Source: a virus (taxonomy: Duplodnaviria; Caudoviricetes). Taken from it: 64,000 bases of DNA. The notes below the pieces were generated by a model. That model ran no database searches and was not told where the DNA came from. It saw only the letters and a list, made by a program, of their open reading frames with translations. Both the position numbers and the translations under genes were made by a program. Positions 1 through 64,000 of this stretch are shown in pieces. The DNA lies in the IMG/VR virus record IMGVR_UViG_3300037067_013742, positions 1 through 64,000 of that record. One strand, written 5' to 3'. The first letter of the stretch is position 1; each line of letters opens with the position of its first letter.

Positions 1-92
1 GGGCAAATATAACGAAAGTCGCTTATTTGAACTAGATCTCCAATTTCCATGAAAGTCTCTCCTATGGTATTCTCTAACCCTTTGGAGGAGTT

Positions 93-608
93 ATGAGAAA
101 TTTACTTATGCTATTTGTCTTTGTATTGCTACTAGTTATACCAGCTATAACTTTTGGAGAAGGCATTACTAATGCTATTACTACTTTACAGCCAGATATT
201 GGTGCGGCGCGGGCAAATAAACTAGCTGGTTTCATTATTTATTCTGGAGATGAGAATAAGATTGATCCTCTACTAATCACATCAATAATAATGGCAGAAT
301 CTTCATTCTCATATGATGTTGAAACTGGAGTAAGAAGAGGCAGGAGAGGTGAAAGGGGCTTAATGCAGTTATTTGGCGCCGCACTAAAGGTACTACCAGA
401 TTGTAACCCAAGGATAGATGTCTTCTGTAATATTCGGGCGGGCACCAGATGGCTCTCGGATAAGAGAACTTCTTGTCCAGGTTCTACTTATAGATGGGTA
501 TCTTCATATAGAAGGAAGAAGTGCGCTTCAGAGAAGCAAGCTGGAATGGATTATCACGTTAGGCAGATCAAGGAATATTACGATCGAGTTGGCGGGAGTC
601 AGTGGTAG
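93..608 (+). CDS. Lytic transglycosylase (SLT domain) with N-terminal signal/anchor
   Basis: IDPLLITSIIMAESSF (catalytic Glu), GLMQL and NIRAG motifs; hydrophobic N-terminus; SD GGAGG. Confidence 0.85.
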   Translation: MRNLLMLFVFVLLLVIPAITFGEGITNAITTLQPDIGAARANKLAGFIIYSGDENKIDPLLITSIIMAESSFSYDVETGVRRGRRGERGLMQLFGAALKVLPDCNPRIDVFCNIRAGTRWLSDKRTSCPGSTYRWVSSYRRKKCASEKQAGMDYHVRQIKEYYDRVGGSQW

Positions 609-731
609 GAGCTTCTAGTTCCAGCAGTTTGTCGGGCAGGAATCACCCTCTCCTAATGTCTACCCTTTATTTTATCATTTAGTGGGTCAGAATGATGTGA
701 AGGTCGATCAGCTTGGTAGGGAATATTGCGT

Positions 732-1043
732 TTAGTTGGTGGAGTCAGTGGGGGTTGAGTCGATCCAATGCCACCATCTTATAGATTCTGTCTCCCACAG
801 GCCCTCAGATATATATTTCAGATTATGAATACTAAGTTCTGCCAGATCACCATCTTCATTCTTCATTTGTAGGGAGAGAGTTTCTACTGATTGTGGTATG
901 TCTCCAATAATTCTAATGACATACTTTGGAGCTTCGGTTCTAACAGTGATTCCTACTTCTTTGATTGCCGCCAGGTGCTCATCTAGAAAGAAGTTTATGT
1001 CAGAAGAGGCCGTGTAGTTGGCACTATAGCTAGGTTCTTTCAT
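732..1043 (-). CDS. Hypothetical protein
   Basis: 103-aa ORF in the minus-strand gene run. Confidence 0.6.
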   Translation of the reverse strand: MKEPSYSANYTASSDINFFLDEHLAAIKEVGITVRTEAPKYVIRIIGDIPQSVETLSLQMKNEDGDLAELSIHNLKYISEGLWETESIRWWHWIDSTPTDSTN

Positions 1044-1074
1044 ACTAAATTTCTTTGTTTTGGATTACTCATTA

Positions 1075-1305
1075 CTACTCCGTCAGCTCTGGATCCTCTC
1101 CCTCCCATAGCCAGACTCCGTCATCATCAAGACCATTACAGGCGCAGCCACCACCCATATGACAGCTATCTGAACAGCTAATACATCCGTCGCCACAAGC
1201 ACATCCTGTACGGCAGATTCGGCAGCAGGAACCTCCTGTGATGTCGCCGCAGCTAGAAAGCCAGAGTAATGATAGTGTTACAAGAATGAGAGCCATCTGT
1301 TTCAT
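1075..1305 (-). CDS. Cys-rich small lipoprotein
   Basis: Signal peptide with lipobox-like LSSC, then CCRICRTGCACGDGCISC...C. Confidence 0.7.
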   Translation of the reverse strand: MKQMALILVTLSLLWLSSCGDITGGSCCRICRTGCACGDGCISCSDSCHMGGGCACNGLDDDGVWLWEGEDPELTE

Positions 1306-1526
1306 TCTGTAGTCTCCTTATTACAGAGATTTCTATCTAAACCATCTTGACAGTTGTCTTGCTGGTTAGATTCTGACAAAGAGAGGCAGAAAGCATCGCA
1401 CGAAGAGAGGCCTCCGTCACCACAGTGATTGTCTAGACAAGGATCACAGTATGTTGAAAGTCTTTCACAAGGAGTAGTCTCGCCGCAACCACAAAGTAAA
1501 ACTATAGCAATCAATAAACTTTTCAT
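1302..1526 (-). CDS. Cys-rich small lipoprotein
   Basis: Likely start MKSLLIAIVLLCGC after SD AGGAGAG; many Cys. Confidence 0.65.
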   Translation of the reverse strand: MKSLLIAIVLLCGCGETTPCERLSTYCDPCLDNHCGDGGLSSCDAFCLSLSESNQQDNCQDGLDRNLCNKETTE

Positions 1527-1549
1527 TCTCTCTCCTTTGAGACCTATGA

Positions 1550-2314
1550 CTAGAGAAAGTTTAGGTAACAATAGGCGCAATTATGTTGGCAAGCCTGTCT
1601 TTGGGTGTGTGGGTAGGCCTCTATCTTTTCTGTCTGACATCTACATCCTTTTCGTTTCCCCTCTTGGGCTAGATCGAGAAGGGATAGGTCCGTTAAGGAT
1701 AGGCAGGGACTAAGTCCTTCGAAGATTTTGGCACATCCGCATATCCTAAGGTCTCGGAGGTTAAGATTCTGAAGCCTGCTCAGTATCTTTTGTACGTACC
1801 AAATCTGCATATACCTAGGCTTTGACTTTATGTTAGATAGATAGAAGTCACTATCGTTTAGGTATAAGCCCCTCTTCTTAAAAGATATCTCCATCCCCAA
1901 TGGGAAGTAGGCCGGCTCGATGATTACCGGGATAGAAACGTGGCTTAAAACCTTCTGGATAACCATCTCGGCTCGGTTGAGCCCGCTATCGCCGGTAAGT
2001 GGATCTGTGTAAAAGACCGGTGCTACTCGTAGCCTAACCCTCTTCATGCCAACAATAGCAGCTAATCTTGTTAGATCGTCTATCGCCTGGTCTATACTTG
2101 GGACACCTGGTTCGACTAATGTATTTCCATATCCTGTAATTCCAACTTCTACAACTACTTGTCGGTGAAATTCGGGATATGGGATGATTATCTTCTCTAC
2201 GAGCTTTCCAGGATTCTTTGTAGTTAAGACTCCCGCCTGGTGTTTTTTCAGATGCTGGATAGCCGGGGTTGGGTCAAGAGCAGGGTCTCCTCTCTTTGTC
2301 TCAAAAATGGTCAT
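1550..2314 (-). CDS. DUF1848-like (spore photoproduct lyase/radical SAM-related) protein
   Basis: TKNP, TGYG..VEPGVP and C-terminal CRC...CQHNCAYCY motifs. Confidence 0.65.
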   Translation of the reverse strand: MTIFETKRGDPALDPTPAIQHLKKHQAGVLTTKNPGKLVEKIIIPYPEFHRQVVVEVGITGYGNTLVEPGVPSIDQAIDDLTRLAAIVGMKRVRLRVAPVFYTDPLTGDSGLNRAEMVIQKVLSHVSIPVIIEPAYFPLGMEISFKKRGLYLNDSDFYLSNIKSKPRYMQIWYVQKILSRLQNLNLRDLRICGCAKIFEGLSPCLSLTDLSLLDLAQEGKRKGCRCQTEKIEAYPHTQRQACQHNCAYCYLNFL

Positions 2315-3430
2315 CTTTGATGATCTCTTCTAGTTCAAAAGAGATATGCGGAAATTTCTTGTCTAGCAGATCCTTTGTTGTCTCAATACTCAAGTAGGAT
2401 CCACAGTCAAAGGATAGGGGAACCCAAGGGTAGTCCTTTAAATCAAAGTCTTGGCTTAATGAATAAGTGAGCTTGTTATAATCCGAGTCAGTTAACTCTG
2501 TTTGTATTCGGATTAAAATCATTTTCTATCCTTCTCTATAAGAGAAAACTAATTCTCTCTGGTTCTTGTTCTGTTAGATCTCTATGGTCTAGTCTTTCTT
2601 CTCTACTAGGTCATAGTCGCTGATTTCTAAGATCTCAATATTGACCTGACTAACGAAACTATTCCATTCCTTTAGGGGAACTGTAATCTCTAGTTTCTGG
2701 CAGCTTGATTTCACGGAGACTTTAATTTCTATAACATCTTCTTTGTCTGTCTCTATATAACGTATTGGGATTGCCTGAAGTACTTCAGGACAATCGGAGT
2801 TGCTAGAAACTAGATCTCCCTTAATAATTGTCTTCATTCTTTTCTCCACTTCTTACAAAGAAAGATGTTTGTATGCTCTGGTGAAGCAAACTGGCAGTTA
2901 TTAAGTACAAGACCTGGGATGACTAGTCTCCAAGGTTTTACCCTAAGGTCGCCGATACTACCAGCAAGGATATGTAAAAAGCCTTCTATAGTATCCCTGA
3001 ACTGGGGTAAGCTGGTTTCTTTAGTTTCGTAGAGATTAGTAATTTCTATCTCGGCGAGAAGCTTCCCATCTCTCTCTATATGTCCAGACGTTCGGCCTTG
3101 GACTAAGTTAACTAGTCGCTCAGTCATCATTTTTCTCCTAGTATCTCTTTTGCGGCCCACTCTATTAATGGACTTGTACCAGTATGGTCTAAAGCCCATT
3201 GGAGTTCCTGAAGCATTCTCTGATAGGCCTTACCATAGGATTCAAATGATGTTGTAGTTCTTATAGTTGCTGGTACATCCATCATTCGGCAAGTAGGCGA
3301 CGATTCTGAATAAATTCCTACTCCTGAGACAATTGGGTCCCCGCCCATAAAACTTAGAGAGAGCCAGACGATTAGGTGGGCTTCATGTTCAAGCATTTAA
3401 TGGACTTCCTTATAGATTAATCTGATCTAC

Positions 3431-3640
3431 TTATCTATCAATGATCCACTGGAATGTGAGAAGGAAGACAGAGCCAATAACAACAACTCCTAGCGGAATC
3501 CAGAATGGTGAGAGAACCCACCACCAAGACCAGGAGATAACCCCTGTTAGTTTTAAGACTATAAATACCACTAAAAGAATAGTTGGGAGTCCCGTCCCGC
3601 CGCTTACTGCACTAGCAGAAGAACTCTTAGATTCTGTCAT
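3431..3640 (-). CDS. Small phage membrane protein
   Basis: Two hydrophobic segments, LKLTGVISWSWWWVLSPFWI pattern. Confidence 0.7.
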   Translation of the reverse strand: MTESKSSSASAVSGGTGLPTILLVVFIVLKLTGVISWSWWWVLSPFWIPLGVVVIGSVFLLTFQWIIDR

Positions 3641-4140
3641 TCAAATAACCCATATCCTACGAATCCAATACTTCTTCCCTGGCTATCAGAGCCATAAAGT
3701 GGAAGCATGTTTGGTTCTGGTAAAAGTTTTAGTTCTATTGATGGGTCGGCCTTCATTATAAGGTCAATCCACAATTGGGCCATTGCCATTGGGCTCTTGA
3801 CTCTTATCTTTTCAGAATAGTAATAGTCCAGATAATCATCTGGGTTTAGCCCGCAATCTCTGATTGCTTGGATCTCTTCTTCTGAGACGGGCGGGGGCTC
3901 ATAGTCATCCTGAAATTCTTCTATATTAAGAGGAAGTTTGACGGCTTTATAGTGAGCTTCTCTTACTTCTTCTACTGGCTTGTTAGATTGGATAGTAAAC
4001 CAATCACATTGCCTATGGCCATCTCCCGACCAGTCTCCAATGGGGAGCTGGAATTTATGGATTGCAACCATATACTTTCCTCCTGATCGCTCTAGTTGTC
4101 TAATGGCTTTTTTGCGAGCAGCAAGGATTGGATCTGTCAT
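3637..4140 (-). CDS. Conserved phage hypothetical protein
   Basis: GDWSGDGH and C-terminal GYGLF motifs; translationally coupled. Confidence 0.6.
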   Translation of the reverse strand: MTDPILAARKKAIRQLERSGGKYMVAIHKFQLPIGDWSGDGHRQCDWFTIQSNKPVEEVREAHYKAVKLPLNIEEFQDDYEPPPVSEEEIQAIRDCGLNPDDYLDYYYSEKIRVKSPMAMAQLWIDLIMKADPSIELKLLPEPNMLPLYGSDSQGRSIGFVGYGLFE

Positions 4141-4364
4141 ACTTTGTCCTCACTTATTACTCCATTGAGAGCATCTAGTCATGATAAAAGCGCACTCGCC
4201 CGAAATACAAACATCCAAGAATCTCTTGGCTAAAGTACAATCCTTTATCTTTGTACAGTGAAGACACATACAATTGTCTTTTCGCAGAGCTTCTGTCTCA
4301 GTGTTTTCGTAAGTCTCTCTATTATGGCGGGTAACCAGTATTGGGGTTTTTCATCTATTTCCTT

Positions 4365-5627
4365 TTAGTACTTAAAAGTCTTTTCTCTCTCTGGTCCAGT
4401 AGATACATATTCTATTGGAGCATCCATTGTATTTTCAATTAGTTGTAGGTAAGTATCTACAGCACCCCAGTCCTTTGAATCGTCGCAATCACAATCTAGC
4501 TCTGTCTTCTTCCAACCCTTGAGAGTCCTATAGACTGGGATAGCATTTTCCTGATCAGCCGTAGAGACGAATTCTTCTTGTGGTCCCCGCCCGTCAAAAT
4601 AAGTGGTCTGATATTGGGTACAGACCTTTATTTCGGGCAGACCCTCTAGAACATCTAGTTTAGTCACGGCCAATCCAGTAAACCCATTTACTATAGCTGA
4701 AGTTCTTAGAGCTACTAGATCCAACCAGCCACATCGACGAGGTCTTCCTGTTGTGGCCCCGAACTCCTTACCCTTCTCCTGAAGGAACCTACCATCCTCA
4801 TCTTTAAGCTCACAAACCATTGGTCCCGCGCCAACCATAGTGCTATAGGCCTTAACTACGCCTATAACCGACGTAACCTTGGTAGGTGGTATTCCTGCCC
4901 CCTGACATAAACCAGCGGCTGAAGGGGCGCTAGAGGTCACGTATGGGTATATGCCATGATCGATATCTCTCATGGTCCCCAACTGACCTTCAACTAGGAT
5001 ATTTTTGTCTTGCTGAATTAGCGAATGAACTAGCTTTTGAGTATTAATAATTCTATTTTTTAGCTTATCAGAGTAATAATCTAAGAGATTTAGATTTTCT
5101 TCTCTTTTTGCGGCGGAAGAAATTCCCCTAATAAGAGAGACTATTTCATTCCTCTTACGAAGCCAATGATGATCTAGTAAATCTCCAGCCCTAATCCCAT
5201 ACCTAGCAGCCTTGTCAGCATATGTAGGTCCTATACCTCGAAGAGTAGTTCCTATCTTATAGCCGCCTAACCTATTCTCTTCCAACTGTTCTTGTTCTTT
5301 GTGATAGGGCATTACTATATGTGCTGCGTCAGAGATAAAGAGGTTATCTAGGGAAATCCCCTTGGCTTCTAGCTCTTTCATCTCATCTAGTAGGTCAATG
5401 GGGTTTATAACTGTGCCGGGGCCGATAATACAGATAGCGTCAGGATTGAAGATTCCAGATGGGACTCCATGGAATACAAATTTACCGAACTCGTTGACTA
5501 CTGTGTGCCCAGCATTCTGACCACCCTGAGCTCTAATGACGCAATCGGCATCTTGGGCTAAGTAGTCGATTATTTTGGCCTTTCCCTCGTCGCCGTATTG
5601 CGATCCAACCACTAAAGTAACTGGCAT
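4365..5627 (-). CDS. purA: Adenylosuccinate synthetase
   Basis: GSQYGDEGKAK, GGQNAGHT, GIGPTY, EFGATTGRPRRCGWLD, TKLDVL, STGPER. Confidence 0.95.
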   Translation of the reverse strand: MPVTLVVGSQYGDEGKAKIIDYLAQDADCVIRAQGGQNAGHTVVNEFGKFVFHGVPSGIFNPDAICIIGPGTVINPIDLLDEMKELEAKGISLDNLFISDAAHIVMPYHKEQEQLEENRLGGYKIGTTLRGIGPTYADKAARYGIRAGDLLDHHWLRKRNEIVSLIRGISSAAKREENLNLLDYYSDKLKNRIINTQKLVHSLIQQDKNILVEGQLGTMRDIDHGIYPYVTSSAPSAAGLCQGAGIPPTKVTSVIGVVKAYSTMVGAGPMVCELKDEDGRFLQEKGKEFGATTGRPRRCGWLDLVALRTSAIVNGFTGLAVTKLDVLEGLPEIKVCTQYQTTYFDGRGPQEEFVSTADQENAIPVYRTLKGWKKTELDCDCDDSKDWGAVDTYLQLIENTMDAPIEYVSTGPEREKTFKY

Positions 5628-5921
5628 TAGGTCTCCTGTTTAGAAATCTTACCTAGTAGGAAGCTAAGCGATTCCATTCTCTTGGACAAATCTATAAAGA
5701 CTTCTTCTCCATAAGAGATTTGATTATCGCATAGCATCCTGAATGTATTTTCGGCGAGCATTCCCTCTCGTAGAGTAACTAGAGATTGAAGCTCTGCTAC
5801 TAGCGACCACATATGGGCGTCTTTACGGATGGCCTCTTCATCTCTCTGCATAGAATCTCCTTGGTCCCATATAACCCGCGAAAGCAGATCATATAGGATA
5901 TTTTATTTATGGGTTGGGAGG

Positions 5922-7082
5922 TTAGTTCTGGCGGAGGTAGATAAGCTTGGTACCACGAACAAGCTTTCTGTTTACAGATGTGGACTGCGTAAAAATATCG
6001 TAGTTCATATGGTTGCCGGGCTTAACCCTAGCATCCTGATTATCTGGTAGGCCAAGTAGGCGGCGAGCTTCGTAACCTGTGTAGATAGCCTTCTCGCCCT
6101 TCTTCATGATGGCGATCTGCTTCTGGGGCTGGATTGTCTCTGGCTTGGTCAGCTGGTAGAAGGCATTACCCGTTAGATAGACTTCTCCATGCGACTCAAC
6201 GAAATCCTTGATGACACATTCCTTCTCAACTGACCAAATCTTAGCCTTGCTTCTTACATCAACGAGCTTCTTTAGGTCAGTATCAGTTACCTTCGAGAGA
6301 TCGGTGGTAAGGAATGTCTTTGATGAGGTTTGGCCAAGAGACCTTACTGCATAGTAACCAGCAACCCCAGAGTTTAGTGAGGCAGAGGCCGTGGCCATGC
6401 CCTGTGCCGTTGCTTCCCACTCCTGAACATTGCCTTCGGGGATGCCGAACTGCTTACAGAGGTTGGCCTTAGCTCCCGGCGGAACCATAAAGACGAAGGT
6501 CCAGCGGTCGGTACTGGTTACCTGCTGCATTAGCTTCTCAAGCTTGCCATTGATTTGTGTGAATGAATGTGAGTGATTCTCACATCCATCCGTAATGACC
6601 ATAACTACATACGAAGTCTCTAGGCTATCGGGAATAGAGCGGAGGCGGTTGATGGTCTTGCCAACAGCATCCAGCAGAGGAGTCATCCCATCGGGTCGAT
6701 AGTTAGCAGCGGTTAGCTCCTTCAACGAAGTTACTGGATGAGCAAAGAACTTCTCGACTACTAGACTACGCTCGCCAAAGGTTACAAAAGTAACTGTTGA
6801 CTCCTGCCCCTGCTTCTCCGAATTCTCACGAATTGCCTTCACATTGGAGTTGAAGGCTGCAACTGCATGCTCTCGGATACCCATCATAGAGCCCGAGGCA
6901 TCTAGGCAGATAGCAAAGTGATTGACGAGCTTCTTCTTCTCGCTCTCTACAATTGCCTTGGGTGCTGGCTTGGGCTTCTTCGAAGAAGGCTTCTGCTGAA
7001 CCTTCTTGTTGACCTTAGGGCCAACTACGAAGTGGCCATTAGCATCGCGGGGCTGGGTCTTCCACGAATCGTTTGCTGCCAT
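5922..7082 (-). CDS. von Willebrand factor A (vWA) domain protein
   Basis: MIDAS motif DASGSM, TPLLDA, VITDGCEN; Lys/Pro-rich N-terminus. Confidence 0.85.
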   Translation of the reverse strand: MAANDSWKTQPRDANGHFVVGPKVNKKVQQKPSSKKPKPAPKAIVESEKKKLVNHFAICLDASGSMMGIREHAVAAFNSNVKAIRENSEKQGQESTVTFVTFGERSLVVEKFFAHPVTSLKELTAANYRPDGMTPLLDAVGKTINRLRSIPDSLETSYVVMVITDGCENHSHSFTQINGKLEKLMQQVTSTDRWTFVFMVPPGAKANLCKQFGIPEGNVQEWEATAQGMATASASLNSGVAGYYAVRSLGQTSSKTFLTTDLSKVTDTDLKKLVDVRSKAKIWSVEKECVIKDFVESHGEVYLTGNAFYQLTKPETIQPQKQIAIMKKGEKAIYTGYEARRLLGLPDNQDARVKPGNHMNYDIFTQSTSVNRKLVRGTKLIYLRQN

Positions 7083-7107
7083 TTTTCTTCTCTCTCCTTC
7101 TTAAATC

Positions 7108-7789
7108 CTAGAAGAGCTCATCTAGCTCTCCTCTCAAATACTTCTTTGCGGATATCTTCTTTTGGGTTATGTGATCTATGACTTGATCGTCTCTTATTCT
7201 GATAGTTCGTCGCTTTTCCCCTCGCATTCCACATCCGAGTTGCTCTTTTCTTGTTGAGCTTCTCTCCTTCTGATCGGATTCATCGGCTAACTGTTTTAGT
7301 CTTGAAGCTAATATAGCTTTAGCTGCTTGTAGATTCATACTCTGAGATCTCTCAGATTCATACTTCACTACAATTCCAGTTGGTTTATGAGTCAATCTAA
7401 CTGCTGATGAAGTCTTATTTCTTTTTTGCCCGCCGGCACCAGAACCTCTAAATACTTCTTTAGAGATTTCTCCATCATCAATAATTAAATCTCTAGGATT
7501 TACTGGCTCTAGTATAGCTACTGTAATAGTAGAGGTTTGAACTCTACCTCTCTTCTCAGTAGAAGGGATTCTTTGCCATCTATGCCCACCGGACTCATTA
7601 GCAAAAATCTTCCTAGCATCCTTACCAGAGACTTCTACTATTATGATTGATGGTCGCTGATCCAAAAGAGTTAAGTTAAAGATGTTTCCGAGCGCAGTAC
7701 TTAGTATAGATGCTTAGCTGATCTACGATAAGAAGCTTAGCATCTGACCCACCCTCGGCCGCGTGAATTTCTACTATGATAGTTTCCAT
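7108..7789 (-). CDS. Class I peptide release factor, RF1-like (PxT), lacking domain 1; requires +1 frameshift at 7681-7675
   Basis: ORF0 7789-7676 METIIVEIHAAEGGSDAKLL...KHL* continues in the +1 frame as NLTLLDQRPS...; HRWQRIPSTEKRGRVQTS, GAGGQ, SERSQ; about 226 aa. Confidence 0.85.
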
Positions 7790-8052
7790 CTTTACTCTAC
7801 AAATTCTTTGGTAATTATACCATTTTTATAGTGGATAATATGATTCTACTGGTTTGCCATGGCGGAGGAAAAGTAGGCGGTTGAGGTCTTTCCAGTACTC
7901 TTCAAAGTCTTCAACCTTATCTATCTCTCCATTTTCTACTAGGTCTTCTGCTGTTACTGCGGGCGCATCACATTCACAGCAACTACCTCCATCCCACCAG
8001 CAATCACAGTGAACTCCACTCTCGGATAGATCACACTGACTATCGTCTTTAT

Positions 8053-8460
8053 TCATTTGGTGGTCTCATCAGGTAAGACTGAATCTACGGGATTAAAGTC
8101 GAAGATGTTTCCAGTTCTAGTATGAATTACCTTTTCAAAGTTGTTACCTCTCATATTAGAGAGGAGGATGTTGTACCGTCCATTAACATTTCTTTCTTCG
8201 ACATCTTCTACTGTCATTATTTCGGCGGGAGGAAGAAAGTATATTCCTGAATCAAATTCAGAGTGATGATTTACTTCTACTCTTTCTCCCTTATCAGTAG
8301 TAGCCATCTCGTATTTTTCGTGGCCAAATCTAAAACCATAGTTGTATTTCTTACAGAGCTCTATAATCTTCTTTAGATCTCGCTCTTCTGTTTCAAGTCT
8401 CTGTTCTTCACTGAAGAGTATTCCACCTGATAGGAACTGAACAAATCCTCTACTTGGCAT
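8053..8460 (-). CDS. Hypothetical protein
   Basis: Probable start MPSRGF after SD GGAG; the longer ORF-track start runs into tRNA-Glu. Confidence 0.55.
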   Translation of the reverse strand: MPSRGFVQFLSGGILFSEEQRLETEERDLKKIIELCKKYNYGFRFGHEKYEMATTDKGERVEVNHHSEFDSGIYFLPPAEIMTVEDVEERNVNGRYNILLSNMRGNNFEKVIHTRTGNIFDFNPVDSVLPDETTK

Positions 8461-8474
8461 CTCTTCTCCTCTAG

Positions 8475-8548
8475 CGACCTGGACGGGATTCGAACCCGCA
8501 TTCAATAGCTTGAAGGGCTATGGTCCATACCAATTAGACGGCCAGGCC
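8475..8548 (-). tRNA. tRNA-Glu(TTC), C33
   Basis: Cloverleaf; ATAGC-CCTTCAA-GCTAT; GGTTCGAATCC. Confidence 0.8.
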
Positions 8549-8550
8549 AA

Positions 8551-8624
8551 TGGAGCTGGTAGTAGGAATTGAGCCCACATCTATCGGGTACAGACCGATT
8601 GCTCTACCATTGAGCTATACCAGC
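8551..8624 (-). tRNA. tRNA-Thr(TGT), C33
   Basis: ATCGG-TCTGTAC-CCGAT; CCA encoded. Confidence 0.8.
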
Positions 8625-8626
8625 AA

Positions 8627-8698
8627 AGCTGACGACCGGAGTCGGACCGGTATTTCCTACTTACGGGGCAGGGGTTCTACCAATTAAACTACATCAGC
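8627..8698 (-). tRNA. tRNA-Thr(CGT), C33
   Basis: CCTGC-CCCGTAA-GTAGG. Confidence 0.8.
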
Positions 8699-8732
8699 AA
8701 GACGACAACTAAAGCATCTTTTTCTGGCGGGG

Positions 8733-8803
8733 CGGCCCTAGAGAGAATCGAACTCTCCTTTGTGGTCTGAGAAACCACCGTCCTCCCAGTAGACGACAGG
8801 GCC
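8733..8803 (-). tRNA. tRNA-Glu(CTC)
   Basis: GTGGT-TTCTCAG-ACCAC. Confidence 0.85.
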
Positions 8804-8806
8804 ATA

Positions 8807-8880
8807 TGTAGGTGGCGGGCCTCGAACCCACGACCTCCGACTTGGCAAGCCGGCGCTCTTTCCAACTGAGCCACACCTAC
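8807..8880 (-). tRNA. tRNA-Gly(GCC)
   Basis: CCGGC-TTGCCAA-GTCGG. Confidence 0.85.
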
Positions 8881-8882
8881 GA

Positions 8883-8966
8883 CGGAGGACGGGAGATTCG
8901 AACTCCATACGGTTAAGTACGCATTGATTAGCAGTCAAGCTCAGTGCCCTACTGATTCTATCCTCC
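8883..8966 (-). tRNA. tRNA-Ser(GCT)
   Basis: TTGA-CTGCTAA-TCAA, long variable arm. Confidence 0.8.
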
Positions 8967-8970
8967 AAGG

Positions 8971-9059
8971 CGGTAGATGGAAGGCATGCTCTCCACCCGG
9001 TTCTTCACCGAGCCATCCGATTTCGAGTCGGCGCCAGTTCCTTGACTGGTTCATCTACC
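8971..9059 (-). tRNA. tRNA-Ser(CGA), atypical T-loop
   Basis: CCGA-CTCGAAA-TCGG, long variable arm. Confidence 0.7.
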
Positions 9060-9065
9060 AAAGAG

Positions 9066-9148
9066 CGGAAAAGCGAGGGCACGATCCCCATACCTTGCGG
9101 TACGCAACGCTTTCCAAGCGTGCCTAGATCCCATCTAGTTGCTCTTCC
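9066..9148 (-). tRNA. tRNA-Ser(GGA)
   Basis: ACGC-TTGGAAA-GCGT, long variable arm. Confidence 0.75.
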
Positions 9149-9149
9149 A

Positions 9150-9412
9150 GGCGGTGATGCCGGCTCTCTACTGCGCTTACCGACATCACCCGACGGCTTT
9201 CCCACCGTCATGGGGCATGGATTTCATGCTGTGTCCTTGGCTGGCGCCCATGCTCACTGCTGTTTATCTAGTCTGGACCTGACCATAATAACAGCTGCCG
9301 CTACCAGACCCTCAAAAGGTCATGGCGTAGAGATAGATTCGTCAGAAGGTCCGCACCCCTATCTGACAACCCCGGATAGGAACACTGTGCGGTCACTCGT
9401 CTACCGGATCAC
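9150..9412 (-). ncRNA. Candidate structured ncRNA inside the tRNA array
   Basis: GC-rich gap with no credible ORF; many complementary segments, several interleaved. Confidence 0.5.
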
Positions 9413-9428
9413 AAACTATATAAGAAAT

Positions 9429-9992
9429 TTAATCATGCTCTAGTTCAGTATTCCAATACAGCCACGACTGCCAACATTCTGGGATTGAACTAGAGTCTTC
9501 TACATGGAAGGCAATAAGAGGCAAGCTCTTTGGCTTTACTGGCTGCTTCAAGAGCTTCATCTTTGCTTGCTGCGGAGTCTTGTTCTCTTTGCGGGCGTTA
9601 CAATCGTAGCAAGAAGTTACGATATTCTCCCATACAGTCTTACCACCTTGAGATCTTGGGATTACGTGATCATAGTTCAATTGATTAGTAGGCAACTTTC
9701 GTCCGCAGTACTGGCACTGCCAATTATCTCTGGTAAGGACGTTCATTCTTGAGAAACGAACAGCCTTCCTCCTAGAGATTCTAGAGAGTAGTCTGACTAC
9801 GGCGGGCATCTTCAAGAGCATTGTCCATCCATGAGACTGAGCTCTCTTAGCCTGATCGGGAGTCATTAGAGGCTCGTCATAACACTCGATAACTTCGGCC
9901 TTTTGGTCAAAAATTAGCGATACTGCTCTCTGCCAGCTGATTACTTTGTGCGGCGTGTAACCGATATCCAAGACGAGTGTACGAGCGCTCAT
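9429..9992 (-). CDS. HNH endonuclease (McrA/COG1403-like)
   Basis: RD.WQCQYCG...DHVIPRSQGG..WENIVTSCYDCN; SD GGAGG. Confidence 0.9.
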   Translation of the reverse strand: MSARTLVLDIGYTPHKVISWQRAVSLIFDQKAEVIECYDEPLMTPDQAKRAQSHGWTMLLKMPAVVRLLSRISRRKAVRFSRMNVLTRDNWQCQYCGRKLPTNQLNYDHVIPRSQGGKTVWENIVTSCYDCNARKENKTPQQAKMKLLKQPVKPKSLPLIAFHVEDSSSIPECWQSWLYWNTELEHD

Positions 9993-10024
9993 AACATCCT
10001 CCGTTTCTTTAGTTTACCTCCCAA

Positions 10025-10099
10025 TGGTGCGTCATCAGGGACTTGAACCCTGCACTCTGGAGCTTGAATCCAGCGTCTTTGCCGGTAGACTAATGACGC
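10025..10099 (-). tRNA. tRNA-Leu(CAA), short variable arm
   Basis: CTGGA-TTCAAGC-TCCAG; A73-CCA. Confidence 0.75.
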
Positions 10100-10114
10100 A
10101 GTTAAGATTTCTGA

Positions 10115-10189
10115 TGCTGCTGGTCGGAGTCGAACCGACAACAAATTGATTTTAAATCAATCCTCTCTGCCAAATTGGAGCACAGCAGC
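10115..10189 (-). tRNA. tRNA-Leu(TAA), short variable arm
   Basis: ATTGA-TTTAAAA-TCAAT. Confidence 0.8.
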
Positions 10190-10190
10190 T

Positions 10191-10267
10191 TGGTGGCCAT
10201 GAACAGATTTGAACTGTTAACTTTTACCTTCTCGTGGTAGTGTCTCTGCCAATTGGACTACATGGCC
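10191..10267 (-). tRNA. tRNA-Leu(GAG), short arm, C33
   Basis: TACC-ACGAGAA-GGTA; CCA; overlapped by the HNH 3' end. Confidence 0.7.
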
Positions 10268-10951
10268 ATCTTTATTTAGCTTCCTTATAATATATTTTCT
10301 AATGGCGTTATCTGAAACTCCTAATCTCTTTCCTGTTGCTAGAAAAGAAGTTCTTTGCGTTTCTTCTATTATTTCCTCTACTGAGGGCCAGGAGATCTTT
10401 GGTGGTCTTTGCTTCATTGCACAGGAGCGGCATCGGACAGACCGCTCCGATACCTTTTCCCCGCAATCCTTACAGGTGCCACTCTTCCTATTTCTTCTTA
10501 GCCTATTCTCATTTGTCTTCTGTGTATGACAATTTGGACATAGAATTTCTAGATTATCTAGCTTGCTGTTTCTAAAATTGCCATCTTTGTGATGAATCTG
10601 TAGAGAGAGCGGTTTGCCCTGCCAAGTTTCTCCAGTCCTACAATTTGTGCAGATGAAGGCAATATTTAATTCCCGCAAGGCCCTCTCGAGATATTCTCTC
10701 TTAGGCCTGTCTTCATAGTTATCCGAAAGGATTTCTTCGGGCGTTTTTCTAGAGGGCGAAATAGCCCCCTTACGCCAACGCTGACTTGAAAAGTGGGAGG
10801 TATCTATCTTAAAGTGTCTAATCCTTTTTGCAATATATGACTGAGCTCCAGTGTCTGGCGTTAGCCCTAAGATTCGGGCTACTTCTCTAAAAGACCTTGA
10901 TGTTTCTACGATAGGGGAAAGAATTTCTATACTGTACTTGTGGTAAGTCAT
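10217..10951 (-). mobile_element. Free-standing HNH homing endonuclease
   Basis: LQIHHKDGNFRNSKLDNLEILCPNCH, Zn ribbon, C-terminal HTH. Confidence 0.85.
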
Positions 10952-10993
10952 ACCAATAAGTATAGCACAGGTTGGTTATTGGTTCGAGCTTAG

Positions 10994-11069
10994 TACCACG
11001 AGGGAGATTCGAACTCCCACGAACCAAGTTCTGAGCTTGGGGCCTCATACCAATTTGGACTACCGTGGC
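10994..11069 (-). tRNA. tRNA-Leu(CAG), short variable arm
   Basis: CCAAG-CTCAGAA-CTTGG. Confidence 0.8.
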
Positions 11070-12083
11070 TTACTTCTTCATAACTTTTGTTTCCGGCGGG
11101 ATACCCCATAGGTTTAGGACAAACTTTCTCTCTGGCTTATCTTCTAGCGCCCCGCTAAAAAAAGGATCTTCATAATCTGATTCTAAAGATAGATCCTTCC
11201 ATCCATCATCTATAGCCATACATACTGTATGACTTATCTTATGTATTACTTGAATTGGAGAACCTTCTAAATCATATTCAGAGAACTCACAGAATAATTT
11301 CTTATCAGACATATCGCACGCCCGCTAAAGTAAAGTTTGGGTACTTCTCGTAGAGCTCATAAATACCATGCTCTTTATTCTCTACCTGATTAATTGCTCT
11401 CTCTGGATCGTGGGTAAGAAGCCATCCGTTACCCCAACCCTTAGTCCCCTCTTTATCAGATAGATAAACCTGCATTGCATCTTCTTCTATTCCCTGCTCT
11501 AGATGGCTTAGGTGGAAGGGGGCTAGAAGGACAAAATGGGTTGTTGTGGCTATTCTCGAGGGTAGACTGTAGCTGTATATAACGATCTCTCTGTTGGTCT
11601 TCCAGAGGGTCATATCTCCTACTCGCCTAATGAATTCTGCCATCTTTTCTCCTATTTGTTTGGGCGCGAGAAGAATCGAACTTCTAACTTATCTTCTGAT
11701 AGAGCTTTTACAGTATCTACTAGACCAGCATCTCTTATGGTTTTTCCGGGGAGGATTAATACTTCGTCGGCATTAAATATATTGTAGTCTTCTCTACTTA
11801 GCCCTTCTAAAAAGATTACCGAGCCATCGACATCAAGAGACTCTACGATCATATTTATGCGTTCAGAGTACTGACCTTCTATCCTAACTTTGATCTCTCC
11901 GGGAGTGCTATTTGCCGAGATTATTAAAGCTCCATCAGAAAGGACAGAAGCGCTAGCTCCTTTTCTAATATCAATCTGGATTGAGAAGAGTTCTAGCTCT
12001 CTATCTTCATTGCTATCTTTATGAGAGGAGTAGGCTTTTATAATTTTTGGCGCCAGAGAAAAATCTCTTGTAGCTATTAGCAT
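11070..12083 (-). CDS. Three hypothetical proteins (11070-11312, 11305-11643, 11652-12083) inside the tRNA array
   Basis: Abutting same-strand ORFs. Confidence 0.6.
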
Positions 12084-12134
12084 TATCGATCCTCTAGAGT
12101 TCTATTCATTAAGTAACGAGCGTCAATCTTTTAG

Positions 12135-12371
12135 CGTGGGTGGCGGGATTTGAACCCGCGTTATACTAGAACCTAGGCATTACCCCAGGCCTGGTTAGTT
12201 CTTGGTAAACGCGCTTCCCTACAATGGCGGTTTACGGCCAGGCCCTACTGAATTACTCCAGTAGGCATTGTCCGGTGCATCCGCAACCATATGAACTAAT
12301 CAGCTTAGCCAGTAATAGGCTTTACCCTTACCGTCCGTTTTCGGTATGCCCGTCCTCTGGGCCACACCCAC
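12135..12371 (-). ncRNA. tRNA-like RNA with about 170-nt structured insert in place of the anticodon loop
   Basis: Acceptor GTGGGTG/CACCCAC, D-stem GCCC/GGGC, T-arm GCGGG-TTCAAAT-CCCGC. Confidence 0.75.
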
Positions 12372-12372
12372 A

Positions 12373-12451
12373 TGGCCTCCCCGGGGAGAGTTGAACTCCC
12401 AAATCTCTCGGTTCGTAGCCGAGTGTCCTGAATCCATTAGACGACGGGGAG
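12373..12451 (-). tRNA. tRNA-Arg(ACG)
   Basis: CTCGG-CTACGAA-CCGAG; CCA. Confidence 0.85.
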
Positions 12452-12462
12452 ATTTAAATAGG

Positions 12463-12535
12463 CGCGCCTGGAGGGACTCGAACCCCCAACCAACCGGATA
12501 GAAGCCGGCGACTCTGTCCATTGAGCTACAGGCGC
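12463..12535 (-). tRNA. tRNA-Arg(TCT)
   Basis: GCCGG-CTTCTAT-CCGGT. Confidence 0.85.
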
Positions 12536-12540
12536 AAGAA

Positions 12541-12613
12541 AGACCCAGGGGGGAGTTGAACCCAACCTTTTCCGCTTTTGCAGAGCGGCGCCTGACCGAT
12601 TGGCTTCTGGGTC
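12541..12613 (-). tRNA. tRNA-Cys(GCA)
   Basis: CCGCT-CTGCAAA-AGCGG; U73. Confidence 0.85.
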
Positions 12614-12616
12614 TTA

Positions 12617-12687
12617 TGCAGGTAGTCGGAGTTGGACCGACGCCACCGATTTGGAAGACCGGGATGCTACCGTAACACCTTACCTGC
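12617..12687 (-). tRNA. tRNA-Gly(TCC)
   Basis: CCGGT-CTTCCAA-ATCGG. Confidence 0.8.
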
Positions 12688-12691
12688 TTAG

Positions 12692-12764
12692 AGCTGCAAG
12701 CCGGATTTGGACCAGCCGTCTCTTGCGTACCGAGCAAGTGCTTTACCAACTAAGCTATTGCAGC
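12692..12764 (-). tRNA. tRNA-Thr(GGT), C33
   Basis: CTTGC-TCGGTAC-GCAAG. Confidence 0.8.
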
Positions 12765-12773
12765 TTAAAGAAA

Positions 12774-13016
12774 CTATCTACTACATTCTAGTAAGAGTGT
12801 CTTAGATTCATATCCTTCACAAACTCTTTCACTTTCATCTTCACATATAGCCATCCAACGATAACGATCTTCATATTGATTAGAGATCTTTTCACTACCA
12901 GTAATCTTAGTAGGACTGCATTCTGGAGAAGCTATATTAGTTGATCTTGTCATCCAAGATGTTTGTGCCGCGCAAGAGAGAAGAAGTAGAGCTATAACAA
13001 TTAGTAAGAATTTCAT
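12774..13016 (-). CDS. Small lipoprotein
   Basis: MKFLLIVIALLLLSC lipobox; SD GGAGG. Confidence 0.7.
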   Translation of the reverse strand: MKFLLIVIALLLLSCAAQTSWMTRSTNIASPECSPTKITGSEKISNQYEDRYRWMAICEDESERVCEGYESKTLLLECSR

Positions 13017-13031
13017 TTAACCTCCGATGTT

Positions 13032-13105
13032 TGGTGGACCCAGAGAGAATCGAACTCTCATCCCCAGCTTGCAGGGCTAGTGTCTTCCCGTTGGACGATG
13101 GGCCC
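13032..13105 (-). tRNA. tRNA-Ala(TGC), C33
   Basis: CTAGC-CCTGCAA-GCTGG; G3:U70; CCA. Confidence 0.85.
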
Positions 13106-13196
13106 ATTATCCCTAGCTTCTCCTCCCACGGCTAGGGGCGTGGATGGTGCCGACCCACAATCTGGTTATGCTCAGATGGTAAGAGTCGTCGAGGGA

Positions 13197-13267
13197 TGGG
13201 CTCAGAGGGAATTGAACCCCCGATTCCTGCGAGTCGAGCAAGTGTGATACCTCTTCACCATGAGCCC
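13197..13267 (-). tRNA. tRNA-Val(GAC), C33/U37
   Basis: CTTGC-TCGACTC-GCAGG. Confidence 0.7.
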
Positions 13268-13327
13268 TAAGGTCCCCAATGCTGGCCAGCTTCCCGGCAG
13301 ACAACACTGACTCGGGATTGGGGACGG

Positions 13328-13400
13328 TGCATCGGGCCGGGGTTGAACCGGCGACCTCTCGTGTATCAGACGAGTGCGATACCAGTTTCGCTACCGATGC
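13328..13400 (-). tRNA. tRNA-Ile(GAT)
   Basis: CTCGT-CTGATAC-ACGAG. Confidence 0.85.
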
Positions 13401-13605
13401 GATTAAACGGATGATCTATCTATATGTCGTATAACTCTCTCTCTTTCGAGCGGGGACATTGCCAGATAATCCTCATCTGGGATACCTGCTCCAAAGCAAC
13501 GAATCCATCTTTGTTGATAAGTAGACCAATAACTTATTGTTCCATCTCTATGATAAGTAGACTTATACTCTTTCTTAATCTTTGGCGGCATTCTCTCTCC
13601 ACTAG

Positions 13606-13677
13606 CGGTCCTACTCAGAATTGAACTGAAATTTCAGGTGTAGGAAACCTGCGTCTTATCCTTTAGACGATAGGACC
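13606..13677 (-). tRNA. tRNA-Arg(CCT)
   Basis: CAGGT-TTCCTAC-ACCTG. Confidence 0.8.
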
Positions 13678-13685
13678 TTTGTTTG

Positions 13686-14201
13686 TTAGAAAGTCTTGCA
13701 ATAAGTAACTGGGATACTTGCCACGTTTACAGATGTGAGACTCTCAAAGTATCCAGTCCAAGCTCCGTTGTAATACTCAATAGATTCTCCAGAAGGGAGA
13801 GTTACTTGGTATCTTGTTATGGAGCCATCAGACTTTCTTATATGTTCGGCCAAAACCTCTGCATCTACGACGTCTTTTAGAAGACCAACAAACTCTATTC
13901 GTCCCTCTTCATGATGAAATGAATCACCAGTGCTGTAGATCACATAAACTAGGAAGAAATACTCTCCAACCTTTGGCTCTGAGTCCAAGTAGAAATCGCC
14001 ATACTCTGATCCCGATAACTGAACCGCCTGTACGTTAGGTTGATATGCTAGGTCGTCTGCGTCCCACTCATCATCGCTTCTTGCGTGTCGAGTAACCCTA
14101 CTACCTAGCGTATGTAGAATGTTAACAGCGTAGGATTTCGGCTTCTCCTCTTTTATATAAACCTTCTTAATCTTAACGGGCTTCTTCTTTGGTTTTGCCA
14201 T
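13686..14201 (-). CDS. Conserved phage hypothetical protein
   Basis: YSTGDSF and W.GYFESL motifs. Confidence 0.65.
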   Translation of the reverse strand: MAKPKKKPVKIKKVYIKEEKPKSYAVNILHTLGSRVTRHARSDDEWDADDLAYQPNVQAVQLSGSEYGDFYLDSEPKVGEYFFLVYVIYSTGDSFHHEEGRIEFVGLLKDVVDAEVLAEHIRKSDGSITRYQVTLPSGESIEYYNGAWTGYFESLTSVNVASIPVTYCKTF

Positions 14202-14237
14202 GGTCTCTTCTTCTTCCTATTTTTGCCGGCGAAATAG

Positions 14238-14310
14238 TCCCGAGACGCCGAGTCGAACGGCGATTGCCAGATCCACAGTCTGGAGTACTATCCAGTTGTA
14301 CGATCTCGGG
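14238..14310 (-). tRNA. tRNA-His(GTG), no encoded G-1, A73
   Basis: CCAGA-CTGTGGA-TCTGG. Confidence 0.8.
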
Positions 14311-14381
14311 AAAAGAGTCTAGGCTTCAGTAGAACTAATTATCTATTTACTTCTGTAAAACAAATTAGTACCTAGACTCAG

Positions 14382-14464
14382 TCCCCCAGGAAGGAATCGA
14401 ACCTCCATGGCCTAAAGGCTTTCGGGTTACAGCCGAAGTTGACTCCATAGCAACCTACTGGGGG
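14382..14464 (-). tRNA. tRNA-Tyr(GTA)
   Basis: TTCGG-CTGTAAC-CCGAA, long variable arm. Confidence 0.8.
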
Positions 14465-14469
14465 ATAAA

Positions 14470-14547
14470 TGGTCGGGGTGGCCGGGGTCGAACCGGCACA
14501 AACTCCTGCGCCCAAAGCAGGCGGCTTACCATCAAGCCCTCACCCCG
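14470..14547 (-). tRNA. tRNA-Pro(TGG)
   Basis: CCTGC-TTTGGGC-GCAGG; CCA. Confidence 0.85.
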
Positions 14548-14551
14548 ATAT

Positions 14552-14625
14552 TGGTGGCCGGGGGCAGAATCGGACTGCCACATTCAGATTTTCAATCTGA
14601 AGCCCTACCATTAGACGACCCGGCC
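14552..14625 (-). tRNA. tRNA-Phe(GAA)
   Basis: TCAGA-TTGAAAA-TCTGA; CCA. Confidence 0.85.
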
Positions 14626-14664
14626 AAATGTGTGCGATCTAACTCTGGATACATTTTTGAACAA

Positions 14665-14736
14665 CAGGAGGTGGGTGAATTGAACACCCCAGGCAGGCCA
14701 TTTTGGAGACGGCCCCGCGTACCCAGCGCACCTCCT
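14665..14736 (-). tRNA. tRNA-Trp(CCA)
   Basis: GCCGT-CTCCAAA-ATGGC. Confidence 0.8.
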
Positions 14737-14745
14737 AGACAGGTT

Positions 14746-14818
14746 TACCGGAGGTAGGGCTTGAACCTACAACAAACAACGTCAGAGGCTGTTGCTCTGC
14801 CAATTGAGCTACTCCGGT
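14746..14818 (-). tRNA. tRNA-Gln(CTG)
   Basis: ACAGC-CTCTGAC-GTTGT. Confidence 0.8.
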
Positions 14819-14819
14819 A

Positions 14820-14893
14820 TGGCAGGGATGGAAAGATTTGAACTTTCGATGATAGGGTCAAAGCCTATTGCCTTACCGCTTGGCTACATCCCT
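14820..14893 (-). tRNA. tRNA-Gln(TTG)
   Basis: ATAGG-CTTTGAC-CCTAT; CCA. Confidence 0.85.
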
Positions 14894-14899
14894 ATAGAG

Positions 14900-14972
14900 T
14901 GGGTCCAGGGCGAGTCGAACGCCCATGATTCGGTTAAGAGCCGAAGCCGTTACCAATTACGGTCATGGACCC
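14900..14972 (-). tRNA. tRNA-Lys(CTT)
   Basis: TTCGG-CTCTTAA-CCGAA. Confidence 0.85.
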
Positions 14973-14974
14973 AA

Positions 14975-15054
14975 TGGCGACCGAGGTGGGGGTCGAACCC
15001 ACATAAAAATCCCTGATTAACAGTCAGGTGCGCCTGCCTTTGCGCTACTCGGTC
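14975..15054 (-). tRNA. tRNA-Asn(GTT)
   Basis: CCTGA-CTGTTAA-TCAGG; CCA. Confidence 0.85.
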
Positions 15055-15404
15055 AATATAACTATTCCAGCTTCTACTTCAGCATGGCATCTAACGCATA
15101 GAAGAATACATTTAGCAGCTTCTTTCCTAAGGGCATCGATACTTCTTGTTGTCTTGCTTGAGCTAAGACCGAACTCTTTTTGGGCTGGGTCTTTGTGATG
15201 GAAATTTAAGGCCCCTATATACTTGTTATATCCGCATATAGAGCATTTTCCCCCAGCCTCTTTTACTAGAATCTCCTTCATCTTTCTTCTACGTCGAGTT
15301 ACTGCTTCGGAAGCACATGTCCGACATCGCCATCCACAGTGTTTACCATGTTGGATTCGTGGTGCGAACTCCGTGTACCCGTGCTCCTTACATTCTCTTA
15401 TCAT
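15045..15404 (-). mobile_element. Small HNH homing endonuclease
   Basis: CSICGY...ALNFHHKDP...KCILLCVRCH; likely leaderless start at 15404. Confidence 0.8.
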
Positions 15405-15447
15405 CAACCAATTATACACTGGTTAACGATAAGTGTTAGTCCTTTAG

Positions 15448-15520
15448 TGGGTCTGCCAGGGTTACGGTCCTGGACCTCGGGAAGAAACTTCCCGCATACT
15501 ATCGTATATACGACAGACCC
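15448..15520 (-). ncRNA. Non-canonical tRNA-Lys(TTT)-like RNA
   Basis: Four stems intact; anticodon arm CGGGAAG-TTT-CTTCCCG; T-loop ACCGTAAC; no D-loop GG. Confidence 0.6.
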
Positions 15521-15545
15521 AAGATGCTTTAGTTGTCAGAGAACC
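15521..15545 (-). promoter_or_regulatory. rrn boxA-like/processing-stem element
   Basis: GGTTCTCTGACAACTAAAGCATCTT; 17 nt are the exact complement of 8704-8720. Confidence 0.45.
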
Positions 15546-15585
15546 GAACAGCCGTCGCTGGGAAGCTCCAGTTTAAGCTTCCTTC

Positions 15586-15659
15586 TGGTGGGTCATAAGC
15601 GAATCGAACGCTTATCCCGAGGTTAAAAGCCTCTTGCACTGCCGTTGTGCTAATGACCC
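15586..15659 (-). tRNA. tRNA-Lys(TTT)
   Basis: AGAGG-CTTTTAA-CCTCG; CCA. Confidence 0.85.
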
Positions 15660-15873
15660 ATAAACTCGAAAGCCGCCGAGGATCTAGTTTCCCGGGCGGC
15701 TTCCACTTCATCTTCCTATCGTGCGGTTGCCTATCCCGGGTTTGCCTCCTGCACGATATTATAAAAACTAAGTGTGGCAGGTAGACAGGATGAAGATTCC
15801 CATCGCGGTTTCCCGTTGGTATGCTTCGCTCTGGTATCTAACTGCCTTAACATTCTTAACGCCTAACTAGAAG

Positions 15874-15900
15874 ATTCTAACACATTTGGATTGATGTCAA
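15874..15900 (-). promoter_or_regulatory. Sigma70-like promoter upstream of the tRNA array
   Basis: TTGACA-15 nt-TAGAAT with TGn extension; the spacer is short. Confidence 0.4.
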
Positions 15901-15930
15901 GGGGGAAAGTGTCCCCGCCGCAAAATATTT

Positions 15931-16335
15931 TTATTCTTCTTCTCCTTCATCTGATCTTACAGAAATTTTACCCAGCTCTCTGATTGGGGTAATTGATTTA
16001 CAAAATATTGTTCCTGCTGGTGCAAAGAACGGAGAGCCTACTGCCCCAAGCCAGAACTTTCTTATCTCATCTACAGGCCAAGATAGAGAAGCTAGAGAAT
16101 TATCTAGCCTATGTATCTCTTCTGCTTCTGCCTCTAGAATTGAGAAGCCTTGCTCACTTAGTTCTAAACGGCCAAACAAACCAGCATCACTCTTAAACTT
16201 AAAAGCCATTAGGAGGGAGTGAGGTATCTCTGGGATAGTCTTTTCTCCTATCTTATATTCGAGGGAGAACTTACCTCTTGTTACAGCTGAAAAAAACTTC
16301 CCCTCTTTAATAGAGACTACTTTATAGACTCTCAT
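15931..16335 (-). CDS. KVYKV paralog family, copy 1
   Basis: VYKV...Y.IG..T.P...LMAF...AEA...FW...GT.FC.SI. Confidence 0.75.
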   Translation of the reverse strand: MRVYKVVSIKEGKFFSAVTRGKFSLEYKIGEKTIPEIPHSLLMAFKFKSDAGLFGRLELSEQGFSILEAEAEEIHRLDNSLASLSWPVDEIRKFWLGAVGSPFFAPAGTIFCKSITPIRELGKISVRSDEGEEE

Positions 16336-16337
16336 TG

Positions 16338-16790
16338 CTAATCTACCTGCTTGATCAGCTTGATAGACGAGCAGAAAACTGTGTTATCTGGCGCCTTGTC
16401 TTTGTCAAACTTTGAGAACTCCTTACTCTTCCTACGAAAGGCCTTCCAGAAGTCTCTAATCATCTCCGGATAGAGGCTTTCTGGGTGCGTATTGTTTATC
16501 TGTTTTGGCGTTCTAAACTCGTACTTTTCTGCTTCTGCTAGAAAGATTGGAAGTCTGGTGGATTGGCAGATAACTGTATATGAAGACCCTGCGATTTTCT
16601 GTCGAAAGGCCTTGGCTGCCTCAAGTGTTGTGAAGGCCATCAGGGGAGTCTTTGGAATTGTGGCGGAGACTTTTTTCCCGATGATGTACTTTACAGCCGA
16701 GCAGTACTTTGAGTTGTAGCCAAGCCAGGCTGAATACAAAGAACTGTCTTTATCTATACCTGACCGGTAGCAAACTTTATAGACCTTCAT
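16338..16790 (-). CDS. KVYKV paralog family, copy 2
   Basis: Same motif set. Confidence 0.75.
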   Translation of the reverse strand: MKVYKVCYRSGIDKDSSLYSAWLGYNSKYCSAVKYIIGKKVSATIPKTPLMAFTTLEAAKAFRQKIAGSSYTVICQSTRLPIFLAEAEKYEFRTPKQINNTHPESLYPEMIRDFWKAFRRKSKEFSKFDKDKAPDNTVFCSSIKLIKQVD

Positions 16791-16994
16791 CTTGCGTCCT
16801 CATAAACAAACTTTGTTAGCTGGCAGGCAAAACAATTACAGAACTCTTTAGTCTTTCGAGAGTCTATACAGGCTTTAGAATCTAAGATTGCTTGGCCTAT
16901 TTGTTCTCCGGCTAGAGTATATTGGCGGAATGTGCCAGCCATATTTGTTTCTGTTACAAGAAGTGTGTTTTCGTCTGTCTTCATAAATAGGAAG

Positions 16995-17963
16995 CTAGAC
17001 ATTCAATCTCCTCTCTACTTCTTGGTTAAAAGAAATTAGTCTTCTATTACATCCATAGAGACAGGATGGGTGTTTCTCGCCGGGCTTATTGAGTTGCCCG
17101 TCTCTATAGAGATGAGAACAGGCTGACTCACCCTTCCAGTCGAAGACTCTTTCGGAGAGAGATATGTAGCAGGGGAGATCCTTATTCTCGGGGAATCTAA
17201 TCCCTTGAAGTAGTCTCTTCTTCTCTTCTATTGTTTCTCCCATTAGAGCTATTGATTCTGTATTTAATAGGCTCTCTAGTTCTGGCCGCATTTCGAAGAA
17301 AAGATCTGCTTCTCTTTCTTCGAGGGAGAACCTAGGATCGTTTCCCTTATAGATGCTAAAGAAAATTGCATATATATGGGGAAATTCTGTCTTGCAGAAT
17401 CTTGCGAATTCTGGGAGCTTTTGTATATTTTGTTTTGTTACAGTACAAGTAATAGAAATTACTGTCTTATCTTGTCCTTCTTTAATATTATCAACTACTT
17501 GTCTGAATACTTTTCTTCCGACCAAGGCCTCCCACTCTTCTTGATTAGCAGAATCTAGAGATATCTTTAATCTCTTTACTGCTTCGAATGGTGGCTTTCT
17601 AACAGCATTGGTATTTAGGTGGAAAGAGTACTGATCCTTATTCTCTTCTAAGAAGGGGTAGAGCCATCTTACTGATGATGGTTCCCCGCCAGTAATATGG
17701 ATAATGGCCCTAGGGTGAAGCCGGATGATAGTCTCAAATCTTTGGTGGGACATCTCACGAGCTCCACGCGGGTGGTTACAATAACTACATGCTAGGTTGC
17801 ATTTATTTGTAATAAAGATCGCAACTCTAGAAACAGGGACTTCCGTTCCTTCTTTTAGAGCAGCAACAGTAGCATCTACACGATTGGCAAAATTATCCCA
17901 ATATAATGAATGTCTCATTTTCCCTACAATGGTAGGAGGTTTATTTCCCGATAGGGCATCCAC
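16995..17963 (-). CDS. Radical SAM protein
   Basis: CNLACSYC, TGGEP, ISLDS, C-terminal Cys cluster. Confidence 0.9.
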   Translation of the reverse strand: MDALSGNKPPTIVGKMRHSLYWDNFANRVDATVAALKEGTEVPVSRVAIFITNKCNLACSYCNHPRGAREMSHQRFETIIRLHPRAIIHITGGEPSSVRWLYPFLEENKDQYSFHLNTNAVRKPPFEAVKRLKISLDSANQEEWEALVGRKVFRQVVDNIKEGQDKTVISITCTVTKQNIQKLPEFARFCKTEFPHIYAIFFSIYKGNDPRFSLEEREADLFFEMRPELESLLNTESIALMGETIEEKKRLLQGIRFPENKDLPCYISLSERVFDWKGESACSHLYRDGQLNKPGEKHPSCLYGCNRRLISFNQEVERRLNV

Positions 17964-18286
17964 TCTCTAAGTACAGAAACCCTAACGTCTTCTCTAAATT
18001 TTCGGTGGAGAGTTGCTACCGCTACATGCTGAAAGATAAACCAACTGTCTGGAATGATGCTAACCGTATCTCCTCTATCGATTGGTAGTTGTACTATCTT
18101 CTCGAAGATATAAGCAGCTAAAGCTTCTTGTCTCTCTTCGGGACTAGGAAAGGATTGGCGGGAGAAATCTCTCATCTTAATCCAGTGATGTAGATAATTC
18201 TGCTTATCAGTCAAACAAGCATAAGAGTATCTGATCCTTTTTGTTCCGATCTGCTTCTCACTAAAAGTAGAAATTGTATGTAGCAT
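17924..18286 (-). CDS. Hypothetical protein upstream of the radical SAM gene
   Basis: 120-aa ORF with SD GGGAGG. Confidence 0.55.
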   Translation of the reverse strand: MLHTISTFSEKQIGTKRIRYSYACLTDKQNYLHHWIKMRDFSRQSFPSPEERQEALAAYIFEKIVQLPIDRGDTVSIIPDSWFIFQHVAVATLHRKFREDVRVSVLREWMPYREINLLPL

Positions 18287-18314
18287 AAAGCCTCCCTTTC
18301 ATCTACAGGAAATT

Positions 18315-19175
18315 TTGAGTAAGATAGACGCAATGGGTCTCTATCAATCAAGCCCGTCAACAGCGGCCAACTATGTTGATGTAAAACGGTTCGGAGCTAA
18401 GGGTGATGGTTTTCATGATGATGCGCCATCTATAAACTTGGCTTTTCGTACTGTTGTAGATAAGGGCGGCATAGTCTATTTCCCGCCGGGGTTCTATGTT
18501 GTAAGAAGTTGTATTTGGGTAAAGTCTTCTAGTCTTCCAATTCTGGTTTATGGTGAGGGCCCTATCTCTAGGATTGTTGGTGGTTTCCGCGATCTGTCTG
18601 AGCCTTCTGGCGGGAGTGTCTTCTATTCTGATGGGCAACTATCTAATATTATTTTTAGAGATTTTCAGATAGAGCCTGATATTAGTGAGGGCTATCGCTA
18701 TGGATTTAATTTTGGTGCGGGTCCTAGTAACTGTACTATTAAAGACGTTACTATTTATGCCGCTGGATTAGATGCCATATCTCTAACTAGTCCCTCAGAT
18801 ATATTTCTGAGTAGAAATCTAATCTATTATTCTGGCCACTCTGGAATTTCTATTTCTAAAGGGAGTTTCTGCGTCATAAGGGATAATATTATTAGAGATA
18901 GTAACCAGTTGAACGCCGGCTACTCAGGTATAGAGCTAGGAGATTCTACCGCTTCGCGGGTCTACGAGAATGAGAGTACCGGAACCCTTCAGGCTTATGG
19001 AATTGTCTCTTCTGGGGCTAACTGTACAGTAATGGGTAATTACTTCACTGGCGTAACTGGTTCTGGAAGTCTTAGCGGGTCTGGTTTGTTTAGTCACCAT
19101 AACCAACCAACAGACGACCCAAGTGGTGGCACTGGCGATGATACCGAAAGCTATTTCCCAGGGGGATGGACTTGA
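18315..19175 (+). CDS. Right-handed beta-helix (pectate lyase-like) tailspike-like protein
   Basis: VKRFGAKGDGFHDD...VYFPPG.Y; PbH1-type repeats; start may be ATG 18333. Confidence 0.8.
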   Translation: MSKIDAMGLYQSSPSTAANYVDVKRFGAKGDGFHDDAPSINLAFRTVVDKGGIVYFPPGFYVVRSCIWVKSSSLPILVYGEGPISRIVGGFRDLSEPSGGSVFYSDGQLSNIIFRDFQIEPDISEGYRYGFNFGAGPSNCTIKDVTIYAAGLDAISLTSPSDIFLSRNLIYYSGHSGISISKGSFCVIRDNIIRDSNQLNAGYSGIELGDSTASRVYENESTGTLQAYGIVSSGANCTVMGNYFTGVTGSGSLSGSGLFSHHNQPTDDPSGGTGDDTESYFPGGWT

Positions 19176-19193
19176 TAGCGAGAAAGATTATAA

Positions 19194-20834
19194 ATGCCAG
19201 TTCCAATCTTTAATTTTAATTGTGGGACCTTTAGGATAAATACCACTCCTACGGTCTGCTTTTTTGTACCCGAAGCGGCTGACTTTACTGTTGGGATTGC
19301 CGGGATTAGTGATTGGGATATGGCGAAGATTTCTATAAACGGAGAGCCCTTCGCTACCATTGCTGGAAGTTTAGCTGAGACGGGACTTGGTTGGTACTAC
19401 TATAAACTTCACACTTCAGAGGATGCTAATGAAGGAACGATCCTTCTAAACTTTCAAGATACAGATAGTGCTGATGTTTACGTTACTCTTACTCTTATTA
19501 ATGTCGCCCCAATAGGGGCCGCAATGACTTTGTCTGCTGGGGCTATTACTTCTACGGTTCTTGCTGATAATGCAGTTACTGCCGCAAAGTTAAATGCTGA
19601 TTGTATTACCTCTGCCAAGATTGCTGACGACGCATTTTTAGCAGTTAATTTTGGTGATGGGGCTTTTACTGCCGATGCCTTTGCTGCCGATTCTTTGGTT
19701 GCTGCTACTTTTGCGACAGGGGCAATTAGTGCTGACGCTATAGCTGCTGGGGCAATTCATGCAACAGCTCTTGCTGCTAACTCTATACATGCTACTGCAT
19801 TAGCGGCAGATTCGGTTACGGCTTCTTCTCTAAAGGCTGATGCTGTAACAGAGATTCAATCAGGATTGGCAACAGCAGCTAATCTTACTGCCGTGTCTGG
19901 AAGAATTCCGGCTGCTTTGGTTGGGGGCAAGATTGATTCTAACGTTGGAACGATTACCAACGATGCTATTACAGCAGCATCTATAGATACGGGGGCAATT
20001 GTTGCGGCTACCTTTGCTGCGGATGCTATTTCGGCAGCGTCAGTTGCAGCGGCGACAGTGACTAAGATTCAGAATGGTCTGGCGACTTCTGCCTCTATAG
20101 CAGCTTTGAATGACGTGTCTACTGGTGATATCTCGACGACTCTTGACTCTCAAGGTCTGACTGCTATTAGGGCTGCGAAGCTAGAAAATCTGGATAACTT
20201 AGATGTTGCCTCATCTACATTAGCTACGGCAGCTAACTTAACTACTGTCGATGGAAAGTTGCCAGCTGCATTGGTTGCGGGTCGTATAGATGCTAGTATT
20301 GGAGTCGTTGCTAACGACGCTATAACTGCGGCGGCTATTGATACTGGAGCTCTTACCGCTGCGGCTTTTGCTGCTGACTCTATTGCTGCGGCTGCAATTA
20401 AGGCTGATGCTGTTGCCAAGATACAAGCTGGTATGGCTACCTCTGTAGAGATTACTAATCTTAACGACCTCTCTGGAGCTGACGTCCAGACCGTTCTTGA
20501 CACCCAAGGGTTTACCGCTCTTAGAGCTGAGGCAATGGATAATATGGATGCCCCTATTACGACAAGATCAATGCCTGGCGATGAGGTGACTATTGATAAT
20601 GCTACTGTTACCGCTATTGCTGAAGCATTACTAGATACTGTTGATGGTATTGAGTCCTCTATTACGGTAAGAGAGGCTCTTAGGATTATTCTTGCTGTTG
20701 TGGCCGGCAAAACAACGATAGTAGGGGATAGCCCACCTGTTGTTACCTTTAGGAATACTACAGATACCAAGAACCGTGTTGTTGCCCAAATGTCTGGCTC
20801 TCAGAGAACTTCCGTAGTTCTTGATAAGACCTAG
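19194..20834 (+). CDS. Ala-rich repetitive virion/tail-fibre-like protein
   Basis: Repeats AITAA.I..GA / DAV.KIQ.GLAT; C-terminal TVREALRIILAVVAGK...FR. Confidence 0.6.
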   Translation: MPVPIFNFNCGTFRINTTPTVCFFVPEAADFTVGIAGISDWDMAKISINGEPFATIAGSLAETGLGWYYYKLHTSEDANEGTILLNFQDTDSADVYVTLTLINVAPIGAAMTLSAGAITSTVLADNAVTAAKLNADCITSAKIADDAFLAVNFGDGAFTADAFAADSLVAATFATGAISADAIAAGAIHATALAANSIHATALAADSVTASSLKADAVTEIQSGLATAANLTAVSGRIPAALVGGKIDSNVGTITNDAITAASIDTGAIVAATFAADAISAASVAAATVTKIQNGLATSASIAALNDVSTGDISTTLDSQGLTAIRAAKLENLDNLDVASSTLATAANLTTVDGKLPAALVAGRIDASIGVVANDAITAAAIDTGALTAAAFAADSIAAAAIKADAVAKIQAGMATSVEITNLNDLSGADVQTVLDTQGFTALRAEAMDNMDAPITTRSMPGDEVTIDNATVTAIAEALLDTVDGIESSITVREALRIILAVVAGKTTIVGDSPPVVTFRNTTDTKNRVVAQMSGSQRTSVVLDKT

Positions 20835-22122
20835 ACTCCAGTTATTAGATTATAGATCTGCTTCAGAAGAGATTCTTTGCTAAAGGCTTCGCCAGTAGAC
20901 CAGATGAGGCTAGCTCCTATACCGCTAGCTTGCTTTGATGGGATTGTTGGGCCGGCATTATATTTTGAAGTTCTAACTTCTAGCTCTGTGGTCCTAACGT
21001 CTGAGTATCCAAGTGGAATTATCAGGTCGATTATTACCTCTGGTAAACCGTCTACTTTGAATACTCTTCTCAGAGTAATCTCAGGAGATCTCTCATCCAG
21101 GATTTCTTCGGCGCGCAAGAGAGAAAAACCCACGCTTGTACAGTAGCTTTGGATTGTTGTTGTTAGCTCATGAACATTTCTATAGGAGCTATTTACGCTG
21201 GTAAGAAGAGTTTGAAGTTGATCTGCATAAGTAGTCATGCAATTAGACTATCACTTCTTTCTTACTATCTCTAGAATCTCTTTTTCGGAATCCTGTAAGT
21301 AGCTGGATTTGAGACATGGTGATTGCCGCAGGAGGGGCAGTCGCAATACTTCTCTTTGGTGAGGACTTTTAGTTTTACGCGGCCACACTCTTTCTCATTA
21401 GTCTGATCTACGTTATTTATCCAAGCTACGTTGTTACCACAGACTGGGCAGGACCAAGAGTGTGAATCAATACCACTCTGGCTTGGTTGATTAGGGTCAA
21501 AGCAGTCATATTCAAAGTAGTGTCCCGCTTCACAAAGAACTTGAATAATCCCAGAGTAGCTCACGGCGTCACCTCTTTTGTCTAATATCTAATTGCGCTT
21601 TCAATATGAAATCCCCCCTCCGGACAGGGGCTTGTGAATCTGAGTACAACCTCTATCTCGTTCACGGCATGCTCTATACTTACGATATATTCGCGATCAA
21701 TGGAGTGCAGCCCACACTTGCAATGTCTTATTGTGTATTTTGCCTTACTATGATCTCCGCCACAGTGATGCACTGTATGATCTCCATTTGATAGATGGTG
21801 GATATGATGGCACCAGGCTAGCATCTATTTTGTCCTCATAGGCTCATATTCGCAGTAAATACAGAACATGCTGTTATCATAGGCACAATAACGGCATGGA
21901 TCTACCTCTAGCTGCCGAATATGTGAACACATCACCATCCTTACTGAATAATCGAGTTTCAAATATCTGGGCCACCCTCCCGGTACAGGCGTCTCTTTAT
22001 ATTTTGCCTTAGCTATTTTTATGGCTGCGTCGAAATCACCTTTGACTTCTTTCTCTGCCCTAATCTGTATCTTTACTAGTTCTTCTTTTGTTGCGGGCCT
22101 ACCACCCATGTGCCACCTCTTT

Positions 22123-22584
22123 TTAGCCTACCTTTTTAAGCAGCTTTATAGATGAGCAGAAGACTGTATTGTCTGGGAACGGGCTTGTCTGTATATCATT
22201 CCCAATCCTTTTCCTACTACGCCTTTGAGACCAGTACCTCTCTACCTCTCCGAATGGTATGTCGTAGTGCAGGCCATCAGTTGTTCTCGAAACTACGATT
22301 TCTCGTGGTCTTCTTCCATGATAAAGTTCTGCCTCTGCTTCAAAGATAGTGAATCCTTTAGTGATTCCTTCTCCTCCTCTAAGAACCTCTCTCTTCCAGT
22401 CTCTTGCGTCTTCTAAAGAAGCAAAGGCCATTAGAGGACTTTCGTAAATGATGGGATAGTCCGTTTTACCGAGCCTATACTCGTTGTACCAACTAGATCC
22501 TATCTTTCCAAGCCAAGCGGAAATAAGCTTTTTTCCCTTACGGAGGCAGACCTTATAAACAATCTTCTTGTCTGATTTCTTCAT
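22123..22584 (-). CDS. KVYKV paralog family, copy 3
   Basis: IVYKVC...LMAF...PDNTVFCSSIKL. Confidence 0.75.
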   Translation of the reverse strand: MKKSDKKIVYKVCLRKGKKLISAWLGKIGSSWYNEYRLGKTDYPIIYESPLMAFASLEDARDWKREVLRGGEGITKGFTIFEAEAELYHGRRPREIVVSRTTDGLHYDIPFGEVERYWSQRRSRKRIGNDIQTSPFPDNTVFCSSIKLLKKVG

Positions 22585-22901
22585 ATCTTCTCCCTCAGTC
22601 GGTCTATAGCAATTATAGCGGCTCTCATCTTTTGTCTGGCAGAAGCGTTGTCGGCGTGGAGGAAGATGGAGGGAATCTTATACTCGAACTCTTTGGTAAA
22701 GATTTTCTCTTCTAGCCAGAGGAGAACATCGTTTCCGGTCCTCTCTCCATTTGAATTACCCACATCTCCCAAGTCGTGGTCTAGATCGAGATGGGTAACT
22801 TCGCCCGACTCAAGAAGCTCAATGACTTCATCCGGCCAGAAACAGCGAACCCAGCCTTTAGGAGCTGGGCGGGTATCATCGAGCCAAACTTTTATAGACA
22901 T
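22581..22901 (-). CDS. Cyclic-phosphate-processing receiver-like (cREC) domain protein
   Basis: WLDD.RP.P.GW...LDHDLGD...TG.DVL.W...H..N. Confidence 0.75.
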   Translation of the reverse strand: MSIKVWLDDTRPAPKGWVRCFWPDEVIELLESGEVTHLDLDHDLGDVGNSNGERTGNDVLLWLEEKIFTKEFEYKIPSIFLHADNASARQKMRAAIIAIDRLREKI

Positions 22902-23804
22902 TTCAATCCTTTCTCAGCGGCAGAGAACCGCATCGCGCCCCCTTCGCCCCGCGAGCACGAAAACTTGTGCTGCTCGGCCCCTCTGCACTCTGGGCATACG
23001 GCTTTCGGTGGCTCGTCGGCAAGGGCAGGCGGTACCCTGCACGTCTTGCACTGTCCATCGCGGGGCCTGCACTCATACTTGCAGTAATACAAGATCTCAG
23101 CCCTCGCCCTGTCGCGCTGCTCCTTCCGTTTCTTTAGTTCATCTTCGATGAATGACCAGGGCGGACAGTTTATTTCTTTGCTCCAGCCAGTACTACGAGC
23201 TATTCTATCGACCTCCGCTTCTTCGACAGTCGTCCCGTGCTCAGTGATAAGTGCCTCAACTAGTTCAAATAGGTCTTCAGAATTACGAACCAAATCGTTT
23301 CGTACTAATCCTGGGTCAAGCGATCTATTTATGGTATCGCGTAAGACCCCCAGCGCCTGCCTTAATGCTACTTCTTGCTCACTATTCATTTGGTACCGTC
23401 TTGACTACGCAGCCCCGAAGGTCTGCTGCATCTAAAGCCTCTTCTAGAGAGCGATAATCTCCATAGTTATAGTCACTAAGCCATGGGACTACTCCTCTCA
23501 ATCGATATCTGCTTCCACACTGATCTTGTAGAAAATCTACGTCACAGTGAGTTGGGGTATCTTCCGCCGTGAGGGCTTTATAGATAGGTATGGTGGCTAA
23601 AGCCAAGACCAACAGGATTCCAACTGAGATAGAAATACTTAGGATGCCGTTATAGATCCAGCGACTATATCGTTCTACACTAGCTTCAGACTCAGCCCTA
23701 TTAAGCGCACGTTCTAGAACCCTGTTTCTTTCTGCTAGTTCGCCGATCTTCTCGGCCATCAGGGTTTCGTCACTGTCCTGCTTTTTGCTAGTCATTCAAA
23801 TCTC

Positions 23805-24344
23805 CTATGATGATGCTAATCCAAAGAATAGGAATCTCTTCTCTTTCCTCTTGCCGGTAAGATGTGGGTCCATATCTATACATCCGGCGGGACCCCACTT
23901 GTCTCTAACTCTATCATCGCTAAATGTATAAAGAAGTCTATGGGCGAGAGTTTCTAGTGGGAGGGAGGGCTTACAGCTATCTCTCTCCTCTCTAAGATTC
24001 TTTATTGCTTTACGTAGGTCTTCTAGGATGAAGGCTTTCCCATCTCTAATCCAGTAAAATAGGTCGACAGCTCTAAGAGCATCAACTACTTGCTCTCTGG
24101 TGAGTTGTTTTGCCGGCGTGGAAGAAACCCACTTTATAATGCCGGCAAGACCCTTTATCATCTTGGAATATCTTTCTTTTAGATCCTTCCAAGTATCTTC
24201 TATCATTACGAAATCAGACTTCTCGGCTATGGTTCCCGTATAGCCACCATGGCCATGCTCATATTGAGCATTTTCCCTAGCCTGATGGAAAGCTTCTTCT
24301 GCATTCCGGGCAGATACTATATTCATAAAGTCATTAGCTCCCAT
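23805..24344 (-). CDS. Conserved phage hypothetical protein
   Basis: GHGGYTGTIAEK, DKWGPAGCI and FFG.ASS motifs. Confidence 0.65.
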   Translation of the reverse strand: MGANDFMNIVSARNAEEAFHQARENAQYEHGHGGYTGTIAEKSDFVMIEDTWKDLKERYSKMIKGLAGIIKWVSSTPAKQLTREQVVDALRAVDLFYWIRDGKAFILEDLRKAIKNLREERDSCKPSLPLETLAHRLLYTFSDDRVRDKWGPAGCIDMDPHLTGKRKEKRFLFFGLASS

Positions 24345-25404
24345 TACTTACTTTTCCTTTCCTCTTCTTCTGGTTTCTCAAAGACCCACTCTTTATCTCC
24401 TGGCTCAGAGCCGCAATTACGACATCGAACTTCTCCATCTGAACAGAAGGCAATGGGTCTATGAATCTCCCAGTCGTTCTCTCCACAAGCACAGTCTGGA
24501 TAGGATTCAGTACAGTCACAACCTCCTTCTGAGGCGTGGTATTTTGTACCGCAGAAACTACACTTATTCCAATAGCAGTTCCAGTCATCAGGAACATTAT
24601 CGTATCCATAGTGGCCCATTTTTGTAGTCCCTCTCATAAGAATTTTATGAATTTTAGAACTGAGTTTTTTACATAATCTAAATAATGCTATTTTTCTAGG
24701 CGATAGAATTATCTAATAATTATGTGGTTTAAGGTAGGAAGAGGTGCTAGTTGTAGGGGTTCTGAAGACACTTTAGGACGGAATATTTTGGCCTTATGGT
24801 GAAGGAAACTCTTCCAGACTCATCACACTTGAGGTTTTCTATTTTGTCCGGCCGGCGATGCATGAAGTTTTCAAAGATATCTAGGAAGTTTTGGCAGATT
24901 ACTCTCTTGCCTTCTTCTGTTAGCGGGTGACCAATGTAGCTAGTTAGAGACCTTCTAATTCTGTTGGCCATATTTCTCATTGTCGATGTCCTCCAAAGTC
25001 ATAGGGGTTCTGACAGTAGTCTCGATAGTATGAGTTCTCTTGAGGCTTTTGAGCGGCGATTTTATCATTCGCGGCGATCAACTCCTGACGGAGATTCCAG
25101 AGCTTTATTCGAAGACCAGCTAGTAGTCCGAGGAGCGAACCATCTTTACAGACGCAAGGCTTGCCATTTAGCGTCTCTTTCTTGCCGAGGCAAATATCGC
25201 AGACATTATCAATCTGGTTAGACATTTTCTACCCTTATCATCTTTCCGCAGTTTGGACAGTTTATCCAACTTGTCACATCTAAGTCTGAATCGGATTTTA
25301 TCTCAACCGAGACTACATCTATGGGACAGTATTCAAGGGTTGCACCGCAATGCTTACAGATGATCTTCTTAACAACACTGGCATCTGGTCCGATATCTAT
25401 AATC

Positions 25405-25812
25405 TTAATCGTCATCTACTAACTCTACTTTCTCTAGAAGAGTAATAGACTTACAGAAGACTGTACCGTTGGGGATTCCCATTATCCCCGCTATCTTCCT
25501 TAGGTGTGGGTACAACCAGAACTCTTCGATAGTTTCTAGGCTTGCTCCATAAGCACTTGGTAGAGCTTTGGGATATTCGTGCTTTTCTGCGATCTCAGCA
25601 TCAGCAAGGTAAGCCTCTTGATTGTCGCACATGGTGAACTCCTGAAGGCTTTCTATGTGTCCAAAAGCCATAAGGAGCGAGTCTTTGATCTTAGGGATTG
25701 TCTTCTCTCCGATCCTATATTCTAGGTCGGTACTGTCATTATCCATCCTCCCACTCATTACTGCCGAACGAAGCTTTCCCTCTAATTTACGGACGACCTT
25801 ATAGACTTTCAT
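25405..25812 (-). CDS. KVYKV paralog family, copy 4
   Basis: MKVYKVV...LMAF...GTVFCKSITL. Confidence 0.75.
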   Translation of the reverse strand: MKVYKVVRKLEGKLRSAVMSGRMDNDSTDLEYRIGEKTIPKIKDSLLMAFGHIESLQEFTMCDNQEAYLADAEIAEKHEYPKALPSAYGASLETIEEFWLYPHLRKIAGIMGIPNGTVFCKSITLLEKVELVDDD

Positions 25813-26104
25813 CCTTCTTCCTTTTCTTCCAGGCACTCTTACTGGGTGCTATCTTCTGTCTAACAGAGGAGGGAACGATACCTTCCTTTATGTCGGTTTC
25901 GACTCCACATTCGATACACTCGAATGTAATGTAGTAGTCAGTACTGCCGTCGTAATGTTCTGATACCGTTTGGTAGAGGTCTCCCTGTTCTACTAGGAGT
26001 TCTGCCCCGCAGCCTCCCATGCCATTGCCGCTTCCGGTACACTTAACTTTTACTGACCAGCCCTTTTGGGGCCTACCCTTCTTGATAACCTTCATTCTGG
26101 ACCT

Positions 26105-26404
26105 CTACTCTACTGAGATAAGTTTCCCAAAGATTCCATTAGGGCCTATCCACCCATTTATTCCGCCGCGATTATTACCAATCTGAAAGCGGTTACCTTC
26201 TATAGCTTTTATTAGGTGGAGATATTCAGAGCCATGAACTTTACAGAGAACTATATCTCCCTTTTGAAGAGTAGATATATCTGTGGGGGCTACTGTACAG
26301 AGTTGATTAGACTCTATCCTAGGTGCCATTGAGTTTCCCCGCGGTCGGAAGGAAACAGTCTTGCCTTCTTTGAGAGCTTCTATATAGTGAGCGGCCCAAC
26401 CCAT
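26105..26404 (-). CDS. S24/S26 peptidase-like small protein
   Basis: G.SM.P.I, GDIV, HLIK, GNN. Confidence 0.65.
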   Translation of the reverse strand: MGWAAHYIEALKEGKTVSFRPRGNSMAPRIESNQLCTVAPTDISTLQKGDIVLCKVHGSEYLHLIKAIEGNRFQIGNNRGGINGWIGPNGIFGKLISVE

Positions 26405-27651
26405 TACTTACCTTGCTCGTCCAATCTCTTTGCTATGAGAGGATAGGAAAGTCCTTCAACGTACTCGTATCTTACTGGTACCATCCTGTCTTCAGGATAT
26501 TTGTATTTTGCCGACTCTGGACAAGCTCGTATCTCATTAGCAATCTCAATAGTCTGCTTTGCTGTCTCGAGTAGCGAATCTGGGCAGGCTGGAAGTGTTA
26601 TCCAACATCCTGACCACCCGGCAAGCCGCCGAACAGAACGATCGCCTTTTGGCACGACGCAAAATACGGGCCGCATCCCATCAGCCTCGATGTTGACGCT
26701 CAAGCGGTTGCCCTCACGCTTTGGGGCGAGTTTGTCGAAGAATTCTCGGCGGATGGGCGCTCGGACGGAGGAGCAGCCGGGCGGGTGATCTTGGGGGCGA
26801 CGACGCAGATTCGGAGACCTTGATTCGTCTGGGCGACGATGTATACTAGAACTGATGGACGCAGTTGAAACCACTCTTCTCCTTTACCTCCTAGATGCAC
26901 TTCAAAGTGCACCGTCGAAGTCACAACAACTATTGAAGCTTGCAGAAGACGGGGTGGCAAGGTCGGAACAGTACACGGCCAAGATTGCTCGGCTACGCCT
27001 AGTGGCCAATGATCAAGCCGCGTTACGTGAACAGATCAAGCACGTCACGCTGGAACTGCGCTAACGCCTCGTCGGTTCTTTACCGACGCCTACTTTGCCA
27101 CACTCACACCGCCGTATTCCTACACGCGCGTCTTCGCTTTAGTATCGCAAGCCTGTGAATCACAATGTGCGGAACTCACGCTTTCAATAATATCAAGCAC
27201 ATGTCTCTACAAGGTGCAGCACCCCCTGGTCTTTGGTAAGAATCATCTACTTCTCCTAAATGTATTATCGCAGAAGATAAAATGGATCGTTCTTTTCCTT
27301 GGCGGGGATTGTAACATCCTCCGTTGCTTCATTTCCGAAGAAGTCTCTAAAGAAGCTTTTTAGGGCCTGGCTAAATGGTTGGTGGACGGTACCAAAGAAT
27401 CCATCTTTGAGGGTATGGACCCGTCCTTTTTGATGTTCCAGAATAACGTGAGGACTATACTTGAGAGAGCGCTCTCCCTCAAGATGTTTTCTTTTAATTA
27501 TGAGAATGAGGTATTCTTCCGGGTCTATGTCGCTCATTTTAGAACCACCTTATTCTAAAGCAGTAGGGACATCTATCTAGATCTTCATCTAGAAAAGCTC
27601 CACATCTGTAGCAGATAAAGTAAGCAATATCTTGGTCTAGTTGGGATGGCC

Positions 27652-28323
27652 TCATTTGCTGTTCCTCCCCATTTTGCGGAAGCTCCACTTTCTATCGAAG
27701 CCATGGGTCTCAGCTTTTAGTACATCTGAGATAGGCACTATTGGATCTACTTGCTTTGCTAAGGTAGAGCCAATGAACATCTCTAGTTCTTGGAAAGCTT
27801 GCCAAGGGTCCATTACTTTCTGGAACTGGAGTTTATTTAGCGGCGGATTAATTTCTAGAACAGTACGATTATTATCTCTGTACAAATGGAATATTGGAGA
27901 TTCTATTTCTCTAAATAGATCATCTCCCTTAAACCTCGCTAAGTTAATAAGGCAGTTCTTCCAGTTCTTTTTGTTGAAGTACCTCTCCTCGTCCCACATT
28001 AGGAAGCTTTGATCTTCCTTTACCTTACAGGTAGAGATCATCTGCTTTATTGTTTCGAGCGTGTAGCAGAACTCTCTCTTGTTAGAGCCGGGGGTAGTTG
28101 GGTAGCTGTAAAAGGGAATAAACTTTCCGCAAAACCCTACTAGGTTTGTAGAGATGGGCCATTCTGGTCGGTATCGGTGGAATATAGGGACTAGGTTAAA
28201 CAGTTCTCTGAGTCCATCTAATGGCTTTGCGACTTTTATAGTATTTCGGACAAACTTAACCCCGTTATCCTCCTGAGTTTGGACGTTATCGTAGTAGTCT
28301 CTAAATGGAGAATGAATTCTCAT
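27652..28323 (-). CDS. Conserved phage hypothetical protein
   Basis: F.DYYD...DP..AFQELEMFI...HGFD motifs. Confidence 0.65.
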   Translation of the reverse strand: MRIHSPFRDYYDNVQTQEDNGVKFVRNTIKVAKPLDGLRELFNLVPIFHRYRPEWPISTNLVGFCGKFIPFYSYPTTPGSNKREFCYTLETIKQMISTCKVKEDQSFLMWDEERYFNKKNWKNCLINLARFKGDDLFREIESPIFHLYRDNNRTVLEINPPLNKLQFQKVMDPWQAFQELEMFIGSTLAKQVDPIVPISDVLKAETHGFDRKWSFRKMGRNSK

Positions 28324-28838
28324 TACCTTATCTTCTCCTATAATTTAAAGCCGACCCAGCCCCAAACAGAACGTAGTTCTTCTAGTCTCGCTTGTGATTC
28401 TGGGAGCTTTAGTATGGCTATCCTTCTAGGGATTAGAGCTCTATCACAAGCCATATCAGAATTATGTAAGTCTATAGGGAATTCTATCCATTCTCCAGAG
28501 AGTAGTGTTTTGGCGCGGGAAATAATCTCTTCAACCGTAAAGAAACCTCTGTTTGTTAAACATTTTTATTATCTATCCTTTAATCTCTTCCAAGTCCAGA
28601 AGAAAACTTTTTTGTAGTAAGGATGGGTGAGATCAGGCTCAACATAGGAATCTATTAGCTTCCATCTACCAGAGTAGGCTGGCTTCAGGGGAATTATCTG
28701 CGATGGCCATCCCTTTCCACCAAGCCCATCATATTCCATGCAGATTAGGTTGGTGGTAATTACATAGTCTGGGGGCTCTACTGCTACACCAGCTTTACGA
28801 TAAGGTCCTTCGGCCATTTCTTTTAACCCGCATTAAAG

Positions 28839-29294
28839 CTAGAGAGAACTACGTCCCTTCAGCTCTTCTCGAATCTTTTCCCACTCGGCTACCAGCCAAG
28901 CATAACCAGCATCCACTCTCTTCCCGCCATATTCATAGTAGTGGTCAAAGGGTAGGGTGGACTCCTTAAGAAGCTTCTCGATATTTAGCCAAGACTCAAT
29001 CTTTACTCGGAGGGCCTTCTTAATAAGTTCCTCGAAGTCATCGACTTGCTTCAGTCCATACTTCTTCTTTAGATTGCGGCCCATCTCCTTAGCCTTAAAG
29101 CCAGAAGTCATAGCTAGCCGCATCTTTTCAGGGTGATTATCAGGAAGGTCAACTCCGAGCCAGTACCAGTAGGCTTCAATAGAACAGAAGACTTTCCCAT
29201 CTATCCTGATAGGAGAATAGGCCCAGTTAGATAGAAGTCTACCAAGCTCAGTCTTCCCTTTAGAATAGATATTAATGTGGGTTTGGCCGTCCAT
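28839..29294 (-). CDS. NADAR/YbiA-like phage protein
   Basis: LG.LLSN.A.SP, F.SIEAYW, G..AK..G, LL.ES. Confidence 0.5.
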   Translation of the reverse strand: MDGQTHINIYSKGKTELGRLLSNWAYSPIRIDGKVFCSIEAYWYWLGVDLPDNHPEKMRLAMTSGFKAKEMGRNLKKKYGLKQVDDFEELIKKALRVKIESWLNIEKLLKESTLPFDHYYEYGGKRVDAGYAWLVAEWEKIREELKGRSSL

Positions 29295-32200
29295 TAAGAC
29301 CTCCTACTCATCTTTAAGAAAATTAGTGAGGGCTTCTATAAGGGGTTGGATTGCTAGTCTAGGCAAGTGGAAATAGTGGCTGGCTCCCATACATTCGATA
29401 CCGACAAGTATATCTTTCTCACTCTTAGAGAAGTTCAGGGTGTAGCGGCCGTTTATGTATAGGAAAATGCTCTTAGACGTTTCCATTAGGCTCTTCCTTA
29501 TCTTTAGATTTCTTCTTGTCGGATTTCTTGTCTACATACTCAATACCTTTATCTATTCCATAGGTAATTAGCTTTGTTCCTGCCGCGGTAAGGACAGCTA
29601 TGGTTACTGCCTCTAAAATCCTTCTAGCTGCTTCATGAGCAAGGATAGTAATCATTATTAGTCCTTTAATTGGGCATATCAACTAAGGTAGGTACGTAGG
29701 GTAGTGGACAAATCCACCGATAGTTCCCCTCTGCTCACAGGTACAACTGTCCGAATCATATCTCCGTTCTGAATGTCGGACACAGTTATAATGTGTGCCA
29801 GCTACCTCACAGTTGTGTATCTCCCGCTGGGCTTTTTCATTGGGGCTTTGTACGCCAGCATGAATCCCTAGGAAAAACATAAAAACGCAGAGGGCTATTG
29901 CCCCTCCGAAAATGACCCAGCCTGCCGCATCTTTATTACCGGCAAGGTTCTTCATTCTTCTCCCTCAAGGAAAGTTTCTTCAGGTTTACTGTTAGCTTCT
30001 CTAATAGATTTAGCAAAAGATTTTAGTCTAGCCATAGGACAAGAGAATGGAACTACCTTAATGTAAGTATCTGAGGGACATTCACTTGTCTTAGTTTCAC
30101 AGCAGTCGATAAATGGACATGGTTTGGCCGGCGGAATACAGCCAGCTTCTAGTCCATTAGTATTCATGTATTGAATATATCCATCTTGCATATTAGGTAT
30201 TTTCCTAATGATATCTAAGGGAATTTAATTAAGGTAATTTAATTTTTGGGTAGCCAACGGTTATTTAGATAATTATATATCTGGGCGGTTCTTGAAAGGG
30301 GGTCCTACACCCAATTGCTGCGCAAAACGAAGCGCGTAGTTTCTCATTCATCCTAGACTTATAGTCTTCGGGGCGAACCACACAAACTCAGAGGTCTTAC
30401 CTTCGGATTCTATTCCGGTGGAGGAATCAAGACTCTTTAATTTGTAACTCTATTAGCAGTACTTCGATAGCCTGGATCAAAGATCCTACGACGATCATAT
30501 CTCCGATTACTCTGCGATAAGATCTCTATCTTCTGACTGACGTTACGTTAGCACTACAAATTTATTGTGGCCCCGCCTAACGTAGATTGATTCTCAATCA
30601 CTGGGCTTTTTCCTTCGCTCCCCTGCGGTCGCTGGAACTTGTTCCTTATAGGTACTTCCTCGAATTGCGAAGTCTTATGTATCTACGATACCGCAGACGG
30701 AATTCACATTCGGATAACCTATTACGGCGTTCCGGACGGAAGGGCTAGATATTTATTATCTATTTATTAAACAACCAACTAGTCTGGTTTTTTAAGATTT
30801 TCCGGGTGGGGCTAAGGCTTGAGGATTTCTTCTTCAGCAGATGCTTCTACTATGTAGACTCGACGACCAAACTGGTCTTCGCTATCAAGTTCGAACTTGA
30901 GCTCTGCCTCTGGGAAGTTTCTTAGAAGTTCATCAAAGTGACCTGATACTGGCGGAATCTTTCCAGTAAGGATGGCAGCTACTTCTTCCGTACTAAGCTC
31001 TACAGCTTCAATTCTCTTCATATCTTCTCCTGTACGATATGGGCCTAGCATTATTAGCCTCTCTAATCCGGGCGGATTTCACAACCACCGCCACTATCAA
31101 AGATTTGGCGAACAATCTTCTCAGCGTCTGATGTTTTGCACTCTATCTCTGCACGATCAAAGAATCCTCTAATTTCTTGGCGAGTAAATTTATCTTTTAG
31201 CAGATCAATTAGCCATTTGAAATTAGCCATTCTATAAGAATTAGGAAATAGAATTATCTTTATTACACAGTTCTCTGATGGCTCGTAGTAAGCCCCACCA
31301 GTCCTACCATCAAAGGGAGGACAGGCATAGGCTGTTGGTGCATATGATAGTGGGCTTATAGAGTTCGGCGTCTTCCTAGAGACTCTGAGCTCATCTAGGA
31401 GAATATAGACTTGCGTAAAGAATGCGCAATCTGCATCCCCATTTGGGTCTTCGTCTGCAATGATTGCTCGGGTCTTTACAAGGTCCATTATCTTCTGGAG
31501 GTTCATTTAGCTTCCTCGGTTGGTCTGTAGGGACATCCCGTTTCTGTAGGGCAGCCGCCACAACGAATCTCTTCGCATCCATTATTTGGGAGCTCGTAGT
31601 CTCGGTCTATCTCTTTGACATCGTCATCATCAAACCTAACAATGTACTCATCGGGGTCGTAGCTCAGTTGGATATTACGGATGTCGAGATCATTTACATA
31701 CTTGAGTCCCTCAATGAAACCACGAGCTCCTGCTTCTGACTTGAATCTACGAGCCATTTTCATGGGGTTTTACTCCACTAGGAATTAGAGAGAATTTTTA
31801 GGTGGGTATTACTTTAGCTGATAGAGCTATTCCTATCGACATGAACCCAGACCATTCGTCCATTGGCGAGTAGGTCTTCTGTTACTACTTTAGTAAAGGC
31901 GTCGAGGATTTGAGAGAGATTCATATGCATTGGATCTGGGGAATCTGGTATTGCCTCCCGGCGATCCAAAAGGTAGTCAAATATATACGAATCTATACGC
32001 TCACCACTATCTAGGACTATAGACCAGTTATTTCTGCTCATGACTTATCTTCATCATAGTTATGAATGATTATAGTTGTATCTCCATGATGTTCTTTTGT
32101 GGGGATACACCAACAAGTCTCACCGTCCCGACAATGACCTTCCCACTCGCCAATGATTTCGCTTGAGGCATAGCTCCAGGCTCTGTCCATCTGGTCTAGT

Positions 32201-32587
32201 TCTCCGTTTTCTATTCTTTTAATAGTCCAGTGGACAAGAATAGATGAGCCAGTAATTTGGGCGACAGAACCAAACTCCTCGTGGACTTGTCGGCCGCTGG
32301 TAACTACTAGCCGGGCAACCCGATCACCAATCTTGGGATCTCTCATAGTTCTGTCAGCCTTCTAAGCTCTACTCTACTTCTCTCAATAGTTTCTCTAAGA
32401 ACTATCCATTCTGCTAGATTAAGCGTTAGAGAAGTTGGGTTTCTATCTGAGTCAAAATAAGTGATATCAATCTTATGCTTATAGATATTTAGGTGTCCCT
32501 TGCTAGAATCAGAGTCGCTGGAAAGAGTGACATGGATCTCGCTATCCGGCATCTCTAGCTTTATCGTATCCAGTTCTATATGATTTT

Positions 32588-32968
32588 TCATGAAATTCTC
32601 TTAGTAAGAGTGATCTCTTCACAGAATAATGTGCCTAATGGAGCTTCTCTTGCGAGACCGTAATTACCTACTAGCCAGAACCGCTTTAGTTCTTCTAGAG
32701 AGAGGCTGTCGCCCTTATGTGCATAGACAAGATCGCTTCGCCATCTGTTTGTTGGGGCTAGTTTTGCCTCTACTTCATAGAGACTCTCGTTTTGCGGATC
32801 AAAGCCAAAATTCTTAGCGTCCTCTATACTAGCGAATGCCATCAGGTAACTGCCTTCGACTTTTGGTGTCGTTGGTTTCCCGACGAAATACCTAGTTCTT
32901 GCATCCCCTGTGACGATACAAGAATGCAGTTGTCTATTTGTCCTATCGAGGATTTTATAAGCCTTCAT
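32588..32968 (-). CDS. KVYKV paralog family, copy 5
   Basis: MKAYKI...LMAF...GTLFCEEITL. Confidence 0.75.
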   Translation of the reverse strand: MKAYKILDRTNRQLHSCIVTGDARTRYFVGKPTTPKVEGSYLMAFASIEDAKNFGFDPQNESLYEVEAKLAPTNRWRSDLVYAHKGDSLSLEELKRFWLVGNYGLAREAPLGTLFCEEITLTKRIS

Positions 32969-33902
32969 TAGTCTTCATCCTTTATACTTATGCTAAATCG
33001 ATGATGGTGTAAGAAGTCTCCATTATTATCGACTTCATCTGTCGTCCATGCCTCAACACCTCCACCAGTTGGATGTTTAGCCATAAGCTGAGTAGCATCT
33101 CCCTTGAGATAAGTAATCATAAGATTAATTCTCCTAAAGATTATTAGGAGAAATTTTATTTTGGGCGGGTACTAAGGCGCTTTTCTTTATAGCTAGATAT
33201 TACCTTTAAGACGCTTATAGCTAGATTCTCTAGCATACATAGAGCTATAAAGACTAAAAGGAAGGTCATCCAGGGATGGGCAAGTATGAATACTGTCATT
33301 AGCTTTTCTTTGTCTCAAGTCTGGGGTCCTGCTTGAATTTCTTACACTTCCCATTTATTGGATAGTAACCCTCTTTACAGATAGCCCAATCAGAAGGATT
33401 GTCTTTCTGCATGCAGCAGTAATAAAGATGCTGACACTTATTACAAGGAGTTGGGGTATTCATTAGATATAGTCTACTTTCTAGCCTCGGCGGAAGTTTT
33501 CTCTGGGTGGAGTAAATGCCTTTATCTCGTAGTCACGTCCGCGAGGACAGATAAACATTAGGCTATCTATATCCTCCTTCTTACTAGTAAAGAAGAGTAT
33601 GCTTCTCTCTGCCCTAAGGGGCGTGATAACTAGGTGATCTATATGATAGTCATTCCAATTGCTATAGGTATAGAGGCTTTCTGCCATAGGCGCCGTAGGG
33701 TCCACGATCCAGAAGTCTACAGTAATATTTAAGTGAACTTCTTTCTCTGGAAGGATGTCTCCCATAGACCCTTCCTGAAGGATTAGGTATCCATAATCGA
33801 GGCAGATACCTAAGGTACGGGCAAGACCAAGGGGCTTGAAATCCTTTATGGAGCGGAGTTCTAGCTTTCTTACTGAATGGGGTAGATAGGATAGGCTCAT
33901 CT

Positions 33903-33959
33903 TTAATCCCTTTCTTCTGAGGCTTTGAAAGAGTAGATAGGTTTCACCGTTAGTTCTAT
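33903..33959 (-). pseudogene. C-terminal remnant of RtcB-like RNA ligase
   Basis: Start-less frame IELTVKPIYSFKASEERD*, resembling the RtcB end IKPIYNFKA. Confidence 0.6.
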
Positions 33960-34732
33960 ATTATGTGTCTAAGTCTATGCAGTCTGTTTTTAATACTTGA
34001 TTCTGTTCTATTGAGAGTAGCCGCCACATAGTTTATGGGGTAGTTAAGAACAAGATTATCTTGTTCAATAGTCCAGGCCTTTTGAGTAACTTTCTTCATA
34101 GACGAGGGTCGTTCCCATAGTCGAACTTCTTCTGCAAGCTTTTTCTTTCTAAGAATAAAAAGGCTTGCTTCTGAGTAAAGGATCTTAGCAATAGCTTGGG
34201 CTTTTTCTCTAAAGATACAAATATTATATATGTTGTCACGTTCGTTTCTGTGAATTTCAGGTTTCCGATCTGTAGTTTCTTCACAGAAGCTGAGGTAATA
34301 TTCTTTAATACTTTCGCTAGAGGTTGTTAGTGAGATAAAGGGAAGATTCTTAGAAGTTATGCCTAACGATCCGTCTCCATCAACGAGCCCTCTAATATAA
34401 TCGATAGTGACTAACTCATTTGGGGCTGGGGCAATAACATTCTTCTTACTACCATATGGAATCCAGGGCTCTATTACTTTCCTAAAATCCTTGGAACATA
34501 CAGAGAGTATCGAGGAGGTCACTTCTTTTAGGAAGTTTGTATCTCTAGTTCGTTTTCTGATAGACGCTCTGACTTTGTAATCAGCCTCTATGAAATCCTT
34601 TAATTTGTATAAGATTTCTTCGTCTTGTTCAGAGAGTTCTAAAGCAATCCTCCCCTTATGACCAGACCTACCAGACATATGTCCGTCTGAGGTAAGTAAG
34701 CCAATTAGGTACGAGAGTTCTGGTGATTCCAT
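33956..34732 (-). mobile_element. LAGLIDADG homing endonuclease (two motifs)
   Basis: YLIGLLTSDG and YIRGLVDGDG; C-terminal HTH. Confidence 0.85.
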
Positions 34733-34766
34733 AAGTGGTATTATACCACTTTATTGAACCTCCAGC

Positions 34767-34799
34767 TCATGATGAGTATTTTCCAGTGTATTCAAGCAT
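34767..34799 (-). pseudogene. N-terminal remnant of RtcB-like RNA ligase
   Basis: SD GAGAG + MLEYTGKYSS*, resembling the RtcB start M.EI.GKY.TA. Confidence 0.55.
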
Positions 34800-35542
34800 T
34801 AATGTTCTCTCTTTTGAAAATCGCGGACTATTTATCCCCGAACGGCTAATACTTCAATCATTTGGTAGGAAGTACATCCATTGACCATTTGGAAGTACAC
34901 ATTCACAGCTGTCGGTTACACGTAGGCATCGTCGTACAGACTCTGGAATACAGGGAAGATGCATTTCTGCGGCGTCACGATCGCATCTTCTCTCCATTTC
35001 GGCCCGGGAGGCTGCTCTCCAGGCCTTTTGTTGAGCGCAGTCCTTAGGGGTCACATAGACGATACCGGCCAGACATAGAATAAGCCCTAACAAGGTAATA
35101 ATATGGCGAATGTGCTCGCCATCTTTGATCCAGGCTAATACACGTAAGCGCCAAGTAATTGGTGGTGGGGGCGTCGGAAATTGAGGGGTACGATAGGGGT
35201 CTACCATTTCTTTCTCCTTAATTTTCGCGGAGTTGTTTACCTAGCTTCTTCTTAGTCCGGGCATAAGCTCTTCTCCCTTTTGGATAAGAGCTCGAATTAC
35301 TTCAACTGGAGTGCCTTCCCAATGACTGTCGGGTGGATCCTCTAGAATCTTCCCGTCGGAGGTTAGGTAGGTTGTTGCAACAAGGACGTATTCTCCCACG
35401 TCCATATTTGGGTTTGCGGATAGATCCTCTTCGTCGATGGGCTCATAGTAGTTTGCATAGATTTCATCACTACACCACCAGAGAGTCCATCCATGACCAA
35501 GGTCTTGGTGTCTCATCCCTCCGCTCTTCTTATAGCGACCAG

Positions 35543-35923
35543 TTAGGTTACTCTTTCTAGTAGTGTTATTTCTGTACAGAAGACCGTTCCCTCTGGCCAA
35601 CCAGATTCAAGGCCGATAGGGGCTTTGCGCTTTGGATCCCAGCAATCTTCTATTGCATAGTCTAAATCTATAAAGTAGCGGCACTTAGCTACGAACTTAG
35701 CTCTAGATATCTTTGCTTCTGCACGATAGATAACTTTAGGAGCGTAGTCTCTTACGAACTGTCTTGCATCTTCAAGAGTTCTATATGCGGTTAGAAGAGT
35801 TCCTTTAACTTTGGGTTTTGTTGGGATACCGATCTGGTATCTCACTGCAACATTTGCTGGCAAAAGTCCATAGGATGAAATTAGCCGTTTGTTACGCCTA
35901 CGAACTACTTTATATACTTTCAT
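35543..35923 (-). CDS. KVYKV paralog family, copy 6
   Basis: MKVYKVV...LLTAY...GTVFCTEITL. Confidence 0.75.
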   Translation of the reverse strand: MKVYKVVRRRNKRLISSYGLLPANVAVRYQIGIPTKPKVKGTLLTAYRTLEDARQFVRDYAPKVIYRAEAKISRAKFVAKCRYFIDLDYAIEDCWDPKRKAPIGLESGWPEGTVFCTEITLLERVT

Positions 35924-37011
35924 CAGATTCTTCCCAATCTAGTTTAGTTTTAGACCCAGGAAATAGTCTTGAGTATTCATCCTCAGCAGTATCCATATGA
36001 TTGAGAGGATGATCATCATCCCATTCTCCAATGTCAGCAGTAGAGACATACTGTACATCTGGAGCAATACAGTGATTTGGATATCGGGTATTTTCTATCG
36101 CGTCGATAATACCGTCTCTTCCAATCCCATCGAAGTCAATTATTAGGAGTTCTACTTTGTAGGCTTTCAATAGTGTCCTCCATTATCTTGATCTCTTTCC
36201 ATAGACGGCCACCACATCCATGTTCAAGTAGCTTTAGAACTACTGCTTCCGCTGTTTGAAAGGATAGGGGGCCATACATTATTTCTGTAGTTCCCTGGTA
36301 GGTCGAGCCATTGTCAAAAGACTTTGCAAAAACCGTGTATGTCTTCTCTTTAGTTTCTGTCATTATTCTTACCTAGAACTTGAGAGGTCTAAGAGTCCAG
36401 TTACCATCTTCTAGTCTAACTAGTCTTACTCTCTCTTCTCCTAGAGAGAATGAGATCTTCCAGATAGTCTTGTCTTTTTCCGTGCGGGAGAGAGCCTCCT
36501 GCAGGGTTTCTACATTGATAATTCCAGTCTCTTCTGATCTTAGTTGAATCATTACATTCTCCTAAGCTGAGATTCCCAAGCTTCACGAATAGCACTCCAG
36601 TCATCTACATAGACCTTATAGTAGAGCTGTTCATGAGGACGACAATCTACGATATCTACGACCGTAGCCTCTCTCTCTTCGAAGTCTTCCTGCTCATCTG
36701 GCTTATAGAGAACTCTATCCCCTCGCTTAAACTCGGGGGTCTCTAGATCTTCTAGGTTAGCTTCAGCGGCAAACCGTTCATGACGATCACCAACAAGCCT
36801 AACGGCATAGTTTGGCGAGACCCAATCCATAATGGTGCAGTAAACAGTCCCTTTACTAGAAATGATACTAGGGTGCTTATAGATAGCAAAGCTTCCATTT
36901 TCGCGGAGCTTGGTCACTGTATCCCCCTTCAGAGAATGTCTTTGCTTATAGAAGAAAAGCTAGGTCTGTTACAGGTTTACTTCGTTCTACTAGTCCTTTT
37001 GGGGTGAGCAA

Positions 37012-37428
37012 TCACATCATCCCTACGGCTAGTAGGATTATCCCAATAAGTAGGGTAGGTCCTCCGAGGCCAAGGGTTAGTCCGTTTCTCCAGCTCCATA
37101 TAGATGTATCTACAGATGGATCGTGAGGACCAGAATTGAGGTATTCCCAGGGGGTAATAACAAAGCAGGTAAGTGTGGAGCTAAGACCGAATCCAGTTAG
37201 AACTGCTCCCGCGATGGCTAGTCTTCGGCTTCTAACTCTTTCTCTGACAGGCCTATTCTCTAGCGGCGGGCGAACATTTCTCTGAGAAGTGGCAGGACTC
37301 CACGATCTGACTTCTATTTGTCGCGGCGAATCACTATTCCCAACACTTTCGTTATCTCTATTCTGTAGAGACTCTGCTAGTGCTGGGGAGCTAATTGTAA
37401 GTAGCATCAAGATTATTACAGTTCTCAT
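37012..37428 (-). CDS. Exported protein with two Gly-rich C-terminal hydrophobic segments
   Basis: Signal peptide ending ALA; GAVLTGFG and GLTLGLGG segments. Confidence 0.6.
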   Translation of the reverse strand: MRTVIILMLLTISSPALAESLQNRDNESVGNSDSPRQIEVRSWSPATSQRNVRPPLENRPVRERVRSRRLAIAGAVLTGFGLSSTLTCFVITPWEYLNSGPHDPSVDTSIWSWRNGLTLGLGGPTLLIGIILLAVGMM

Positions 37429-37477
37429 CTTTACTCTCCTCCTATATCTTCTAATAAGAATTCTTTTGGTCGGGGAG

Positions 37478-38116
37478 CTATATCCTCGGCGTCAGCGAGA
37501 GCATTCGCGTGAGCCGTGTGTTAGCGCGCTCGAGCGCGGCGTCCCACGCGGCGGCCCACGCGGCGTCCATCGCGGCGTCCCTCGCGGCGTCCATCGCGGC
37601 GTCCCACGCGGCGTCCATCGCGGCGTCCCACGCGGCGGCCCTCGCGGCGTCCCTCGCGGCGTCCCACGCGGCGTCCATCGTGGCGGCCCTCGCGGCGTCC
37701 CACGCGGCGTCCCACGTGGCGACCCTCGCGGCGTCCCTGATGGACTCGTCTCCGGTGCGGAGGAATCGCACGACGACCTCGGGCGGATCGGGCCACAGGG
37801 GCAGCACGTCGAGCGCGCAAAGCCTAGCGAAGTGACGCAGCGTGGCCTCTGCGTCCACCGCCCATAGCACGGTGCGCTCCGAGCAGACGATCTTATCGTC
37901 GCCCCGCACGATCTCGCCGCCGCACTCGACGCGGCAGGCGATGTTGCCCTGAGCGTAGGAAAGCGCGTCGATGGCGCGGACTGAGGCGTGGAGGCCGCTG
38001 AAGCACATCTTCAGCTTGCCTTCGTGTCGGATCGTTTCGCCGATGGTGACCACCAGGCGGCCCTTGTTGGTGAGGATGCGGTCGCCATCCTTGATGCAGA
38101 AATGCCAAGCTCTCAT
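37478..38116 (-). CDS. GC-rich gene: GLHA-motif N-terminal domain plus AA(W/R/M)DAA repeats
   Basis: CFSGLHAS...CRVECGG...DKIVC, then about 16 tetrapeptide repeats. Confidence 0.75.
   Translation of the reverse strand: MRAWHFCIKDGDRILTNKGRLVVTIGETIRHEGKLKMCFSGLHASVRAIDALSYAQGNIACRVECGGEIVRGDDKIVCSERTVLWAVDAEATLRHFARLCALDVLPLWPDPPEVVVRFLRTGDESIRDAARVATWDAAWDAARAATMDAAWDAARDAARAAAWDAAMDAAWDAAMDAARDAAMDAAWAAAWDAALERANTRLTRMLSLTPRI
37537..37738. repeat. 12-bp coding tandem repeat (cgcggcgtc+NNN)
   Basis: Visible periodic repeat. Confidence 0.85.
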
Positions 38117-38213
38117 CTACTTCTCTCCTGTCTCTGCTATGTTTTTATTTGTGGGGTAGTTACTGCAACAAGCCATAGGCTTTATTTAATGTTCTTATAG
38201 ATAATAAGAAAAA

Positions 38214-39155
38214 CTATGAACCTTCTGGTGGGGTAGGAGATTTTTCTAGGTATTCTATGGCTGATTTAAGTCTAATTGGATCATCTAGGAAGTAGCCAAG
38301 ACCAATATTACAACGAGAGCAGAGTAGTCCTCTAACAATCCCACTTTTATGGCAGTGGTCAATAGCAAGTCGTCTGTCTTCTGTTGGTACGTTTTTGCAA
38401 ATAGCACAATGTCCACCTTGCTTCAAAAGCAGTTCTTCATATGCTTCGGTGGGGAGTTTGAATTTTTTCGCTCTTTGCTGCCTCTGGCTTTTTGCTTTAA
38501 AACGTGACGGGAGGATCCCTTTATTTGTTAGGATTTTAAGATAGGTAGATGAGATACCGGTCTTATCAACAATCTCATCTACTGGAAGATTTTTAGCCCA
38601 TAGCTGTTTTACGAGTTCTATATTTTCGGGTGGAATCTCTCTTATCCTATCCTTTTTTATCTTATGTCTTCGTAGTATTAATTGTATGTATGGGATACTA
38701 AGCTTTGTAAGTTCTGCAACCTCTTTTAATGTTTTGCCTTCCGCGTACAGTTTTAAGATAGTCGGGTCTTTAACTTCTAGATATTTTCTTCTGCTACGTC
38801 TAAGACATCCACATGATTTAGCATGACCATTTATTAGGGCATCACGTCTGATCTCTTTTTCGGCGCCACAGTCACATTTACATAGCCAGTAAGTATCTTT
38901 TCTCTTGCTATCGTATCCTCCAGATATAGCTTCTAATCTTCCACTTCTCCATCCGGGATAGGGAATCCCTTTATTTGGGAATAGGCAGCCGCAAGATTTT
39001 ACGCTGTTCTTTTTGAGGTAAGTACCTTTAGCTAGGTGAGTTTTTCCGCAGTCGCATAGACATTCCCAAAGTGTTTCTTTCTCTATAGATCCATGTCTTC
39101 TAACGACTACAAGCTTTCCAAATCTTTGTCCTGTTAAGTCTGTTTGTTGGGTCAT
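38214..39155 (-). mobile_element. Homing endonuclease: two DLTGQRFG-type DNA-binding repeats plus EndoVII-type nuclease
   Basis: W.C.CDCG x2; QGGHCAIC...IDHCH..G.VRGLLC..CN.GLG. Confidence 0.85.
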
Positions 39156-39881
39156 AGTAGATAATAACATGGGAGAGAGTATTTTGAGGTAGATGTAGAG
39201 AGTGGGTAGGCCATAAGTACTCCTCTCACTACTTATCCCAAACTTTTTGGTTTTCAGTCTGGACTCTAAAATACTGTAACCAATGGACTTTACAGGAAAT
39301 TCCTCTTCTCTTCTGTAGCCAATGCTTGTTATTTTTAACCCCCCGGACCCCCCAAGGGGGAGGGGGTTGGCCTCGCTCGCTAACGCTCGCTCGGCCCTTC
39401 GGGCCTGGCCATCGCTCGCGTTGCTCGCTCGGCCTGCGGCCTAAGAGTCCGAGGATTCGTTTCCCTCTTCGATCATGAAAGTGACCGTAGTGTCTAGGGA
39501 TTCTGGCTTCCCGTTGAGAAGAACGGTAGTGGGGTTTCCCTCGAAAGAAAGGCAGTCTCCGTCTTCTGCTGCCGCGCGGATTAGTTCGAAGAGGGTACAG
39601 GTGATAGTGGTTTGGGTGGTCTTCTTGATAGTCATCTCTACTCTTCTCCTCTGTGGTCTTTGTTTCTACAATGATTACGGTTCTTTGACTTCTTCTTATC
39701 GGGGATGATTGAGGGTCTGTTGCGGCCGTCATAGAAACCCTCTCGTACAGCTTCTTCTCTACGAATAGACCTCTCTATGAGGTAAATCTCCTCTGCTGTG
39801 ATCTTTAGGGGTTCCATCTTAGTTACCTTATTAGAATTACAGAGAATTCTAGTATAAGTTGAGGTTCTTGACCAGTTTGTC

Positions 39882-40139
39882 TTGTCAGTGAGAAGATATG
39901 CTATCTGGAAGGATGCGTATCAAATGGTTAAGAGGAGTACTCGCCGGACTGTAAGATTGACTGGTCTTTCTGGTCGGCGGGGACCAACTAAGCTGTGGGC
40001 TTATGGTTATGGAGATTATGCTAGGCTCTTGGGGGTAAGTGCTGAATATATTAGAGTATTAGTTTCTAGGGGAGCTTTTGATCCTGGAGATTTGGAGAGT
40101 CTGTTTAGGTATTGGGTTGGCCGGCGGGAAAAGGATTAG
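39882..40139 (+). CDS. Small helix-turn-helix protein
   Basis: DYARLLGVSAEYIR.LVSRG; lone plus-strand gene. Confidence 0.5.
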   Translation: MSVRRYAIWKDAYQMVKRSTRRTVRLTGLSGRRGPTKLWAYGYGDYARLLGVSAEYIRVLVSRGAFDPGDLESLFRYWVGRREKD

Positions 40140-41359
40140 TGGGTCTGCTCGAAGGTGAACTTGACGGGCTCGAAATGGAACTCGGGGACGTCGATGTGGA
40201 GCCTCTGCTCCGTCTGGTACTTCTGCGCCATGTAGCCGATCCAGAAGAAGTCCACGATGGAATCCATCTGAGACTCCTGAGAAAGCTCCCTGAACGCCCT
40301 CTTGTAGGCGTTGATGACGGGGATTCCGCCCTCGTAGAAACCCTCGACGAAGGGGTTGTCCGGGTAGGTCTCGTGGAAGATGTCGTAGGCCCTTCCCAGC
40401 CCCTTGATCCCGCCGCGAAAGACTTCCATCTGCTTGGCGAAGTACATCCTGCTAAGAGTTCCGATGAGCTTCTTCATGTTCTTTCCTCTTCTCCTTGAGT
40501 GAAACGGTGATTCTTTCTACCGCGCGAAAGCCAGCCCCTGCTACCTTGTCTAGCCCCTTCTCTAGAAGTTCAGAAGAACTTTCTACTAGAGGATCCATCT
40601 TATCGACGACCTTCTCAGCGAAGTCATCGAAAAGGCAGATCAATCTGTCCAGATTGTCAGTAGACATCTCAATCTCCTAGTCTCTTGGGCGGGAGAATCT
40701 ATTCTGCCCATTAGGTCCTACACAAAAGGCTCCATAGACATCTCCTGGTGTTGTTACGGCCGACCACTCCTCTCCGAACTGCTGCTGACAGACCTTATCT
40801 GCCTGCCACTCTTGCAACTTCACGAAGAGGAACCCACACCCTATGATCCCGCCGAAGATAAGAAGAACTAGAGTGATGAAGATCTTTTTGATCAATCTCC
40901 CAAAGATCTCTGCTTGAGTTAGGAAGCCCTTCATATCGGCGTTTATATGCATCTGAGAGCCTCTAGAGGTTGAGGGTTGGTAGGTTGGGCCGGTTGGAAG
41001 AAAAGTCCTTCTACGCCTTATCTATCTGCTACCGTGATGTCCTTATCGTCGGTCTTCTTCGGAGCGAGGTTGAAATACAACAGAACGAATGAGAGTATTC
41101 CGAGGAAGATGATGTAGGGCATGGGATCCTCAGACGCTTCCGGTGAACTTGGCGCCGATCCAGAGGATGAAGGCGAGGACGCCGATGCCCAGGTTCCAGC
41201 CGAAGTAGAGGATGCCAACCCCTACCAGGACGATGAGGAGGAGGGTGAGCAGATTCCCTCGGGCCTCCTTCTTCTCTGCGGGGGTCTTGGGGGTCTTCGT
41301 GACGGCGGCTGCGGTGCTGTCAGACATGTTAGCTCCTGTTGTTAGGGCCCGTAGGCCGG

Positions 41360-41542
41360 TTACTTACTTACATCTGAATTAGGAAGAACTTCTTCTTTTA
41401 GGAGGCGGGCGAACTCATCCTCCTGATTAGCGATGTACTCGTTGTACTGAGTCTCTTCTTCGAGTGATTCGACTTCTTGGGCGATCTCTTCGTCCTCCAG
41501 GTAGTCATCGTACCAATCCTGAAGGTTCTGTTTCTTAGCCAC
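41360..41542 (-). CDS. Small acidic protein
   Basis: D/E-rich, 60 aa; SD GAGG. Confidence 0.55.
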   Translation of the reverse strand: MAKKQNLQDWYDDYLEDEEIAQEVESLEEETQYNEYIANQEDEFARLLKEEVLPNSDVSK

Positions 41543-41868
41543 CTAACTTACCTCACATTCCTTTCATGAGACACGGACACACTACAAAGGGCATTACTAT
41601 TAGTAGAATCATCCAGATGAACCAGTCAAGCTTATTGGGTTGGGGCCCACTAAAAAGATGGTTCTTTTCGTTGTCATCATCCATGGTTACGCCCAATCCT
41701 CGAAGTCGATGGCTGAGTAACCCTTGGTCTCGAGCCGCTTCCCCGCCTCCTCCCAGATATCCTCAATCTCACGATCGGACATCTGTTCTGCCATTATCTC
41801 ACGACAGCGAGCACACTCTGCCATGATGACATCATCCTTCGATCCACAGATGTGACACTTAGCCATCG

Positions 41869-41952
41869 TTATCTCCTATAAGAGTAGATGCCCTTCTTCC
41901 AGCTCTTGAGGACCTCTTCGGCATCTTCTGCCCGGCGGAAGTAATCCGACTC
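41869..41952 (-). pseudogene. Orphaned 3' end of the SAAGYYIG/SRES gene
   Basis: ESDYFRRAEDAEEVLKSWKKGIYSYRR* parallels ESLRYWKTEEEAQEALDSGKWAAR*. Confidence 0.6.
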
Positions 41953-41988
41953 CTATATTATGGACCACATTTGTGATACTCTCTATTT

Positions 41989-42657
41989 ATGGATACTAAA
42001 GTTTGCATATCTTGTGGTCAAGATCTTCCCTTGACGGAGTACTGGTTTCAGAATAAAAGTTTAGGGAAACTTTGGGCTTCTTGTCGAAAGTGTGCTTCTT
42101 ACCATCGTGTCTATGGAGTATATCCGAATGGAGATCGGATTATTAAACCCCTTTACAAAACCTGTCGAGCTTGTGGTCTGACCTTCCCTCTAAATGCCGA
42201 ACATTTTCCCATTAATATGACGAGGGTTGATCGATATGGCCATCCGCTTGTGGTTTATCGCTCTCTTTGTAAAACGTGTCGCGCTCGTGGTCGTCGCAAG
42301 TCGAATGTTGAAGAGAGACATATGAATGCCTGGGCTCTTTTACAGAATAAGATTAGGGCTATGAAGGAATTAAGTCCTGATCTCGCTTGTTGTCGTTGTG
42401 GTTTCCAGGGCCACCCAAGTGCCTTTGATTTTCATCATCTTGACCCGGTGAAGAAGGAATCTGCGATTGCGCGACTTCTTCGTCAAAGGAGATTCCTTAC
42501 AGAGAAACAATGGACTCGAGTTCTTGCGGAATTGTTAGGATGCGTTCTTCTTTGTAGAAATTGTCACTCTGTAATTCACTGTTCTGTGCTTGAGGATGGT
42601 TCGCCAAATCCTGATTATGTCCATACCACGAAAGGGCCATTGGTCCAGTATCCCTAG
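41989..42657 (+). mobile_element. HNH homing endonuclease, inverted relative to its neighbours
   Basis: Two Zn ribbons; C.RCG...FDFHHLDP...CVLLCRNCH. Confidence 0.85.
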
Positions 42658-42911
42658 CGAGCAGCCCACTTTCCAGAATCAAGAGCCTCTTGTGCCTCTT
42701 CCTCAGTTTTCCAGTATCGTAGGGACTCCCTTGAGTAAGGACCACAGTGATCACACCAGGTTCCGATGTAGTATCCGGCGGCAGACTGACACACCCGGAA
42801 GGGAAGGTCTTTGTCGCACTCGTCACAGTGAGCCATTGTCTTTTCCAGAGAGAGCATTGTTTCGCCGCGAAGCATCTCTACCTCCAAGCGTCGGAATCTG
42901 TTCTTACCCAC
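42654..42911 (-). CDS. Small conserved SAAGYYIG...GPYSRES protein
   Basis: Motifs visible; true start probably downstream of the ORF-track start. Confidence 0.7.
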   Translation of the reverse strand: MGKNRFRRLEVEMLRGETMLSLEKTMAHCDECDKDLPFRVCQSAAGYYIGTWCDHCGPYSRESLRYWKTEEEAQEALDSGKWAAR

Positions 42912-43495
42912 AGGGCAATACCGTGCTCATCTACGTTACCCTCGAACCGCCTGATCGTGTGGGTGTCATCTACAAGAGACCTGAGAAGAACTTCAGCCGT
43001 TGTCTCTCCCCGCTCGTAGGCTAGAGTCTCATAGCCCCAGATGTTGAAGAGGAAGCGTGCGTCTTCTTCGGTTGGCGGCGAATACAACATCTCTCAACCC
43101 TCCACTGTGAGTAGTCTCCAGATGGAGTTGTCATAGTCCATATAGAATGGATACCAGAGGTTGTTGTGCCAGTCACCTCCGATCGAGATGATAAGGAGTC
43201 CTACTGCCACCAGGATGGAGATGTGAGCGGCCGTCCAGATCCCCTCTTCCTTGAGGAATTCTTTTACGACGGGCCACCCACCCAGATAGGTGATCTGTCC
43301 AGTGATGAGGAGTGTAATGCCGGCGACAATAAGACCCATTGCTATGTAAAGCATCTTTATCCCCTTATAAGTCCAAGAGCTATTACTGCCATTACTATCG
43401 TAAGAACTACCGTCTCTACTCCTAGAATCATTATGGCTAGAATCCAGTGAGAAATCCATCTGATTAGTGAGTAGAACATGTTGGTCCTATTGTGT

Positions 43496-43548
43496 TGGTG
43501 CTGGCGACCAGATTTGAACTGGTAAGGGTTTCCCCATAAGTTCCTAGG
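43496..43548 (-). pseudogene. 3' half of a split tRNA-Leu
   Basis: CCTAGGA-ACTTA, variable arm GGGGAAACCC, T-arm, CGCCAGC-A-CCA. Confidence 0.8.
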
Positions 43549-43561
43549 TCTGTCTTCGATA

Positions 43562-43649
43562 TGGTGCCGCAGCCCGGATTCGAACCGGGACGGGATTACT
43601 CCCATGAGCTTCTAAGGCTCACATGTCTCGCCAGTTCCATCACTGCGGC
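43562..43649 (-). tRNA. tRNA-Leu(TAG), long variable arm
   Basis: TGAGC-CTTAGAA-GCTCA; CCA. Confidence 0.9.
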
Positions 43650-44133
43650 GTTTGTTTCTAGCTCCCCACGTCTCGGTTTGCTGATGGCAATTTGGACAGA
43701 GGAGTCTAAGGTTTTCTAATCTGTGGTCAGTATGAATGCCGTTCTTATGATCTACGTGGAGTCTTATCTTGTTACCTAACCAGGAATCAATCCCGCATAT
43801 CTCACAGCGTAGCATCCTGCCGATTTGGACTAGTCGTTTTAGTAGTCTCGATGGTTGATAGGAAGAGTTCTCTGAGAAGACCTCTTCATCTGGGACTGTG
43901 TTCTTTCTTACTGTTTGTCGGACGATCTCGGAGGTTTTCGCAGTCTTTCCCTTTGCCCAACCCTGACCTGTAAAGTGTTCGGTTGGTATTAGTAGGTTTC
44001 TGATCTTGCCATTTATATATCGGTAGTTTCCGCCGGTCCTTTTTAGACCAAGAGTATCTAGGACTTGTCCGATGGATGTGCAGTTTATTACTACTGGAGC
44101 TAGCACCTCGTGGGTATACTTGGATTGTCTCAT
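43612..44133 (-). mobile_element. HNH homing endonuclease (paralog of 10217-10951)
   Basis: LHVDHKNG...DHRLENLRLLCPNCH. Confidence 0.85.
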
Positions 44134-44160
44134 TCACTGATTATAGCATACACGCTTCGC

Positions 44161-44199
44161 TCCCTGAACTTACGTGTATGCCAATTCCACCACGCCAGC
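44161..44199 (-). pseudogene. 5' half of a split tRNA-Leu
   Basis: GCTGGCG-TG-GTGGAATTGGCATACAC-G-TAAGT pairs with the half at 43496-43548. Confidence 0.8.
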
Positions 44200-44899
44200 A
44201 GAAAGAAATGCCCTGCAGCATATCCAGGGCTTAGAGGAGGCTTTGGATCTCTTCGATTATTGTTTTTCTATTGGTTGGTAGTGCAATGAAGACCGGGATT
44301 CCTAGCTTGGAATATCTTCTAATAAGAATTTTATAGGGGTTTTAGCATCCGTAGATGGAGTGATACATTTCAATGAAGGGGTTAGGTGGGCAGCCTTCCT
44401 GATCCAGCAGGGTCTCCAACCTTTCCGACAGTTCGGTATGCCTGCTTACGTTCTTGGGCGTGGGGTTACATTCCTCCAGCTCGTACATTTCTCCATATGC
44501 CAAGACGGTATCTTGGTTGAATGCCCTCAGTAGGGCTTCTGGATTCTCTGGATAGAGTTCCTTAGCCAATGGGACAAGATCCATCTGATTTGCGGCGAGA
44601 TCTTTTTCTTCTGGGGTCATCTTATTTTCCTCAGAGGTTTCCGCAGTTTTCCACTTTTGGAAGGTGGTCATTGCTCTAGCCCTTCCGCATATCCTCTCGC
44701 GAAAACTCCGAGAGAGACTTCTGTCTCTTCGTATGTGTCGTAGTCCCATTCTTCGGCTATTGCATTGCTTACTCCAGAGCTAACCGAGTCGAGAATCTCT
44801 TCGATTCGGTCCTGTGTTTTTTCGTCGAGTTTGACCGCGATATATAGGACTCTCATCTGTATCTCCAGAGTTGTTTAGGTTAGTTATCTTCGAGGAGAG

Positions 44900-45350
44900 A
44901 AAGGGTGACTTCCATCTGTGCTAATGACCCAGATTTACTCGCTATAAGCGCCGTAACAGGTCTCCAACTACACTCCTATAGCGAGTTTCTCCTAGGATTC
45001 AAGCCTTACCTAGGATGGCTGGGCTGCTTAGTAGGAATCGAACCTACCTCTACGTCATCTCACCAGAATACGATAAGCAGCTTTGAGCAGAGTGTGGTAT
45101 CAGGTTCCAGGAGTTCTATTGCAATAAAGGTTACTCCCGGATTACCGAGTCCATGCCCTTGGACTCACCTGTTTGTCTTCTGCATGGGTGAATCACCAGT
45201 CTTCGGCGGGCTATCACCATTACCAGCATCAGACTAGCTATACCACTAGCTAACTACCCCATGGCGCCTTAGCGAGGTAGATTCATTTGGTGAGGGCTAC
45301 TCCTAGACTAAGTCTAGCTGCACCCAGATTAGGTGTTGCTTCGCCCTCAA
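44900..45350 (-). ncRNA. Cluster of structured RNAs including an anticodon-less tRNA mimic (45022-45081)
   Basis: GCTGCTTA/TAAGCAGC stem plus canonical T-arm; several other strong hairpins. Confidence 0.5.
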
Positions 45351-47214
45351 AGACTTTCGAAAGAACTCACGTCCACTGAAGAGGCACCGGCTTACCCTTC
45401 TTTCCGTAGCGATCGGTCGTCTGCTGCGATCCCCCCGAGAAGGGCTGATAGCCACCTGTCCTGACCTCCACGTCCACTCCCGCTGCGTTCTTCACCTTGG
45501 TGGTGGTGACGGGCTTGTAGACCGGATCGAGGGCCACTGGGCGCTTCCCCAGTTCACGAGTGATGGCCTGGTGGAGCTGAGGGCAGAGCTTCTTGTCTGT
45601 CCTGTCCAGAACGGCCTGGAGCTCGTCGTTGTTCAGGGTGGCGATGTGGGCGACACGTCCGGTCGGAAGGGTCACGGTCTTGTTGCTCTTCATGTTGTTC
45701 TCCTGTCTAGTTGAGGTCAGAACTCTCGTTCTCCATGTCTCGGGCCATTCGGATGACTTCTTCGAGCTGAGCGGCGAAAGAAATCAGAACTAGCCCTGCC
45801 GCTGCCAGGAGGGCTCTCTGATCTACCGAGAAGAGCTTCTGCTCGACGGCCATGTCGGTCTCGACCAGGTGCGTGATGCTTCTGGCGGTCTGCTTTACCT
45901 CGGCCAGGAGAAGGGCTACCGGCTCCGTTACGACCTTTGCGTCTTCTTCTCTACTCATCGTCTTCCTCCCATCGACACGGACACTGTGCGTTGTCGCACC
46001 GTTGCTTTGGACACTCACACTGATCGAGCTCTTCTCCGCAGTTCGTACAGTACCGAGGGGGAAGCTCGTCGCATCCTACTTCTTCCCAGAGAGATTCGTC
46101 CCTAGGCATTCTCACCTCCTACCATTACGATAGGAGTCATCGTGACGTCGCTCTGGGGCATTGTGTGGCCGCGAAAGAGACGGAGGTTCTGAACTGGCCT
46201 GTAGAGCTCCACATGAGCATCGAACCGGCGATTGACGATCATCGCATTGCCGCGGGCGAACTCACCGATTCTCTTCTGGAACATCTCGCTGATGGTCATG
46301 TTAGAACCTCCTGAGTTATACGGTCACTTGTTCTCGAAGAAACTTATTCTGCCGGAACCTCCGAGTCGTTCAGGGAATGATAAAGACGATCCCTCAGCAA
46401 ATCTCTCAGAGTGATCTTTCCGTTGGAGCAGTCGTAGCACCGACCTCTGCTGTAGGGGCCGACGTACTCTCCCGTTCCGTGGCACTTGGGGCAGACCTCC
46501 ACGGCGATGCTCTTGGGGTCTTCGATGACCACCGAGAAGTTCTCGTCCGCCCTGACGCAGACGTACTTTCCCAGGAGCTCCGTGGGCGGCTCACCCACCA
46601 GGCGATTCTGCTTCAGGAACTCGCCGACTCTCATCTGCCACCTTGCCAGGTTGAACTTGGTCACGAGCGTTCTCTCTACCTTCATGTTTGACTACCTCCA
46701 TTGAAGTTAGAAAGAATTTATGGGTGGGTTCTTTTGAACGAAGTGGTTGGCGGGCAACACACTATTCTGCTGATAAGACTACTTCCTAGGATCCCAATTA
46801 GCAGGAGCTTCGGGGATATTGGCTTTAGGATGGTCATACCAGCAATTAGTTCTTGGCTTGAGTGATACGCCGGCAGGAGAGAAATGATGTGAGGCTTCAG
46901 TTCGAGGGATGTCTGACTGGAGAGACGCGAGGAGAATTGGATTAGCTTCGGGAGTGCGATAGATTCCCGTCCACCACTTACCTGGATACATTCTCTACCC
47001 TCCTAAGTCTTTTTCTACACCAGTAAAGTGTTTTGGTCTTCTCGAAGCCTGACTTGGTTGTCTTTACGAGAGCCGTCTGCTCTTCGTTATTTACGGAGAT
47101 GACTGTATAACCCACAAGTTCAGTTTTGTGGACATACTCTCCGGGGAGAATTTCGATAGTCTTGAGTCTTTCGATCTCTCTTCTTGTTTCTTCGGCTCGA
47201 GACATTGTTTCTCC

Positions 47215-47294
47215 TGGTGCCCGGTAAGGGACTTGAACCCTTATGTAACCAGTTACCTTTTCTACCGTTTATAGGACGGAGAGGATACCCGGGC
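47215..47294 (-). ncRNA. D-armless tRNA-Ile(TAT)-like RNA
   Basis: Acceptor with ACCA, CCGT-CCTATAA-ACGG, GTAAC-TG-GTTAC hairpin before a canonical T-arm. Confidence 0.75.
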
Positions 47295-47420
47295 GTTTAT
47301 TCTTACGGTCCGAGAGAACATCATTTAGGTTTAGCCGCTTTTGAGACCCTGGCGGCGCATCATTACCTCCATGTGGTTATCTCTTTATTTCTTATACACT
47401 ATATCTAAAAGAAATTCATT

Positions 47421-48005
47421 TTAGAAGGGGCATGTGTCTTCCCGCCAGTTTGAGAAGTTGTGGCAGGAGTTGCAGGCTTCCTCGTTTGAGCCGGGATCAC
47501 AGTTGCTGCAAGATCGGATGGGAGACTCTTCCTCTCTGGGCAGAGCGGCTTCCAGAATGAGCGCTAGGGCCTGAGTAACCCGACCCTCATGGATGTGAAG
47601 GATGAGACTCTTCGCCAGCTCTCGATCGATCAGAGGGGCCTTTACGGGGGACTGATAACGTGCGTTGTCCCTCAGCTCCGCGTTCTCCCTTTCGAAGTTG
47701 CCCAGGTCTCTGGTGAGACGAGATTTAGTCTCTTCCAGGTCTTTGATATACCTCTCTCGAGCGGTTGCCTCTACGTTGGCCTCGTTCAGATTTTGCTGGA
47801 GGCTGTCGACCTTGGTTTCGAGCTCTGCCCTGTCGGGGCCGTACATCTCTGCTCGGATCTTCTCCAGGGCCTTGGTGTAGGCTGGGATATCTCCATCCCT
47901 CAAGGCGAAGACGAGGTCGTTCCCATCCTTCAGTCCGCAGTTGGTCAGTTCGCGGATCATCTTGATGGTAGAGATGGGCTGAAGGATTTTGATCTCACTG
48001 GTCAT
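47421..48005 (-). CDS. L7/L12-CTD-like motif + coiled coil + Cys4 protein
   Basis: IKMIRELTNCGLKDGNDLV; CSNC...CNSC. Confidence 0.65.
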   Translation of the reverse strand: MTSEIKILQPISTIKMIRELTNCGLKDGNDLVFALRDGDIPAYTKALEKIRAEMYGPDRAELETKVDSLQQNLNEANVEATARERYIKDLEETKSRLTRDLGNFERENAELRDNARYQSPVKAPLIDRELAKSLILHIHEGRVTQALALILEAALPREEESPIRSCSNCDPGSNEEACNSCHNFSNWREDTCPF

Positions 48006-48041
48006 TGGAATCTCCTACTTGGTGAGGTCGATCCCCCTCAG

Positions 48042-48188
48042 TCAGTTGTCCGTGATGTCCTCGCCCTCCTCCACTGAGGGGTTGTTGACTTCGATGTTGT
48101 AGTCATACTCGGTGGTGTCGTACCACTCCTCCTCGTCGAACTCCCTCTCGTGGATGGTCTCGAAGATCTCGTCCTGCTCATCCGTCAT
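48042..48188 (-). CDS. 48-aa highly acidic protein (not in the ORF track)
   Basis: MTDEQDEIFETIHEREFDEEEWYD...; SD GAAAGG. Confidence 0.6.
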   Translation of the reverse strand: MTDEQDEIFETIHEREFDEEEWYDTTEYDYNIEVNNPSVEEGEDITDN

Positions 48189-49081
48189 GTGAACCTACCT
48201 TTCTCTTGATTTAGGAGAAACTACTCGTTATCGAGTTCTACGGTTTCTTCTTCTTGGCACTTGCGGAGGGAGATGCTTCTTGCCGCGCCACAAGACCAAC
48301 GACACTTCTTCAGTCGTCCTTTTGTGGGACAAGATTCATCAACCCAGTTGCATATCTCTATGAAGGGACATCCTACTCCCGCGGGGATATTTCCATCTAT
48401 TAGGGAATTAGAATTCAAATGATCTTTCATCTACCTACCTCTTACCAGAGTGATAGTAACAGAAGGATTTCTCTGGGAGGTTTGCATCGAGCAATCGACT
48501 ATCCCCAGGAGATAGAGGACCGCGAAGATGGCTATGATGATGCCGAGAGTTTCAGTGACGCTTCTCATTTGGTGGCCTCTTTGAGTTCTACGGTCTTTCG
48601 GGCGAGACACTCATTACAGCAATAACCAGAGTGCGTTACTTCTCCTCCCATCGGCCAACAGAAAGACTTCCAACATATCTGACAAGTAAACCAAAGAGCT
48701 TTCAAGGTTTTGTTATTGTTAGACATTACACAGGAAGTAGTAAGAACTTATTCTCTTCAGTGAAGACTTGAGGCTTTTATAGAGAAAGGCTGATTGTTAT
48801 AAAGATAGATCGAAGAACCAGTCTTTATGATTATCTTATCGCGCGCCTTTTGGTAGCGCGCTCGAAGGCCAAGCGAAGCGTTAGGCTGAAGAGCAAGCTC
48901 CAAAGGCAAGCGATAGAAGCAGTCTTTCAGTCATTCTCTACAATAAATCCTTTCTATATATAGGGAGTTTCAAAACATCGTGTCAAGTAGATTAGGGTGA
49001 GAAACGGATTGTCGCTGTTTGCGCTTGTATCGCCGTTATGTCTTCCGGCTTTTTATTGCGTCATAGGTAAAAGTCTATCAG

Positions 49082-49441
49082 CTAGATAGATCCTTGCTGT
49101 CTGGCCTTCTGTTTCCAGGCCATATAGCGGTCGGTAGGATTCGTTGGCTCCTCTTCTACTTGTTGAGATGGGAGCTTTGGCTTGGCGATGGTGGTCCTTT
49201 CTGCAAGAAGCTTTCTTACTTCTAGAGAGAGGCGTTTTTGTACATCTGGCGGGAGAACGATTCTAACTCTACTGTCTGTCTCATGGGGAATTGCTAGGAA
49301 AACCCCATACTTCCCCCTCACTATCTTGAGCCCGCGAATCACAATGTCTCCACTGCGGATAGCCACCTGTCCTAGAGACTTCTCTCCATAAGAAAACCAC
49401 TCGATCTCGATGATTTTGGTAGAATTGGTTACTTCGTTCAT
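49082..49441 (-). CDS. SpoVG-like nucleic-acid-binding protein
   Basis: IVIRGLKIVRGKYGVFLAIP; TGnTATACT 6 nt upstream of ATG 49441. Confidence 0.55.
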   Translation of the reverse strand: MNEVTNSTKIIEIEWFSYGEKSLGQVAIRSGDIVIRGLKIVRGKYGVFLAIPHETDSRVRIVLPPDVQKRLSLEVRKLLAERTTIAKPKLPSQQVEEEPTNPTDRYMAWKQKARQQGSI

Positions 49442-51251
49442 TTGCCCAGTATAGCAACTCCCCTGGCTATTTGTATTACCGTCGCTACCAGGAGCGACAG
49501 GGCCAAGTCTAGCATAAATGCGGCAGAAGACACACACCCCATTGAGCATATGGGTAGACGGATGGATATCCTCACAGATTTGGCAGATGCTCATTTCTTC
49601 TAGCTCCACGACTACAGCATACTCCAAAAAGTAGCTATCTAGATAAAGAAGAATAGGCAGAACCTCACCCCGTGGCCTTTGGGGGAAGCTCTGCCTATTG
49701 GTTTTGATTTTGATCCTGTATTTAGCTACGCCCAGGTCAGGCGCTAGATTTGGTCTCGCATCTCCAATTACTCCTACACACGGGTTACATGTTGGGGTGT
49801 AATTGCTTCTGCTCTACGTGGGTCTTTTGCCGGCCGGCTAACCCTTCTGCCACTTGAATTAGAAAAAACTCTGAGTTCTACGGTGTCTTATCCCAGCGCC
49901 TCCAGAATCCATCGAGCTCTTGCTGAGTGAACCGTCACGAGCCCGTTGTTCATCTGCTCGTCAGAACAGGTGATGAGCTTGAGATCGTAGAGCTCTTGGA
50001 TGAAGATCCTAATCTTCTCAACTGCTGCGGGGTACATCTTCGTGGTCAGATCGAACTCCAGGTCTCCCCCGAAAACCTCAGCCTCTTCTTCGTAGCGGGC
50101 CAACACCTTGAGCATTTCCTTGAGCATTACATTCCTCCCATCTCGTCGATGGTCTCGTCTACCAGTTTGCTGATGTATCTGAGGGCGATCTTGTCGCCGG
50201 GCTTGATTGAATCGATATCCATTCTATCCAGCGTGATCTGGATTGTGGTTAGGAGGAGCGCATAGTGTGTCAGGTCACTCCTCTTGATGGTGTAGCTATC
50301 GAGTCTATCGGACTCAACAACATCTCTTGGTCGGGTCATTGGAATCTCCTATAGTTGGGCGACTACTTCCTGTACAGGAACGTTCATTTCCCGAGAGATT
50401 GAGAGAACTGTCATCATATCCTCGGTTCCCATCGGCTGATCACATAGGTAGGTGAGCTCCTCCTCTGTTGCCCCCATTGCCAGGAGGGAGATTCCCTTGA
50501 CCCTTGATCCTCCGATGAGCAGGGGAGCCGTCATCGTGAGGAGCATTGGGTTCCCTTCGGTGACCTTCATCAGCTGATCGATCAGGCCCTCGGGAGTGCC
50601 CTTCTGAACGACCTGACTCCAGAGGTGGCAGGCCGTAACGAGGGGCAGCATCTCCTCCCTGCTCCCTTCGAACCAGGTGGTGTCGATGCAAGCCAGAACC
50701 TGTGTCACGGTCTTGATCTGGATGTTCTCACCGACCTCGAAGATGTTGGCGACTCGGCCACCGTAGCCCAGCTCGTACTTCACCAGGCTGTTGAGAGCGT
50801 CCTGAATGCTCTTGTTGTGGCGGGGAGGCACATCACGATGAAGTTCTCCGTTGAATCTTTCGCCCCATACGCTGATCATTGGAATCTCCTTTATCGCTGA
50901 GTATTAGTAGAAACTTAGGTAGGTAGATAGGTTGGTAGTATAGGAGGGATAGTTCAGTTGACTCGGTGGGCGAGACCCTGCTCGTCGAATCTCCACTGAT
51001 GTGTGGATCCCTGGTTGTATCTCAGGATGTTCTCCGCGGCAGAGGCAGACCATACCCAAGTACAGGCTCTACGAACATGGAGAACTGCCGTGATTACGCG
51101 GCGACGTTCCTTTGCATATCCCTCGACTGCTGCTCTCTCTGTTTCCGCTGCGAACTGATGAACGTACATTGCGGAAGGGCCACGGCCATTTCGTCCCCAG
51201 ATTTCGTAGAGGTGCATGTCAGTTCCTCCATTCGTAGCTGTTAGAAGAAAT

Positions 51252-51722
51252 TCAGGAGAGGTATTTCGCTCGGAAAGCAACCCACTCATCCCTGTTGTAG
51301 AGGTTGTAGACTGGGATGCCTGCTGCGTTGGCTGCTCGGATAGCGTATCCAGTCCCCCCGTGGTCTTTTCCATTTGAGGTCCAGCATACAACGAACTCAA
51401 TGGGCTTATTGCCATCTCTACCGAAGAGCTGTTGCATATTGCGAGCGAGGAGAGCCTGTACGTAGGGCCTCATCTTCTCGAGCTTTGCTCCCTTCTGGAG
51501 GTAATCCTTCACCTTCTCATAGCACCACTGAGGCACGTTCTTGGCGTAGAAGATCTCCTTCAGTCCTCCGGCGGCACCCTGTTCGAAGGCAGTGTCGGCT
51601 CCTTTAGCGCCACCACTTCGAAGGGTATATCCTTTCTTAGCGAGGTGAGTAGCAATCCTCTTCATGAGATTGAGGACTACCTCTGGTGTCTCTCTTGAAC
51701 CAATCCCGGCGTAATGAGGCAT
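51252..51722 (-). CDS. SLOG/DprA-like nucleotide-binding protein
   Basis: YAGIGSRETP, RSGGAKGAD, GGTG.AI. Confidence 0.8.
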   Translation of the reverse strand: MPHYAGIGSRETPEVVLNLMKRIATHLAKKGYTLRSGGAKGADTAFEQGAAGGLKEIFYAKNVPQWCYEKVKDYLQKGAKLEKMRPYVQALLARNMQQLFGRDGNKPIEFVVCWTSNGKDHGGTGYAIRAANAAGIPVYNLYNRDEWVAFRAKYLS

Positions 51723-52229
51723 TACTTCCTCCTAGAGAACTACGATCATCCCGTTCTCTTCTCTAAGGTTATTGGCTTTGAGAGCTTTCTTCCATGGACG
51801 TTGGGAGGGACAACAATACATATAGAGCTTTGATCTCAGGATGTTGTCGCCCTTGAAGCTCTTATTGAGAACTTCTCGTACTGCTGTTCTTAGTTCGGCG
51901 GCAGATCCGGTAAAGGGCTCTGTAGTCAGTACAGTAGAGAGGGCCTTGGTTACCTCCTTTGAAGCATCCATATAGTAGGGAAGCTTGTTTTGGCGGGAGA
52001 TCTCTCCTACTGTAGAAGCAGAACGAAGTCTTGGCTTCTCAGGTTCTTTTTCTGCGGGCAATACAACTATATCTCTCTGAGAAGTAGAAGTTCTAAGAGC
52101 ATTGGCCATAGCATCCAGTACTGTGGCCATCCCCTCTCCTTCACCATCAATCTGAATAGTAACTTTTGGCAAGGGAATTATATCCTCCTATAAGGACTAT
52201 AAGAGGAATTTCTAGGTAGGTAGGTTAGG

Positions 52230-52817
52230 CTACTTGTCCTCTTCCCATCTGTCGAAGTTGTCACAATCACAGCAAGGCCACTCGCTCTTGTCTTCGGCCG
52301 GGGCGTGGAGACAGTTGTAGCAGCTGTGGTTGCTGGACTTCTTCTGATCAGCCAGGAGATCAACGAGGATGTCGACGACTCGGGTGGTCTCGTGCTCCAC
52401 CAGTGCGTAGATGGCTCGCCGAACCTCCGGCTTCCAGGAGTCGTCCTGCTGCATCCCGTTGATGTCTCGGAGGAGGGAGGTGACGGTGTCCTCAGACTCC
52501 TTGAGGCGGTCCCTGAGGTTCTCGACGATGACCTTGGTTTGGGACAGCTCATAGGAGAGGCTGGAGTTCTTCTTCTCCAGCTCGGTGGTCTGCTTGCTCA
52601 GCTCCTTCTCGGGGACGCTCCTCTGGGCCGAGACGACCTCCAGGTCCTCCAGGCGGTTCCTGAAGTTGCGGGCCCAGGTCACGGGTGCCTCGGTCTCTGA
52701 GCTCGTGGGGTACTGCTCGACCAGCTCCTTGGCCTCCTTCAGTCCCAGACCGGTCAGCTGCCTGACCAATTTGATCATGGGTACTTTGACTCCGTTGCCC
52801 CAGTTGATCTCGTCCAT
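52230..52817 (-). CDS. L7/L12-CTD-like motif + coiled coil + Cys4 protein (paralog of 47421-48005)
   Basis: KVPMIKLVRQLTGLGLKEAKELVE; CYNC...CCDC. Confidence 0.75.
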   Translation of the reverse strand: MDEINWGNGVKVPMIKLVRQLTGLGLKEAKELVEQYPTSSETEAPVTWARNFRNRLEDLEVVSAQRSVPEKELSKQTTELEKKNSSLSYELSQTKVIVENLRDRLKESEDTVTSLLRDINGMQQDDSWKPEVRRAIYALVEHETTRVVDILVDLLADQKKSSNHSCYNCLHAPAEDKSEWPCCDCDNFDRWEEDK

Positions 52818-52850
52818 CGTTATCTCCCTTGTAAGTAGTAGAAGAAACTA

Positions 52851-53321
52851 CTAGTAGTAGCGCCTGAAGCCCTTGAAGGCGAACGTGGCCACCTTCTTGG
52901 TGTTCCCGTCGTCCTGGAGGGTCTCGGTCACCACCCTCTCCGAAACGGCCGCCACCACTCCATCCACCCAGGTGTCGTAGCTCTGGAGGAGGTTGACGAT
53001 CTGGAAGGTGAGGGTCATCTCGCCCTGCACCATGATGGTGATGGGGCCATCGTACTTTTGGGGGAACCTCTCCAGCTCGGCGATCACATCCCAGGCCATC
53101 TGGATGACGTCGTCTTTGGTGGCCTCGGCGGGGACGTTGGGGAAGGCGACATCCACGATCATGGCGGTGGAGTCGTCAGTGGCGTAGGTCTTGGCGGCCT
53201 CCAGCTGCTCCTTGGACCACTTGGAGGAGGGGTGGTTGGAGACGTTGATGAACAGGGGGCAATCCGCCCTGAGGAAGTTCTCAACCTGTTTTCCGACGAA
53301 CATCTCATGGTCACAACACAT
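52851..53321 (-). CDS. Csx15/Csx20-like protein, putative cyclic-oligoadenylate ring nuclease
   Basis: FINVSNHPS..WS.EQ, D..FP.VP, VQGE, SER, F.F.GFR.Y. Confidence 0.6.
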   Translation of the reverse strand: MCCDHEMFVGKQVENFLRADCPLFINVSNHPSSKWSKEQLEAAKTYATDDSTAMIVDVAFPNVPAEATKDDVIQMAWDVIAELERFPQKYDGPITIMVQGEMTLTFQIVNLLQSYDTWVDGVVAAVSERVVTETLQDDGNTKKVATFAFKGFRRYY

Positions 53322-53629
53322 CTAATCCTCCAATCACGGTAAGTAGTAAGAACTCATAGCAAGAAGAGGTTTAGGCCAAGTCTTCCTTTGCGGCCAGATC
53401 CTCCAGTTGTTTGGCCTGGTCGGCGGCAGACATGAGAGCAACGGCAAGATCCCATGCTTCATTGGTAGTCAGATCGAGAGGAATCAGAACTCCATCCCTC
53501 TTGATGTCACAGAGGACATCCGGTCCGTCTCCCCACGTACAAGCAACAGTAATCTCGTCTGCTCGAGTTCGGATAATGGTCATCTGTATCTCCTGGTGAA
53601 CGTTAGAGGAATTCTATGGTAGGAAAGGA

Positions 53630-53655
53630 GGGCAGTTTACACTCATGCCCAGGAG
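53630..53655 (-). promoter_or_regulatory. Small 3'-UTR pseudoknot, copy A
   Basis: CTC-CTGGGCAT-GAG-TGT-AAACTGCCC. Confidence 0.65.
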
Positions 53656-54040
53656 CTTAGATCTTAGAGGGCCTTCCTGCACTTCTCAAATGGGCATCCA
53701 CCATTACAGTGCTTGTCGTAGAGAGCCCAGTCGATCTGTGGCAAGAAGTCTTCTGTGAGGAGGTAGTCGAAGAACTCTGGGCCGAGGTTGTCCACCATCA
53801 CCTCTATAATTTTGTGGGGTAGGTGGTCTTGGAGGATATCTCCTTCGTGCATGTCGGTGAAGTGAGCTTGGATGACGACTGGCTTGACGTGGTTTTCCCA
53901 GGTGCAGGTTGGGGCGCAACGAATGGGGGTGAGGTTTACCTCCACGATGTCTCCGCGAGGGTTCTTTCCCAACCGGCGAGACCATGTCCCCCAATAGGAG
54001 GAGAAGAAGTACGTGTTTTTCATGGAGGATTTAGAAGAAA

Positions 54041-55603
54041 CTAGATGCGGACGAGCGAGGCCAGCATGGCGTTTAGGCTTGTCCATCCCTCGATGTAGGG
54101 CGCGGGGGTGAGGCTGATGGGCGCGTACCCGGTGGTCTTGACCACGCCCTGGCAGAGAACCTCGATGGTCCTCTTCGGCAGGACCGGGACCTCCTGGCTG
54201 TCGGAGGTGGTGACGAGGGCGGAGGGGCAGCGGGCCAGGGGGCCGACGAACCACTCCAGGTAGGAGGTGCGGGGCTTGAAGGACCCCTGGAACTCGCTGA
54301 TGGACATCCCCAGGACCCTGGCGTGCAGCTCGATCGCCACACCCTCTCCCATGCCGTCGCAGGCGGGGCAGGTCATCCCGTTGGGGAGGGTTCCCTGGCT
54401 GTCGCAGTAGGGGCACAGGACCTTCTCCTCCACGCTCTCCGTGGCCAGGAAGTCACCCTGCATCGCGGAGTGCTCCCAGATGTCTCCCTCGGCGGAGGGG
54501 GCCTTGGGGTAGGTACCGATGGCCTTGACCTTTAGGGAGCGGTGGATGTTCTGGGCCAACCACTCGGTCAGCTTGCTGGCGAAGGTCTTGGCCCTCTGCT
54601 CGTCCTTGGAGTCACCCACCACGTAGGTGAGCTTGCCCAGGCGCGAGGACCAGTCGACCTCGGGGGAGTGGATTCCCGCGGCCCTGATGGTGGCGGCGTT
54701 GAGGGCCAGGACGTACCGGGCGTAGTCCAGACCGAAGTGGCGGTACCCCTCGGGCAGGGCGGTGATGGTCTCCGAGAGTCCGTCCCGGGCCTTCATGTGG
54801 GTGTACCACCGACCCGTGTTGTGGGCGATAGCGACGGCGGACAGGTACCCGGCCTCACCGATAAGCTTGACGAGGTTCTGGACGCTCTTGGCCGTCTGGA
54901 TGCGGGAGAGCAGCTCGTCCAGGCAGACGTCCCTGAGCTCCGAGACGCGCTCCAGGTGGAGGCGGTTGGGCTCGTAGGACATCTCGGCCTTGCGACCGGC
55001 CAGCTCGTCCTCCTCGGTGAGGGGGAGGGAGCGGGCGATGTTGGCGCTGGCGGAGAACTGGGCGTCCCACCAGTCACCGTCCATCTCGGCCCCGAAGACC
55101 ACGCTCTCGTCGTCGTCGTCCCCGGAGGTGGGGGCGTCCATGAGGGCGCAGTCGTCGTACAGGCACAACTCGGCGGCACCTTGTCCCGGGGCGAGGTCGA
55201 CGGTCGGGTCCAGCCTGTCTCCGGCGCCGGGGCACCAGCCGAAGGTCTTCCGGTCGGCGTGGAAGGTCAGGGTCTCGATCACCACCTGGATGATCTCCCT
55301 GCACCGGATGGTCTCGGCCAGGACGTGGATGTCCTTGGCGTTGAGGTTCACCGAGAGCATGCTGTAGGCCTCCAGGGCGAGGTCGTGGGCCTTGAAGGTC
55401 GACACGGCCTCCATCTCCTGGATCGAGGTGAGGGTGCCGCGCAACCAGGCGTTGAGGAGCGGGAAGGTGTTGGGGACGGGGGCGAGCTCGATCTCGGGGA
55501 TGAACTCGTTGTCCTCGGAGCACAGCGTGTCGAGGTAGTTCTCGAACTGCTCGTCGGTGGCGAAGGTGTCGTTGACGTTCATGGTGGAGGTGTTGGTCGT
55601 CAT
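54041..55603 (-). CDS. Large GC-rich hypothetical protein with a DnaJ-type Zn finger
   Basis: CPYCDSQG...CPACDGMG; SD AGAAAGG before ATG 55603. Confidence 0.75.
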   Translation of the reverse strand: MTTNTSTMNVNDTFATDEQFENYLDTLCSEDNEFIPEIELAPVPNTFPLLNAWLRGTLTSIQEMEAVSTFKAHDLALEAYSMLSVNLNAKDIHVLAETIRCREIIQVVIETLTFHADRKTFGWCPGAGDRLDPTVDLAPGQGAAELCLYDDCALMDAPTSGDDDDESVVFGAEMDGDWWDAQFSASANIARSLPLTEEDELAGRKAEMSYEPNRLHLERVSELRDVCLDELLSRIQTAKSVQNLVKLIGEAGYLSAVAIAHNTGRWYTHMKARDGLSETITALPEGYRHFGLDYARYVLALNAATIRAAGIHSPEVDWSSRLGKLTYVVGDSKDEQRAKTFASKLTEWLAQNIHRSLKVKAIGTYPKAPSAEGDIWEHSAMQGDFLATESVEEKVLCPYCDSQGTLPNGMTCPACDGMGEGVAIELHARVLGMSISEFQGSFKPRTSYLEWFVGPLARCPSALVTTSDSQEVPVLPKRTIEVLCQGVVKTTGYAPISLTPAPYIEGWTSLNAMLASLVRI

Positions 55604-56416
55604 GTGAGAACCTTTCTGCTGGCGCTCGGCCAGCTGTGATTGGGACTCGGGAGGTGGTGCAAGCTGGGTCATCGAAGAAGGGACGAAGTCCCTGACCCAG
55701 CGCAGTCACCACCGTGTCCCCAGACTGTCTGTGCCATGCTTAGGTCGAGGCAGGCACACAACCTCGCTCCACGATTCTGATTGCTGGGCGCTTGCATCCC
55801 AGTCTGCCGTTTCGCGGGCAGATCCACCTCTACCTATGGTAGTAGGACAATCACTAATCGTTGAAGTAAAGGAAACTCATCGGGGGCTTTTTCTTTTAGG
55901 CGGGCGAACTGACAGGAATCTCAATCTGATAAGACTTCCTGTCTTAGAGCTATAGGAAAAGTATTAGTACGAGCAGTAGTATAAAATCTTACAGGTGGAG
56001 ATAGGGAGTATATATAAGGATATTAGATCATAAGAGAGTATACAGAGCGGGCACGAATTTGACCCGCCAGGGGCAAATGGAGTGCCGCTGAGGCGAGCGT
56101 TAGCAAGCCGGTGAGGCGACGTATTGATTATGATATTTAAGCTTTAGGAAGAGCACGAGGCCCCAAAGCCGAGTGCGTGCGTATGATATCTATTCTTGGC
56201 GGGGGAACAACAATCATAGCCTAGACTATTATCATTAGAGAGTATTAGTGCGTTATCAAGGTTAATAGCCAAGAATTATCAGTAGATATTCTTCTAGCGG
56301 GCAACAACAACTAATAGCCTTATCAACCTCTGGTAAGAATATCAGTAGAGTGCGTTATAGAGGGAAGAAGGAGAGAAAGCCAGCAACCAAGAGCGTGCGT
56401 GCGTAGAGAAAAGAAT

Positions 56417-56444
56417 GAGCAGTTTTCAGTCAATGCTCAGGACC
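56417..56444 (-). promoter_or_regulatory. Small 3'-UTR pseudoknot, copy B
   Basis: GTC-CTGAGCATT-GAC-TGA-AAACTGCTC. Confidence 0.65.
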
Positions 56445-56762
56445 TGATCAGAACTACTCCTCCAGCTTCCACTCCCTGGTCTTCTCTTCCCAGATGTAGG
56501 TGTAGTACATCTGGGCCACCTCGTGCAGCACCTGGACGGTGAACATGACGTTCTCCCCGTCGTCCTCCTCCAGGATGTCCATCACGACGTACCCACCCTT
56601 GGTCTCGAAGTGGTCGAAGATCTCCTTGGTGGTCGGCATCCCGAACTGGTTCGTCATAATAGCCTCTAACACTCGATATAAGCCCTCGAGTAGGGGGTTA
56701 ACGACCCGGCTCCTTGGTAAGGGAATCGCACCCTCTGTAATGCCGCCTAGGGCCCAAGGAAC

Positions 56763-56788
56763 GAGCAGTTTATCCTGTTGCTCAGCAG
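56763..56788 (-). promoter_or_regulatory. Small 3'-UTR pseudoknot, copy C
   Basis: CTG-CTGAGCAA-CAG-GAT-AAACTGCTC. Confidence 0.65.
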
Positions 56789-56795
56789 CCAAGAA

Positions 56796-57182
56796 CTAGT
56801 CGCAGCTCTGACTGCAGTTCCAGGTTGTCGCCGGCTTCCCGGACGTTGCGCTGATCACATGGGAGAACTGCCAAAAGCCGTAGCCACAGGCATTGTGGTG
56901 GCAACGATCTTGGATCTGGAGAGCCCGGTCCTTGCTGATATGACCCTCAGTGCAGAACTGAACGTCGCGACCACTGTCGTCTACCCAGACCCCGTCCTCG
57001 AGCTTCCTCCAGTTTCCCGTGTCCTCGATCGCCAAGCTCTGCTGCTTCGGGTTCTTCAGCGCGGCCAACACCTCCTCAGGGCTATTTCCCGATGAGTAGA
57101 CCATCTTGTAAAACTTCGTGCTTGTCATGCCAGCAACCATAGCAATCGCTTCCGCACAGATCTCCTTGTTCGACCTTGCCAT
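56796..57182 (-). CDS. Hypothetical protein; C-terminal domain paralogous to 58778-58999
   Basis: GYGF..FSH...SGKPATTW.CS..CD; SD GAGG before MARSNK. Confidence 0.7.
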   Translation of the reverse strand: MARSNKEICAEAIAMVAGMTSTKFYKMVYSSGNSPEEVLAALKNPKQQSLAIEDTGNWRKLEDGVWVDDSGRDVQFCTEGHISKDRALQIQDRCHHNACGYGFWQFSHVISATSGKPATTWNCSQSCD

Positions 57183-57203
57183 ATCAAACCTCATTTGCCA
57201 GAT

Positions 57204-57262
57204 GCTCATCAGTGCAGGACTACTGGCTATACCTGCAGACTCCCTATGAGAGGGAGTTTCGC
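57204..57262 (-). ncRNA. Hammerhead ribozyme (type II)
   Basis: GC-GAAAC-TCCCT/AGGGA-GTC^TGCAGG/CCTGCA-CTGATGA-GC. Confidence 0.85.
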
Positions 57263-57271
57263 TTAAGGGGT

Positions 57272-57919
57272 TTACTTCTCGGGGAGGATGATGGCGTGGT
57301 AGGAAAGACTCTCAGCCTTCTCGGCGAGAATCTTCTTGAGGAGGTGGCGGTGACAGAATGCGCCCTTCCTGCAGTAGCAGGTAAGGACAATCACTCTGCC
57401 TTCCAGAGCGGCCTTGGTGATGATGGTTTCCCATCTGTGCTGGTGTTTGGTCCAGCTCTCCTCCATCATCTTGAGGTAGAGTTTGGTGTACTGCTCCTTG
57501 GACATCGCGCCGCCCAAGTAGCCTTCCACCATCCGCCAGGTCGGGGCGAACATCTGGAGTCCGCTCTTAACCGTGACGTTGATCACCAGCTCATCGGAGG
57601 TGGGCTTGTGGGAGATATGGGCGGTGGTAATCCGCACGGTCCCATAGTTATGGCGGGGCGACTCCCTGGACCATCCGGGCTGATCCAGGTTGTCGTACTT
57701 CTCAGACTTCTTGGCCTGCGCCATAATCTCATCCGAGAAGGGAGTCCCGTCTAGCTCTGGATACCGCTCCTCTTGCGGCTGTCCAGAGGAAGCGATCCGG
57801 ACCCACTCGCGAGCAGTAAGTTCGGAAGCCTTGACCTTGGTCCAGAACTCTGTGCTGTTCCGAACCAATTTCAGATCGATCGCCTGCCTACAGTAGTAGG
57901 CGTTGTTCTCGGTCGCCAC
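57272..57919 (-). CDS. DUF488-like protein
   Basis: FAPTW, Y...Y, LTCYC....CHRHLL. Confidence 0.7.
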   Translation of the reverse strand: MATENNAYYCRQAIDLKLVRNSTEFWTKVKASELTAREWVRIASSGQPQEERYPELDGTPFSDEIMAQAKKSEKYDNLDQPGWSRESPRHNYGTVRITTAHISHKPTSDELVINVTVKSGLQMFAPTWRMVEGYLGGAMSKEQYTKLYLKMMEESWTKHQHRWETIITKAALEGRVIVLTCYCRKGAFCHRHLLKKILAEKAESLSYHAIILPEK

Positions 57920-58738
57920 TAGAACCTCCTCGTGTTGGCGTTCAAGGCCGCAACCATCTCCTCCTCTGAGAAGTGGTTGTAGTTCAACTCAACGTCGAAC
58001 TCATCCCACTCCCCGAGCTCTTCCTCGACCATGTCAGGGATAGTCAGAGCGACCAGGAGCTTGATCTCCAGGTCAGAGATCTCTTCCTGGTTCTCCAGCT
58101 TCTCCCACCAGTAGGGGCCGAGGGAGCTCTCGACGCGGGGGAGCTTGACCGTCCTTTCCAAGACGGTATCTCCCCAGCAATCAATCGCCTCCTCCCTGTT
58201 CTGCCACCAACGGACCAAGTAGGTGCCGATGTAGCAGAGGGCGAGGGTGGCGGCGATCACGAACAGCATCTCAACTACGATCTGCAGAGTGGTCATATAA
58301 GACCATCCTTTCTAGGGGATTGGCTACCCCATAATCTACCTTGAGCGCCCGACACACTTCTATGTCAGGCCCTGCGGTAGCCCTCTTTTTGTCCTTAGAC
58401 AGGGCGAGGAGTTAGTTCCCTGAGAGATCTAGTGGTTGGGGTACATGAACGAGGAGACGATGGCCCCGTAGGCGAGGGACTTGCCCTCCTCCCACGGAGC
58501 CGACTCCTCGATCTTGAGAACGAACTTGTCGCTGTTGCCGCCGCACATCTCAACGATCTCGCCGAGAAGACCGACATCCAGGAGATCGGCATTGAGGAGG
58601 GAGAGCGAACCGTGGATCGAGTTGTACTTGGTCATGTTAGACCCTTTCTTTCGGGGGACTGGTTACCCCATCAGATACCTCTACTTTGGCCTACTATAGG
58701 CTGGGGCCTAGGTTTTCGCACCCCATTATCCGTAGCTT

Positions 58739-58764
58739 GAGCAGTTTAATGTCTTGCTCAGGAC
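58739..58764 (-). promoter_or_regulatory. Small 3'-UTR pseudoknot, copy D
   Basis: GTC-CTGAGCAA-GAC-ATT-AAACTGCTC. Confidence 0.65.
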
Positions 58765-58777
58765 GTTGGGGACGCTA

Positions 58778-58999
58778 TCAGTCGCAGTTGGCGCTGCAGC
58801 ACCAGGTGGTCGCCGGCTTTCCGGACTTGTTGCTTGCCGTGTGGGAGAACTCGTAGAAGCCGTAACCGAACGCGCTGTAGTGGCAGTTATCCTGAACCTG
58901 CCTTGCCTCCTCCTCGGTAATGTGGCCCAGAACACAGAACCTCACGTTACGTCCGCTGGTGTCGATCCAGACCTTCTCGCCGATTTGATTCCATGCCAT
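58778..58999 (-). CDS. Hypothetical protein (first gene of the leftward unit)
   Basis: MAWNQIGEK... with SD GAGG; paralog of the 56796 gene. Confidence 0.7.
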   Translation of the reverse strand: MAWNQIGEKVWIDTSGRNVRFCVLGHITEEEARQVQDNCHYSAFGYGFYEFSHTASNKSGKPATTWCCSANCD

Positions 59000-59721
59000 G
59001 ATAAGACCTCTTCTTCTACGTAGAGCAGTACTACTACGGCACCATGCCATAGCAGCACATACCCTGTCCGTTGGGCCTGCCTGCGGGTATCGCGCCCACC
59101 TACCCCTAAGGGTGATCACTATGATCAGGCAGACTGATGTAGTACAGCATACTGTATAGGCCCCTGCTGTAGGGGGCACATGTAGGACTATAGTAGTACT
59201 AGTGTACACATAGACATACACTCATGTACTACCTGATGCATGGATAGATGTACTACCCATGTAAGCCTGCTTAGTGCAGGTACAGCATGACTACATGATT
59301 TAGGGATTATGTCCTATGCATATATGTACGCAGATGTAGCATATGGCACATGTACATGTAGCTGCTGTGATGCTGGTCATTCAACTTGTGCTTGTTGTAC
59401 TACTACTAGTAGTTAAACATAAGCGCATCCAACACTATAACTAAGGTAGTTATAGGCGAGATCATAGCTCATAGTACTGTTTCATTTATGCGCGCATCCC
59501 TTTCGACATCACGCATAAAGGCTTAGTACTAGTATTGCTTAGATCCAGTAGCGCATGTTCAGGTAGCTACTAGACTCAGATAAGCCAGTTTCTTATCTGA
59601 CAAGCACTCCAGACTGTTATTCACAAGTCTGGTGGTTAACCGCAACCAGAGCTACCGGAGATCAACCCGGGGGCTCCGAACGTGGCAACCATCCTGAGGA
59701 AAATCCCCAAGATACACGTCC

Positions 59722-59839
59722 AGGTACACAGAAATATTTAAGTTTAGGTTTGGTTTTTGGATTGGGCTTTTTTAAGGTACACAGAAATATTCCATTTTAG
59801 GATCTGAATCCCTATCGACTTTAGGTACACAGAAATATT
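59722..59839 (+). repeat. Three exact 17-bp direct repeats AGGTACACAGAAATATT
   Basis: Copies at 59722, 59775 and 59823. Confidence 0.85.
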
Positions 59840-59905
59840 TGGTTTGGGGGAAATTTTCTATTTTTGGATTGGGATTAGTATTGGGAAGATTTGTGATATA
59901 AAGCT

Positions 59906-60508
59906 TTGAGGAGGGTCTTGATGGATAGTGTTCCCGTATATGCTTTTGGTAGTAGTGAACCAGTTACTCGTATTGAGACGGGAAGAGAGTGTGCTCTAAT
60001 AGATAAGTCTTATAGTAAGTTATCTCTTATAGAGAGATTGTGGTGGGCGGTTTCTGGGCGCCGGCCGAAAATAAAAAATCCTTTTGTTCCGGCAGTGACC
60101 TATAAGTTCTATAGTGGGTGTGACTATACTTTCTACCTTATCGAACATCTTCCAAAGGTTTGTGGTGAAGATCCTTCTCCGGAGTCTTACTTAGAAGCCG
60201 TTAGGGGGAAGACTGCAATTCCATTCATTTCTGGAATTAGTTTTTCTTTTAATAAGGGGAAGGGGGTTGTTGAAGGAACCATCCTCTCAATCTTGTCTAC
60301 CGAGTCTCTTACTTATCGGCTTGTAAAGGAGGGGGATTGGGATTTCGTTGGGAAGGTAGCTGATGAATATGGTGGTCTGTCTATAATGGTACTTCCTAAT
60401 TTTAGGATTAATCAGACTTCTTGGGGCATGGGCATTGATGATCTTGTTACAGAAGAGAATTTTACTTTCTCTGCTTCAGAGCCGGGCTTCCTGAAGAAGA
60501 TTCGATAA
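59906..60508 (+). CDS. Hypothetical protein with a tail-tube-like C-terminal part
   Basis: GISFS...GTI...G.GIDD..TEE.FTF.A pattern. Confidence 0.4.
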   Translation: MRRVLMDSVPVYAFGSSEPVTRIETGRECALIDKSYSKLSLIERLWWAVSGRRPKIKNPFVPAVTYKFYSGCDYTFYLIEHLPKVCGEDPSPESYLEAVRGKTAIPFISGISFSFNKGKGVVEGTILSILSTESLTYRLVKEGDWDFVGKVADEYGGLSIMVLPNFRINQTSWGMGIDDLVTEENFTFSASEPGFLKKIR

Positions 60509-60535
60509 TTTTTCCCGCCGAAAAAAGATTTCCTA

Positions 60536-60563
60536 TTGACAACTAGGGTAGCTGAATTAAATT
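60536..60563 (+). promoter_or_regulatory. Sigma70-like promoter of the Hsp20 gene
   Basis: TTGACA-16 nt-TAAATT. Confidence 0.5.
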
Positions 60564-60595
60564 TTTCTCCAGAAAAAAGGAGGAGGTTAAAGGAT

Positions 60596-60934
60596 ATGTT
60601 TACTCTACTAGATCAACTACTAGACTATGAAGACTTTATGAGATTAGGGATGAAGAGGGCTAACTTCTCAGCTGAAGAGAGATGGGAGTTTAATAAAGAT
60701 GGAGATACTGGGGTACTAGAGATAGATCTTCCAGGAGTTAAGAAAGAGGATGTATCTCTGGAGGTGGGTGATGGCCGGCTAGAAATAAAATGGAAGAAGA
60801 AGGGGATTAATCGTAGTCGGTCATTTAAGCTCTCTCCCGAGTATGGTGAGGAAGTTACCGCCAAGATGGAAGATGGAATTCTGGAGATCAGGATGGCCTA
60901 TAGCTCTAAGAGAAAGAAGATAGAGATCGTGTGA
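60596..60934 (+). CDS. Small heat-shock protein (Hsp20/alpha-crystallin)
   Basis: DLPGVKKEDV, RSF.L, A..EDGILEI; AGGAGG upstream. Confidence 0.85.
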   Translation: MFTLLDQLLDYEDFMRLGMKRANFSAEERWEFNKDGDTGVLEIDLPGVKKEDVSLEVGDGRLEIKWKKKGINRSRSFKLSPEYGEEVTAKMEDGILEIRMAYSSKRKKIEIV

Positions 60935-60980
60935 TATGCTGTCCCCGTAAGAGACAGATGTTCTGTCTCGGTGAGGGACA

Positions 60981-61145
60981 ATGCCAGAAATCCTGCCCGA
61001 AGCTCTTTGTTTTGATGATATCTTTCTAGTACCTAGACATTCAGACATTTCTTCTAGAGATGAGGTTGACCTTTCGGTCTCTCTTCCGAAGGGTGTTGCC
61101 CTTGGTCTCCCTATTATCTCTGCTCCTATGACTTGGTCGTTATAA
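60981..61145 (+). pseudogene. Truncated 5' fragment of IMPDH/GMP reductase
   Basis: MPEILPEALCFDDIFLVP...SR.EVDLS...LPIISAPM then TWSL*; own SD. Confidence 0.85.
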
Positions 61146-61169
61146 TTGGGAGTGTGATATGTTCTTCTT

Positions 61170-62771
61170 ATGATTTTAAGAGAATACAGAAAGAAAAGAC
61201 CTAATAATGTACGTATAGATCGCTTTGCTTATGTTCAATGTGACGAATGTGGTAAAGAGTATGAAATCTTGATTTCCAATAGGAAAGCTTCACAGAAAAA
61301 GAAGCTTGGTACTTGTCATGAAGGGTTGGACTATTGCAAGCCTTGTGCTTTTAAGAAAATAGCAGCACCAAAACTTAAGGAGATACAAAAGACTCCTTCT
61401 TGGAAGGAAAAGCAGCATTTGTCACATAAAGGCCAACGTCAGTACCAATGGCGTTTAGATTATAAAGCAGGAAAAGCCTCCACCCCAAGAGGTTATATAC
61501 AAGTTCAAGACGGAAATGGTCGGCTTAGGCCAGAACACGCAATAATAGTTGAGAAGTTGATGGGAAGACTTTTGACTAAAGAGGAACGCATTCATCATAT
61601 CAACCTTGATAAAAGTGACAACAGAGTAGAGAATCTTTGGTGTTGCGTAGACCAAAAGCAACACATGTTGCTTCATGCTCAATTATACGAGATTGCGAAG
61701 GAGCTAATACAAGCAGGAGTAGTTGTATTTAAAGATGGTGTTTATAGCTTAAACACTAGCGGAACCGGTTCTATCTCGTTTGATGATTTTCTCCTTGTAC
61801 CACAGTTTAATGTTGTGAACAGTAGATTAGATACTGATTTAACTACTCGTCTTACCAAGACGAGATTTATAGATCATCCAATTTGTTCCACTAATATGTC
61901 TACTATTACGGAGCTAGAAATGATGAAAGCAATGGACCAATCTGGAAGTGTCGGCTTTCTTCACCGATTTATGTCAATCGAGAAACAGCTAGAGATTATA
62001 TATAAGGCAAAAGAACTTGGGATTCGCTATATTGTTCCATCTCTTGGGGTGAAAGAGCATGACTTTAATAATCTTTCGCTTTTCAATAAAGCTGGGATAG
62101 AAATTATTCTAATTGACGTGGCACATGCTCATTCGACAATGGCTTGTAGACTATTGGAGTATTCTAAAGAACACTTTCCAAATATTGAGGTCATTATTGG
62201 CAATATTTGCACTTCGATTGCCTGCCATGATTTTTGTAGACTTGGTGCAGGTGCTATTAGAGTGGGGATTGGAGGTGGTTCTCAGTGTCTTACTCGCTCA
62301 AATACAGGGCATGGCGTTTCAACTCTACAGTCTATAATTGACTGCTACTCAGTTTCGCGCCATTTTAACGTTCCTCTAATTGCAGACGGTGGTTTTCGAA
62401 ATAGTGGCGATATTGTGAAAGCGTTGGGATTTGGAGCCGAGGCGGTTTCTCTTGGCTGGTTATTATCTGCCTCTTCTGATACTCCTGGTGAGGTTATTAA
62501 TATTAATGGTTCTTTGTTTAAACAGTTTTACGGAATGGCTTCTAAAGAAGCACAGGTGCAATATCTAGGAAAGAGCCGAGAAGATATTTGTCCAGAAGGA
62601 AAGAGTGAGTTGATTATATATCGTGGAGATACTAAAAAAATTCTAGGTGATTTAGTAGGTGGGATAAGAAGTGGTCTTACCTATTCAGGTGCTAGAACGT
62701 TACGGGAATTTCGTGAAAAGGTAAAGGCTCGAAAGATTACTGATCAATCGAAGAGAGAAAGTAAGCTTTAA
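61170..62771 (+). CDS. HNH endonuclease fused to a complete IMPDH/GMP reductase (no CBS domains)
   Basis: HHINLDKSDNRVENL; then FDDFLLVP, IDVAHAH, GIGGGSQCLTR, IADGG, GMAS, PEG, GGIRSGLTYSGA. Confidence 0.9.
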   Translation: MILREYRKKRPNNVRIDRFAYVQCDECGKEYEILISNRKASQKKKLGTCHEGLDYCKPCAFKKIAAPKLKEIQKTPSWKEKQHLSHKGQRQYQWRLDYKAGKASTPRGYIQVQDGNGRLRPEHAIIVEKLMGRLLTKEERIHHINLDKSDNRVENLWCCVDQKQHMLLHAQLYEIAKELIQAGVVVFKDGVYSLNTSGTGSISFDDFLLVPQFNVVNSRLDTDLTTRLTKTRFIDHPICSTNMSTITELEMMKAMDQSGSVGFLHRFMSIEKQLEIIYKAKELGIRYIVPSLGVKEHDFNNLSLFNKAGIEIILIDVAHAHSTMACRLLEYSKEHFPNIEVIIGNICTSIACHDFCRLGAGAIRVGIGGGSQCLTRSNTGHGVSTLQSIIDCYSVSRHFNVPLIADGGFRNSGDIVKALGFGAEAVSLGWLLSASSDTPGEVININGSLFKQFYGMASKEAQVQYLGKSREDICPEGKSELIIYRGDTKKILGDLVGGIRSGLTYSGARTLREFREKVKARKITDQSKRESKL

Positions 62772-63083
62772 TATGATCAATATGACTAAAGAAGATAGAA
62801 TTGGTCTTAATAGAAGGAATATTATCTGTGATTCTTCTGGATTAGAAGAGCTTCTTTCTGTCCCGCCAGAAAACGAAGTCATTATCAAGTTTCTTCCCTA
62901 CTTTGACGAGTATCTCTCATTGAGAACTCGTGAGATAGACCGCCCATGGTTTTCTATAATGGACTCAATTCTTAGTTTCTTTCTTGAGACTTGGGACGGA
63001 AATCCTCAGCGTAATAAAGAAAACTTTATCCTTATAGAGAAATTAGCTATAAACTTTCTCCTGGCTGTAGGAGAGGAAATCTA

Positions 63084-63683
63084 ATGGCTTCCGAAAAAAT
63101 TGAGCAGATCATGGGATGGATTTCTGGCTATTCTCCCGCTATAAAGGAAAACGCCTTAAGGCTTCTTTTGGCTATTGAGGCAGTAGACTCAAGGGCATTT
63201 CCAGATATTCTTAGATGTGATGGTCTTCCGGTCCAGTTTGTCTGGGAGAGTGGAGAGATGGAGCTTTCGTTTGCTATAGAGCCCCTCCTTACTGATGAGC
63301 AAATGGAGCTAGTTATCTCTAGAGTCCTTTTAGATAAAGGGCTTATTCCTCCAATGGAAGAGTCTCTTATGGAAGAATGTGAACTGGATGGTGGTTCTTA
63401 TATGCCCTTAGACTATCTAGAGGAGCTTCGGCTTACGCTAAAATCGTTTATGACACCTCCTGTCTTAGAATCTATAAATAACCTTTGTAGAATTCTTAAC
63501 GCAAAGCCTGTTTCGTCTGAAGCCTATTCTGGTTTATCGCGTAGATCAGAGCATGGCTTCCAATGTAAGTATGCTTTAGCTCATCTAGATAGGTTTAAGA
63601 GAGAGAAGTTAGATAAGACAATTGCGCTTCTAGAAGAGTGTCTTCTGAAAATGAAAGAGCTTAAGTCTGAGAGATCAGACTAG
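63084..63683 (+). CDS. Hypothetical protein
   Basis: 199-aa ORF coupled to 62773-63084. Confidence 0.6.
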   Translation: MASEKIEQIMGWISGYSPAIKENALRLLLAIEAVDSRAFPDILRCDGLPVQFVWESGEMELSFAIEPLLTDEQMELVISRVLLDKGLIPPMEESLMEECELDGGSYMPLDYLEELRLTLKSFMTPPVLESINNLCRILNAKPVSSEAYSGLSRRSEHGFQCKYALAHLDRFKREKLDKTIALLEECLLKMKELKSERSD

Positions 63684-63702
63684 ATTCCTGTACAATGCTC
63701 TT

Positions 63703-64000
63703 ATGGATGAAGATAAGTCTATTGTTCCAGCTACAACAAACCTAGCTAGTCTTGAGATAGATAAGAGTAGTCTCTGTTTGTCGGCAGATGACTATTCTAC
63801 TTTGACAATGTCTCCCGCCGCACAAAAAATACTTTCTTCTATAGTGTCAGCTTCTCATGTTGGTTTAGTTTCGGCTGCACCACTTACTTGCCAAGGCCCT
63901 GGAAATTGCCCTTTTGTTACTAGATGCCCAATCTATAGGGCTGATGGTAAAGATGGGCAGTACCCTATTGGTAAGCAGTGTGTTGCAGAAGCAGCCATAA
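63703..64000 (+). CDS. Partial Cys-motif protein (runs off the window)
   Basis: MDEDKS...PLTCQGPGNCPF..RCP...P.GKQC..E; open to the window end. Confidence 0.6.
   Translation, partial: MDEDKSIVPATTNLASLEIDKSSLCLSADDYSTLTMSPAAQKILSSIVSASHVGLVSAAPLTCQGPGNCPFVTRCPIYRADGKDGQYPIGKQCVAEAAI

Follow-up and report, generated by a model that had tools for sequence, protein, structure and literature searches.

A phage gene for an RF1-type release factor without domain 1, probably read through a prfB-style +1 frameshift

In this study, a minus-strand gene at 7789-7108 of a phage DNA stretch of 64,000 nucleotides (the window; positions 1 to 64,000 of the IMG/VR record IMGVR_UViG_3300037067_013742) was analyzed, and its two reading frames were found to read together as one protein. 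With a probability of about 0.8, judged from sequence comparison, the gene encodes a single class-I release factor (RF) of 226 residues, of RF1 type but without domain 1, which would be produced by a programmed +1 frameshift of the kind known from prfB. The split of the gene is not due to chance: the joined product is co-linear with RF1 without a gap, and the CTT-stop junction between its two parts is conserved. The frameshift of bacterial prfB is the textbook example of a gene product that senses its own activity via recoding.

Beginning at the ATG, 37 sense codons close with CGG AAA CAT CTT and are followed by TAA C. The +1 frame is entered at AAC (7677-7675) and remains open for 189 codons until a TAG at 7110-7108; when the T at 7678 is omitted, the sequence continues as AAC TTA ACT, and the joined translation comprises 226 residues (P0001). 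At the junction of this product ARKHL is followed directly by NLTLLDQRPS, and its predicted junction peptide is HLNLTLLDQRPSIIIVEVSGK. An earlier sequence-only reading had described a 37-codon ORF from ATG 7789 that ends in CAT-CTT-TAA-C, with a +1 frame running straight into the ORF that carries the GGQ motif. It proved correct in every coordinate and peptide that it quoted, and the second frame runs on as it had claimed. ORF1 supplies the opening beta-strand of RF domain 2 together with helix alpha-5, and with them Gly13 and Asp16; the +1 part supplies Gln72, Pro-Ser-Thr 75-77 and Thr85 of domain 2, GGQ 119-121 of domain 3, and domain 4. The C that follows the stop in the prfB cassette, where it makes termination poor, is also present in the window (Table 1). 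Gene callers give only the 185-residue downstream ORF for this gene, and a TTG (7665) is found four codons into the +1 frame. A megablast search with positions 6000-9000 against GenBank phages returned no match.

Table 1. Positions of the release-factor gene, its shift site and the neighboring tRNA genes in the window.
Feature	Position	Strand	Details
tRNA gene array upstream, co-oriented	8475..15659	minus	27/28 of the ARAGORN calls in the window, plus one found by Rfam only
ORF1 (ATG + 36 codons; residues 1-37 of the full product)	7679..7789	minus	ATG 7789-7787; Gly13/Asp16 encoded at 7753-7742
SD-like box GGAAA, degenerate	7685..7689	minus	followed by the 3-nt spacer CAT 7684-7682
Shift heptamer CTT TAA C	7675..7681	minus	CTT 7681-7679, TAA 7678-7676, C 7675
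+1-frame continuation (residues 38-226 + TAG)	7108..7677	minus	rest of domain 2, domains 3 and 4; PST encoded at 7566-7558, GGQ at 7434-7426

Profile searches place the product with RF1. The Pfam matches consist of the C-terminal half of PCRF only (model positions 101-194 of 194) and the RF-1 domain with its GGQ motif, and the late start on the PCRF model confirms the earlier claim that domain 1 is absent. Two prfA models (TIGR00019 / NF001859) ranked first in NCBIfam, with 204-205 bits over model positions 105-343; these scores fall below the curated prfA cut-offs of 400 and 423 bits because domain 1 is missing. The prfB model reached 132 bits. Among solved structures, the closest were the RF1 of T. 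maritima (residues 88-316, E 1.7e-46) and that of T. thermophilus. The joined product aligns with domains 2-4 of solved RF1 gaplessly across the junction, and it shares 51 % identity with an uninterrupted 227-aa homologue (P0014) over 226/226 residues, again without gaps.

The residues at the decoding and catalytic positions are kept as well. Gly13 and Asp16 of the product align with Gly116 and Glu119 of T. thermophilus RF1, while Gln72, Thr77, Thr85 and GGQ 119-121 align with Gln181, Thr186, Thr194 and GGQ 228-230; the columns of Pro-Ser-Thr 75-77, GGQ 119-121, Gln72 and Thr85 are invariant or nearly so in alignment A1. From structures of RF1 termination complexes, we take recognition of U1, A2 and the third purine to be the task of Gly116, Glu119, Gln181, Thr186 and Thr194. 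Since Gly13 and Asp16 sit in ORF1, the downstream ORF alone would miss part of the decoding site. With prfA models ranked first and the RF1 residues kept, the earlier assignment to an RF1-type factor with a PST loop and a GGQ motif holds. The in-frame homologue P0014 was used as a stand-in for the window product in an AlphaFold model (pLDDT 87.9), in which strand 3-12 and helix 14-34 fall in the part equivalent to ORF1. This model of P0014 fits ribosome-bound RF1 with a TM of 0.93 and an rmsd of 1.7 A, versus a TM of 0.63 to PrfH. Domain 1 of RF1 is the contact on the RF3/L11 side, and truncated E. coli RFs without it retain codon-dependent release in vitro and lose the interaction with RF3.

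Homologous loci were gathered from GenBank phages, IMG/VR, metagenomes and assemblies, which yielded 162 distinct genes. A +1 shift between the N- and C-terminal parts is required in 101 of these, and the other 61 are in frame. All 101 shift-type homologues end frame 0 with CTT and then a stop, always in the same alignment column; the stop is TGA in 65, TAG in 30 and TAA in 6, and a C comes after it in 83 (76/93 in an earlier set). At the shift column the in-frame relatives encode Phe, Trp, Leu or Ile (TTT, TTC, TGG, TGA, CTA, CTC and others), and CTT occurs there in only 2 of the 61. The most variable codon position among relatives is the third of frame 0 before the site and the third of the +1 frame after it. 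A prfB-style +1 frameshift site, as claimed from the sequence, is therefore borne out by a CTT-stop junction common to about 100 relatives. For the proposed conservation of CTT-TAA-C across homologues the outcome was divided: the CTT-stop part stood throughout the shift type, while TAA itself did not.

Full-length prfA genes from species-representative cellular genomes, about 66 in number, were all in frame. In species-representative genomes, 11 short RF genes with CTT TGA or CTT TAG were also found, mostly in Myxococcota. Genome records of Myxococcota and Bradymonadia hold short shift-type RF genes with GGAGG upstream (L176-L186, L214); one of them, L183, is on the chromosome of Archangium gephyra (NZ_CP102578.1, 3541504-3545182).

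Other relatives differ from the window gene in their own ways. Four loci (L006, L007, L037, L086) are in frame yet have a stop exactly at the shift codon (CTA TGA, TAT TAG, CTC TGA); translation past these in-frame stops (region ~1600-1615 per locus) would depend on readthrough or on recoding of the genetic code. In 22 in-frame loci (e.g. L035, L061, L096, L140 and L153) GGY TGA stands where RF1 has Gly-Trp. TGA apparently means Trp in these contigs, so that short RF1-type genes also occur, free of frameshifts, in phages or hosts with a code of type 4. The recognition loop is shortened or altered in the shift-type loci L001/L005, L060 and L074, in which PxT is gone (...QRTSNGRIHSS, ...WQEKSGGRMQTS). 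Ser-Pro-Thr replaces PxT in four shift-type relatives. The stop specificity of relatives with an altered loop may differ.

The nine closest genes, that of the window among them, form a well-supported group (support 99 in FastTree, whose support values are local only). In this clade CTT is followed by TAA (the window, L167, L168 and L171) or by TAG (the five others), and TGA is used by none of the nine. The contig of L175 is identical to the window over the gene region and has the same shift site. L167 is a distinct relative with 86 % protein identity and the same CTT TAA C, and all of its differences in ORF1 (5/5) are synonymous in frame 0; relatives at 62-86 % identity share the same TAA. The SD-like box is intact in some members of the clade (CGGAGG...) and decayed in the window and L167 (GGAAA), as well as in L168. 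A LAGLIDADG homing-endonuclease gene lies between the RF gene and a VWA-like gene in L167 (1280-2062), an insert that is absent in the window.

In the family as a whole, GGAGG at -8 to -4, three bases before CTT, is perfect in 59/101 shift-type homologues and has at least 4 of 5 matches in 73/101, giving a consensus of GGAGG-N3-CTT-stop-C. The box of the window matches GGAGG at only 3 of 5 positions and falls short of the SD element of the prfB cassette; the internal SD sequence that the earlier reading had named for prfB has no good counterpart in the window. The RNA fold around the shift site was no more stable than that of shuffled sequence (z 0.46), which gives no grounds to propose a structural stimulator. 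tRNAs were the only hits of an Rfam scan of 6900-8600, and a promoter scan found nothing upstream of the gene.

Several alternatives to a frameshifted RF1-type factor were weighed. That the split is an assembly error of one base, or that the gene was recently inactivated by mutation and is now a pseudogene, is scarcely credible: one extra T in the TTT run would look identical, but the same junction occurs in 101 distinct genes from many samples, including the relatives at 62-86 % identity with TAA, and both halves are under frame-specific constraint. It is also very improbable that the gene makes two separate polypeptides, whether as a split gene or by termination and reinitiation, with pieces of 37 and 185 residues that assemble or act alone. 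The TTG in the +1 frame and the 185-residue ORF of the gene callers would suit such an arrangement; against it, CTT is invariant although leucine has six codons, and ORF1 encodes part of the domain that the +1 frame continues, namely its first strand and helix alpha-5. Reinitiation was rejected since a restart codon is not conserved: 67 of the 101 shift-type genes lack any ATG, GTG or TTG in the first 12 codons of the +1 frame, and 44 lack them throughout the first 20. More consideration is due to the notion that the product serves in ribosome rescue, as PrfH or ArfB do, or sits on host ribosomes as a decoy, but this is still unlikely. Like PrfH, the product has no domain 1 and a length in the range of about 200-230 residues, and weak matches to the PrfH and ArfB models exist. 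These matches stay well under their cut-offs, however (PrfH TIGR03072, 90.5 versus 166.65 bits; ArfB NF006718, 42.4 versus 100 bits), while the prfA models cover domains 2-4 with far higher scores. The ArfB match is confined to the GGQ region, and the product has domain 2. The complete set of RF1 stop-reading residues, a modeled fold close to RF1 rather than PrfH, and the failure to find RtcB (PF01139) anywhere in the 229-kb genome also speak against rescue, an option that the sequence-only reading had kept and that is left unsupported.

Another alternative accepts the frameshift as real and dispenses with self-feedback: the site would sense the termination capacity of the host or set a fixed low yield, and any slow stop in a C context would work. 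We regard this as quite possible, though short of an even chance. The stop at the shift site is labile, with at least about 24 changes of type along the tree; closely paired genes that retain the same Pro-Pro-Thr loop have different stops, and members with TGA share their loop with members that have TAG. No link was found between the type of stop and either the tripeptide loop or the stop usage of flanking genes. The prfB motif, in contrast, has TGA in 98.6 % of 8,164 genomes and never TAG (PMC12421855), and TAA is rare. Two points argue the other way: the nine-member clade of the window uses only TAA and TAG even though TGA is the majority stop of the family, and the window product would be expected to compete at the UAA of its own gene. 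The earlier claim that an RF1-type factor can read this UAA holds in principle, as the RF1 stop-reading residues are kept. Self-limiting feedback is therefore plausible at the window gene, on sequence grounds, because its clade uses only stops that an RF1-type factor can read. For the whole family such feedback is doubtful because TGA dominates, the stop is labile, and it does not track the stops of the flanking genes; RF1-type decoding residues are not expected to read the TGA of those 65 members. The earlier proposal that the factor is made only when termination capacity is low would suit the clade of the window and does not extend to the family as a rule.

If the gene does encode a domain-1-less RF1-type factor made by +1 frameshifting, ribosomes would come to a pause at the end of the 37 codons, the P site then being filled by CUU and the A site by UAA-C. 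In part of these ribosomes, by analogy with prfB, tRNA-Leu would slip from CUU to UUU and translation would resume at AAC; the remaining ribosomes would terminate and free a 37-residue peptide. As the full product retains GGQ and every stop-reading residue of RF1, it would most likely release peptides at UAA and UAG, and it would do so without domain 1. It would add RF1-type capacity to a phage in which TAG and TAA close most of the genes. Since host RF1, host RF2 and the product can all read the UAA at the shift site, output should fall as termination capacity rises. UAA is the rarest shift-site stop in the family and is readable by both host factors; its rarity (6 %) suggests that shifting is too scarce at a stop which both can read. 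With this UAA and a degenerate SD box, the shift in the window gene is probably inefficient and the factor made in small amounts.

The phage, a virus record of 229,064 bp, has 89 % coding density in the standard code and no suppressor tRNA in its genome, and the window gene is its only gene with an RF-1 domain. Crude ORF calls for the genome (n=257) end in TAG in 108 cases (42 %), in TAA in 86 (33 %) and in TGA in 63 (25 %); in the window, 49 of 98 such calls end in TAG, in agreement with the earlier remark that many genes here do so. This is an unusually high share of TAG. The TAG and TAA shares in the genome fit a need for extra RF1-type capacity. The tRNA array just upstream of the gene, with 28 to 29 tRNA genes, includes a tRNA-Leu(GAG) gene (10191-10267, minus strand), the isoacceptor type for CUU, and four more tRNA-Leu species are encoded. 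tRNA-Leu(GAG) would be a candidate for the tRNA that slips. A further tRNA gene (8475-8548, minus strand; Rfam 48.8 bits) was missed by ARAGORN and overlaps the 5' end of the ORF at 8053-8505; its anticodon loop, CCUUCAA, corresponds to the anticodon UUC (Glu), with C replacing U at position 33.

Compared with prfB of bacteria, which encodes RF2, the window gene and its family share the CUU-stop-C heptamer, a presumed +1 slip of the P-site tRNA-Leu, and a class-I RF as the product. The SD sequence with its 3-nt spacer is also shared by most family members (GGAGG), the box of the window gene being degenerate. Unlike prfB, the factor is of RF1 type without domain 1, and the stop may be TGA, TAG or TAA, with UAA in the window. 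The shift site is in domain 2, at residue 140 of T. thermophilus RF1, whereas that of prfB is near codon 26 in domain 1; the site in the phage family is thus not homologous to that of prfB. With bacterial RF1 (prfA) the product has in common domains 2-4, the PxT loop (Pro-Ser-Thr), GGQ and the equivalents of the decoding residues, but about 105 N-terminal residues (domain 1) are absent, domain 2 has a six-residue deletion, and a frameshift is needed. PrfH (RF-H), the paralogue paired with RtcB2, is likewise a short class-I RF homologue without domain 1; the window product differs from it in keeping the RF1 stop-reading residues, in having no RtcB partner in the genome, in its TIGR03072 score below cut-off, and in the low TM to PrfH noted above.

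Class-I RFs carried by phages among their translation genes have been reported before (PMC7162821; bioRxiv 10.1101/2021.08.26.457843), and neither frameshifting nor the loss of domain 1 is mentioned in these reports. RF1 and RF2 appear in the huge-phage paper as translation genes of phages, with no mention of frameshifting (PMC7162821), and the preprint on stop recoding describes RF1 in TGA-recoded phages, with no frameshift (bioRxiv 10.1101/2021.08.26.457843). Unlike such stop-recoded phages, the phage studied here combines the absence of a suppressor tRNA with high coding density in the standard code. In a survey from 2025 that covered over 12,000 genomes, the frameshift device was judged specific to RF2, with no convincing case in prfA (PMC12421855). 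Our literature search found no published description of an RF1-type family with such a shift.

In sum, more than 100 RF1-type genes of phages and mobile elements carry a prfB-like device at a codon that is not homologous to that of prfB, with all three stops in use. One tentative view, which we consider possible but doubtful, is that in this domain-1-less RF1-type family of huge phages and myxobacterial elements the prfB switch evolved independently at a new position, where the gating stop is free to drift between UGA, UAG and UAA and couples supply of the factor to whichever host RF (RF2, RF1 or both) runs short; the window clade would then be a true RF1-type feedback loop for a TAG-rich genome. 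The family provides a natural series for separating the mechanical from the regulatory features of the cassette, and it reveals that gene callers systematically shorten these genes to the downstream ORF. A natural RF1 without domain 1 may also interest engineers of termination and stop-codon reassignment. The finding also points to phages that tune termination capacity, beyond the supply of tRNAs.

What the first reader, a model, noticed from the sequence alone, without database searches (positions are those of the whole stretch)
12135..12371. 237-nt tRNA-shaped RNA with a pseudoknotted insert instead of an anticodon loop
Perfect acceptor stem, 4-bp D-stem and canonical T-arm flank about 170 nt. 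The insert holds a GTAA-capped hairpin (CCTACTG/CAGTAGG), GTAAAC/GTTTAC, and crossing helices TTAGTTC/GAACTAA and GGCCTGG/CCAGGCC. The layout is tmRNA-like, but there is no G3:U70, a D-stem is present and no tag ending in Ala-Ala is visible. It is also short for a group I intron and lacks the P7 motifs. It may be a new tRNA-mimic class acting as a ribosome, synthetase or nuclease decoy.
Basis: partly seen in the sequence, partly recalled or inferred. Interest (0 to 1): 0.78.

Follow-up and report, generated by a model that had tools for sequence, protein, structure and literature searches.

The report
Anticodon-locked tRNA-shaped RNA, Ro60-linked
A 237-base gene in a jumbo phage's tRNA cluster encodes a tRNA-shaped RNA whose oversized extra arm folds back and pairs with the loop where the anticodon should be. 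The same core recurs in about 100 phage and bacterial sequences, often beside Ro60 RNA-quality-control genes, so it is probably an undescribed kind of Y RNA, not a tmRNA, an intron or a decoding tRNA.

Summary
The RNA is real, on the minus strand (window 12371 to 12135), one base after tRNA-Arg(ACG) in a tRNA array of about 30 genes in a 229-kb myovirus. There is also an arm at the anticodon position, with a conserved 8-nt loop AAAACGGA. The roughly 165-nt "insert" sits at the variable-arm position.

A different pseudoknot is supported: loop AAACG pairs with CGUUU just after an invariant GUAGGGAAGCG.

About 100 homologs of 152-270 nt turned up in metagenomes, 13 IMG/VR phage records and 12 bacterial genomes. 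All share GGUUGCGGAUGCACCGAA ... GUAGGGAAGCGCGUUUUCC, and their stems covary. Rfam 15 and ARAGORN place the RNA in no family.

Ro60/TROVE genes lie on the same strand in 11 RNA-bearing loci. One locus reads Ro60, RNA, RtcB, RtcA, which is the layout of the Salmonella rsr-Y RNA-rtcBA operon. 8 of 12 bacterial and 6 of 12 viral carriers encode Ro60.

Best reading: a non-permuted, anticodon-locked Y-RNA-like tRNA mimic (about 0.5). This phage has no Ro60 gene of its own. The scan had already met this family on other DNA (e1-5596685).

The parts
12135..12371 (-). Whole tRNA-shaped RNA gene, 237 nt (RNA position n = window 12372-n). It starts one base after the CCA end of tRNA-Arg(ACG). Discriminator G at 12135; no encoded CCA.
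12365..12371 (-). Acceptor stem, 5' strand GUGGGUG (positions 1-7)
   Evidence: Two compensatory double changes against L014. 4-6 pair types per position across 50 family members.
12136..12142 (-). Acceptor stem, 3' strand CACCCAC (positions 230-236)
12348..12362 (-). D arm (positions 10-24): GCCC / AGAGGAC / GGGC
   Evidence: One compensatory change against L014; family-wide covariation
12329..12346 (-). Arm at the anticodon position (positions 26-43): stem UACCG/CGGUA, 8-nt loop AAAACGGA with no U33 and no usable anticodon
   Evidence: The stem covaries across the family (GC, CG, AU and UA all common). The loop consensus (A)AAAACG(G/A)A is conserved.
12336..12340 (-). Pseudoknot 5' strand AAACG (positions 32-36), inside the anticodon-position loop
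12207..12211 (-). Pseudoknot 3' strand CGUUU (positions 161-165), directly after GUAGGGAAGCG
   Evidence: At least 4 contiguous pairs in 46 of 50 members. Compensatory variants: AAGACG/CGUCUU (L053), AAAAGCG/CGCUUUU (L017b, L090), CAAACG/CGUUUG (L028), CAACG/CGUUG (L037), AUAAAACG/CGUUUUAU (rumen group)..
12317..12328 (-). Small accessory hairpin (positions 44-55): AGG / GUAAAG / CCU. The GUAAAA-type loop recurs in a subgroup.
12309..12314 (-). Base helix of the extra arm, 5' strand UACUGG (positions 58-63); pairs with 203-208
   Evidence: Two double and two single compensatory changes against L014
12164..12169 (-). Base helix of the extra arm, 3' strand CUAGUA (positions 203-208), followed by UAAC and the T arm
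12293..12303 (-).
   Evidence: Six double compensatory changes against L014. Present with unrelated sequences in nearly all members.
12191..12201 (-). Long helix of the extra arm, 3' strand (positions 171-181); includes GAACUAA
12272..12288 (-). Conserved core, 5' block GGUUGCGGAUGCACCGG (positions 84-100). GG pairs with CC 167-168. There is a UGC-GGAU-GCA mini-hairpin and a CCG(G/A)A motif like the Ro60-contacted CGAA / GGUCCGA of Y RNAs.
   Evidence: Invariant or near-invariant in all members. GG/CC changes to U-A in 9 sequences.
12204..12222 (-). Conserved core, 3' block GUAGGGAAGCGCGUUUACC (positions 150-168). It holds the pseudoknot strand and the CC that closes the junction.
   Evidence: The 13-mer GUAGGGAAGCGCG was the search key, so its invariance is by selection.
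12221..12271 (-). Distal three-way element (positions 101-151): stem ACAAUG/CAUUGU, the GUAA-capped hairpin 107-128 and a small hairpin 134-145. Its size varies in the family, from 12 to about 60 nt.
   Evidence: One compensatory change in the stem and three in the hairpin against L014; subgroup alignment
12171..12190 (-). Accessory hairpin (positions 182-201) with the conserved loop GUAAUG. It recurs in many members, including bacterial ones.
12143..12159 (-). T arm GCGGG-UUCAAAU-CCCGC (positions 213-229)

Best explanation
It has a true tRNA acceptor/D/T 'elbow', so it should be cut out of the tRNA-array transcript by the tRNA-processing enzymes (inferred). The loop at the anticodon position cannot decode, because it is held in a pseudoknot by a conserved four-way-junction module carried on a long variable arm (structure shown by comparison).

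The most likely role is that of a Y RNA. The conserved module, with its CCG(A/G)A ... GUAGG motif, would bind a Ro60/Rsr ring protein. The tRNA-like half would recruit or imitate a tRNA-binding partner, in the Rsr-Y RNA-RtcB RNA surveillance and repair pathway. Ro60 binding is inferred from gene linkage and was not tested. This phage has no Ro60 gene, so the RNA would have to use a host Rsr or act without one.
For: Family and structure:
- A 79%-identical homolog sits in the same position after tRNA-Arg(ACG) in a 270-kb relative.
- The pattern scan gave 90 stretches in metagenome contigs, 12 in IMG/VR and 14 in bacterial genomes. Five of them (3 metagenome, 2 genome) are chance matches.
- Window versus L014: 16 pairs changed on both sides and 94.9% of cells paired, against 29-47% when partners are slid.
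- Core of 66 distinct sequences: 91.8% paired against 67% shuffled; covariation score 0.44 against 0.12; 0 of 500 shuffles reach the observed values.
- The pseudoknot has several independent compensatory variants.

Ro60 link:
- A BLAST cluster of 490-570-aa TROVE/vWA_Ro60 proteins occurs in 11 RNA-bearing loci, always on the RNA's strand.
- The RNA abuts the gene in L059 and lies 115 nt downstream of it in L113.
- In L116 the order is Ro60, RNA, RtcB, RtcA, as in the Salmonella rsr-yrlBA-rtcBA operon (PMC7790460).
- No canonical YrlA was detected in ten Ro60 loci.
- 8 of 12 bacterial carriers have Ro60: 7 by Pfam plus L113 by BLAST. About 5% of bacterial genomes do (PMC4201824).
- 6 of 12 viral carrier records have a TROVE hit.
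- The invariant GCACCGAA resembles the CGAA / GGUCCGA Ro60-contact motif (PMC4201824, PMC12135203).
Against: - The window's own genome (CheckV 100% complete) has no TROVE or vWA_Ro60 hit, no BLAST homolog of the Ro60 cluster and no RtcB. Its 386-aa vWA protein is unrelated to Ro60.
- 2 of the 4 carrier viral records that are at least 90% complete lack Ro60.
- In Pararhizobium and Mesorhizobium the Ro60 gene is not next to the RNA.
- In phages, Ro60 and this RNA might co-localise only because both sit in tRNA arrays.
- The CCGAA resemblance is short.
- No binding, expression or processing data could be obtained.
Confidence: 0.5

Rival explanations
1. A Ro60-independent tRNA decoy or sponge. The tRNA body attracts a tRNA-binding enzyme, such as an anticodon nuclease of a host defence system, a toxin RNase or a modification or repair enzyme. 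The locked loop makes the RNA uncleavable or inhibitory, which protects the phage's translation.
For: The RNA always sits in large tRNA arrays of phages and bacteria. Such arrays have been discussed as buffers against tRNA-cleaving toxins (PMC8421152). Half of the carrier phages, including this one, have no Ro60. The anticodon-position loop is masked.
Against: The loop and module sequences are nearly invariant across very different hosts. That fits poorly with diverse, fast-evolving nucleases. This reading does not explain the tight Ro60-RNA-RtcB-RtcA arrangement. No nuclease is linked to the RNA.
Confidence: 0.2
2. A natural tRNA scaffold carrying a cargo domain. The conserved module plus loop is an aptamer or ribozyme with its own ligand or chemistry. 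The tRNA body only provides processing and stability.
For: The core is about as conserved as riboswitch or ribozyme cores, with a four-way junction, an S-turn-like CCGAA/GUAGG motif, a pseudoknot and GNRA-type loops.
Against: No Rfam ribozyme or riboswitch matches at E<=10. The 7-bp acceptor stem, the discriminator and an encoded CCA in bacterial copies are also maintained, which suggests the tRNA end itself is used.
Confidence: 0.12
3. A chargeable, tmRNA-like RNA that acts on the ribosome. The built-in 'codon' paired to the anticodon-position loop would let it enter an A site that has no mRNA. It might work with the phage's mini release factor.
For: The rest of the molecule hangs from the variable-arm position, as in tmRNA. 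The acceptor end is intact and some copies encode CCA. A PCRF/RF-1 mini release factor lies 4.5 kb away.
Against: ARAGORN finds no tmRNA and Rfam matches only the T arm. There is no G3:U70, and acceptor stems differ freely between members, so no shared synthetase identity is visible. There is no tag reading frame. A four-way junction at the anticodon tip would probably clash in the decoding centre (inference).
Confidence: 0.07
4. An ordinary tRNA gene interrupted by an intron or mobile insertion that is removed to give a decoding tRNA.
For: The Rfam tRNA model passes its threshold on a minimal member by skipping 95 nt. Homing-endonuclease genes lie in the array.
Against: Removing the extra arm leaves an 8-12-nt loop AAAACGGA without U33, the same in all members whatever their acceptor stem. 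No group I hit appears at E<=10 and the helix order does not fit P3-P7-P3'-P8-P7' (and the sequence itself). The smallest inserts are about 76 nt. The 'insert' and the loop covary as one unit.
Confidence: 0.04

Closest known systems
YrlA / YrlB bacterial Y RNAs (Rfam RF02553; Chen et al. 2014, PMC4201824; structure preprint 10.1101/312249)
   Same: A tRNA-like D/T elbow joined to a module with a CGAA-type motif. Encoded next to, and on the same strand as, Ro60/Rsr, sometimes in an rsr-RNA-rtcB-rtcA operon. Found in bacteria and in phages with tRNA clusters.
   Different: YrlA is a circularly permuted tRNA: closed acceptor stem-loop, ends in the anticodon-stem-like Ro60-binding helix, no anticodon loop. 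This RNA has normal tRNA ends at a 7-bp acceptor stem and keeps an anticodon-position arm locked by a pseudoknot. Its conserved module sits on the variable arm. RF02553 does not match it.
Thermus phage phiLo Yrl1/Yrl2 with phage Ro60 (PMC12135203)
   Same: Phage-encoded Y-RNA-like molecules recognised by a CGAA motif, proposed to recruit host PNPase together with Ro60.
   Different: Those are stem-bulge-stem RNAs next to the phage Ro60 gene. No full tRNA shape is described, and this phage has no Ro60.
tmRNA (RF00023)
   Same: tRNA-like acceptor and T arm, with the remainder attached where a class II tRNA has its long variable arm; pseudoknotted.
   Different: No G3:U70, a real D stem, an RNA anticodon-position arm, no tag frame, much smaller. 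ARAGORN and Rfam are negative.
Class II tRNAs (Ser, Leu, Tyr) with a long variable arm
   Same: A cloverleaf plus a helix emerging between the anticodon and T arms.
   Different: The arm is 80-165 nt instead of 13-21 nt and ends in a conserved junction. The anticodon loop has 8-12 nt, lacks U33 and is base-paired.
T-box riboswitch Stem I specifier domain
   Same: An RNA element that uses an S-turn-like motif next to a short strand that pairs with a tRNA anticodon loop. This comparison is from memory and was not tested.
   Different: T-box acts in trans on a real tRNA and reads three nucleotides. Here the pairing is in cis, 4-8 bp long and of fixed sequence.
Phage T4 species 1 and 2 stable RNAs (rnaC, rnaD)
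   Same: Stable RNAs of unknown role encoded directly after tRNA-Arg in a phage tRNA cluster; rnaC has a T-arm-like 3' part.
   Different: They lack the family core. The family model scores only the T-arm region, at 16.6 bits.

Membership tests
tmRNA | Detected by ARAGORN or the Rfam tmRNA models | tested here: not met
   ARAGORN finds no tmRNA. RF00023 matches only the 18-nt T arm at 13.8 bits, against a threshold of 47.
tmRNA | G3:U70 alanine identity pair and no D stem | tested here: not met
   Pair 3:70 is G-C (A-U in L014). A 4-bp D stem is present and covaries.
tmRNA | Internal tag reading frame with a resume codon and a stop | tested here: not met
   The three frames give no plausible tag. 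Minimal members have only about 76 nt of insert, all of it in helices.
Group I intron in a tRNA gene | Match to the Rfam group I model, or a P3-P7 core with a G-binding site | tested here: not met
   No hit at E<=10. The supported helices are nested apart from the loop-tail pseudoknot, and their order does not fit P3-P7-P3'-P8-P7'.
Group I intron in a tRNA gene | Excision leaves a canonical tRNA with a 7-nt anticodon loop | tested here: not met
   The flanks give a loop AAAACGGA of 8-12 nt without U33 in every member.
Canonical tRNA | Acceptor stem, D arm with G18G19, T arm with UUCRANY | tested here: met
   The Rfam tRNA model reaches 36.7 bits on minimal member L103.
Canonical tRNA | 7-nt anticodon loop with U33 and a free anticodon | tested here: not met
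   The loop has 8 nt, reads AAAACGGA, and 5 of its bases pair with positions 161-165.
YrlA Y RNA (RF02553) | Match to the Rfam YrlA model | tested here: not met
   No hit on the element at E<=10. No gathering-level hit in ten Ro60-bearing loci that carry this RNA.
YrlA Y RNA (RF02553) | Circularly permuted tRNA: closed acceptor stem-loop, ends in the Ro60-binding stem | tested here: not met
   The ends lie at a 7-bp acceptor stem followed by a discriminator, and by CCA in L014 and in bacterial copies.
Y RNAs in the broad sense (Ro60-associated ncRNA) | Encoded within a few kb of Ro60/Rsr, on the same strand | tested here: inconclusive
   Met in 11 homolog loci, including Ro60-RNA-RtcB-RtcA in L116. 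Not met in the window's own genome, which has no Ro60.
Y RNAs in the broad sense (Ro60-associated ncRNA) | CGAA / GGUCCGA-type Ro60-contact motif | tested here: inconclusive
   GCACCGAA is invariant in most members and reads GCACCGGA in the window. The resemblance is short, and the first base of GNCGAA is A here.
Y RNAs in the broad sense (Ro60-associated ncRNA) | Physical binding to Ro60 | not testable with these tools
   Needs a gel shift or co-immunoprecipitation.

The most novel reading that the evidence does not exclude
The family is a new functional RNA class in its own right. It would be a tRNA body whose anticodon-position loop is permanently read by a built-in, T-box-like 'specifier' module. 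The RNA would be processed, CCA-tailed and perhaps charged like a tRNA, but would act as a Ro60-independent effector on the translation or tRNA-repair machinery, for example by entering ribosomes without mRNA or by blocking tRNA-directed defence enzymes. On this reading the Ro60 linkage reflects a shared stress pathway, not direct binding.
Probability: 0.15. Interest if true: 0.9.

Novelty: new variant of a known kind. Interest (0 to 1): 0.72.

Why it matters
Ro60 and its Y RNAs are conserved from bacteria to humans, yet many Ro60-bearing bacteria and phages have no recognisable Y RNA, and the partner of the tRNA-like half of Y RNAs is unknown. This family offers a second, differently built tRNA-shaped candidate partner. 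It has a sharply conserved core that can be mutated, a testable pseudoknot, and natural operons (Ro60-RNA-RtcB-RtcA) in bacteria whose genomes are available.

It is also a recurrent, unannotated component of the large tRNA arrays of jumbo phages. tRNA finders either miss it or miscall it as an intron-bearing tRNA. A covariance model for it would correct annotation and would show what else phages carry alongside their tRNAs.

Tried and rejected
Searches that found nothing or failed:
- BLAST of the element against 50,697 phage records found no match.
- Exact 24-mers from the 5' and 3' tRNA-like halves found nothing in IMG/VR.
- The downstream 143-aa ORF is an orphan. Its only relative is a contig with an identical copy of the RNA.
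- The 171-aa array ORF led only to loci without tRNAs.
- Portal-protein relatives were short fragments.

Covariance models:
- The whole-RNA model R1 also scores ordinary tRNAs and mis-assigns the 5' half of long members.
- The core model R2 mis-places the anticodon-position arm when extra domains intervene. The loop-tail pairing was therefore analysed with an anchor-based script.
- R2 run over 151 genomes of one order failed to recover its own positive control, so that result is uninformative.

Corrections and negative comparisons:
- In one search I wrote the pseudoknot one column out of register (helix 4 of that output). The correct register is 32-36 with 161-165.
- An unanchored test for the long helix did not discriminate and was replaced by an anchored one.
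- T4 rnaC and rnaD are not members.
- The window's 386-aa vWA protein is not Ro60-like.
- Ro60 genes of Pararhizobium and Mesorhizobium are not adjacent to the RNA.
- ARAGORN's 'tRNA-Gly(ACC) with a 150-nt intron' was rejected as an artefact.

Full report
WHAT IS THERE. The window is the first 64 kb of a 229-kb IMG/VR virus record (CheckV 100% complete) that encodes a portal protein and a tail sheath, so it is a jumbo myovirus. ARAGORN finds 28 tRNA genes in the window, almost all on the minus strand between 8.5 and 15.7 kb, and nothing at 12135-12371. Rfam 15 finds no family there, either at gathering level or at E<=10. The only signal is the 18-nt T arm matching the tmRNA model at 13.8 bits.

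Read on the minus strand (RNA position n = window 12372-n), the sequence has these features:
- a perfect acceptor stem GUGGGUG/CACCCAC;
- U8;
- a D arm GCCC-AGAGGAC-GGGC;
- a T arm GCGGG-UUCAAAU-CCCGC;
- a discriminator G.

It begins one base after the CCA of tRNA-Arg(ACG). Folding energy is unremarkable and does not choose a strand. With introns allowed, ARAGORN calls it tRNA-Gly(ACC) with a 150-nt intron. I reject that call below.

FINDING RELATIVES. BLAST against phage records, exact-word scans of IMG/VR and the neighbouring ORFs gave nothing useful. An ENA contig carries an identical copy.

The mini release factor 4.5 kb away (PCRF + RF-1 domains, 185 aa) has thousands of relatives. Fetching the contigs of the closest ones gave L014, part of a 270-kb contig. 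There a 239-nt sequence, 79% identical, sits in the same place after tRNA-Arg(ACG).

A block invariant between the two sequences, GUAGGGAAGCGCGUUUACC, then found a third phage with two copies. The pattern GTAGGGAAGCGCG, a gap of 25-55 bases, then GGTTCRANTCC found:
- 90 stretches in metagenome contigs;
- 12 IMG/VR contigs of 16-433 kb, besides the window's own record;
- 14 stretches in bacterial genomes.

Three metagenome hits and two genome hits are chance matches. The rest are tRNA-shaped RNAs of 152 to about 270 nt, nearly all inside tRNA arrays. Because the 13-mer and the T loop were the search key, their invariance is by selection, and the true family may be broader.

STRUCTURE. All members share one plan:
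- a 7-bp acceptor stem;
- a D arm;
- an arm at the anticodon position with a 4-6 bp stem and a loop of 7-16 nt reading (A)AAAACG(G/A)A;
- a long helix where class II tRNAs have the variable arm;
- a conserved junction at the tip of that helix, GG-UUGC-GGAU-GCA-CC-G(A/G)A, then a variable hairpin, then (U)GUAGG-GAAGCG-CGUUUU-CC;
- the T arm.

The minimal forms (L103, L058, L039) are 152-157 nt.

The comparison of the window with L014 shows 16 pairs changed on both sides: 2 in the acceptor stem, 1 in the D stem, 2 in the base helix 58-63/203-208, 6 in the long helix 69-79/171-181, 1 in 101-106/146-151, 3 in the GUAA hairpin and 1 in hairpin 182-201. Overall 94.9% of cells are paired, against 29-47% when partners are slid.

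On a model-fitted alignment of 66 distinct core sequences, 91.8% of cells pair against 67% in shuffles, and the covariation score is 0.44 against 0.12, with 0 of 500 shuffles reaching either value. The GG/CC pair changes to U-A in nine sequences. That alignment was fitted to the structure, which favours it.

Across 50 non-redundant members the acceptor, D, anticodon-position and T stems each show 4-6 pair types per position. The long helix is present with unrelated sequences in nearly all members.

THE PSEUDOKNOT. The loop strand AAACG pairs with CGUUU, which lies immediately after GUAGGGAAGCG. At least four contiguous pairs are present in 46 of 50 members. Both strands are conserved, so covariation is sparse but real:
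- AAGACG/CGUCUU (L053);
- AAAAGCG/CGCUUUU (L017b, L090);
- CAAACG/CGUUUG (L028);
- CAACG/CGUUG (L037);
- GAAAACG/CGUUUUC (L103);
- AUAAAACG/CGUUUUAU (rumen group);
- C-to-U changes that give G.U pairs (L035, L113).

In the window the pairs are 32-36 with 161-165.

GGCCUGG/CCAGGCC is broken in L014. GUAAAC/GUUUAC gains a C.A mismatch, and its 3' strand is already used by the pseudoknot and by GG/CC.

The window's subtype also carries three accessory elements: a hairpin with a GUAAAG loop (44-55), a hairpin with a GUAAUG loop (182-201) and a three-way distal element (101-151). Bacterial copies such as L116 and L110 have the first two as well.

WHAT IT IS NOT.
- tmRNA: there is no ARAGORN or Rfam call, pair 3:70 is G-C, a D stem is present and there is no tag frame.
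- Group I intron in a tRNA: there is no Rfam hit and the helix order is wrong. Some inserts are only about 76 nt. Removing the insert leaves a non-canonical loop that is identical in members with quite different acceptor stems.
- YrlA: RF02553 does not match. YrlA is a circularly permuted tRNA with a closed acceptor stem, whereas this RNA has ordinary tRNA ends (PMC4201824; 10.1101/312249).
- T4 rnaC/rnaD: these occupy a similar place after tRNA-Arg but lack the core.

THE RO60 LINK. Clustering the ORFs within 5 kb of the RNA across all loci gave, besides HNH endonucleases, a cluster of 490-570-aa proteins with TROVE and vWA_Ro60 domains. tblastn with that cluster finds Ro60 genes in 11 RNA-bearing loci, always on the RNA's strand:
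- In L059 the RNA abuts the gene.
- In L113 it lies 115 nt downstream.
- In L122 and L116 it lies 0.7-0.9 kb downstream.
- In the others it lies 2-6 kb away.

In L116 (a Methyloligellaceae genome) the order is Ro60, RNA, RtcB, RtcA. That is the arrangement of the Salmonella rsr-yrlBA-rtcBA RNA-repair operon (PMC7790460).

None of ten Ro60-bearing loci has a YrlA hit at Rfam's threshold. Among the 12 bacterial genomes that carry the RNA, 7 have a Pfam TROVE hit. An eighth (L113) has a BLAST-level Ro60 homolog that Pfam misses. About 5% of bacterial genomes encode Ro60 (PMC4201824), and 2 of the tool's 14 control genomes do.

Of 12 carrier viral records, 6 have a TROVE hit. The invariant GCACCGAA (GCACCGGA in the window) resembles the GGUCCGA / GNCGAA / CGAA motif that Ro60 contacts in known Y RNAs (PMC4201824, PMC12135203).

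LIMITS. This phage has no Ro60 by Pfam or BLAST and no RtcB. Its vWA protein is unrelated to Ro60. Two of the four carrier viral records that are at least 90% complete lack Ro60. In two rhizobial genomes the Ro60 gene lies elsewhere.

In phages the co-localisation could be indirect, through tRNA arrays. The chromosomal loci with few or no tRNAs (L116, L114, L122) argue against that.

VERDICT. The gene is a genuine member of a widespread family of tRNA-shaped RNAs whose anticodon-position loop is locked by the RNA's own extra arm. The family is absent from Rfam, and none of the four literature searches found it described. I am very confident of the family and its fold.

For function I put about 0.5 on a Y-RNA-like role with Ro60/Rsr in RNA surveillance and repair. 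For this phage that means using a host Rsr or acting alone. The rivals, with rough odds, are a Ro60-independent tRNA decoy (0.2), a tRNA-scaffolded aptamer or ribozyme (0.12), a chargeable ribosome-acting RNA (0.07) and an intron-bearing tRNA (0.04).

An earlier follow-up in this scan (e1-5596685) reached the same structural reading on other DNA and named YrlA as the closest relative. I treated that as a lead and tested it here.

Noticed in passing
window 57196-57264 (-): Rfam Hammerhead_II ribozyme hit at 43.2 bits (threshold 37), covering the full model.
   Followed up: no
own genome 205081-205153 (-), outside the window: ARAGORN calls a suppressor tRNA with anticodon UUA, which reads UAA. 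ORF statistics still fit the standard code best overall.
   Followed up: partly
window 7108-7665 (-): A mini release factor of 185 aa (PCRF + RF-1 domains, no domain 1; PrfH-like from memory). It has more than 7,700 relatives in metagenomes, several on contigs above 100 kb next to tRNA arrays.
   Followed up: partly
window 8475-15659 (-): Neither ARAGORN nor Rfam finds a tRNA for Met, Ser or Asp in the array or elsewhere in the genome, although nearly all other amino acids are covered.
   Followed up: no
window 43496-44199 (-): Two halves of a tRNA-Leu-like gene (5' GCUGGCG..., 3' ...CGCCAGCACCA) are separated by about 615 nt.
   Followed up: partly
window 45020-45120 (-) and 47200-47340 (-): Two further tRNA-like units have canonical T arms and CCA-type ends but no normal anticodon arm. 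Examples are GCUGCUUA...GUAGG-UUCGAUU-CCUAC-UAAGCAGC and ...AAGGG-UUCAAGU-CCCUU-ACCGGGCACCA.
   Followed up: no
L013:9070-9208 and L014:8294-8436: A second, different tRNA-shaped RNA of about 140 nt in the relatives. It has a D-arm-like GGACCAGUGGUAGGUC, a T arm and a GGCGAAAG motif, which is the YrlA-type GNCGAANG. It has no BLAST homolog in the window's genome.
   Followed up: partly
L048:936-1016 (-): An 81-nt sequence in a phage-like tRNA array scores 63 bits against the Rfam tmRNA model end to end, skipping the whole middle. It may be a bare tmRNA-like tRNA domain.
   Followed up: no
window 61170-62771 (+): An IMP dehydrogenase / GMP reductase ORF with an HNH_3 endonuclease segment at residues 123-163, ahead of the catalytic domain. 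HNH genes also lie inside the tRNA array at 9429-9992 and 10217-10951.
   Followed up: no
L108 (phage T4 70908-71171): T4 rnaC and rnaD, stable RNAs of unknown role, also follow tRNA-Arg directly. rnaC carries GAGUAGCGU twice, a CGUUUUU...ACGGAAC stretch and a T arm. This resembles the family loosely, but it is not a match.
   Followed up: partly

Follow-up and report, generated by a model that had tools for sequence, protein, structure and literature searches.

HNH endonuclease genes, each lying between a dead gene fragment and a complete diverged copy, at three sites of a large phage genome

The window (the whole stretch of DNA that was analysed, 64,000 nt) belongs to a 229-kb phage genome in which three HNH nuclease genes are each found between a dead gene fragment and a complete, diverged copy, an arrangement from which it would seem that the element supplies its own substitute without any need for splicing. 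All three ORFs matched HNH or HNH_3 domains together with HNH families of the PHROGs collection, and all lie outside an intron or intein. This anatomy had been described in a first-pass annotation of the DNA and was confirmed at each of the three sites, with one correction concerning the position of the break at site 3. Four contigs that derive from other assemblies and samples match both site 1 and site 3 at 100% identity, and the loci are not assembly artefacts since identical sequence is found in such independent contigs.

The GuaC-like gene and its empty site

The features of site 2 (60981-62771) are as follows.

60981..61145, plus strand: 5' remnant of the resident GuaC-like gene (IMPDH/GMP reductase family), matching Pfam IMPDH positions 1-43 (E 9.6e-8)
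61131..62770, plus strand: inserted block of 1,640 bp which substitutes for resident codons 51-346 (blastn of L105 against the window)
61170..62771, plus strand: 533-aa ORF, a Zn-ribbon and HNH_3 endonuclease fused to a complete foreign GuaC-like enzyme (Pfam, PHROGs)

As had been proposed, an HNH nuclease is fused here to a whole GuaB/C behind a truncated resident gene, a 54-aa ORF being followed by one of 533 aa (Pfam). The shorter ORF consists of resident codons 1-50, then four foreign codons and a stop, and its homology to the intact allele ceases at 61130, directly after the ATG of ..SAPM (alignment to L105). In the longer ORF the nuclease (about 61170-61760) and the GuaC-like part (about 61773-62765) are joined in frame, with HNH_3 at aa 123-163 and a complete IMPDH/GMPR domain at aa 202-532 (profile positions 2-343 of 345; Pfam). 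The linker sequence holds no in-frame start codon between the two parts and, on this reading of it, the foreign enzyme (GuaC*) can be made solely as the C-terminal part of a protein that starts with the nuclease.

An empty site, sought among relatives, was found for this locus in contig L105, which carries an uninterrupted, nuclease-free GuaC-like gene of 346 aa (P0001) behind an Hsp20-family gene and ahead of the window's own downstream gene; it is the single resident gene and a second copy is absent. When L105 was compared with the window by blastn, the flanks were 91.5% and 91.3% identical and the interior was unrelated. The junctions are exact, falling on the left after codon 50 and on the right at the start codon of the downstream gene, and the resident stretch displaced between them, 885 bp in L105 and comprising the 3' part of the gene, is missing from the phage genome. 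The source of L105 is JGI sample 3300029288; another contig obtained from that sample matches the window at 100% identity, and this one metagenome sample contains both the empty and the cassette-bearing alleles.

The remnant and the replacement have different affinities. The remnant protein is 100% identical to the N-terminus of P0001 and its DNA is 97-100% identical to L105 (100% over the last ~100 nt), whereas the replacement shares only 35% of its residues with the resident protein and belongs to a different clade. In the phylogeny the resident type and the replacement form separate clades (SH-aLRT 98-99), the fused copy of the window grouping with P0042 apart from the resident type, and P0145, on a long branch, falling on the resident's side. 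Around the break the resident and replacement sequences are unlike at 12 of 30 nt, and the break lies inside a conserved block (rank 34 of 338 windows), in agreement with the claim that it falls at a conserved motif, SAPM.

The identical fusion ORF occurs in contigs from four samples, in two of which the 54-aa remnant is also seen upstream, and more distant fusions of HNH_3 with GuaC are present in P0042 (49% identical) and P0145 (31%), the latter with no upstream remnant seen. An unrelated 93-kb phage contig, L111, has a GuaC 5' remnant (E 3.8e-6) directly upstream of an HNH-GuaC fusion and a possible 3' GuaC remnant (E 0.007) immediately past it; its nuclease is without an N-terminus. At the level of sequence comparison, replacement at site 2 is proven by L105, and the case that a nuclease and a working substitute travelled together and displaced the resident gene is strong here because of the empty-site allele, the exact junctions, the foreign replacement, and the recurrence of the fusion with an upstream remnant in another lineage.

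The split tRNA-Leu and the Zn-ribbon gene

At site 1 (43496-44199, minus strand) the gene which is interrupted is a tRNA, and a relative of its nuclease is found elsewhere in the window.

44163..44199, minus strand: 5' half of a split type II tRNA-Leu (sequence; ARAGORN on the joined halves)
43612..44133, minus strand: HNH homing-endonuclease gene, 173 aa (Pfam HNH; phrog_10822, E 3e-46)
43562..43649, minus strand: complete type II tRNA-Leu(UAG), 88 nt, with CCA encoded (ARAGORN; Rfam tRNA, 51.3 bits)
43549..43561, minus strand: putative vestige of the 3' end of the lost C-terminal-domain coding region of the endonuclease (alignment with L110)
43496..43548, minus strand: 3' half of the split tRNA-Leu (sequence; diverged counterpart at the same place in L110)
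10217..10951, minus strand: full-length paralog of the site-1 endonuclease, 244 aa, in a tRNA array

The nested order of 5' half, HNH gene, intact tRNA and 3' half is the one first described. The 5' half holds the acceptor strand, the D arm, the 5' strand of the anticodon stem and the first loop bases; the 3' half holds the end of the anticodon loop, the 3' strand of its stem, the long variable arm, the T arm, the acceptor strand and ACCA, which places the break in the anticodon loop as had been claimed. Joined in silico, the halves gave a type II tRNA-Leu that was accepted by ARAGORN, with acceptor pairs 7/7 and anticodon-stem pairs 5/5, and they overlap in ..AGG.. with a 1-nt discrepancy, such that the anticodon loop is not exactly rebuildable. 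The intact tRNA-Leu(UAG) is the replacement copy; its stems are not the same as those of the split tRNA, and its anticodon TAG doubles as the stop codon of the HNH gene. This nuclease covers positions 3-161 of the 245 in phrog_10822 and the C-terminal Zn-ribbon/HTH domain of the family is missing. Judging from the alignment of a short stretch, 43549..43561 may be what is left of that domain, as it aligns to the last codons of a Zn-ribbon/HTH ORF in L110, just ahead of the 3' tRNA remnant that the two share. A search for an intact version of the split tRNA returned none, and L110 has no clean empty site; because it carries a different arrangement, with another tRNA-Leu and only the C-terminal nuclease domain, the history of site 1 is more complex than a single insertion.

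The association of this nuclease family with tRNA genes is widespread. Among 65 distinct IMG/VR loci there are 30 whose ORF terminates inside a tRNA on the same strand, shortly ahead of it or past it (tRNA-Leu in 16 of the 30). In most of 80 related loci tRNAs lie within 1.5 kb, and the annotation of the cultured Citrobacter phage Michonne likewise shows an HNH gene next to a tRNA. Remnants of tRNA-Leu 5' ends that stop in the anticodon loop, directly upstream of an HNH gene, were found in L023/L019 and in L064. The full-length paralog lies between tRNA-Leu(CAG) (10993-11069) and tRNA-Leu(GAG) (10191-10267), the latter being entered by its ORF, and no tRNA remnant was seen at that locus. Given the nested anatomy, a nuclease family tied to tRNA-Leu and remnants recurring in two other lineages, site 1 would offer good grounds for displacement by a nuclease and its substitute. 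Some nuclease copies may be decaying rather than active, since that of site 1 is without its C-terminal DNA-binding domain and that of L111 without its N-terminus.

Introns and inteins are the usual home of homing endonucleases, tRNA-Leu introns in the anticodon loop are classical, and inteins are present in relatives of the GuaC-like gene (P0061, P0102, P0146). The interrupted genes could on these grounds still be functional, the insert being removed as a group I/II intron or an intein, or the split tRNA being joined in trans. However, no Rfam intron family was matched at E<=1 in 40000-64000 and no Hint domain was found in the fusion or flanking a nuclease (Pfam), in keeping with the splice-free layout first proposed. 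Furthermore, the gap at site 1 is filled by the ORF and the tRNA with about 30 and 13 nt left over, the 885-bp 3' part of the resident GuaC-like gene is gone, and the orphan at site 3 carries a stop and a frameshift. Removal of the inserts by splicing is therefore highly improbable.

The third site (41869-42911) contains a nuclease gene on the strand opposite to that of the surrounding genes.

42654..42875, minus strand: intact Zn-ribbon gene, 73 aa (family profile match, 108 bits)
41989..42657, plus strand: HNH endonuclease gene, 222 aa (phrog_2255, E 1.6e-25; weak Pfam HNH match)
about 41978..41869, minus strand: orphan 3' end of a diverged member of the Zn-ribbon family (hmmsearch, profile positions about 41-70)

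The Zn-ribbon family comprises proteins of ~70 aa with the consensus ..CxxC..SAAGYYIGTxCxxCGPYSRES.. (39 homologs, of which 36 were aligned). The stop of the intact gene overlaps that of the convergent HNH gene (CTAG), whose product has two N-terminal Cys4 ribbons and no relatives in IMG/VR or among 5.8 billion proteins. When the family profile was run against all 10,717 six-frame segments of the genome, the orphan was the top non-self match (E 0.11), and its score rose to 23.4 bits (E 3e-5) once a 1-nt deletion in the YSR codons and an in-frame TAA, by which it is disabled, were bridged with X; the ribosome-binding site of the next gene remains directly adjacent to it. By profile search the orphan is homologous to the family of the intact copy. 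The first-pass annotation had the break at RES, and this part does not stand, as the orphan includes CGP and the break must lie upstream of it, inside the second CxxC. No empty-site relative was found, the corresponding slot in L110 being filled by an unrelated 110-aa gene. There is no sign that the intact copy came in with the nuclease, and nothing ties the HNH gene to the Zn-ribbon family, as it has no relatives; by its anatomy alone, site 3 may weakly suggest displacement by a nuclease and its substitute.

A further explanation involves no coupling at all: nuclease genes of the ordinary free-standing kind would have inserted, through a rare event of illegitimate recombination, into or next to one of two pre-existing paralogs, leaving accidental scars and a replacement that is only apparent. 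At site 3, with neither an empty-site relative nor relatives of the HNH gene, a tandem paralog which predates the nuclease is compatible with the data; the Zn-ribbon family includes proteins of ~144 aa (P0039, P0040) that are maybe tandem fusions, and phage tRNA clusters hold several tRNA-Leu genes. However, at site 2 the relative has one resident gene with no second copy and the replacement is from another clade, tandem paralogs cannot yield site 1 because an intact tRNA sits between the halves, and both the HNH-GuaC fusion and the HNH-tRNA-Leu unit recur across lineages that are 31-56% identical. We consider accidental scarring an unlikely account of the three sites.

A possible route of replacement and its precedents

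Homing endonucleases are familiar in conserved genes in two lifestyles, either removed by splicing with an intron or intein or placed beside their target. The arrangement described here is probably the result of free-standing HNH homing-endonuclease genes which, coupled to a working copy of the target gene, jointly displaced the resident allele. During co-infection, the nuclease would cut the resident allele within conserved sequence, namely in the anticodon loop of the tRNA, in the ..SAPM|DTVT.. codons of the GuaC-like gene, or in the CxxCGPYSRES codons of the Zn-ribbon gene. These candidate cut sites, like the presumed resistance of the replacements, are deduced from the positions at which the remnants end. 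The repair template would be a donor genome with the nuclease gene beside a diverged allele that the nuclease leaves uncut and, for want of homology on one or both flanks, one junction or more would arise where the break lies, through illegitimate, one-sided repair of the double-strand break. A fragment of the resident gene would stay behind, so that the remnants may be by-products of such repair rather than a designed strategy, and splicing would not be needed because the cassette's copy supplies the function. If the cassettes are still mobile, the remnants and flanks could later provide the homology that ordinary homing into an intact allele requires.

This layout was not found described for any phage in the literature, and a similar one is known from fungal mitochondria, where mobile ORFs (mORFs) have produced gene hybrids in atp6 of Allomyces macrogynus, atp6, atp9, cox2 and nad3 of Glomus, atp9 of Rhizopus and cox2 of Mortierella (PMC3630166). 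The first-pass annotation had listed splicing and a position beside the target as the known strategies and missed two close precedents, of which the mORFs are one and illegitimate, one-sided homing in T4 (below) is the other. They too are intron-free endonuclease ORFs in conserved genes, and with them comes a foreign version of the part that is displaced, in many cases in the ORF's own reading frame; the native part remains as a remnant, which resembles the gene of close relatives far more than the inserted copy does (PMC3630166). A foreign copy with a native remnant is seen at sites 1 and 2, and at site 3 by anatomy only; the difference in affinity is that of site 2 (100% against 35%, protein). 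However, mORFs belong to eukaryotic organelles, encode LAGLIDADG or GIY-YIG enzymes and replace the C-terminal part alone, which is placed upstream of the ORF (PMC3630166), whereas the phage elements encode HNH enzymes with an entire gene downstream, for a tRNA or for a full-length GuaC-like enzyme, and a remnant that is usually the 5' part. They are a variant of the mORF type rather than a member of it, because they bring the gene complete, and the native 5' part remains separate from it.

Among phages, intronless homing by the free-standing T4 enzymes SegB, SegE, SegF, SegG and MobE, with co-conversion of flanks, offers another comparison (PMC2330249, PMC2790892, PMC2988022). Those genes are likewise free-standing, present in some related phages and not in others (as at site 2, where L105 lacks the nuclease gene at the same locus), and they adjoin a resistant target allele (PMC2330249, PMC2790892, PMC2988022). 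In the T4 cases, however, the target gene is whole and only flanking markers are converted, and neither a remnant with a full replacement, nor overlap of an ORF with a tRNA, nor fusion to an enzyme is reported. SegB is encoded within a tRNA cluster and has tRNA genes as its targets, and the site-1 family is similarly located among phage tRNA genes, but SegB is a GIY-YIG enzyme cutting near the 3' end of tRNA genes and the enzymes here are HNH. Free-standing nucleases have also split functionally critical gene regions without splicing, as with mobE in nrdA of Aeh1, mobA in T4 gene 39/60 and seg in gene 43; there both pieces are functional and their products reassemble (PMC2988022), whereas the pieces in this phage are dead and the function falls to a separate complete copy. 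One-sided homing (Parker, Belisle and Belfort 1999), as summarised in PMC2988022, involves homology on one side, a microhomology junction on the other and long resection in T4, and has been proposed as the route of mobile elements to ectopic sites. It predicts the layout of site 2, although it was shown with a T4 intron and engineered substrates, in which a replacement gene was not carried.

It has also to be considered whether the units are kept mainly for the benefit of the phage, the nuclease spreading or amplifying its cargo (tRNA variants which escape host anticodon nucleases, or a nucleotide-salvage enzyme) and the remnants being side effects. Excerpts of PMC10448857 describe nuclease genes that flank and mobilise cargo in phages, and in ICP1-like phages nuclease genes and useful neighbours co-inherited at the boundaries of genetic exchange, with no description, in those excerpts, of target-gene remnants, translational fusions or nested tRNAs; likewise, according to the abstract of PMC13096335, T4-type SegB promotes the amplification of an anti-defence locus that contains tRNAs. 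Conservation of the fusion and of the nesting across deep divergence would also agree with such a benefit. However, neither for the tRNAs nor for the GuaC-like gene is there a link to a host defence, and an advantage of this kind would add to joint displacement by nuclease and substitute, with which it is compatible; as the main reason for the arrangement it seems quite unlikely.

If joint displacement did occur, phages would have a third way for a homing endonuclease to occupy a conserved gene without killing the host genome, namely by bringing the spare. It would offer a concrete mechanism for the wholesale swap of conserved phage genes by distant homologs and an explanation for gene fragments found beside nuclease genes. 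A broader proposition, which we hold tentatively and at somewhat less than even chances, is that self-compensating mobile elements form a class of their own in large phages, in which a homing nuclease, obligately welded to a working gene, spreads by destroying the resident allele at a conserved site and substituting its own, the weld being either the HNH-GuaC translational fusion or a tRNA-Leu nested in frame within the nuclease ORF. Such elements would promote the exchange of conserved genes for xenologs with no splicing machinery involved. Loss of the nuclease gene would tend to entail loss of a useful gene, since GuaC* is fused to the nuclease and the tRNA-Leu overlaps or lies in frame inside its ORF, and the two architectures suggest how a selfish nuclease gene can guard against its own deletion. 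The nuclease-enzyme fusion has been retained over 31-49% sequence identity, tRNA genes lie within or overlap the nuclease ORFs, and for the GuaC case a natural empty-site allele exists.

Cassette layout and genome setting

The 64-kb window is the first part of a 229,064-bp IMG/VR virus record which is rated complete, carries 28 tRNA genes and has no DNA relatives among 50,697 deposited phage genomes. Three of its six HNH-type genes lie within the stretch flagged in the first-pass annotation, and the cassette layouts described there were confirmed: at a tRNA-Leu (site 1, 43496-44199), a GuaC-like gene (site 2, 60981-62771) and a small Zn-ribbon gene (site 3, 41869-42911), a remnant is followed, on the nuclease's own strand, by the nuclease gene and then by an intact copy. 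An assembly artefact was rejected because the sequence is identical in contigs of independent assemblies. The claim that no splicing is involved was also upheld, as an intron or intein reading was ruled out by the absence of any intron model match in Rfam at E<=1 and of any Hint domain in Pfam. When the left and right flanks of the six HNH genes were compared pairwise by tblastn, the site 2 duplication alone stood out (E 3e-7), and no flanking duplicate was detected at the HNH genes at ~141.9 kb and 9429-9992; the random controls were noisy, and this comparison is therefore too insensitive for short remnants. Promoter and terminator scans gave background levels.

An empty allele of the GuaC-like gene

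At site 2 a 54-aa ORF, corresponding to positions 1-43 of the IMPDH/GMP reductase profile, precedes a 533-aa ORF in which an HNH_3 domain leads into a complete IMPDH/GMPR domain, an anatomy that bears out the earlier reading of an HNH nuclease fused to a whole GuaB/C enzyme behind a truncated resident copy. NCBIfam assigns the replacement and the resident type alike to the CBS-less IMPDH/GMP reductase family, with scores under all equivalog cut-offs. The sole longer protein returned by the 54-aa remnant query, P0001 (346 aa), is 100% identical across the remnant and is encoded on L105, a co-occurring relative contig of 1,849 bp with the same gene order as the window: a Hsp20-family gene, the intact GuaC-like gene and the downstream gene. 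L105 lacks the endonuclease, and its empty-site allele is the decisive result for this site.

The left flank of L105 (139-735) aligns with window 60534-61130 at 91.5% identity and the right flank (1621-1849) with 62771-62999 at 91.3%; where L105 has 885 bp between the two flanks (codons 51-346), the window has 1,640 bp of unrelated sequence. On the left, the junction lies directly 3' of the ATG in ..SAPM and the right junction at the start codon of the next gene. A break at a conserved SAPM motif had been proposed, and among 338 nine-residue windows the block concerned ranks 34th for conservation, M50 being invariant; the resident and replacement alleles differ at the break in 12 of 30 nucleotides. 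Over its last ~100 nt the remnant matches L105 at 100% identity, so that either the event was recent or the remnant has been refreshed by recombination. The resident and replacement enzymes are 35% identical, and the phylogeny suggested as a check (a quick maximum-likelihood tree) separates them by a branch with an SH-aLRT of 99. Just upstream of the Hsp20-family gene the window also carries a ~740-bp block (59792-60533, plus strand) that is absent from L105 and contains a 200-aa ORF with no Pfam or PHROG match; the preceding 99 nt are 100% identical between window and L105.

Between the HNH domain and the enzyme's conserved N-terminus there is no in-frame ATG, GTG or TTG, and the enzyme must therefore be made as a fusion. 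A four-codon leader ORF (MFFL, stop; 61159-61173, plus strand) with its own GGGAG ends in a TGA that overlaps the ATG of the fusion (ATGA), an arrangement which suggests translational coupling. The fusion is no accident of this locus; among 1.84 billion representatives, searched exhaustively, there were two other HNH_3-GuaC fusions, P0042 (49% identical) and P0145 (31%, full length), and relatives of the HNH domain itself were found only by this search and not by a close-pattern scan of IMG/VR. P0042 is encoded on a 93-kb phage contig (L111), where a 42-aa fragment directly upstream of the fusion matches GuaC profile positions 6-42 (E 3.8e-6) and differs in sequence from the fused copy, a possible 3' fragment (positions 312-330, E 0.007) follows directly after it, and the nuclease has lost its first ~55 residues. 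No nuclease gene was found near P0043 or P0044, the nearest unfused relatives of the replacement enzyme. Other relatives (P0061, P0102, P0146 and P0050) are interrupted at other conserved positions, by inteins at ~178 of the profile or by a LAGLIDADG insert after ~269, and the phage GuaC-like enzyme family is a recurrent target of selfish elements.

The fusion ORF is identical in the assemblies of four samples, with the 54-aa remnant upstream in two of those contigs. Two independent fusion-bearing contigs, L116 and L118, end 100 and 69 nt upstream of the fusion, within the remnant, which is where cassette-bearing and cassette-free alleles would branch an assembly graph.

The split tRNA-Leu and its nuclease family

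Features of site 1
44199-44163, minus strand: 5' half of a tRNA-Leu
44133-43612, minus strand: HNH ORF
43649-43562, minus strand: complete 88-nt tRNA-Leu(UAG), followed by 13 nt
43548-43496, minus strand: 3' half of the tRNA-Leu

The two halves form 7/7 acceptor-stem and 5/5 anticodon-stem pairs and are called as a type II tRNA-Leu when joined, in agreement with the description of an HNH gene and an intact tRNA-Leu nested within a split one. With ..TTCAGG at the end of the left half and CCTAGGA.. at the start of the right one, the two overlap by AGG, or by five to six bases if one indel is allowed; the original anticodon loop cannot be exactly rebuilt from the halves, and all that we infer from the overlap is that it would fit a filled-in staggered cut. 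The anticodon TAG of the intact tRNA-Leu(UAG) forms the end of the nuclease ORF. The site leaves no space for a ribozyme, and none of the intron models gave a match. The nuclease is a phrog_10822 member without the last ~84 profile positions; a full-length paralog, in the main tRNA array, has a tRNA-Leu gene on either side and likewise overruns the downstream one. No intact version of the split tRNA was found in IMG/VR, either with a pattern spanning both halves or with the 3' half alone. Elsewhere in the window, four clustered tRNA-Leu genes (CAA, UAA, GAG and CAG; 10025-11069, minus strand) measure only 75-77 nt and have a short variable arm, whereas the 88-nt tRNA-Leu(UAG) and the split tRNA are of type II.

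In nine close relatives of the nuclease from IMG/VR, a tRNA-Leu(UAG or GAG) mostly overlaps the gene or lies immediately downstream. A profile-based scan for the family gave 80 loci, 65 of them distinct, and in 30 of the 65 the ORF ends in, before or beyond a same-strand tRNA (stopping inside it in 14, just before it in 12, and reading through it in 4); ten of the 12 that stop just before do so within 2-7 nt. The tRNAs at these ends are tRNA-Leu in 16 of 30 cases, and tRNA-Leu accounts for 75 of the 318 distinct tRNAs within 1.5 kb of genes of the family. The annotation of the cultured Citrobacter phage Michonne has an HNH CDS that stops one base short of a tRNA-Leu. These gene arrangements tie the family to tRNA-Leu genes.

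The same scar as at site 1 recurs in two other lineages. One (L023/L019) has a 5' tRNA-Leu half, ~80% like the 5' half of the downstream intact tRNA, which breaks off within the anticodon loop, only a few bases ahead of the nuclease start codon; the other (L064) has a tandemly duplicated tRNA 5' part ending ..CTTA, with a D arm identical to that of the downstream intact tRNA-Leu(UAA) and a different anticodon stem. L064 also carries, two tRNAs downstream of the nuclease gene (2217-2300), a type II tRNA-Leu(CAA)-like gene without a 5' acceptor strand that was uncalled by ARAGORN. Five of the 318 tRNAs near relatives of the nuclease have an anticodon loop of the wrong length (ARAGORN 'tRNA-???': L060 978-1046, L028 507-586, L101 1367-1443, L051 2338-2410 and L063 714-783), one example being a tRNA-Leu(UAG)-like gene with one loop base missing; these may be repair scars at the same site.

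A tRNA-Leu(UAG) stands in frame inside nuclease ORFs at L025 (=L016) 1501-2283, L029 (=L018) 1501-2277 and L110 106-444, the reading frame running from the HNH domain across the entire tRNA and on into the conserved Zn-ribbon/HTH domain (72-73 aa); the frame is preserved though tRNAs and spacers differ among loci, and in L110 only the tRNA and C-terminal domain remain. L110, a 91%-type relative of the window, is arranged differently at site 1. The 5' end of the upstream gene is followed there by a 76-nt tRNA-Leu(UAG) and the in-frame Zn-ribbon/HTH domain of this nuclease family; a diverged counterpart of the 3' tRNA remnant comes next, and after it the 40-aa gene also present in the window. 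The 13 nt that follow the intact tRNA of the window align with the last codons of the L110 domain, suggesting that the window cassette once had this C-terminal domain and has since lost it. The comparison suggests that both strains descend from older insertions at site 1.

The Zn-ribbon gene, mechanism and known systems

The intact gene at site 3 encodes 73 aa from an ATG at 42875 and belongs to a family of ~70-aa proteins with an invariant CxxC..GYYxG..CxxCGPxSR. The neighbouring plus-strand ORF is an HNH nuclease (phrog_2255, E 1.6e-25), the stop of which shares CTAG with the stop of the small gene. The orphan segment had been taken for a diverged 3' end of this gene, broken at RES. Against 10,717 six-frame segments of the genome, the family profile placed the orphan first after the gene itself (E 0.11); upstream of it, in another frame, stands ..YHKCGP and then a stop, with a spacing of 8 nt vs 9 in the family, and bridging this with three X gave 23.4 bits (E 3e-5). 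The orphan is thus a real pseudogene end that spans roughly the final 30 residues; a stop and a 1-nt deletion disable it, and it still abuts the ribosome-binding site of the next gene. The homology therefore stands but the position of the break does not, as the orphan starts upstream of CGP.

A first metagenome scan for empty alleles of sites 1 and 3, with a neighbouring 121-aa ORF as query, gave no match; an empty site 3 would be expected to have a Zn-ribbon gene ending ..ESDYFRRAEDAEEVL... A second scan gave only L110, which is rearranged at both sites and not empty, so that the comparison with relatives did not yield the empty alleles here. In L110 an unrelated 110-aa gene occupies the place of the whole site 3 block (window 42872-41877, with the small gene, the HNH and the orphan). 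No relatives of the site 3 HNH were found in IMG/VR or among 5.8 billion proteins. The anatomy fits the common pattern but does not imply that the intact copy arrived with the nuclease; it is possible that the two were tandem paralogs, one of which was later hit by the nuclease gene.

The interpretation of splice-free cassettes supplying a replacement is largely right at sites 1 and 2, on the strength of anatomy and recurrence and, for site 2, of the empty site; at site 3 it is no more than possible. The reading with most support is that free-standing nucleases, each coupled to an allele that it would not cut, spread by homing and that one junction or more formed at the break, the cutting and the resistance being presumptive. 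At site 2, repair would have been one-sided, with the downstream gene as the side of homology, where ~0.9 kb of resident DNA would have been lost, and the other side closed by an illegitimate junction at the putative cut. A T4 intron given homology on just one side has been shown to take this route, with microhomology junctions and long resection, and the route was proposed to give access to ectopic sites (review PMC2988022). Fragments are kept on both sides at site 1 and in L111. Once established, remnant and flanks would permit ordinary homing into intact alleles.

The closest described case is that of the mobile endonuclease ORFs of fungal mitochondria (Allomyces atp6, Glomus atp6/atp9/cox2/nad3; PMC3630166), which carry a foreign C-terminal gene part, often in frame, the native C-terminus persisting as a downstream remnant near-identical to that of a sister species (PMC3630166). 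Free-standing nucleases of phages convert flanking markers; SegB, located in a tRNA cluster, cuts tRNA genes (PMC2330249), and others split genes whose pieces reassemble (PMC2988022) or bracket cargo genes (PMC10448857). In the open-access papers searched, three things were not found described: a phage nuclease gene with a dead piece of its target on one side and a complete substitute on the other, an HNH-GuaC fusion, and a tRNA gene lying in frame within a nuclease ORF. The concept is a phage version of a known principle and not a separate category.

Further nuclease and RNA features were observed in the genome. A 258-aa LAGLIDADG-like ORF lies at 33956-34732 (minus strand), and no RtcB remnants were detected around it, the RtcB profile having no match at E<=1 anywhere in the genome. 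A degenerate tRNA-Ser(GCU)-like sequence at ~8889-8975 (minus strand) was uncalled by ARAGORN and Rfam, and a ~230-nt RNA at ~12135-12371 (minus strand), with a tRNA-like acceptor and T arm, matches the tmRNA model at its 3' end only (E 8e-4). A type II hammerhead ribozyme is found at 57196-57264 (minus strand; 43.2 bits vs a gathering score of 37, E 6e-6), and at 205081-205153 of the whole genome (minus strand) there is a tRNA with anticodon UUA, called 'tRNA-Stop' by ARAGORN, that reads the TAA stop codon.

Follow-up and report, generated by a model that had tools for sequence, protein, structure and literature searches.

Two routes are generally given for the persistence of homing endonuclease genes in conserved genes: they ride within a self-splicing intron or intein, or they stand beside the gene that they target. 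The mobE gene is reportedly an insertion that splits the ribonucleotide reductase gene of Aeromonas phage Aeh1, with the fragments of the protein reassembling. Integrative elements, for their part, insert into tRNA genes and bring with them a copy of the tRNA segment that they displace. A link between homing endonuclease genes and phage tRNA genes is established for SegB, a GIY-YIG enzyme of phages T4 and T6 (PMC2330249; PMC13096335).

Here we describe a locus in which an HNH endonuclease gene and a complete tRNA-Leu gene lie together inside a second, interrupted tRNA-Leu gene. We consider it likely that the insert is a homing-endonuclease cassette without a ribozyme, which brings along a spare of the very gene that it splits. 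The locus belongs to a giant phage, represented by a 229,064-bp IMG/VR record; the stretch of DNA analysed, referred to here as the window, is the first 64 kb of that record.

With the mobile group I introns of tRNA anticodon loops the locus shares the same target, the anticodon loop of tRNA-Leu, a homologous HNH passenger, and the order of 5' exon, ORF, 3' module and 3' exon. It departs from them in that the 3' module is a complete tRNA gene and not a ribozyme core; the function of the interrupted gene would thus be replaced, not repaired. As with SegB, the nuclease gene lies among tRNA genes and has putative expression signals of its own, and spread together with flanking tRNA genes by double-strand-break repair would be expected, a description that fits most members of the HNH family. 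Unlike the intergenic segB, however, the present cassette lies inside a tRNA gene and would inactivate it, and the linked tRNA would be the replacement of the target rather than merely a co-converted neighbour. Like mobE, it is an intron-less endonuclease insertion into a conserved gene that the phage tolerates, but nothing points to reassembly of the tRNA halves, in place of which the cassette provides an entire spare gene. The likeness to integrative elements is that the function of the interrupted tRNA would be restored by tRNA sequence that the element carries; the differences are that the window insert has no integrase or attachment site, that it lies in the anticodon loop and not at the 3' end, and that its second tRNA is complete. 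Division at the anticodon region and complementary flanks also recall the split and intron-containing tRNAs of archaea (Nanoarchaeum-type halves), from which the locus is set apart by having no canonical bulge-helix-bulge, no splicing endonuclease or RtcB in the phage, and sister cases that decay. Nothing in the literature searched describes a split tRNA that holds a nuclease gene together with a replacement tRNA. The layout can be read directly from the sequence; what it would imply is a homing endonuclease for which a spare gene does the work of splicing.

Layout of the interrupted tRNA-Leu locus

ARAGORN finds 28 tRNA genes in the window, 27 of which form an array at 8.5-15.7 kb. At the locus considered here a class-II tRNA-Leu gene, which we call the outer tRNA, is interrupted between the two strands of its anticodon stem by an insert of 626 nt. 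Along the minus strand, the outer 5' half is followed by a spacer, the HNH ORF with the inner tRNA, a 13-nt spacer and the outer 3' part:

44168-44199, minus strand: outer tRNA-Leu 5' half (32 nt), with acceptor strand, U8, D arm and TAAGT
44134-44167, minus strand: 5' spacer of the insert (34 nt), with an extended -10-like box
43612-44133, minus strand: HNH homing-endonuclease gene (173 aa; Pfam HNH)
43562-43649, minus strand: inner tRNA-Leu(UAG) (88 nt; ARAGORN and Rfam tRNA)
43549-43561, minus strand: spacer TATCGAAGACAGA (13 nt), from the CCA of the inner tRNA to the anticodon-loop remnant of the outer tRNA
43496-43548, minus strand: outer tRNA-Leu 3' part, with loop remnant, ACTTA, variable arm, T arm, acceptor strand, A73 and CCA

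Of the insert, just 34 nt and 13 nt thus belong to neither the ORF nor the inner tRNA. A comparably short spacer stands at the matching position in three of the related loci discussed below (L115, L129 and L157). A foreign origin is not marked in the composition of the insert, whose GC content of 0.47 lies inside the range of the genome (0.454, s.d. 0.047), and we ruled out such a signal on this ground.

The outer 5' half has the acceptor strand GCTGGCG and U8, then a D arm with three stem pairs and GG in its loop, and last the anticodon-stem strand TAAGT. The 3' part consists of CCTAGGA, ACTTA, a 13-nt variable arm, the T arm ACCAG/TTCAAAT/CTGGT, the acceptor strand CGCCAGC, A73 and CCA. The original prediction, which placed the halves at 44199-44168 and 43548-43496 and had them pair through the acceptor stem and through TAAGT/ACTTA, holds in all its coordinates: the acceptor stem pairs 7/7 and the anticodon stem 5/5, with Watson-Crick pairs throughout. 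The anticodon stem had been described as extendable, and the helix does reach nine pairs when the junctions are co-folded; the CCTAGGA loop, T arm and CCA that the 3' half was said to keep can be read in the sequence. The halves had further been said to show no decay. This is right for the stems, since all 20 stem pairs of the outer gene are intact, and slightly overstated for the loop. The remnant CCTAGGA holds the anticodon TAG together with C33 and G37, and position 33 is a C in every register that yields a Leu anticodon; U33 is near-universally conserved in tRNAs.

Each half is an orphan match to the corresponding profile of tRNA-Leu halves (nhmmer E 0.0064 for the 5' half), and when the two are joined in silico ARAGORN calls a tRNA-Leu(tag) in registers 0-2. 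Run in intron mode (0-1000 nt) on the locus itself, ARAGORN does not call the outer tRNA; its intron model expects the canonical 37/38 site. A loose, custom-made split-tRNA finder returned the outer tRNA and one weak, non-tRNA-like match from the 229-kb genome, compared with two matches in total from five shuffled genomes that served as a chance control; canonical loops or CCA are absent from all its other matches, real or shuffled. Annotation pipelines would be expected to miss broken outer tRNA genes of this kind, and may also miss HNH ORFs that run into tRNAs.

The search for an uninterrupted allele, which the original prediction had proposed, came back empty at this locus. No close relative of the phage was found by megablast of 3 kb against 50,697 phage records or by a search of IMG/VR with the upstream 135-aa ORF, and no relative's copy of the exact 32-nt outer 5' half was present in IMG/VR or of the exact 28-nt outer T-arm/acceptor sequence in metagenome contigs; there is therefore no uninterrupted allele by which the insertion could be proved. 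A 318-aa ORF at 38214-39170 was considered as a synteny anchor and rejected, being another widely scattered endonuclease-like gene. The sole uninterrupted match to a degenerate pattern of the outer tRNA comes from an unrelated, AT-rich phage contig (L093), which has a tRNA-Leu(TAG) with the same anticodon stem, the loop CTTAGAA and a variable arm nearly identical to that of the outer tRNA.

Pfam, ARAGORN and Rfam agree on what had been seen between the halves, an HNH gene whose 3' end overlaps a different and complete tRNA-Leu(TAG). This inner tRNA is of class II, with the loop CUUAGAA and an encoded CCA; ARAGORN assigns it as Leu(tag), it scores 51.3 bits against the Rfam tRNA model (E 1e-9; gathering score 29), and it passes a canonical cloverleaf test (U8, G18G19, U33, TΨC loop and discriminator). 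It is also the only tRNA-Leu(UAG) gene that ARAGORN finds in the 229-kb genome, which marks it as a replacement. About a quarter of the phage's leucines are decoded from CUA, the codon CTA accounting for 24.7% of the 4,696 Leu codons in 147 long ORFs and ranking second among Leu codons. The inner and outer anticodon stems differ (TGAGC/GCTCA and TAAGT/ACTTA, respectively), and the two tRNAs are only ~61% identical in a rough alignment in which the outer join carried 7 extra nt, implying that the inner gene is a foreign replacement and not a (recent) duplicate. Similarity between tRNAs was also tried as a test of co-inheritance of HNH and tRNA; it proved uninformative because the tRNA-Leu genes of the set are all 57-73% alike among the best matches listed.

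The HNH protein matches PF01844 with 23.4 bits (cut-off 21.4; E 6.8e-5). It has the HNH motif with two CxxC zinc knuckles and keeps the residues that are invariant in the family alignment (C110, C113, H129, N141 and C146-P-N-C-H150), and it is of the short form, which lacks the C-terminal Zn-ribbon/HTH. Over its last 38 nt the ORF runs into the inner tRNA, such that the stop codon TAG (43614-43612) is the anticodon of that tRNA. Maturation of the inner tRNA by RNase P would remove the stop codon from the HNH message, and this loss may limit expression of the nuclease. An extended -10-like box, TG-C-TATAAT, can be read in the sequence at 44148-44140, ending 6 nt before the HNH ATG, and the gene is predicted to be transcribed from this promoter-like box of its own. 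No Shine-Dalgarno sequence is visible before the gene, so the message may be leaderless. A sigma-70 two-hexamer scan does not flag the box, because its -35 is weak. Similar -10 boxes precede a paralogue at 10.9 kb in the window, and full TTGAC(A/T)-17-(-10) promoters precede the HNH genes of two related loci, L004 and L135. The paralogue (10951-10217) is 33% identical to the HNH and has an extra C-terminal zinc-ribbon/helix-turn-helix domain; it sits between tRNA-Leu(CAG) and tRNA-Leu(GAG) and overlaps the latter.

The HNH family at tRNA-Leu genes

Relatives of the HNH were taken from IMG/VR (the best 80 of at least 347, among the first 594 pattern matches) and from metagenome contigs (the best 80 of at least 506, among the first 598 pattern matches), and the closest of those fetched are 46-58% identical to it. 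Among the 150 distinct family ORFs in this set of best relatives, 136 have a tRNA within 1 kb, and for 100 the start of a tRNA falls in the interval from the HNH motif to 100 nt beyond the stop codon. The first tRNA after the motif is a tRNA-Leu in 62 of these 100, compared with 110 of the 507 other tRNAs of the same loci (Fisher p 1e-14, uncorrected for relatedness). The ends of 43 of the 150 ORFs overlap the next tRNA, as the HNH of the window does. Cultured or complete phages follow suit: a relative in Agrobacterium phage Atu_ph07, gp460, abuts a tRNA-Leu(TAG), and in Salmonella phage Arash and the crAss-like phage cr126_1 the HNH overlaps a tRNA-Leu; the annotated hegA of phage T5 is a weak and partial homologue (36% of the query, E 9e-10). 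The family is thus confined almost wholly to phage tRNA arrays, with a preference for positions beside or overlapping tRNA-Leu. Its members lie next to a conserved target and are sporadic across contigs, which is the residence expected of a homing endonuclease. Depending on the contig they are free-standing, intron-borne or nested, and free-standing genes between or overlapping tRNA genes are the majority.

Four family members (L137, L148, L050 and L055) lie inside true group I introns of phage tRNA-Leu anticodon loops, inserted at U34/A35. Those of L137 and L148 interrupt tRNA-Leu(UAG) and score above the Rfam gathering score; those of L050 and L055 lie in tRNA-Leu(UAA) genes, with the HNH of L055 in antisense orientation. 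The order in L137 is 5' exon, HNH ORF, a ribozyme core of ~190 nt and 3' exon. In the window, the inner tRNA stands where the ribozyme core stands in these intron-borne members.

The nested layout, again without a ribozyme, is found in at least four further and unrelated contigs, called with the split-tRNA finder and by eye. The inner tRNA-Leu(UAG) of L004 is in frame within an HNH ORF of 270 codons, the nested HNH of L115 is antisense, and the inner tRNA is a class-I tRNA-Leu(CAG) in L129 and a tRNA-Leu(GAG) in L157. All five nested cases retain a paired outer acceptor stem. Of the outer anticodon stems, those of the window, L004 and L115 are complete (5/5), whereas pairing drops to 4/5 in L129 and to 2/5 in L157; the outer anticodon is that of a tRNA-Leu in the window, L004 and L129 and is unreadable in L115 and L157. 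The register of insertion also varies, the anticodon lying in the 3' piece in the window, being split at 34/35 in L004 and lying in the 5' piece in L129, and there are further differences in the outer tRNAs, the inner tRNAs and the orientation of the HNH. A sixth candidate, L135, was rejected as a nested case, since no convincing outer 3' half accompanies its orphan 5' half and inner tRNA-Leu(TAG).

In a quick tree of the HNH proteins, built on ~160 columns and with many unsupported forks, the nested members are dispersed and their closest neighbours are not nested. The HNH of the window groups with L002, that of L115 with L109 (97% support), and that of L157 lies across a branch with 95% support. 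The nested cases are therefore likely, judging from this tree, to have had independent origins. Repeats at the junctions, of the kind left by target-site duplication or microhomology, are not above chance in the window, L129 or L157; L115 has a repeat of 9 nt, equalled in 13 of 2000 shuffles, and L004 one of 8 nt, equalled in 89 of 2000, and no consistent rule emerges across the nested cases. The flanking homology by which a cassette would enter a break is slight.

Other loci have an intermediate form. In L009, L005 and L107 only an orphan tRNA 5' half is kept, directly upstream of the HNH. In L122 the 3' acceptor strand of the downstream tRNA pairs 7/7 with the orphan 5' half and 5/7 with its own 5' end, implying that this tRNA is chimeric, its 5' part having come with the element and its 3' part being native. 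In such a fusion of an element-borne with a native part, L122 and L009 resemble the integrative elements.

Fate of the outer tRNA and alternative explanations

How might a cassette of this kind move? The HNH enzyme would cleave tRNA-Leu genes within the anticodon arm or close to it, and the cassette would be copied into the double-strand break during its repair. The target tRNA would be destroyed, and the cassette's own tRNA-Leu(UAG) would take over its function; because the inner anticodon stem differs from the outer one, the inner gene presumably escapes cutting. With a spare tRNA supplied, the insertion would be cheap for the phage even without splicing. Each homing event would land in a fresh, intact target, with the flanks acting as recombination arms, and the outer halves may look intact both because the insertion is recent and because each event hits an intact gene. 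The first ribozyme-less copy could have arisen when an HNH carried by an intron recombined with a free-standing HNH-tRNA pair, a route that would explain the forms seen in L009 and L122, or alternatively by illegitimate capture.

Could the layout instead be a by-product of recombination in a tRNA-rich genome? An HNH-tRNA pair would then have been misplaced into a tRNA-Leu gene by illegitimate or homeologous exchange between tRNA-Leu genes, perhaps stimulated by any nuclease, the HNH itself would not be site-targeting, and the layout would be without selective logic. Arrays with family HNH genes are indeed littered with orphan tRNA halves and chimeras, the insertion registers differ among the nested cases, and segmental amplification in tRNA regions has been attributed to SegB (PMC13096335). 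Nevertheless, at least five probably independent cases share the same kind of target, a class-II tRNA with a tRNA-Leu-like D loop that is entered between the two strands of its anticodon stem, the same HNH family is the passenger of group I introns at the same site, and its association with tRNA-Leu is strong. We therefore regard a misplaced pair as unlikely, and favour the mobile cassette.

The original prediction left two possibilities for the intact halves, a recent insertion or an outer tRNA that still assembles as a two-piece or re-ligated RNA. Under the second, RNase P and 3' trimming enzymes of the host would free the inner tRNA, and the flanks would pair through the acceptor and extended anticodon helices, to be resealed by a ligase or to act as a two-piece tRNA. 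The halves of the window suit such a scheme in that all their stems are intact and the anticodon helix extends to nine pairs across the junction. If true, functional outer halves would amount to a protein-processed, tRNA-guided intron in a bacteriophage, and we know of no such splicing route in bacteria. Several findings stand against this scheme. Once RNase P had cut at the inner tRNA, the 5' half would still have ~520 nt of the HNH message attached. The junctions do not form a bulge-helix-bulge; they co-fold into a 9-bp helix, bulges of 1 nt and 2 nt, and 3 bp, rather than the 3-4-3 arrangement. The phage is without RtcB or EndA, searches of the phage genome alone (229 kb), with working controls, finding neither RtcB (PF01139) nor a tRNA-splicing endonuclease (PF01974). 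The loop has C33, the sister anticodon stems of L157 and L129 are broken, the HNH of L115 is antisense, and the phage would gain only redundancy from making a tRNA-Leu(UAG) besides the inner one. Continued production of the outer tRNA thus appears very unlikely, and the outer halves are most likely a fresh, non-functional relic and not a two-piece tRNA.

The intact stems would fit functional halves as well, and the age of the insertion is therefore judged from the other loci. Here the first of the two possibilities is the one that gains ground, since the same layout recurs in four unrelated contigs with outer anticodon stems that range from 5/5 to 2/5. Such a range implies that the outer gene is not maintained and decays, and the varied registers, tRNAs and orientations, together with the scattered positions in the tree, fit repeated insertion followed by decay better than a maintained, spliced gene. 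The insertion in the window is thus probably recent.

A further alternative is that the insert is a self-splicing intron, of group I or another type, with a core that escapes the models through its divergence or through entanglement with the ORF and the inner tRNA. The homologous HNHs of L137, L148, L050 and L055 do lie in real group I introns at the same site, and the Rfam model missed L050 and L055 when they were searched in a larger batch. Restricted to the region 43000-44700, and with E<=10, the Rfam scan finds only the inner tRNA and no intron; that a test limited in this way has power follows from the positive controls, which score 60.1 bits (L137) and 20 bits (L055) against Intron_gpI. 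IC3 core motifs are present in L050 and L055 and absent from the insert of the window and from L004. An nhmmer profile built from the four ribozyme cores matches all four of the intron-borne loci and otherwise only L150, non-significantly (E 9.5), and it finds nothing at 43-44 kb of the genome. The space left by the ORF and the inner tRNA, 34 + 13 nt, is moreover small against the ~190-nt core of L137. Group I introns are expected to have a U before the 5' splice site and a G at the end of the intron (10.1101/2020.01.27.920355), and the boundaries in L137, L050 and L055 read CTT/...G/A. When the insert of the window is read in its eight splice registers, none has both U(-1) and G(omega), and the interrupted gene would therefore not be restorable at the RNA level. 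The insert is not a recognisable intron, and in this the co-fold, Rfam and the core profile uphold the original prediction, which had reported no canonical bulge-helix-bulge and no group I core. A hidden self-splicing core is accordingly an even more remote prospect than a reassembled tRNA.

Least probable of all is a misassembly, in which metagenomic reads of two tRNA-Leu loci would have been joined into a chimera. Repeats such as tRNA genes do confuse assemblers, but both junctions lie in unique sequence, the halves are perfectly complementary across 626 nt, and contigs assembled independently in other projects (L004, L115, L129 and L157) have this architecture too.

Meaning for phage tRNA arrays and mobile introns

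The locus and its relatives would represent a third way for a homing endonuclease gene to persist, which is to break a gene and to bring a spare. A single HNH family is found in three states at one type of target, free-standing, riding with a ribozyme, and carrying a spare tRNA, and these states therefore offer a natural series for the assembly or dismantling of mobile introns. The four intron-borne loci further show that group I introns do occur in phage tRNA genes, whereas a 2014 review knew of phage introns in protein-coding genes only, for all the many tRNA genes that phages have (PMC3984707). Phage tRNA arrays matter for codon supply and for escape from host defences that cut tRNAs (PMC13096335). 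The nucleases that reside among them emerge as a major force in the reshaping of these arrays.

Group I introns and insert junctions

Four of the loci that hold relatives of the cassette HNH contain true group I introns carrying an HNH gene:

L137:1106-1938, group I intron with HNH gene
L148:94-930, group I intron with HNH gene
L050:1389-2236, group I intron with HNH gene
L055:116-874, minus strand, group I intron with HNH gene

Their host genes are phage tRNA-Leu(UAG) and tRNA-Leu(UAA), with the intron placed at U34/A35. A 2014 review (PMC3984707) describes phage introns in protein genes only. The L050 and L055 introns were missed by Rfam's model when they were scanned as part of a 19.5-kb batch. 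TGA is the sole codon type that breaks the intron HNH frame of L050 (L050:1490-1990), and relatives have tryptophan at those positions; this phage probably reads TGA as tryptophan.

The nested insert of L115 (minus strand), a contig with the same ribozyme-less layout as the window, is flanked by a 9-nt direct repeat, TTTGTTGTT, whose length was matched in 13 of 2000 shuffles, and an 8-nt repeat, AGTTTAAA, lies at the insert junctions of L004, a second such contig. No such direct repeat was found at the junctions of the window's insert.

Leucine tRNAs and other genes of the phage

Four tRNAs with leucine anticodons (CAA, TAA, GAG and CAG) lie in the window's tRNA array:

window 10025-11069, minus strand, four tRNAs of 75-77 nt

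At this length none of them has the long variable arm found in normal bacterial tRNA-Leu. Both tRNA-Leu(UAG) genes at 43.5 kb, the inner and the outer one, belong to the normal class II type. CTA, the codon decoded by the cassette's own tRNA, makes up 9 of the 16 leucine codons in the cassette HNH gene (window 43612-44133, minus strand).

Two further features were noted in the 229-kb phage genome, G000:

G000:C1:205081-205153, minus strand, outside the window, tRNA with anticodon TTA (ARAGORN)
window 38214-39170, minus strand, 318-aa ORF with an HNH-like LAIDHCHK motif

The first would decode the stop codon UAA and is possibly a suppressor tRNA. The second has 182 partial relatives dispersed across unrelated viral contigs, and is probably another mobile endonuclease gene.

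HNH reading frames that run into tRNAs

The array also holds a paralogue of the cassette HNH, between two tRNA-Leu genes:

window 10217-10951, minus strand, 244-aa HNH, same family, 33% identical
window 10993-11069, minus strand, tRNA-Leu(CAG)
window 10191-10267, minus strand, tRNA-Leu(GAG)

It has an extra C-terminal Zn-ribbon/HTH domain and a TGTGCTATACT box 7 nt upstream of its ATG, and its 3' end falls within the downstream tRNA.

In two phages the HNH frame passes uninterrupted by stops across a complete tRNA-Leu(UAG), located between the HNH and Zn-ribbon/HTH domains:

L002:2992-3783, HNH frame with an embedded tRNA of 86 nt
L004:2983-3777, HNH frame with an embedded tRNA of 85 nt

Both embedded tRNAs have GC instead of GG in the D-loop and TTGGAGT instead of a TTCGA-type T-loop, changes that together look like a swapped 19:56 tertiary pair.

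Among 150 distinct ORFs (loci L002-L173), 43 have an HNH frame that terminates within the next tRNA. RNase P maturation of the overlapping tRNA would remove the stop codon of such ORFs, and this arrangement suggests that nuclease expression and tRNA processing may compete on a single transcript.
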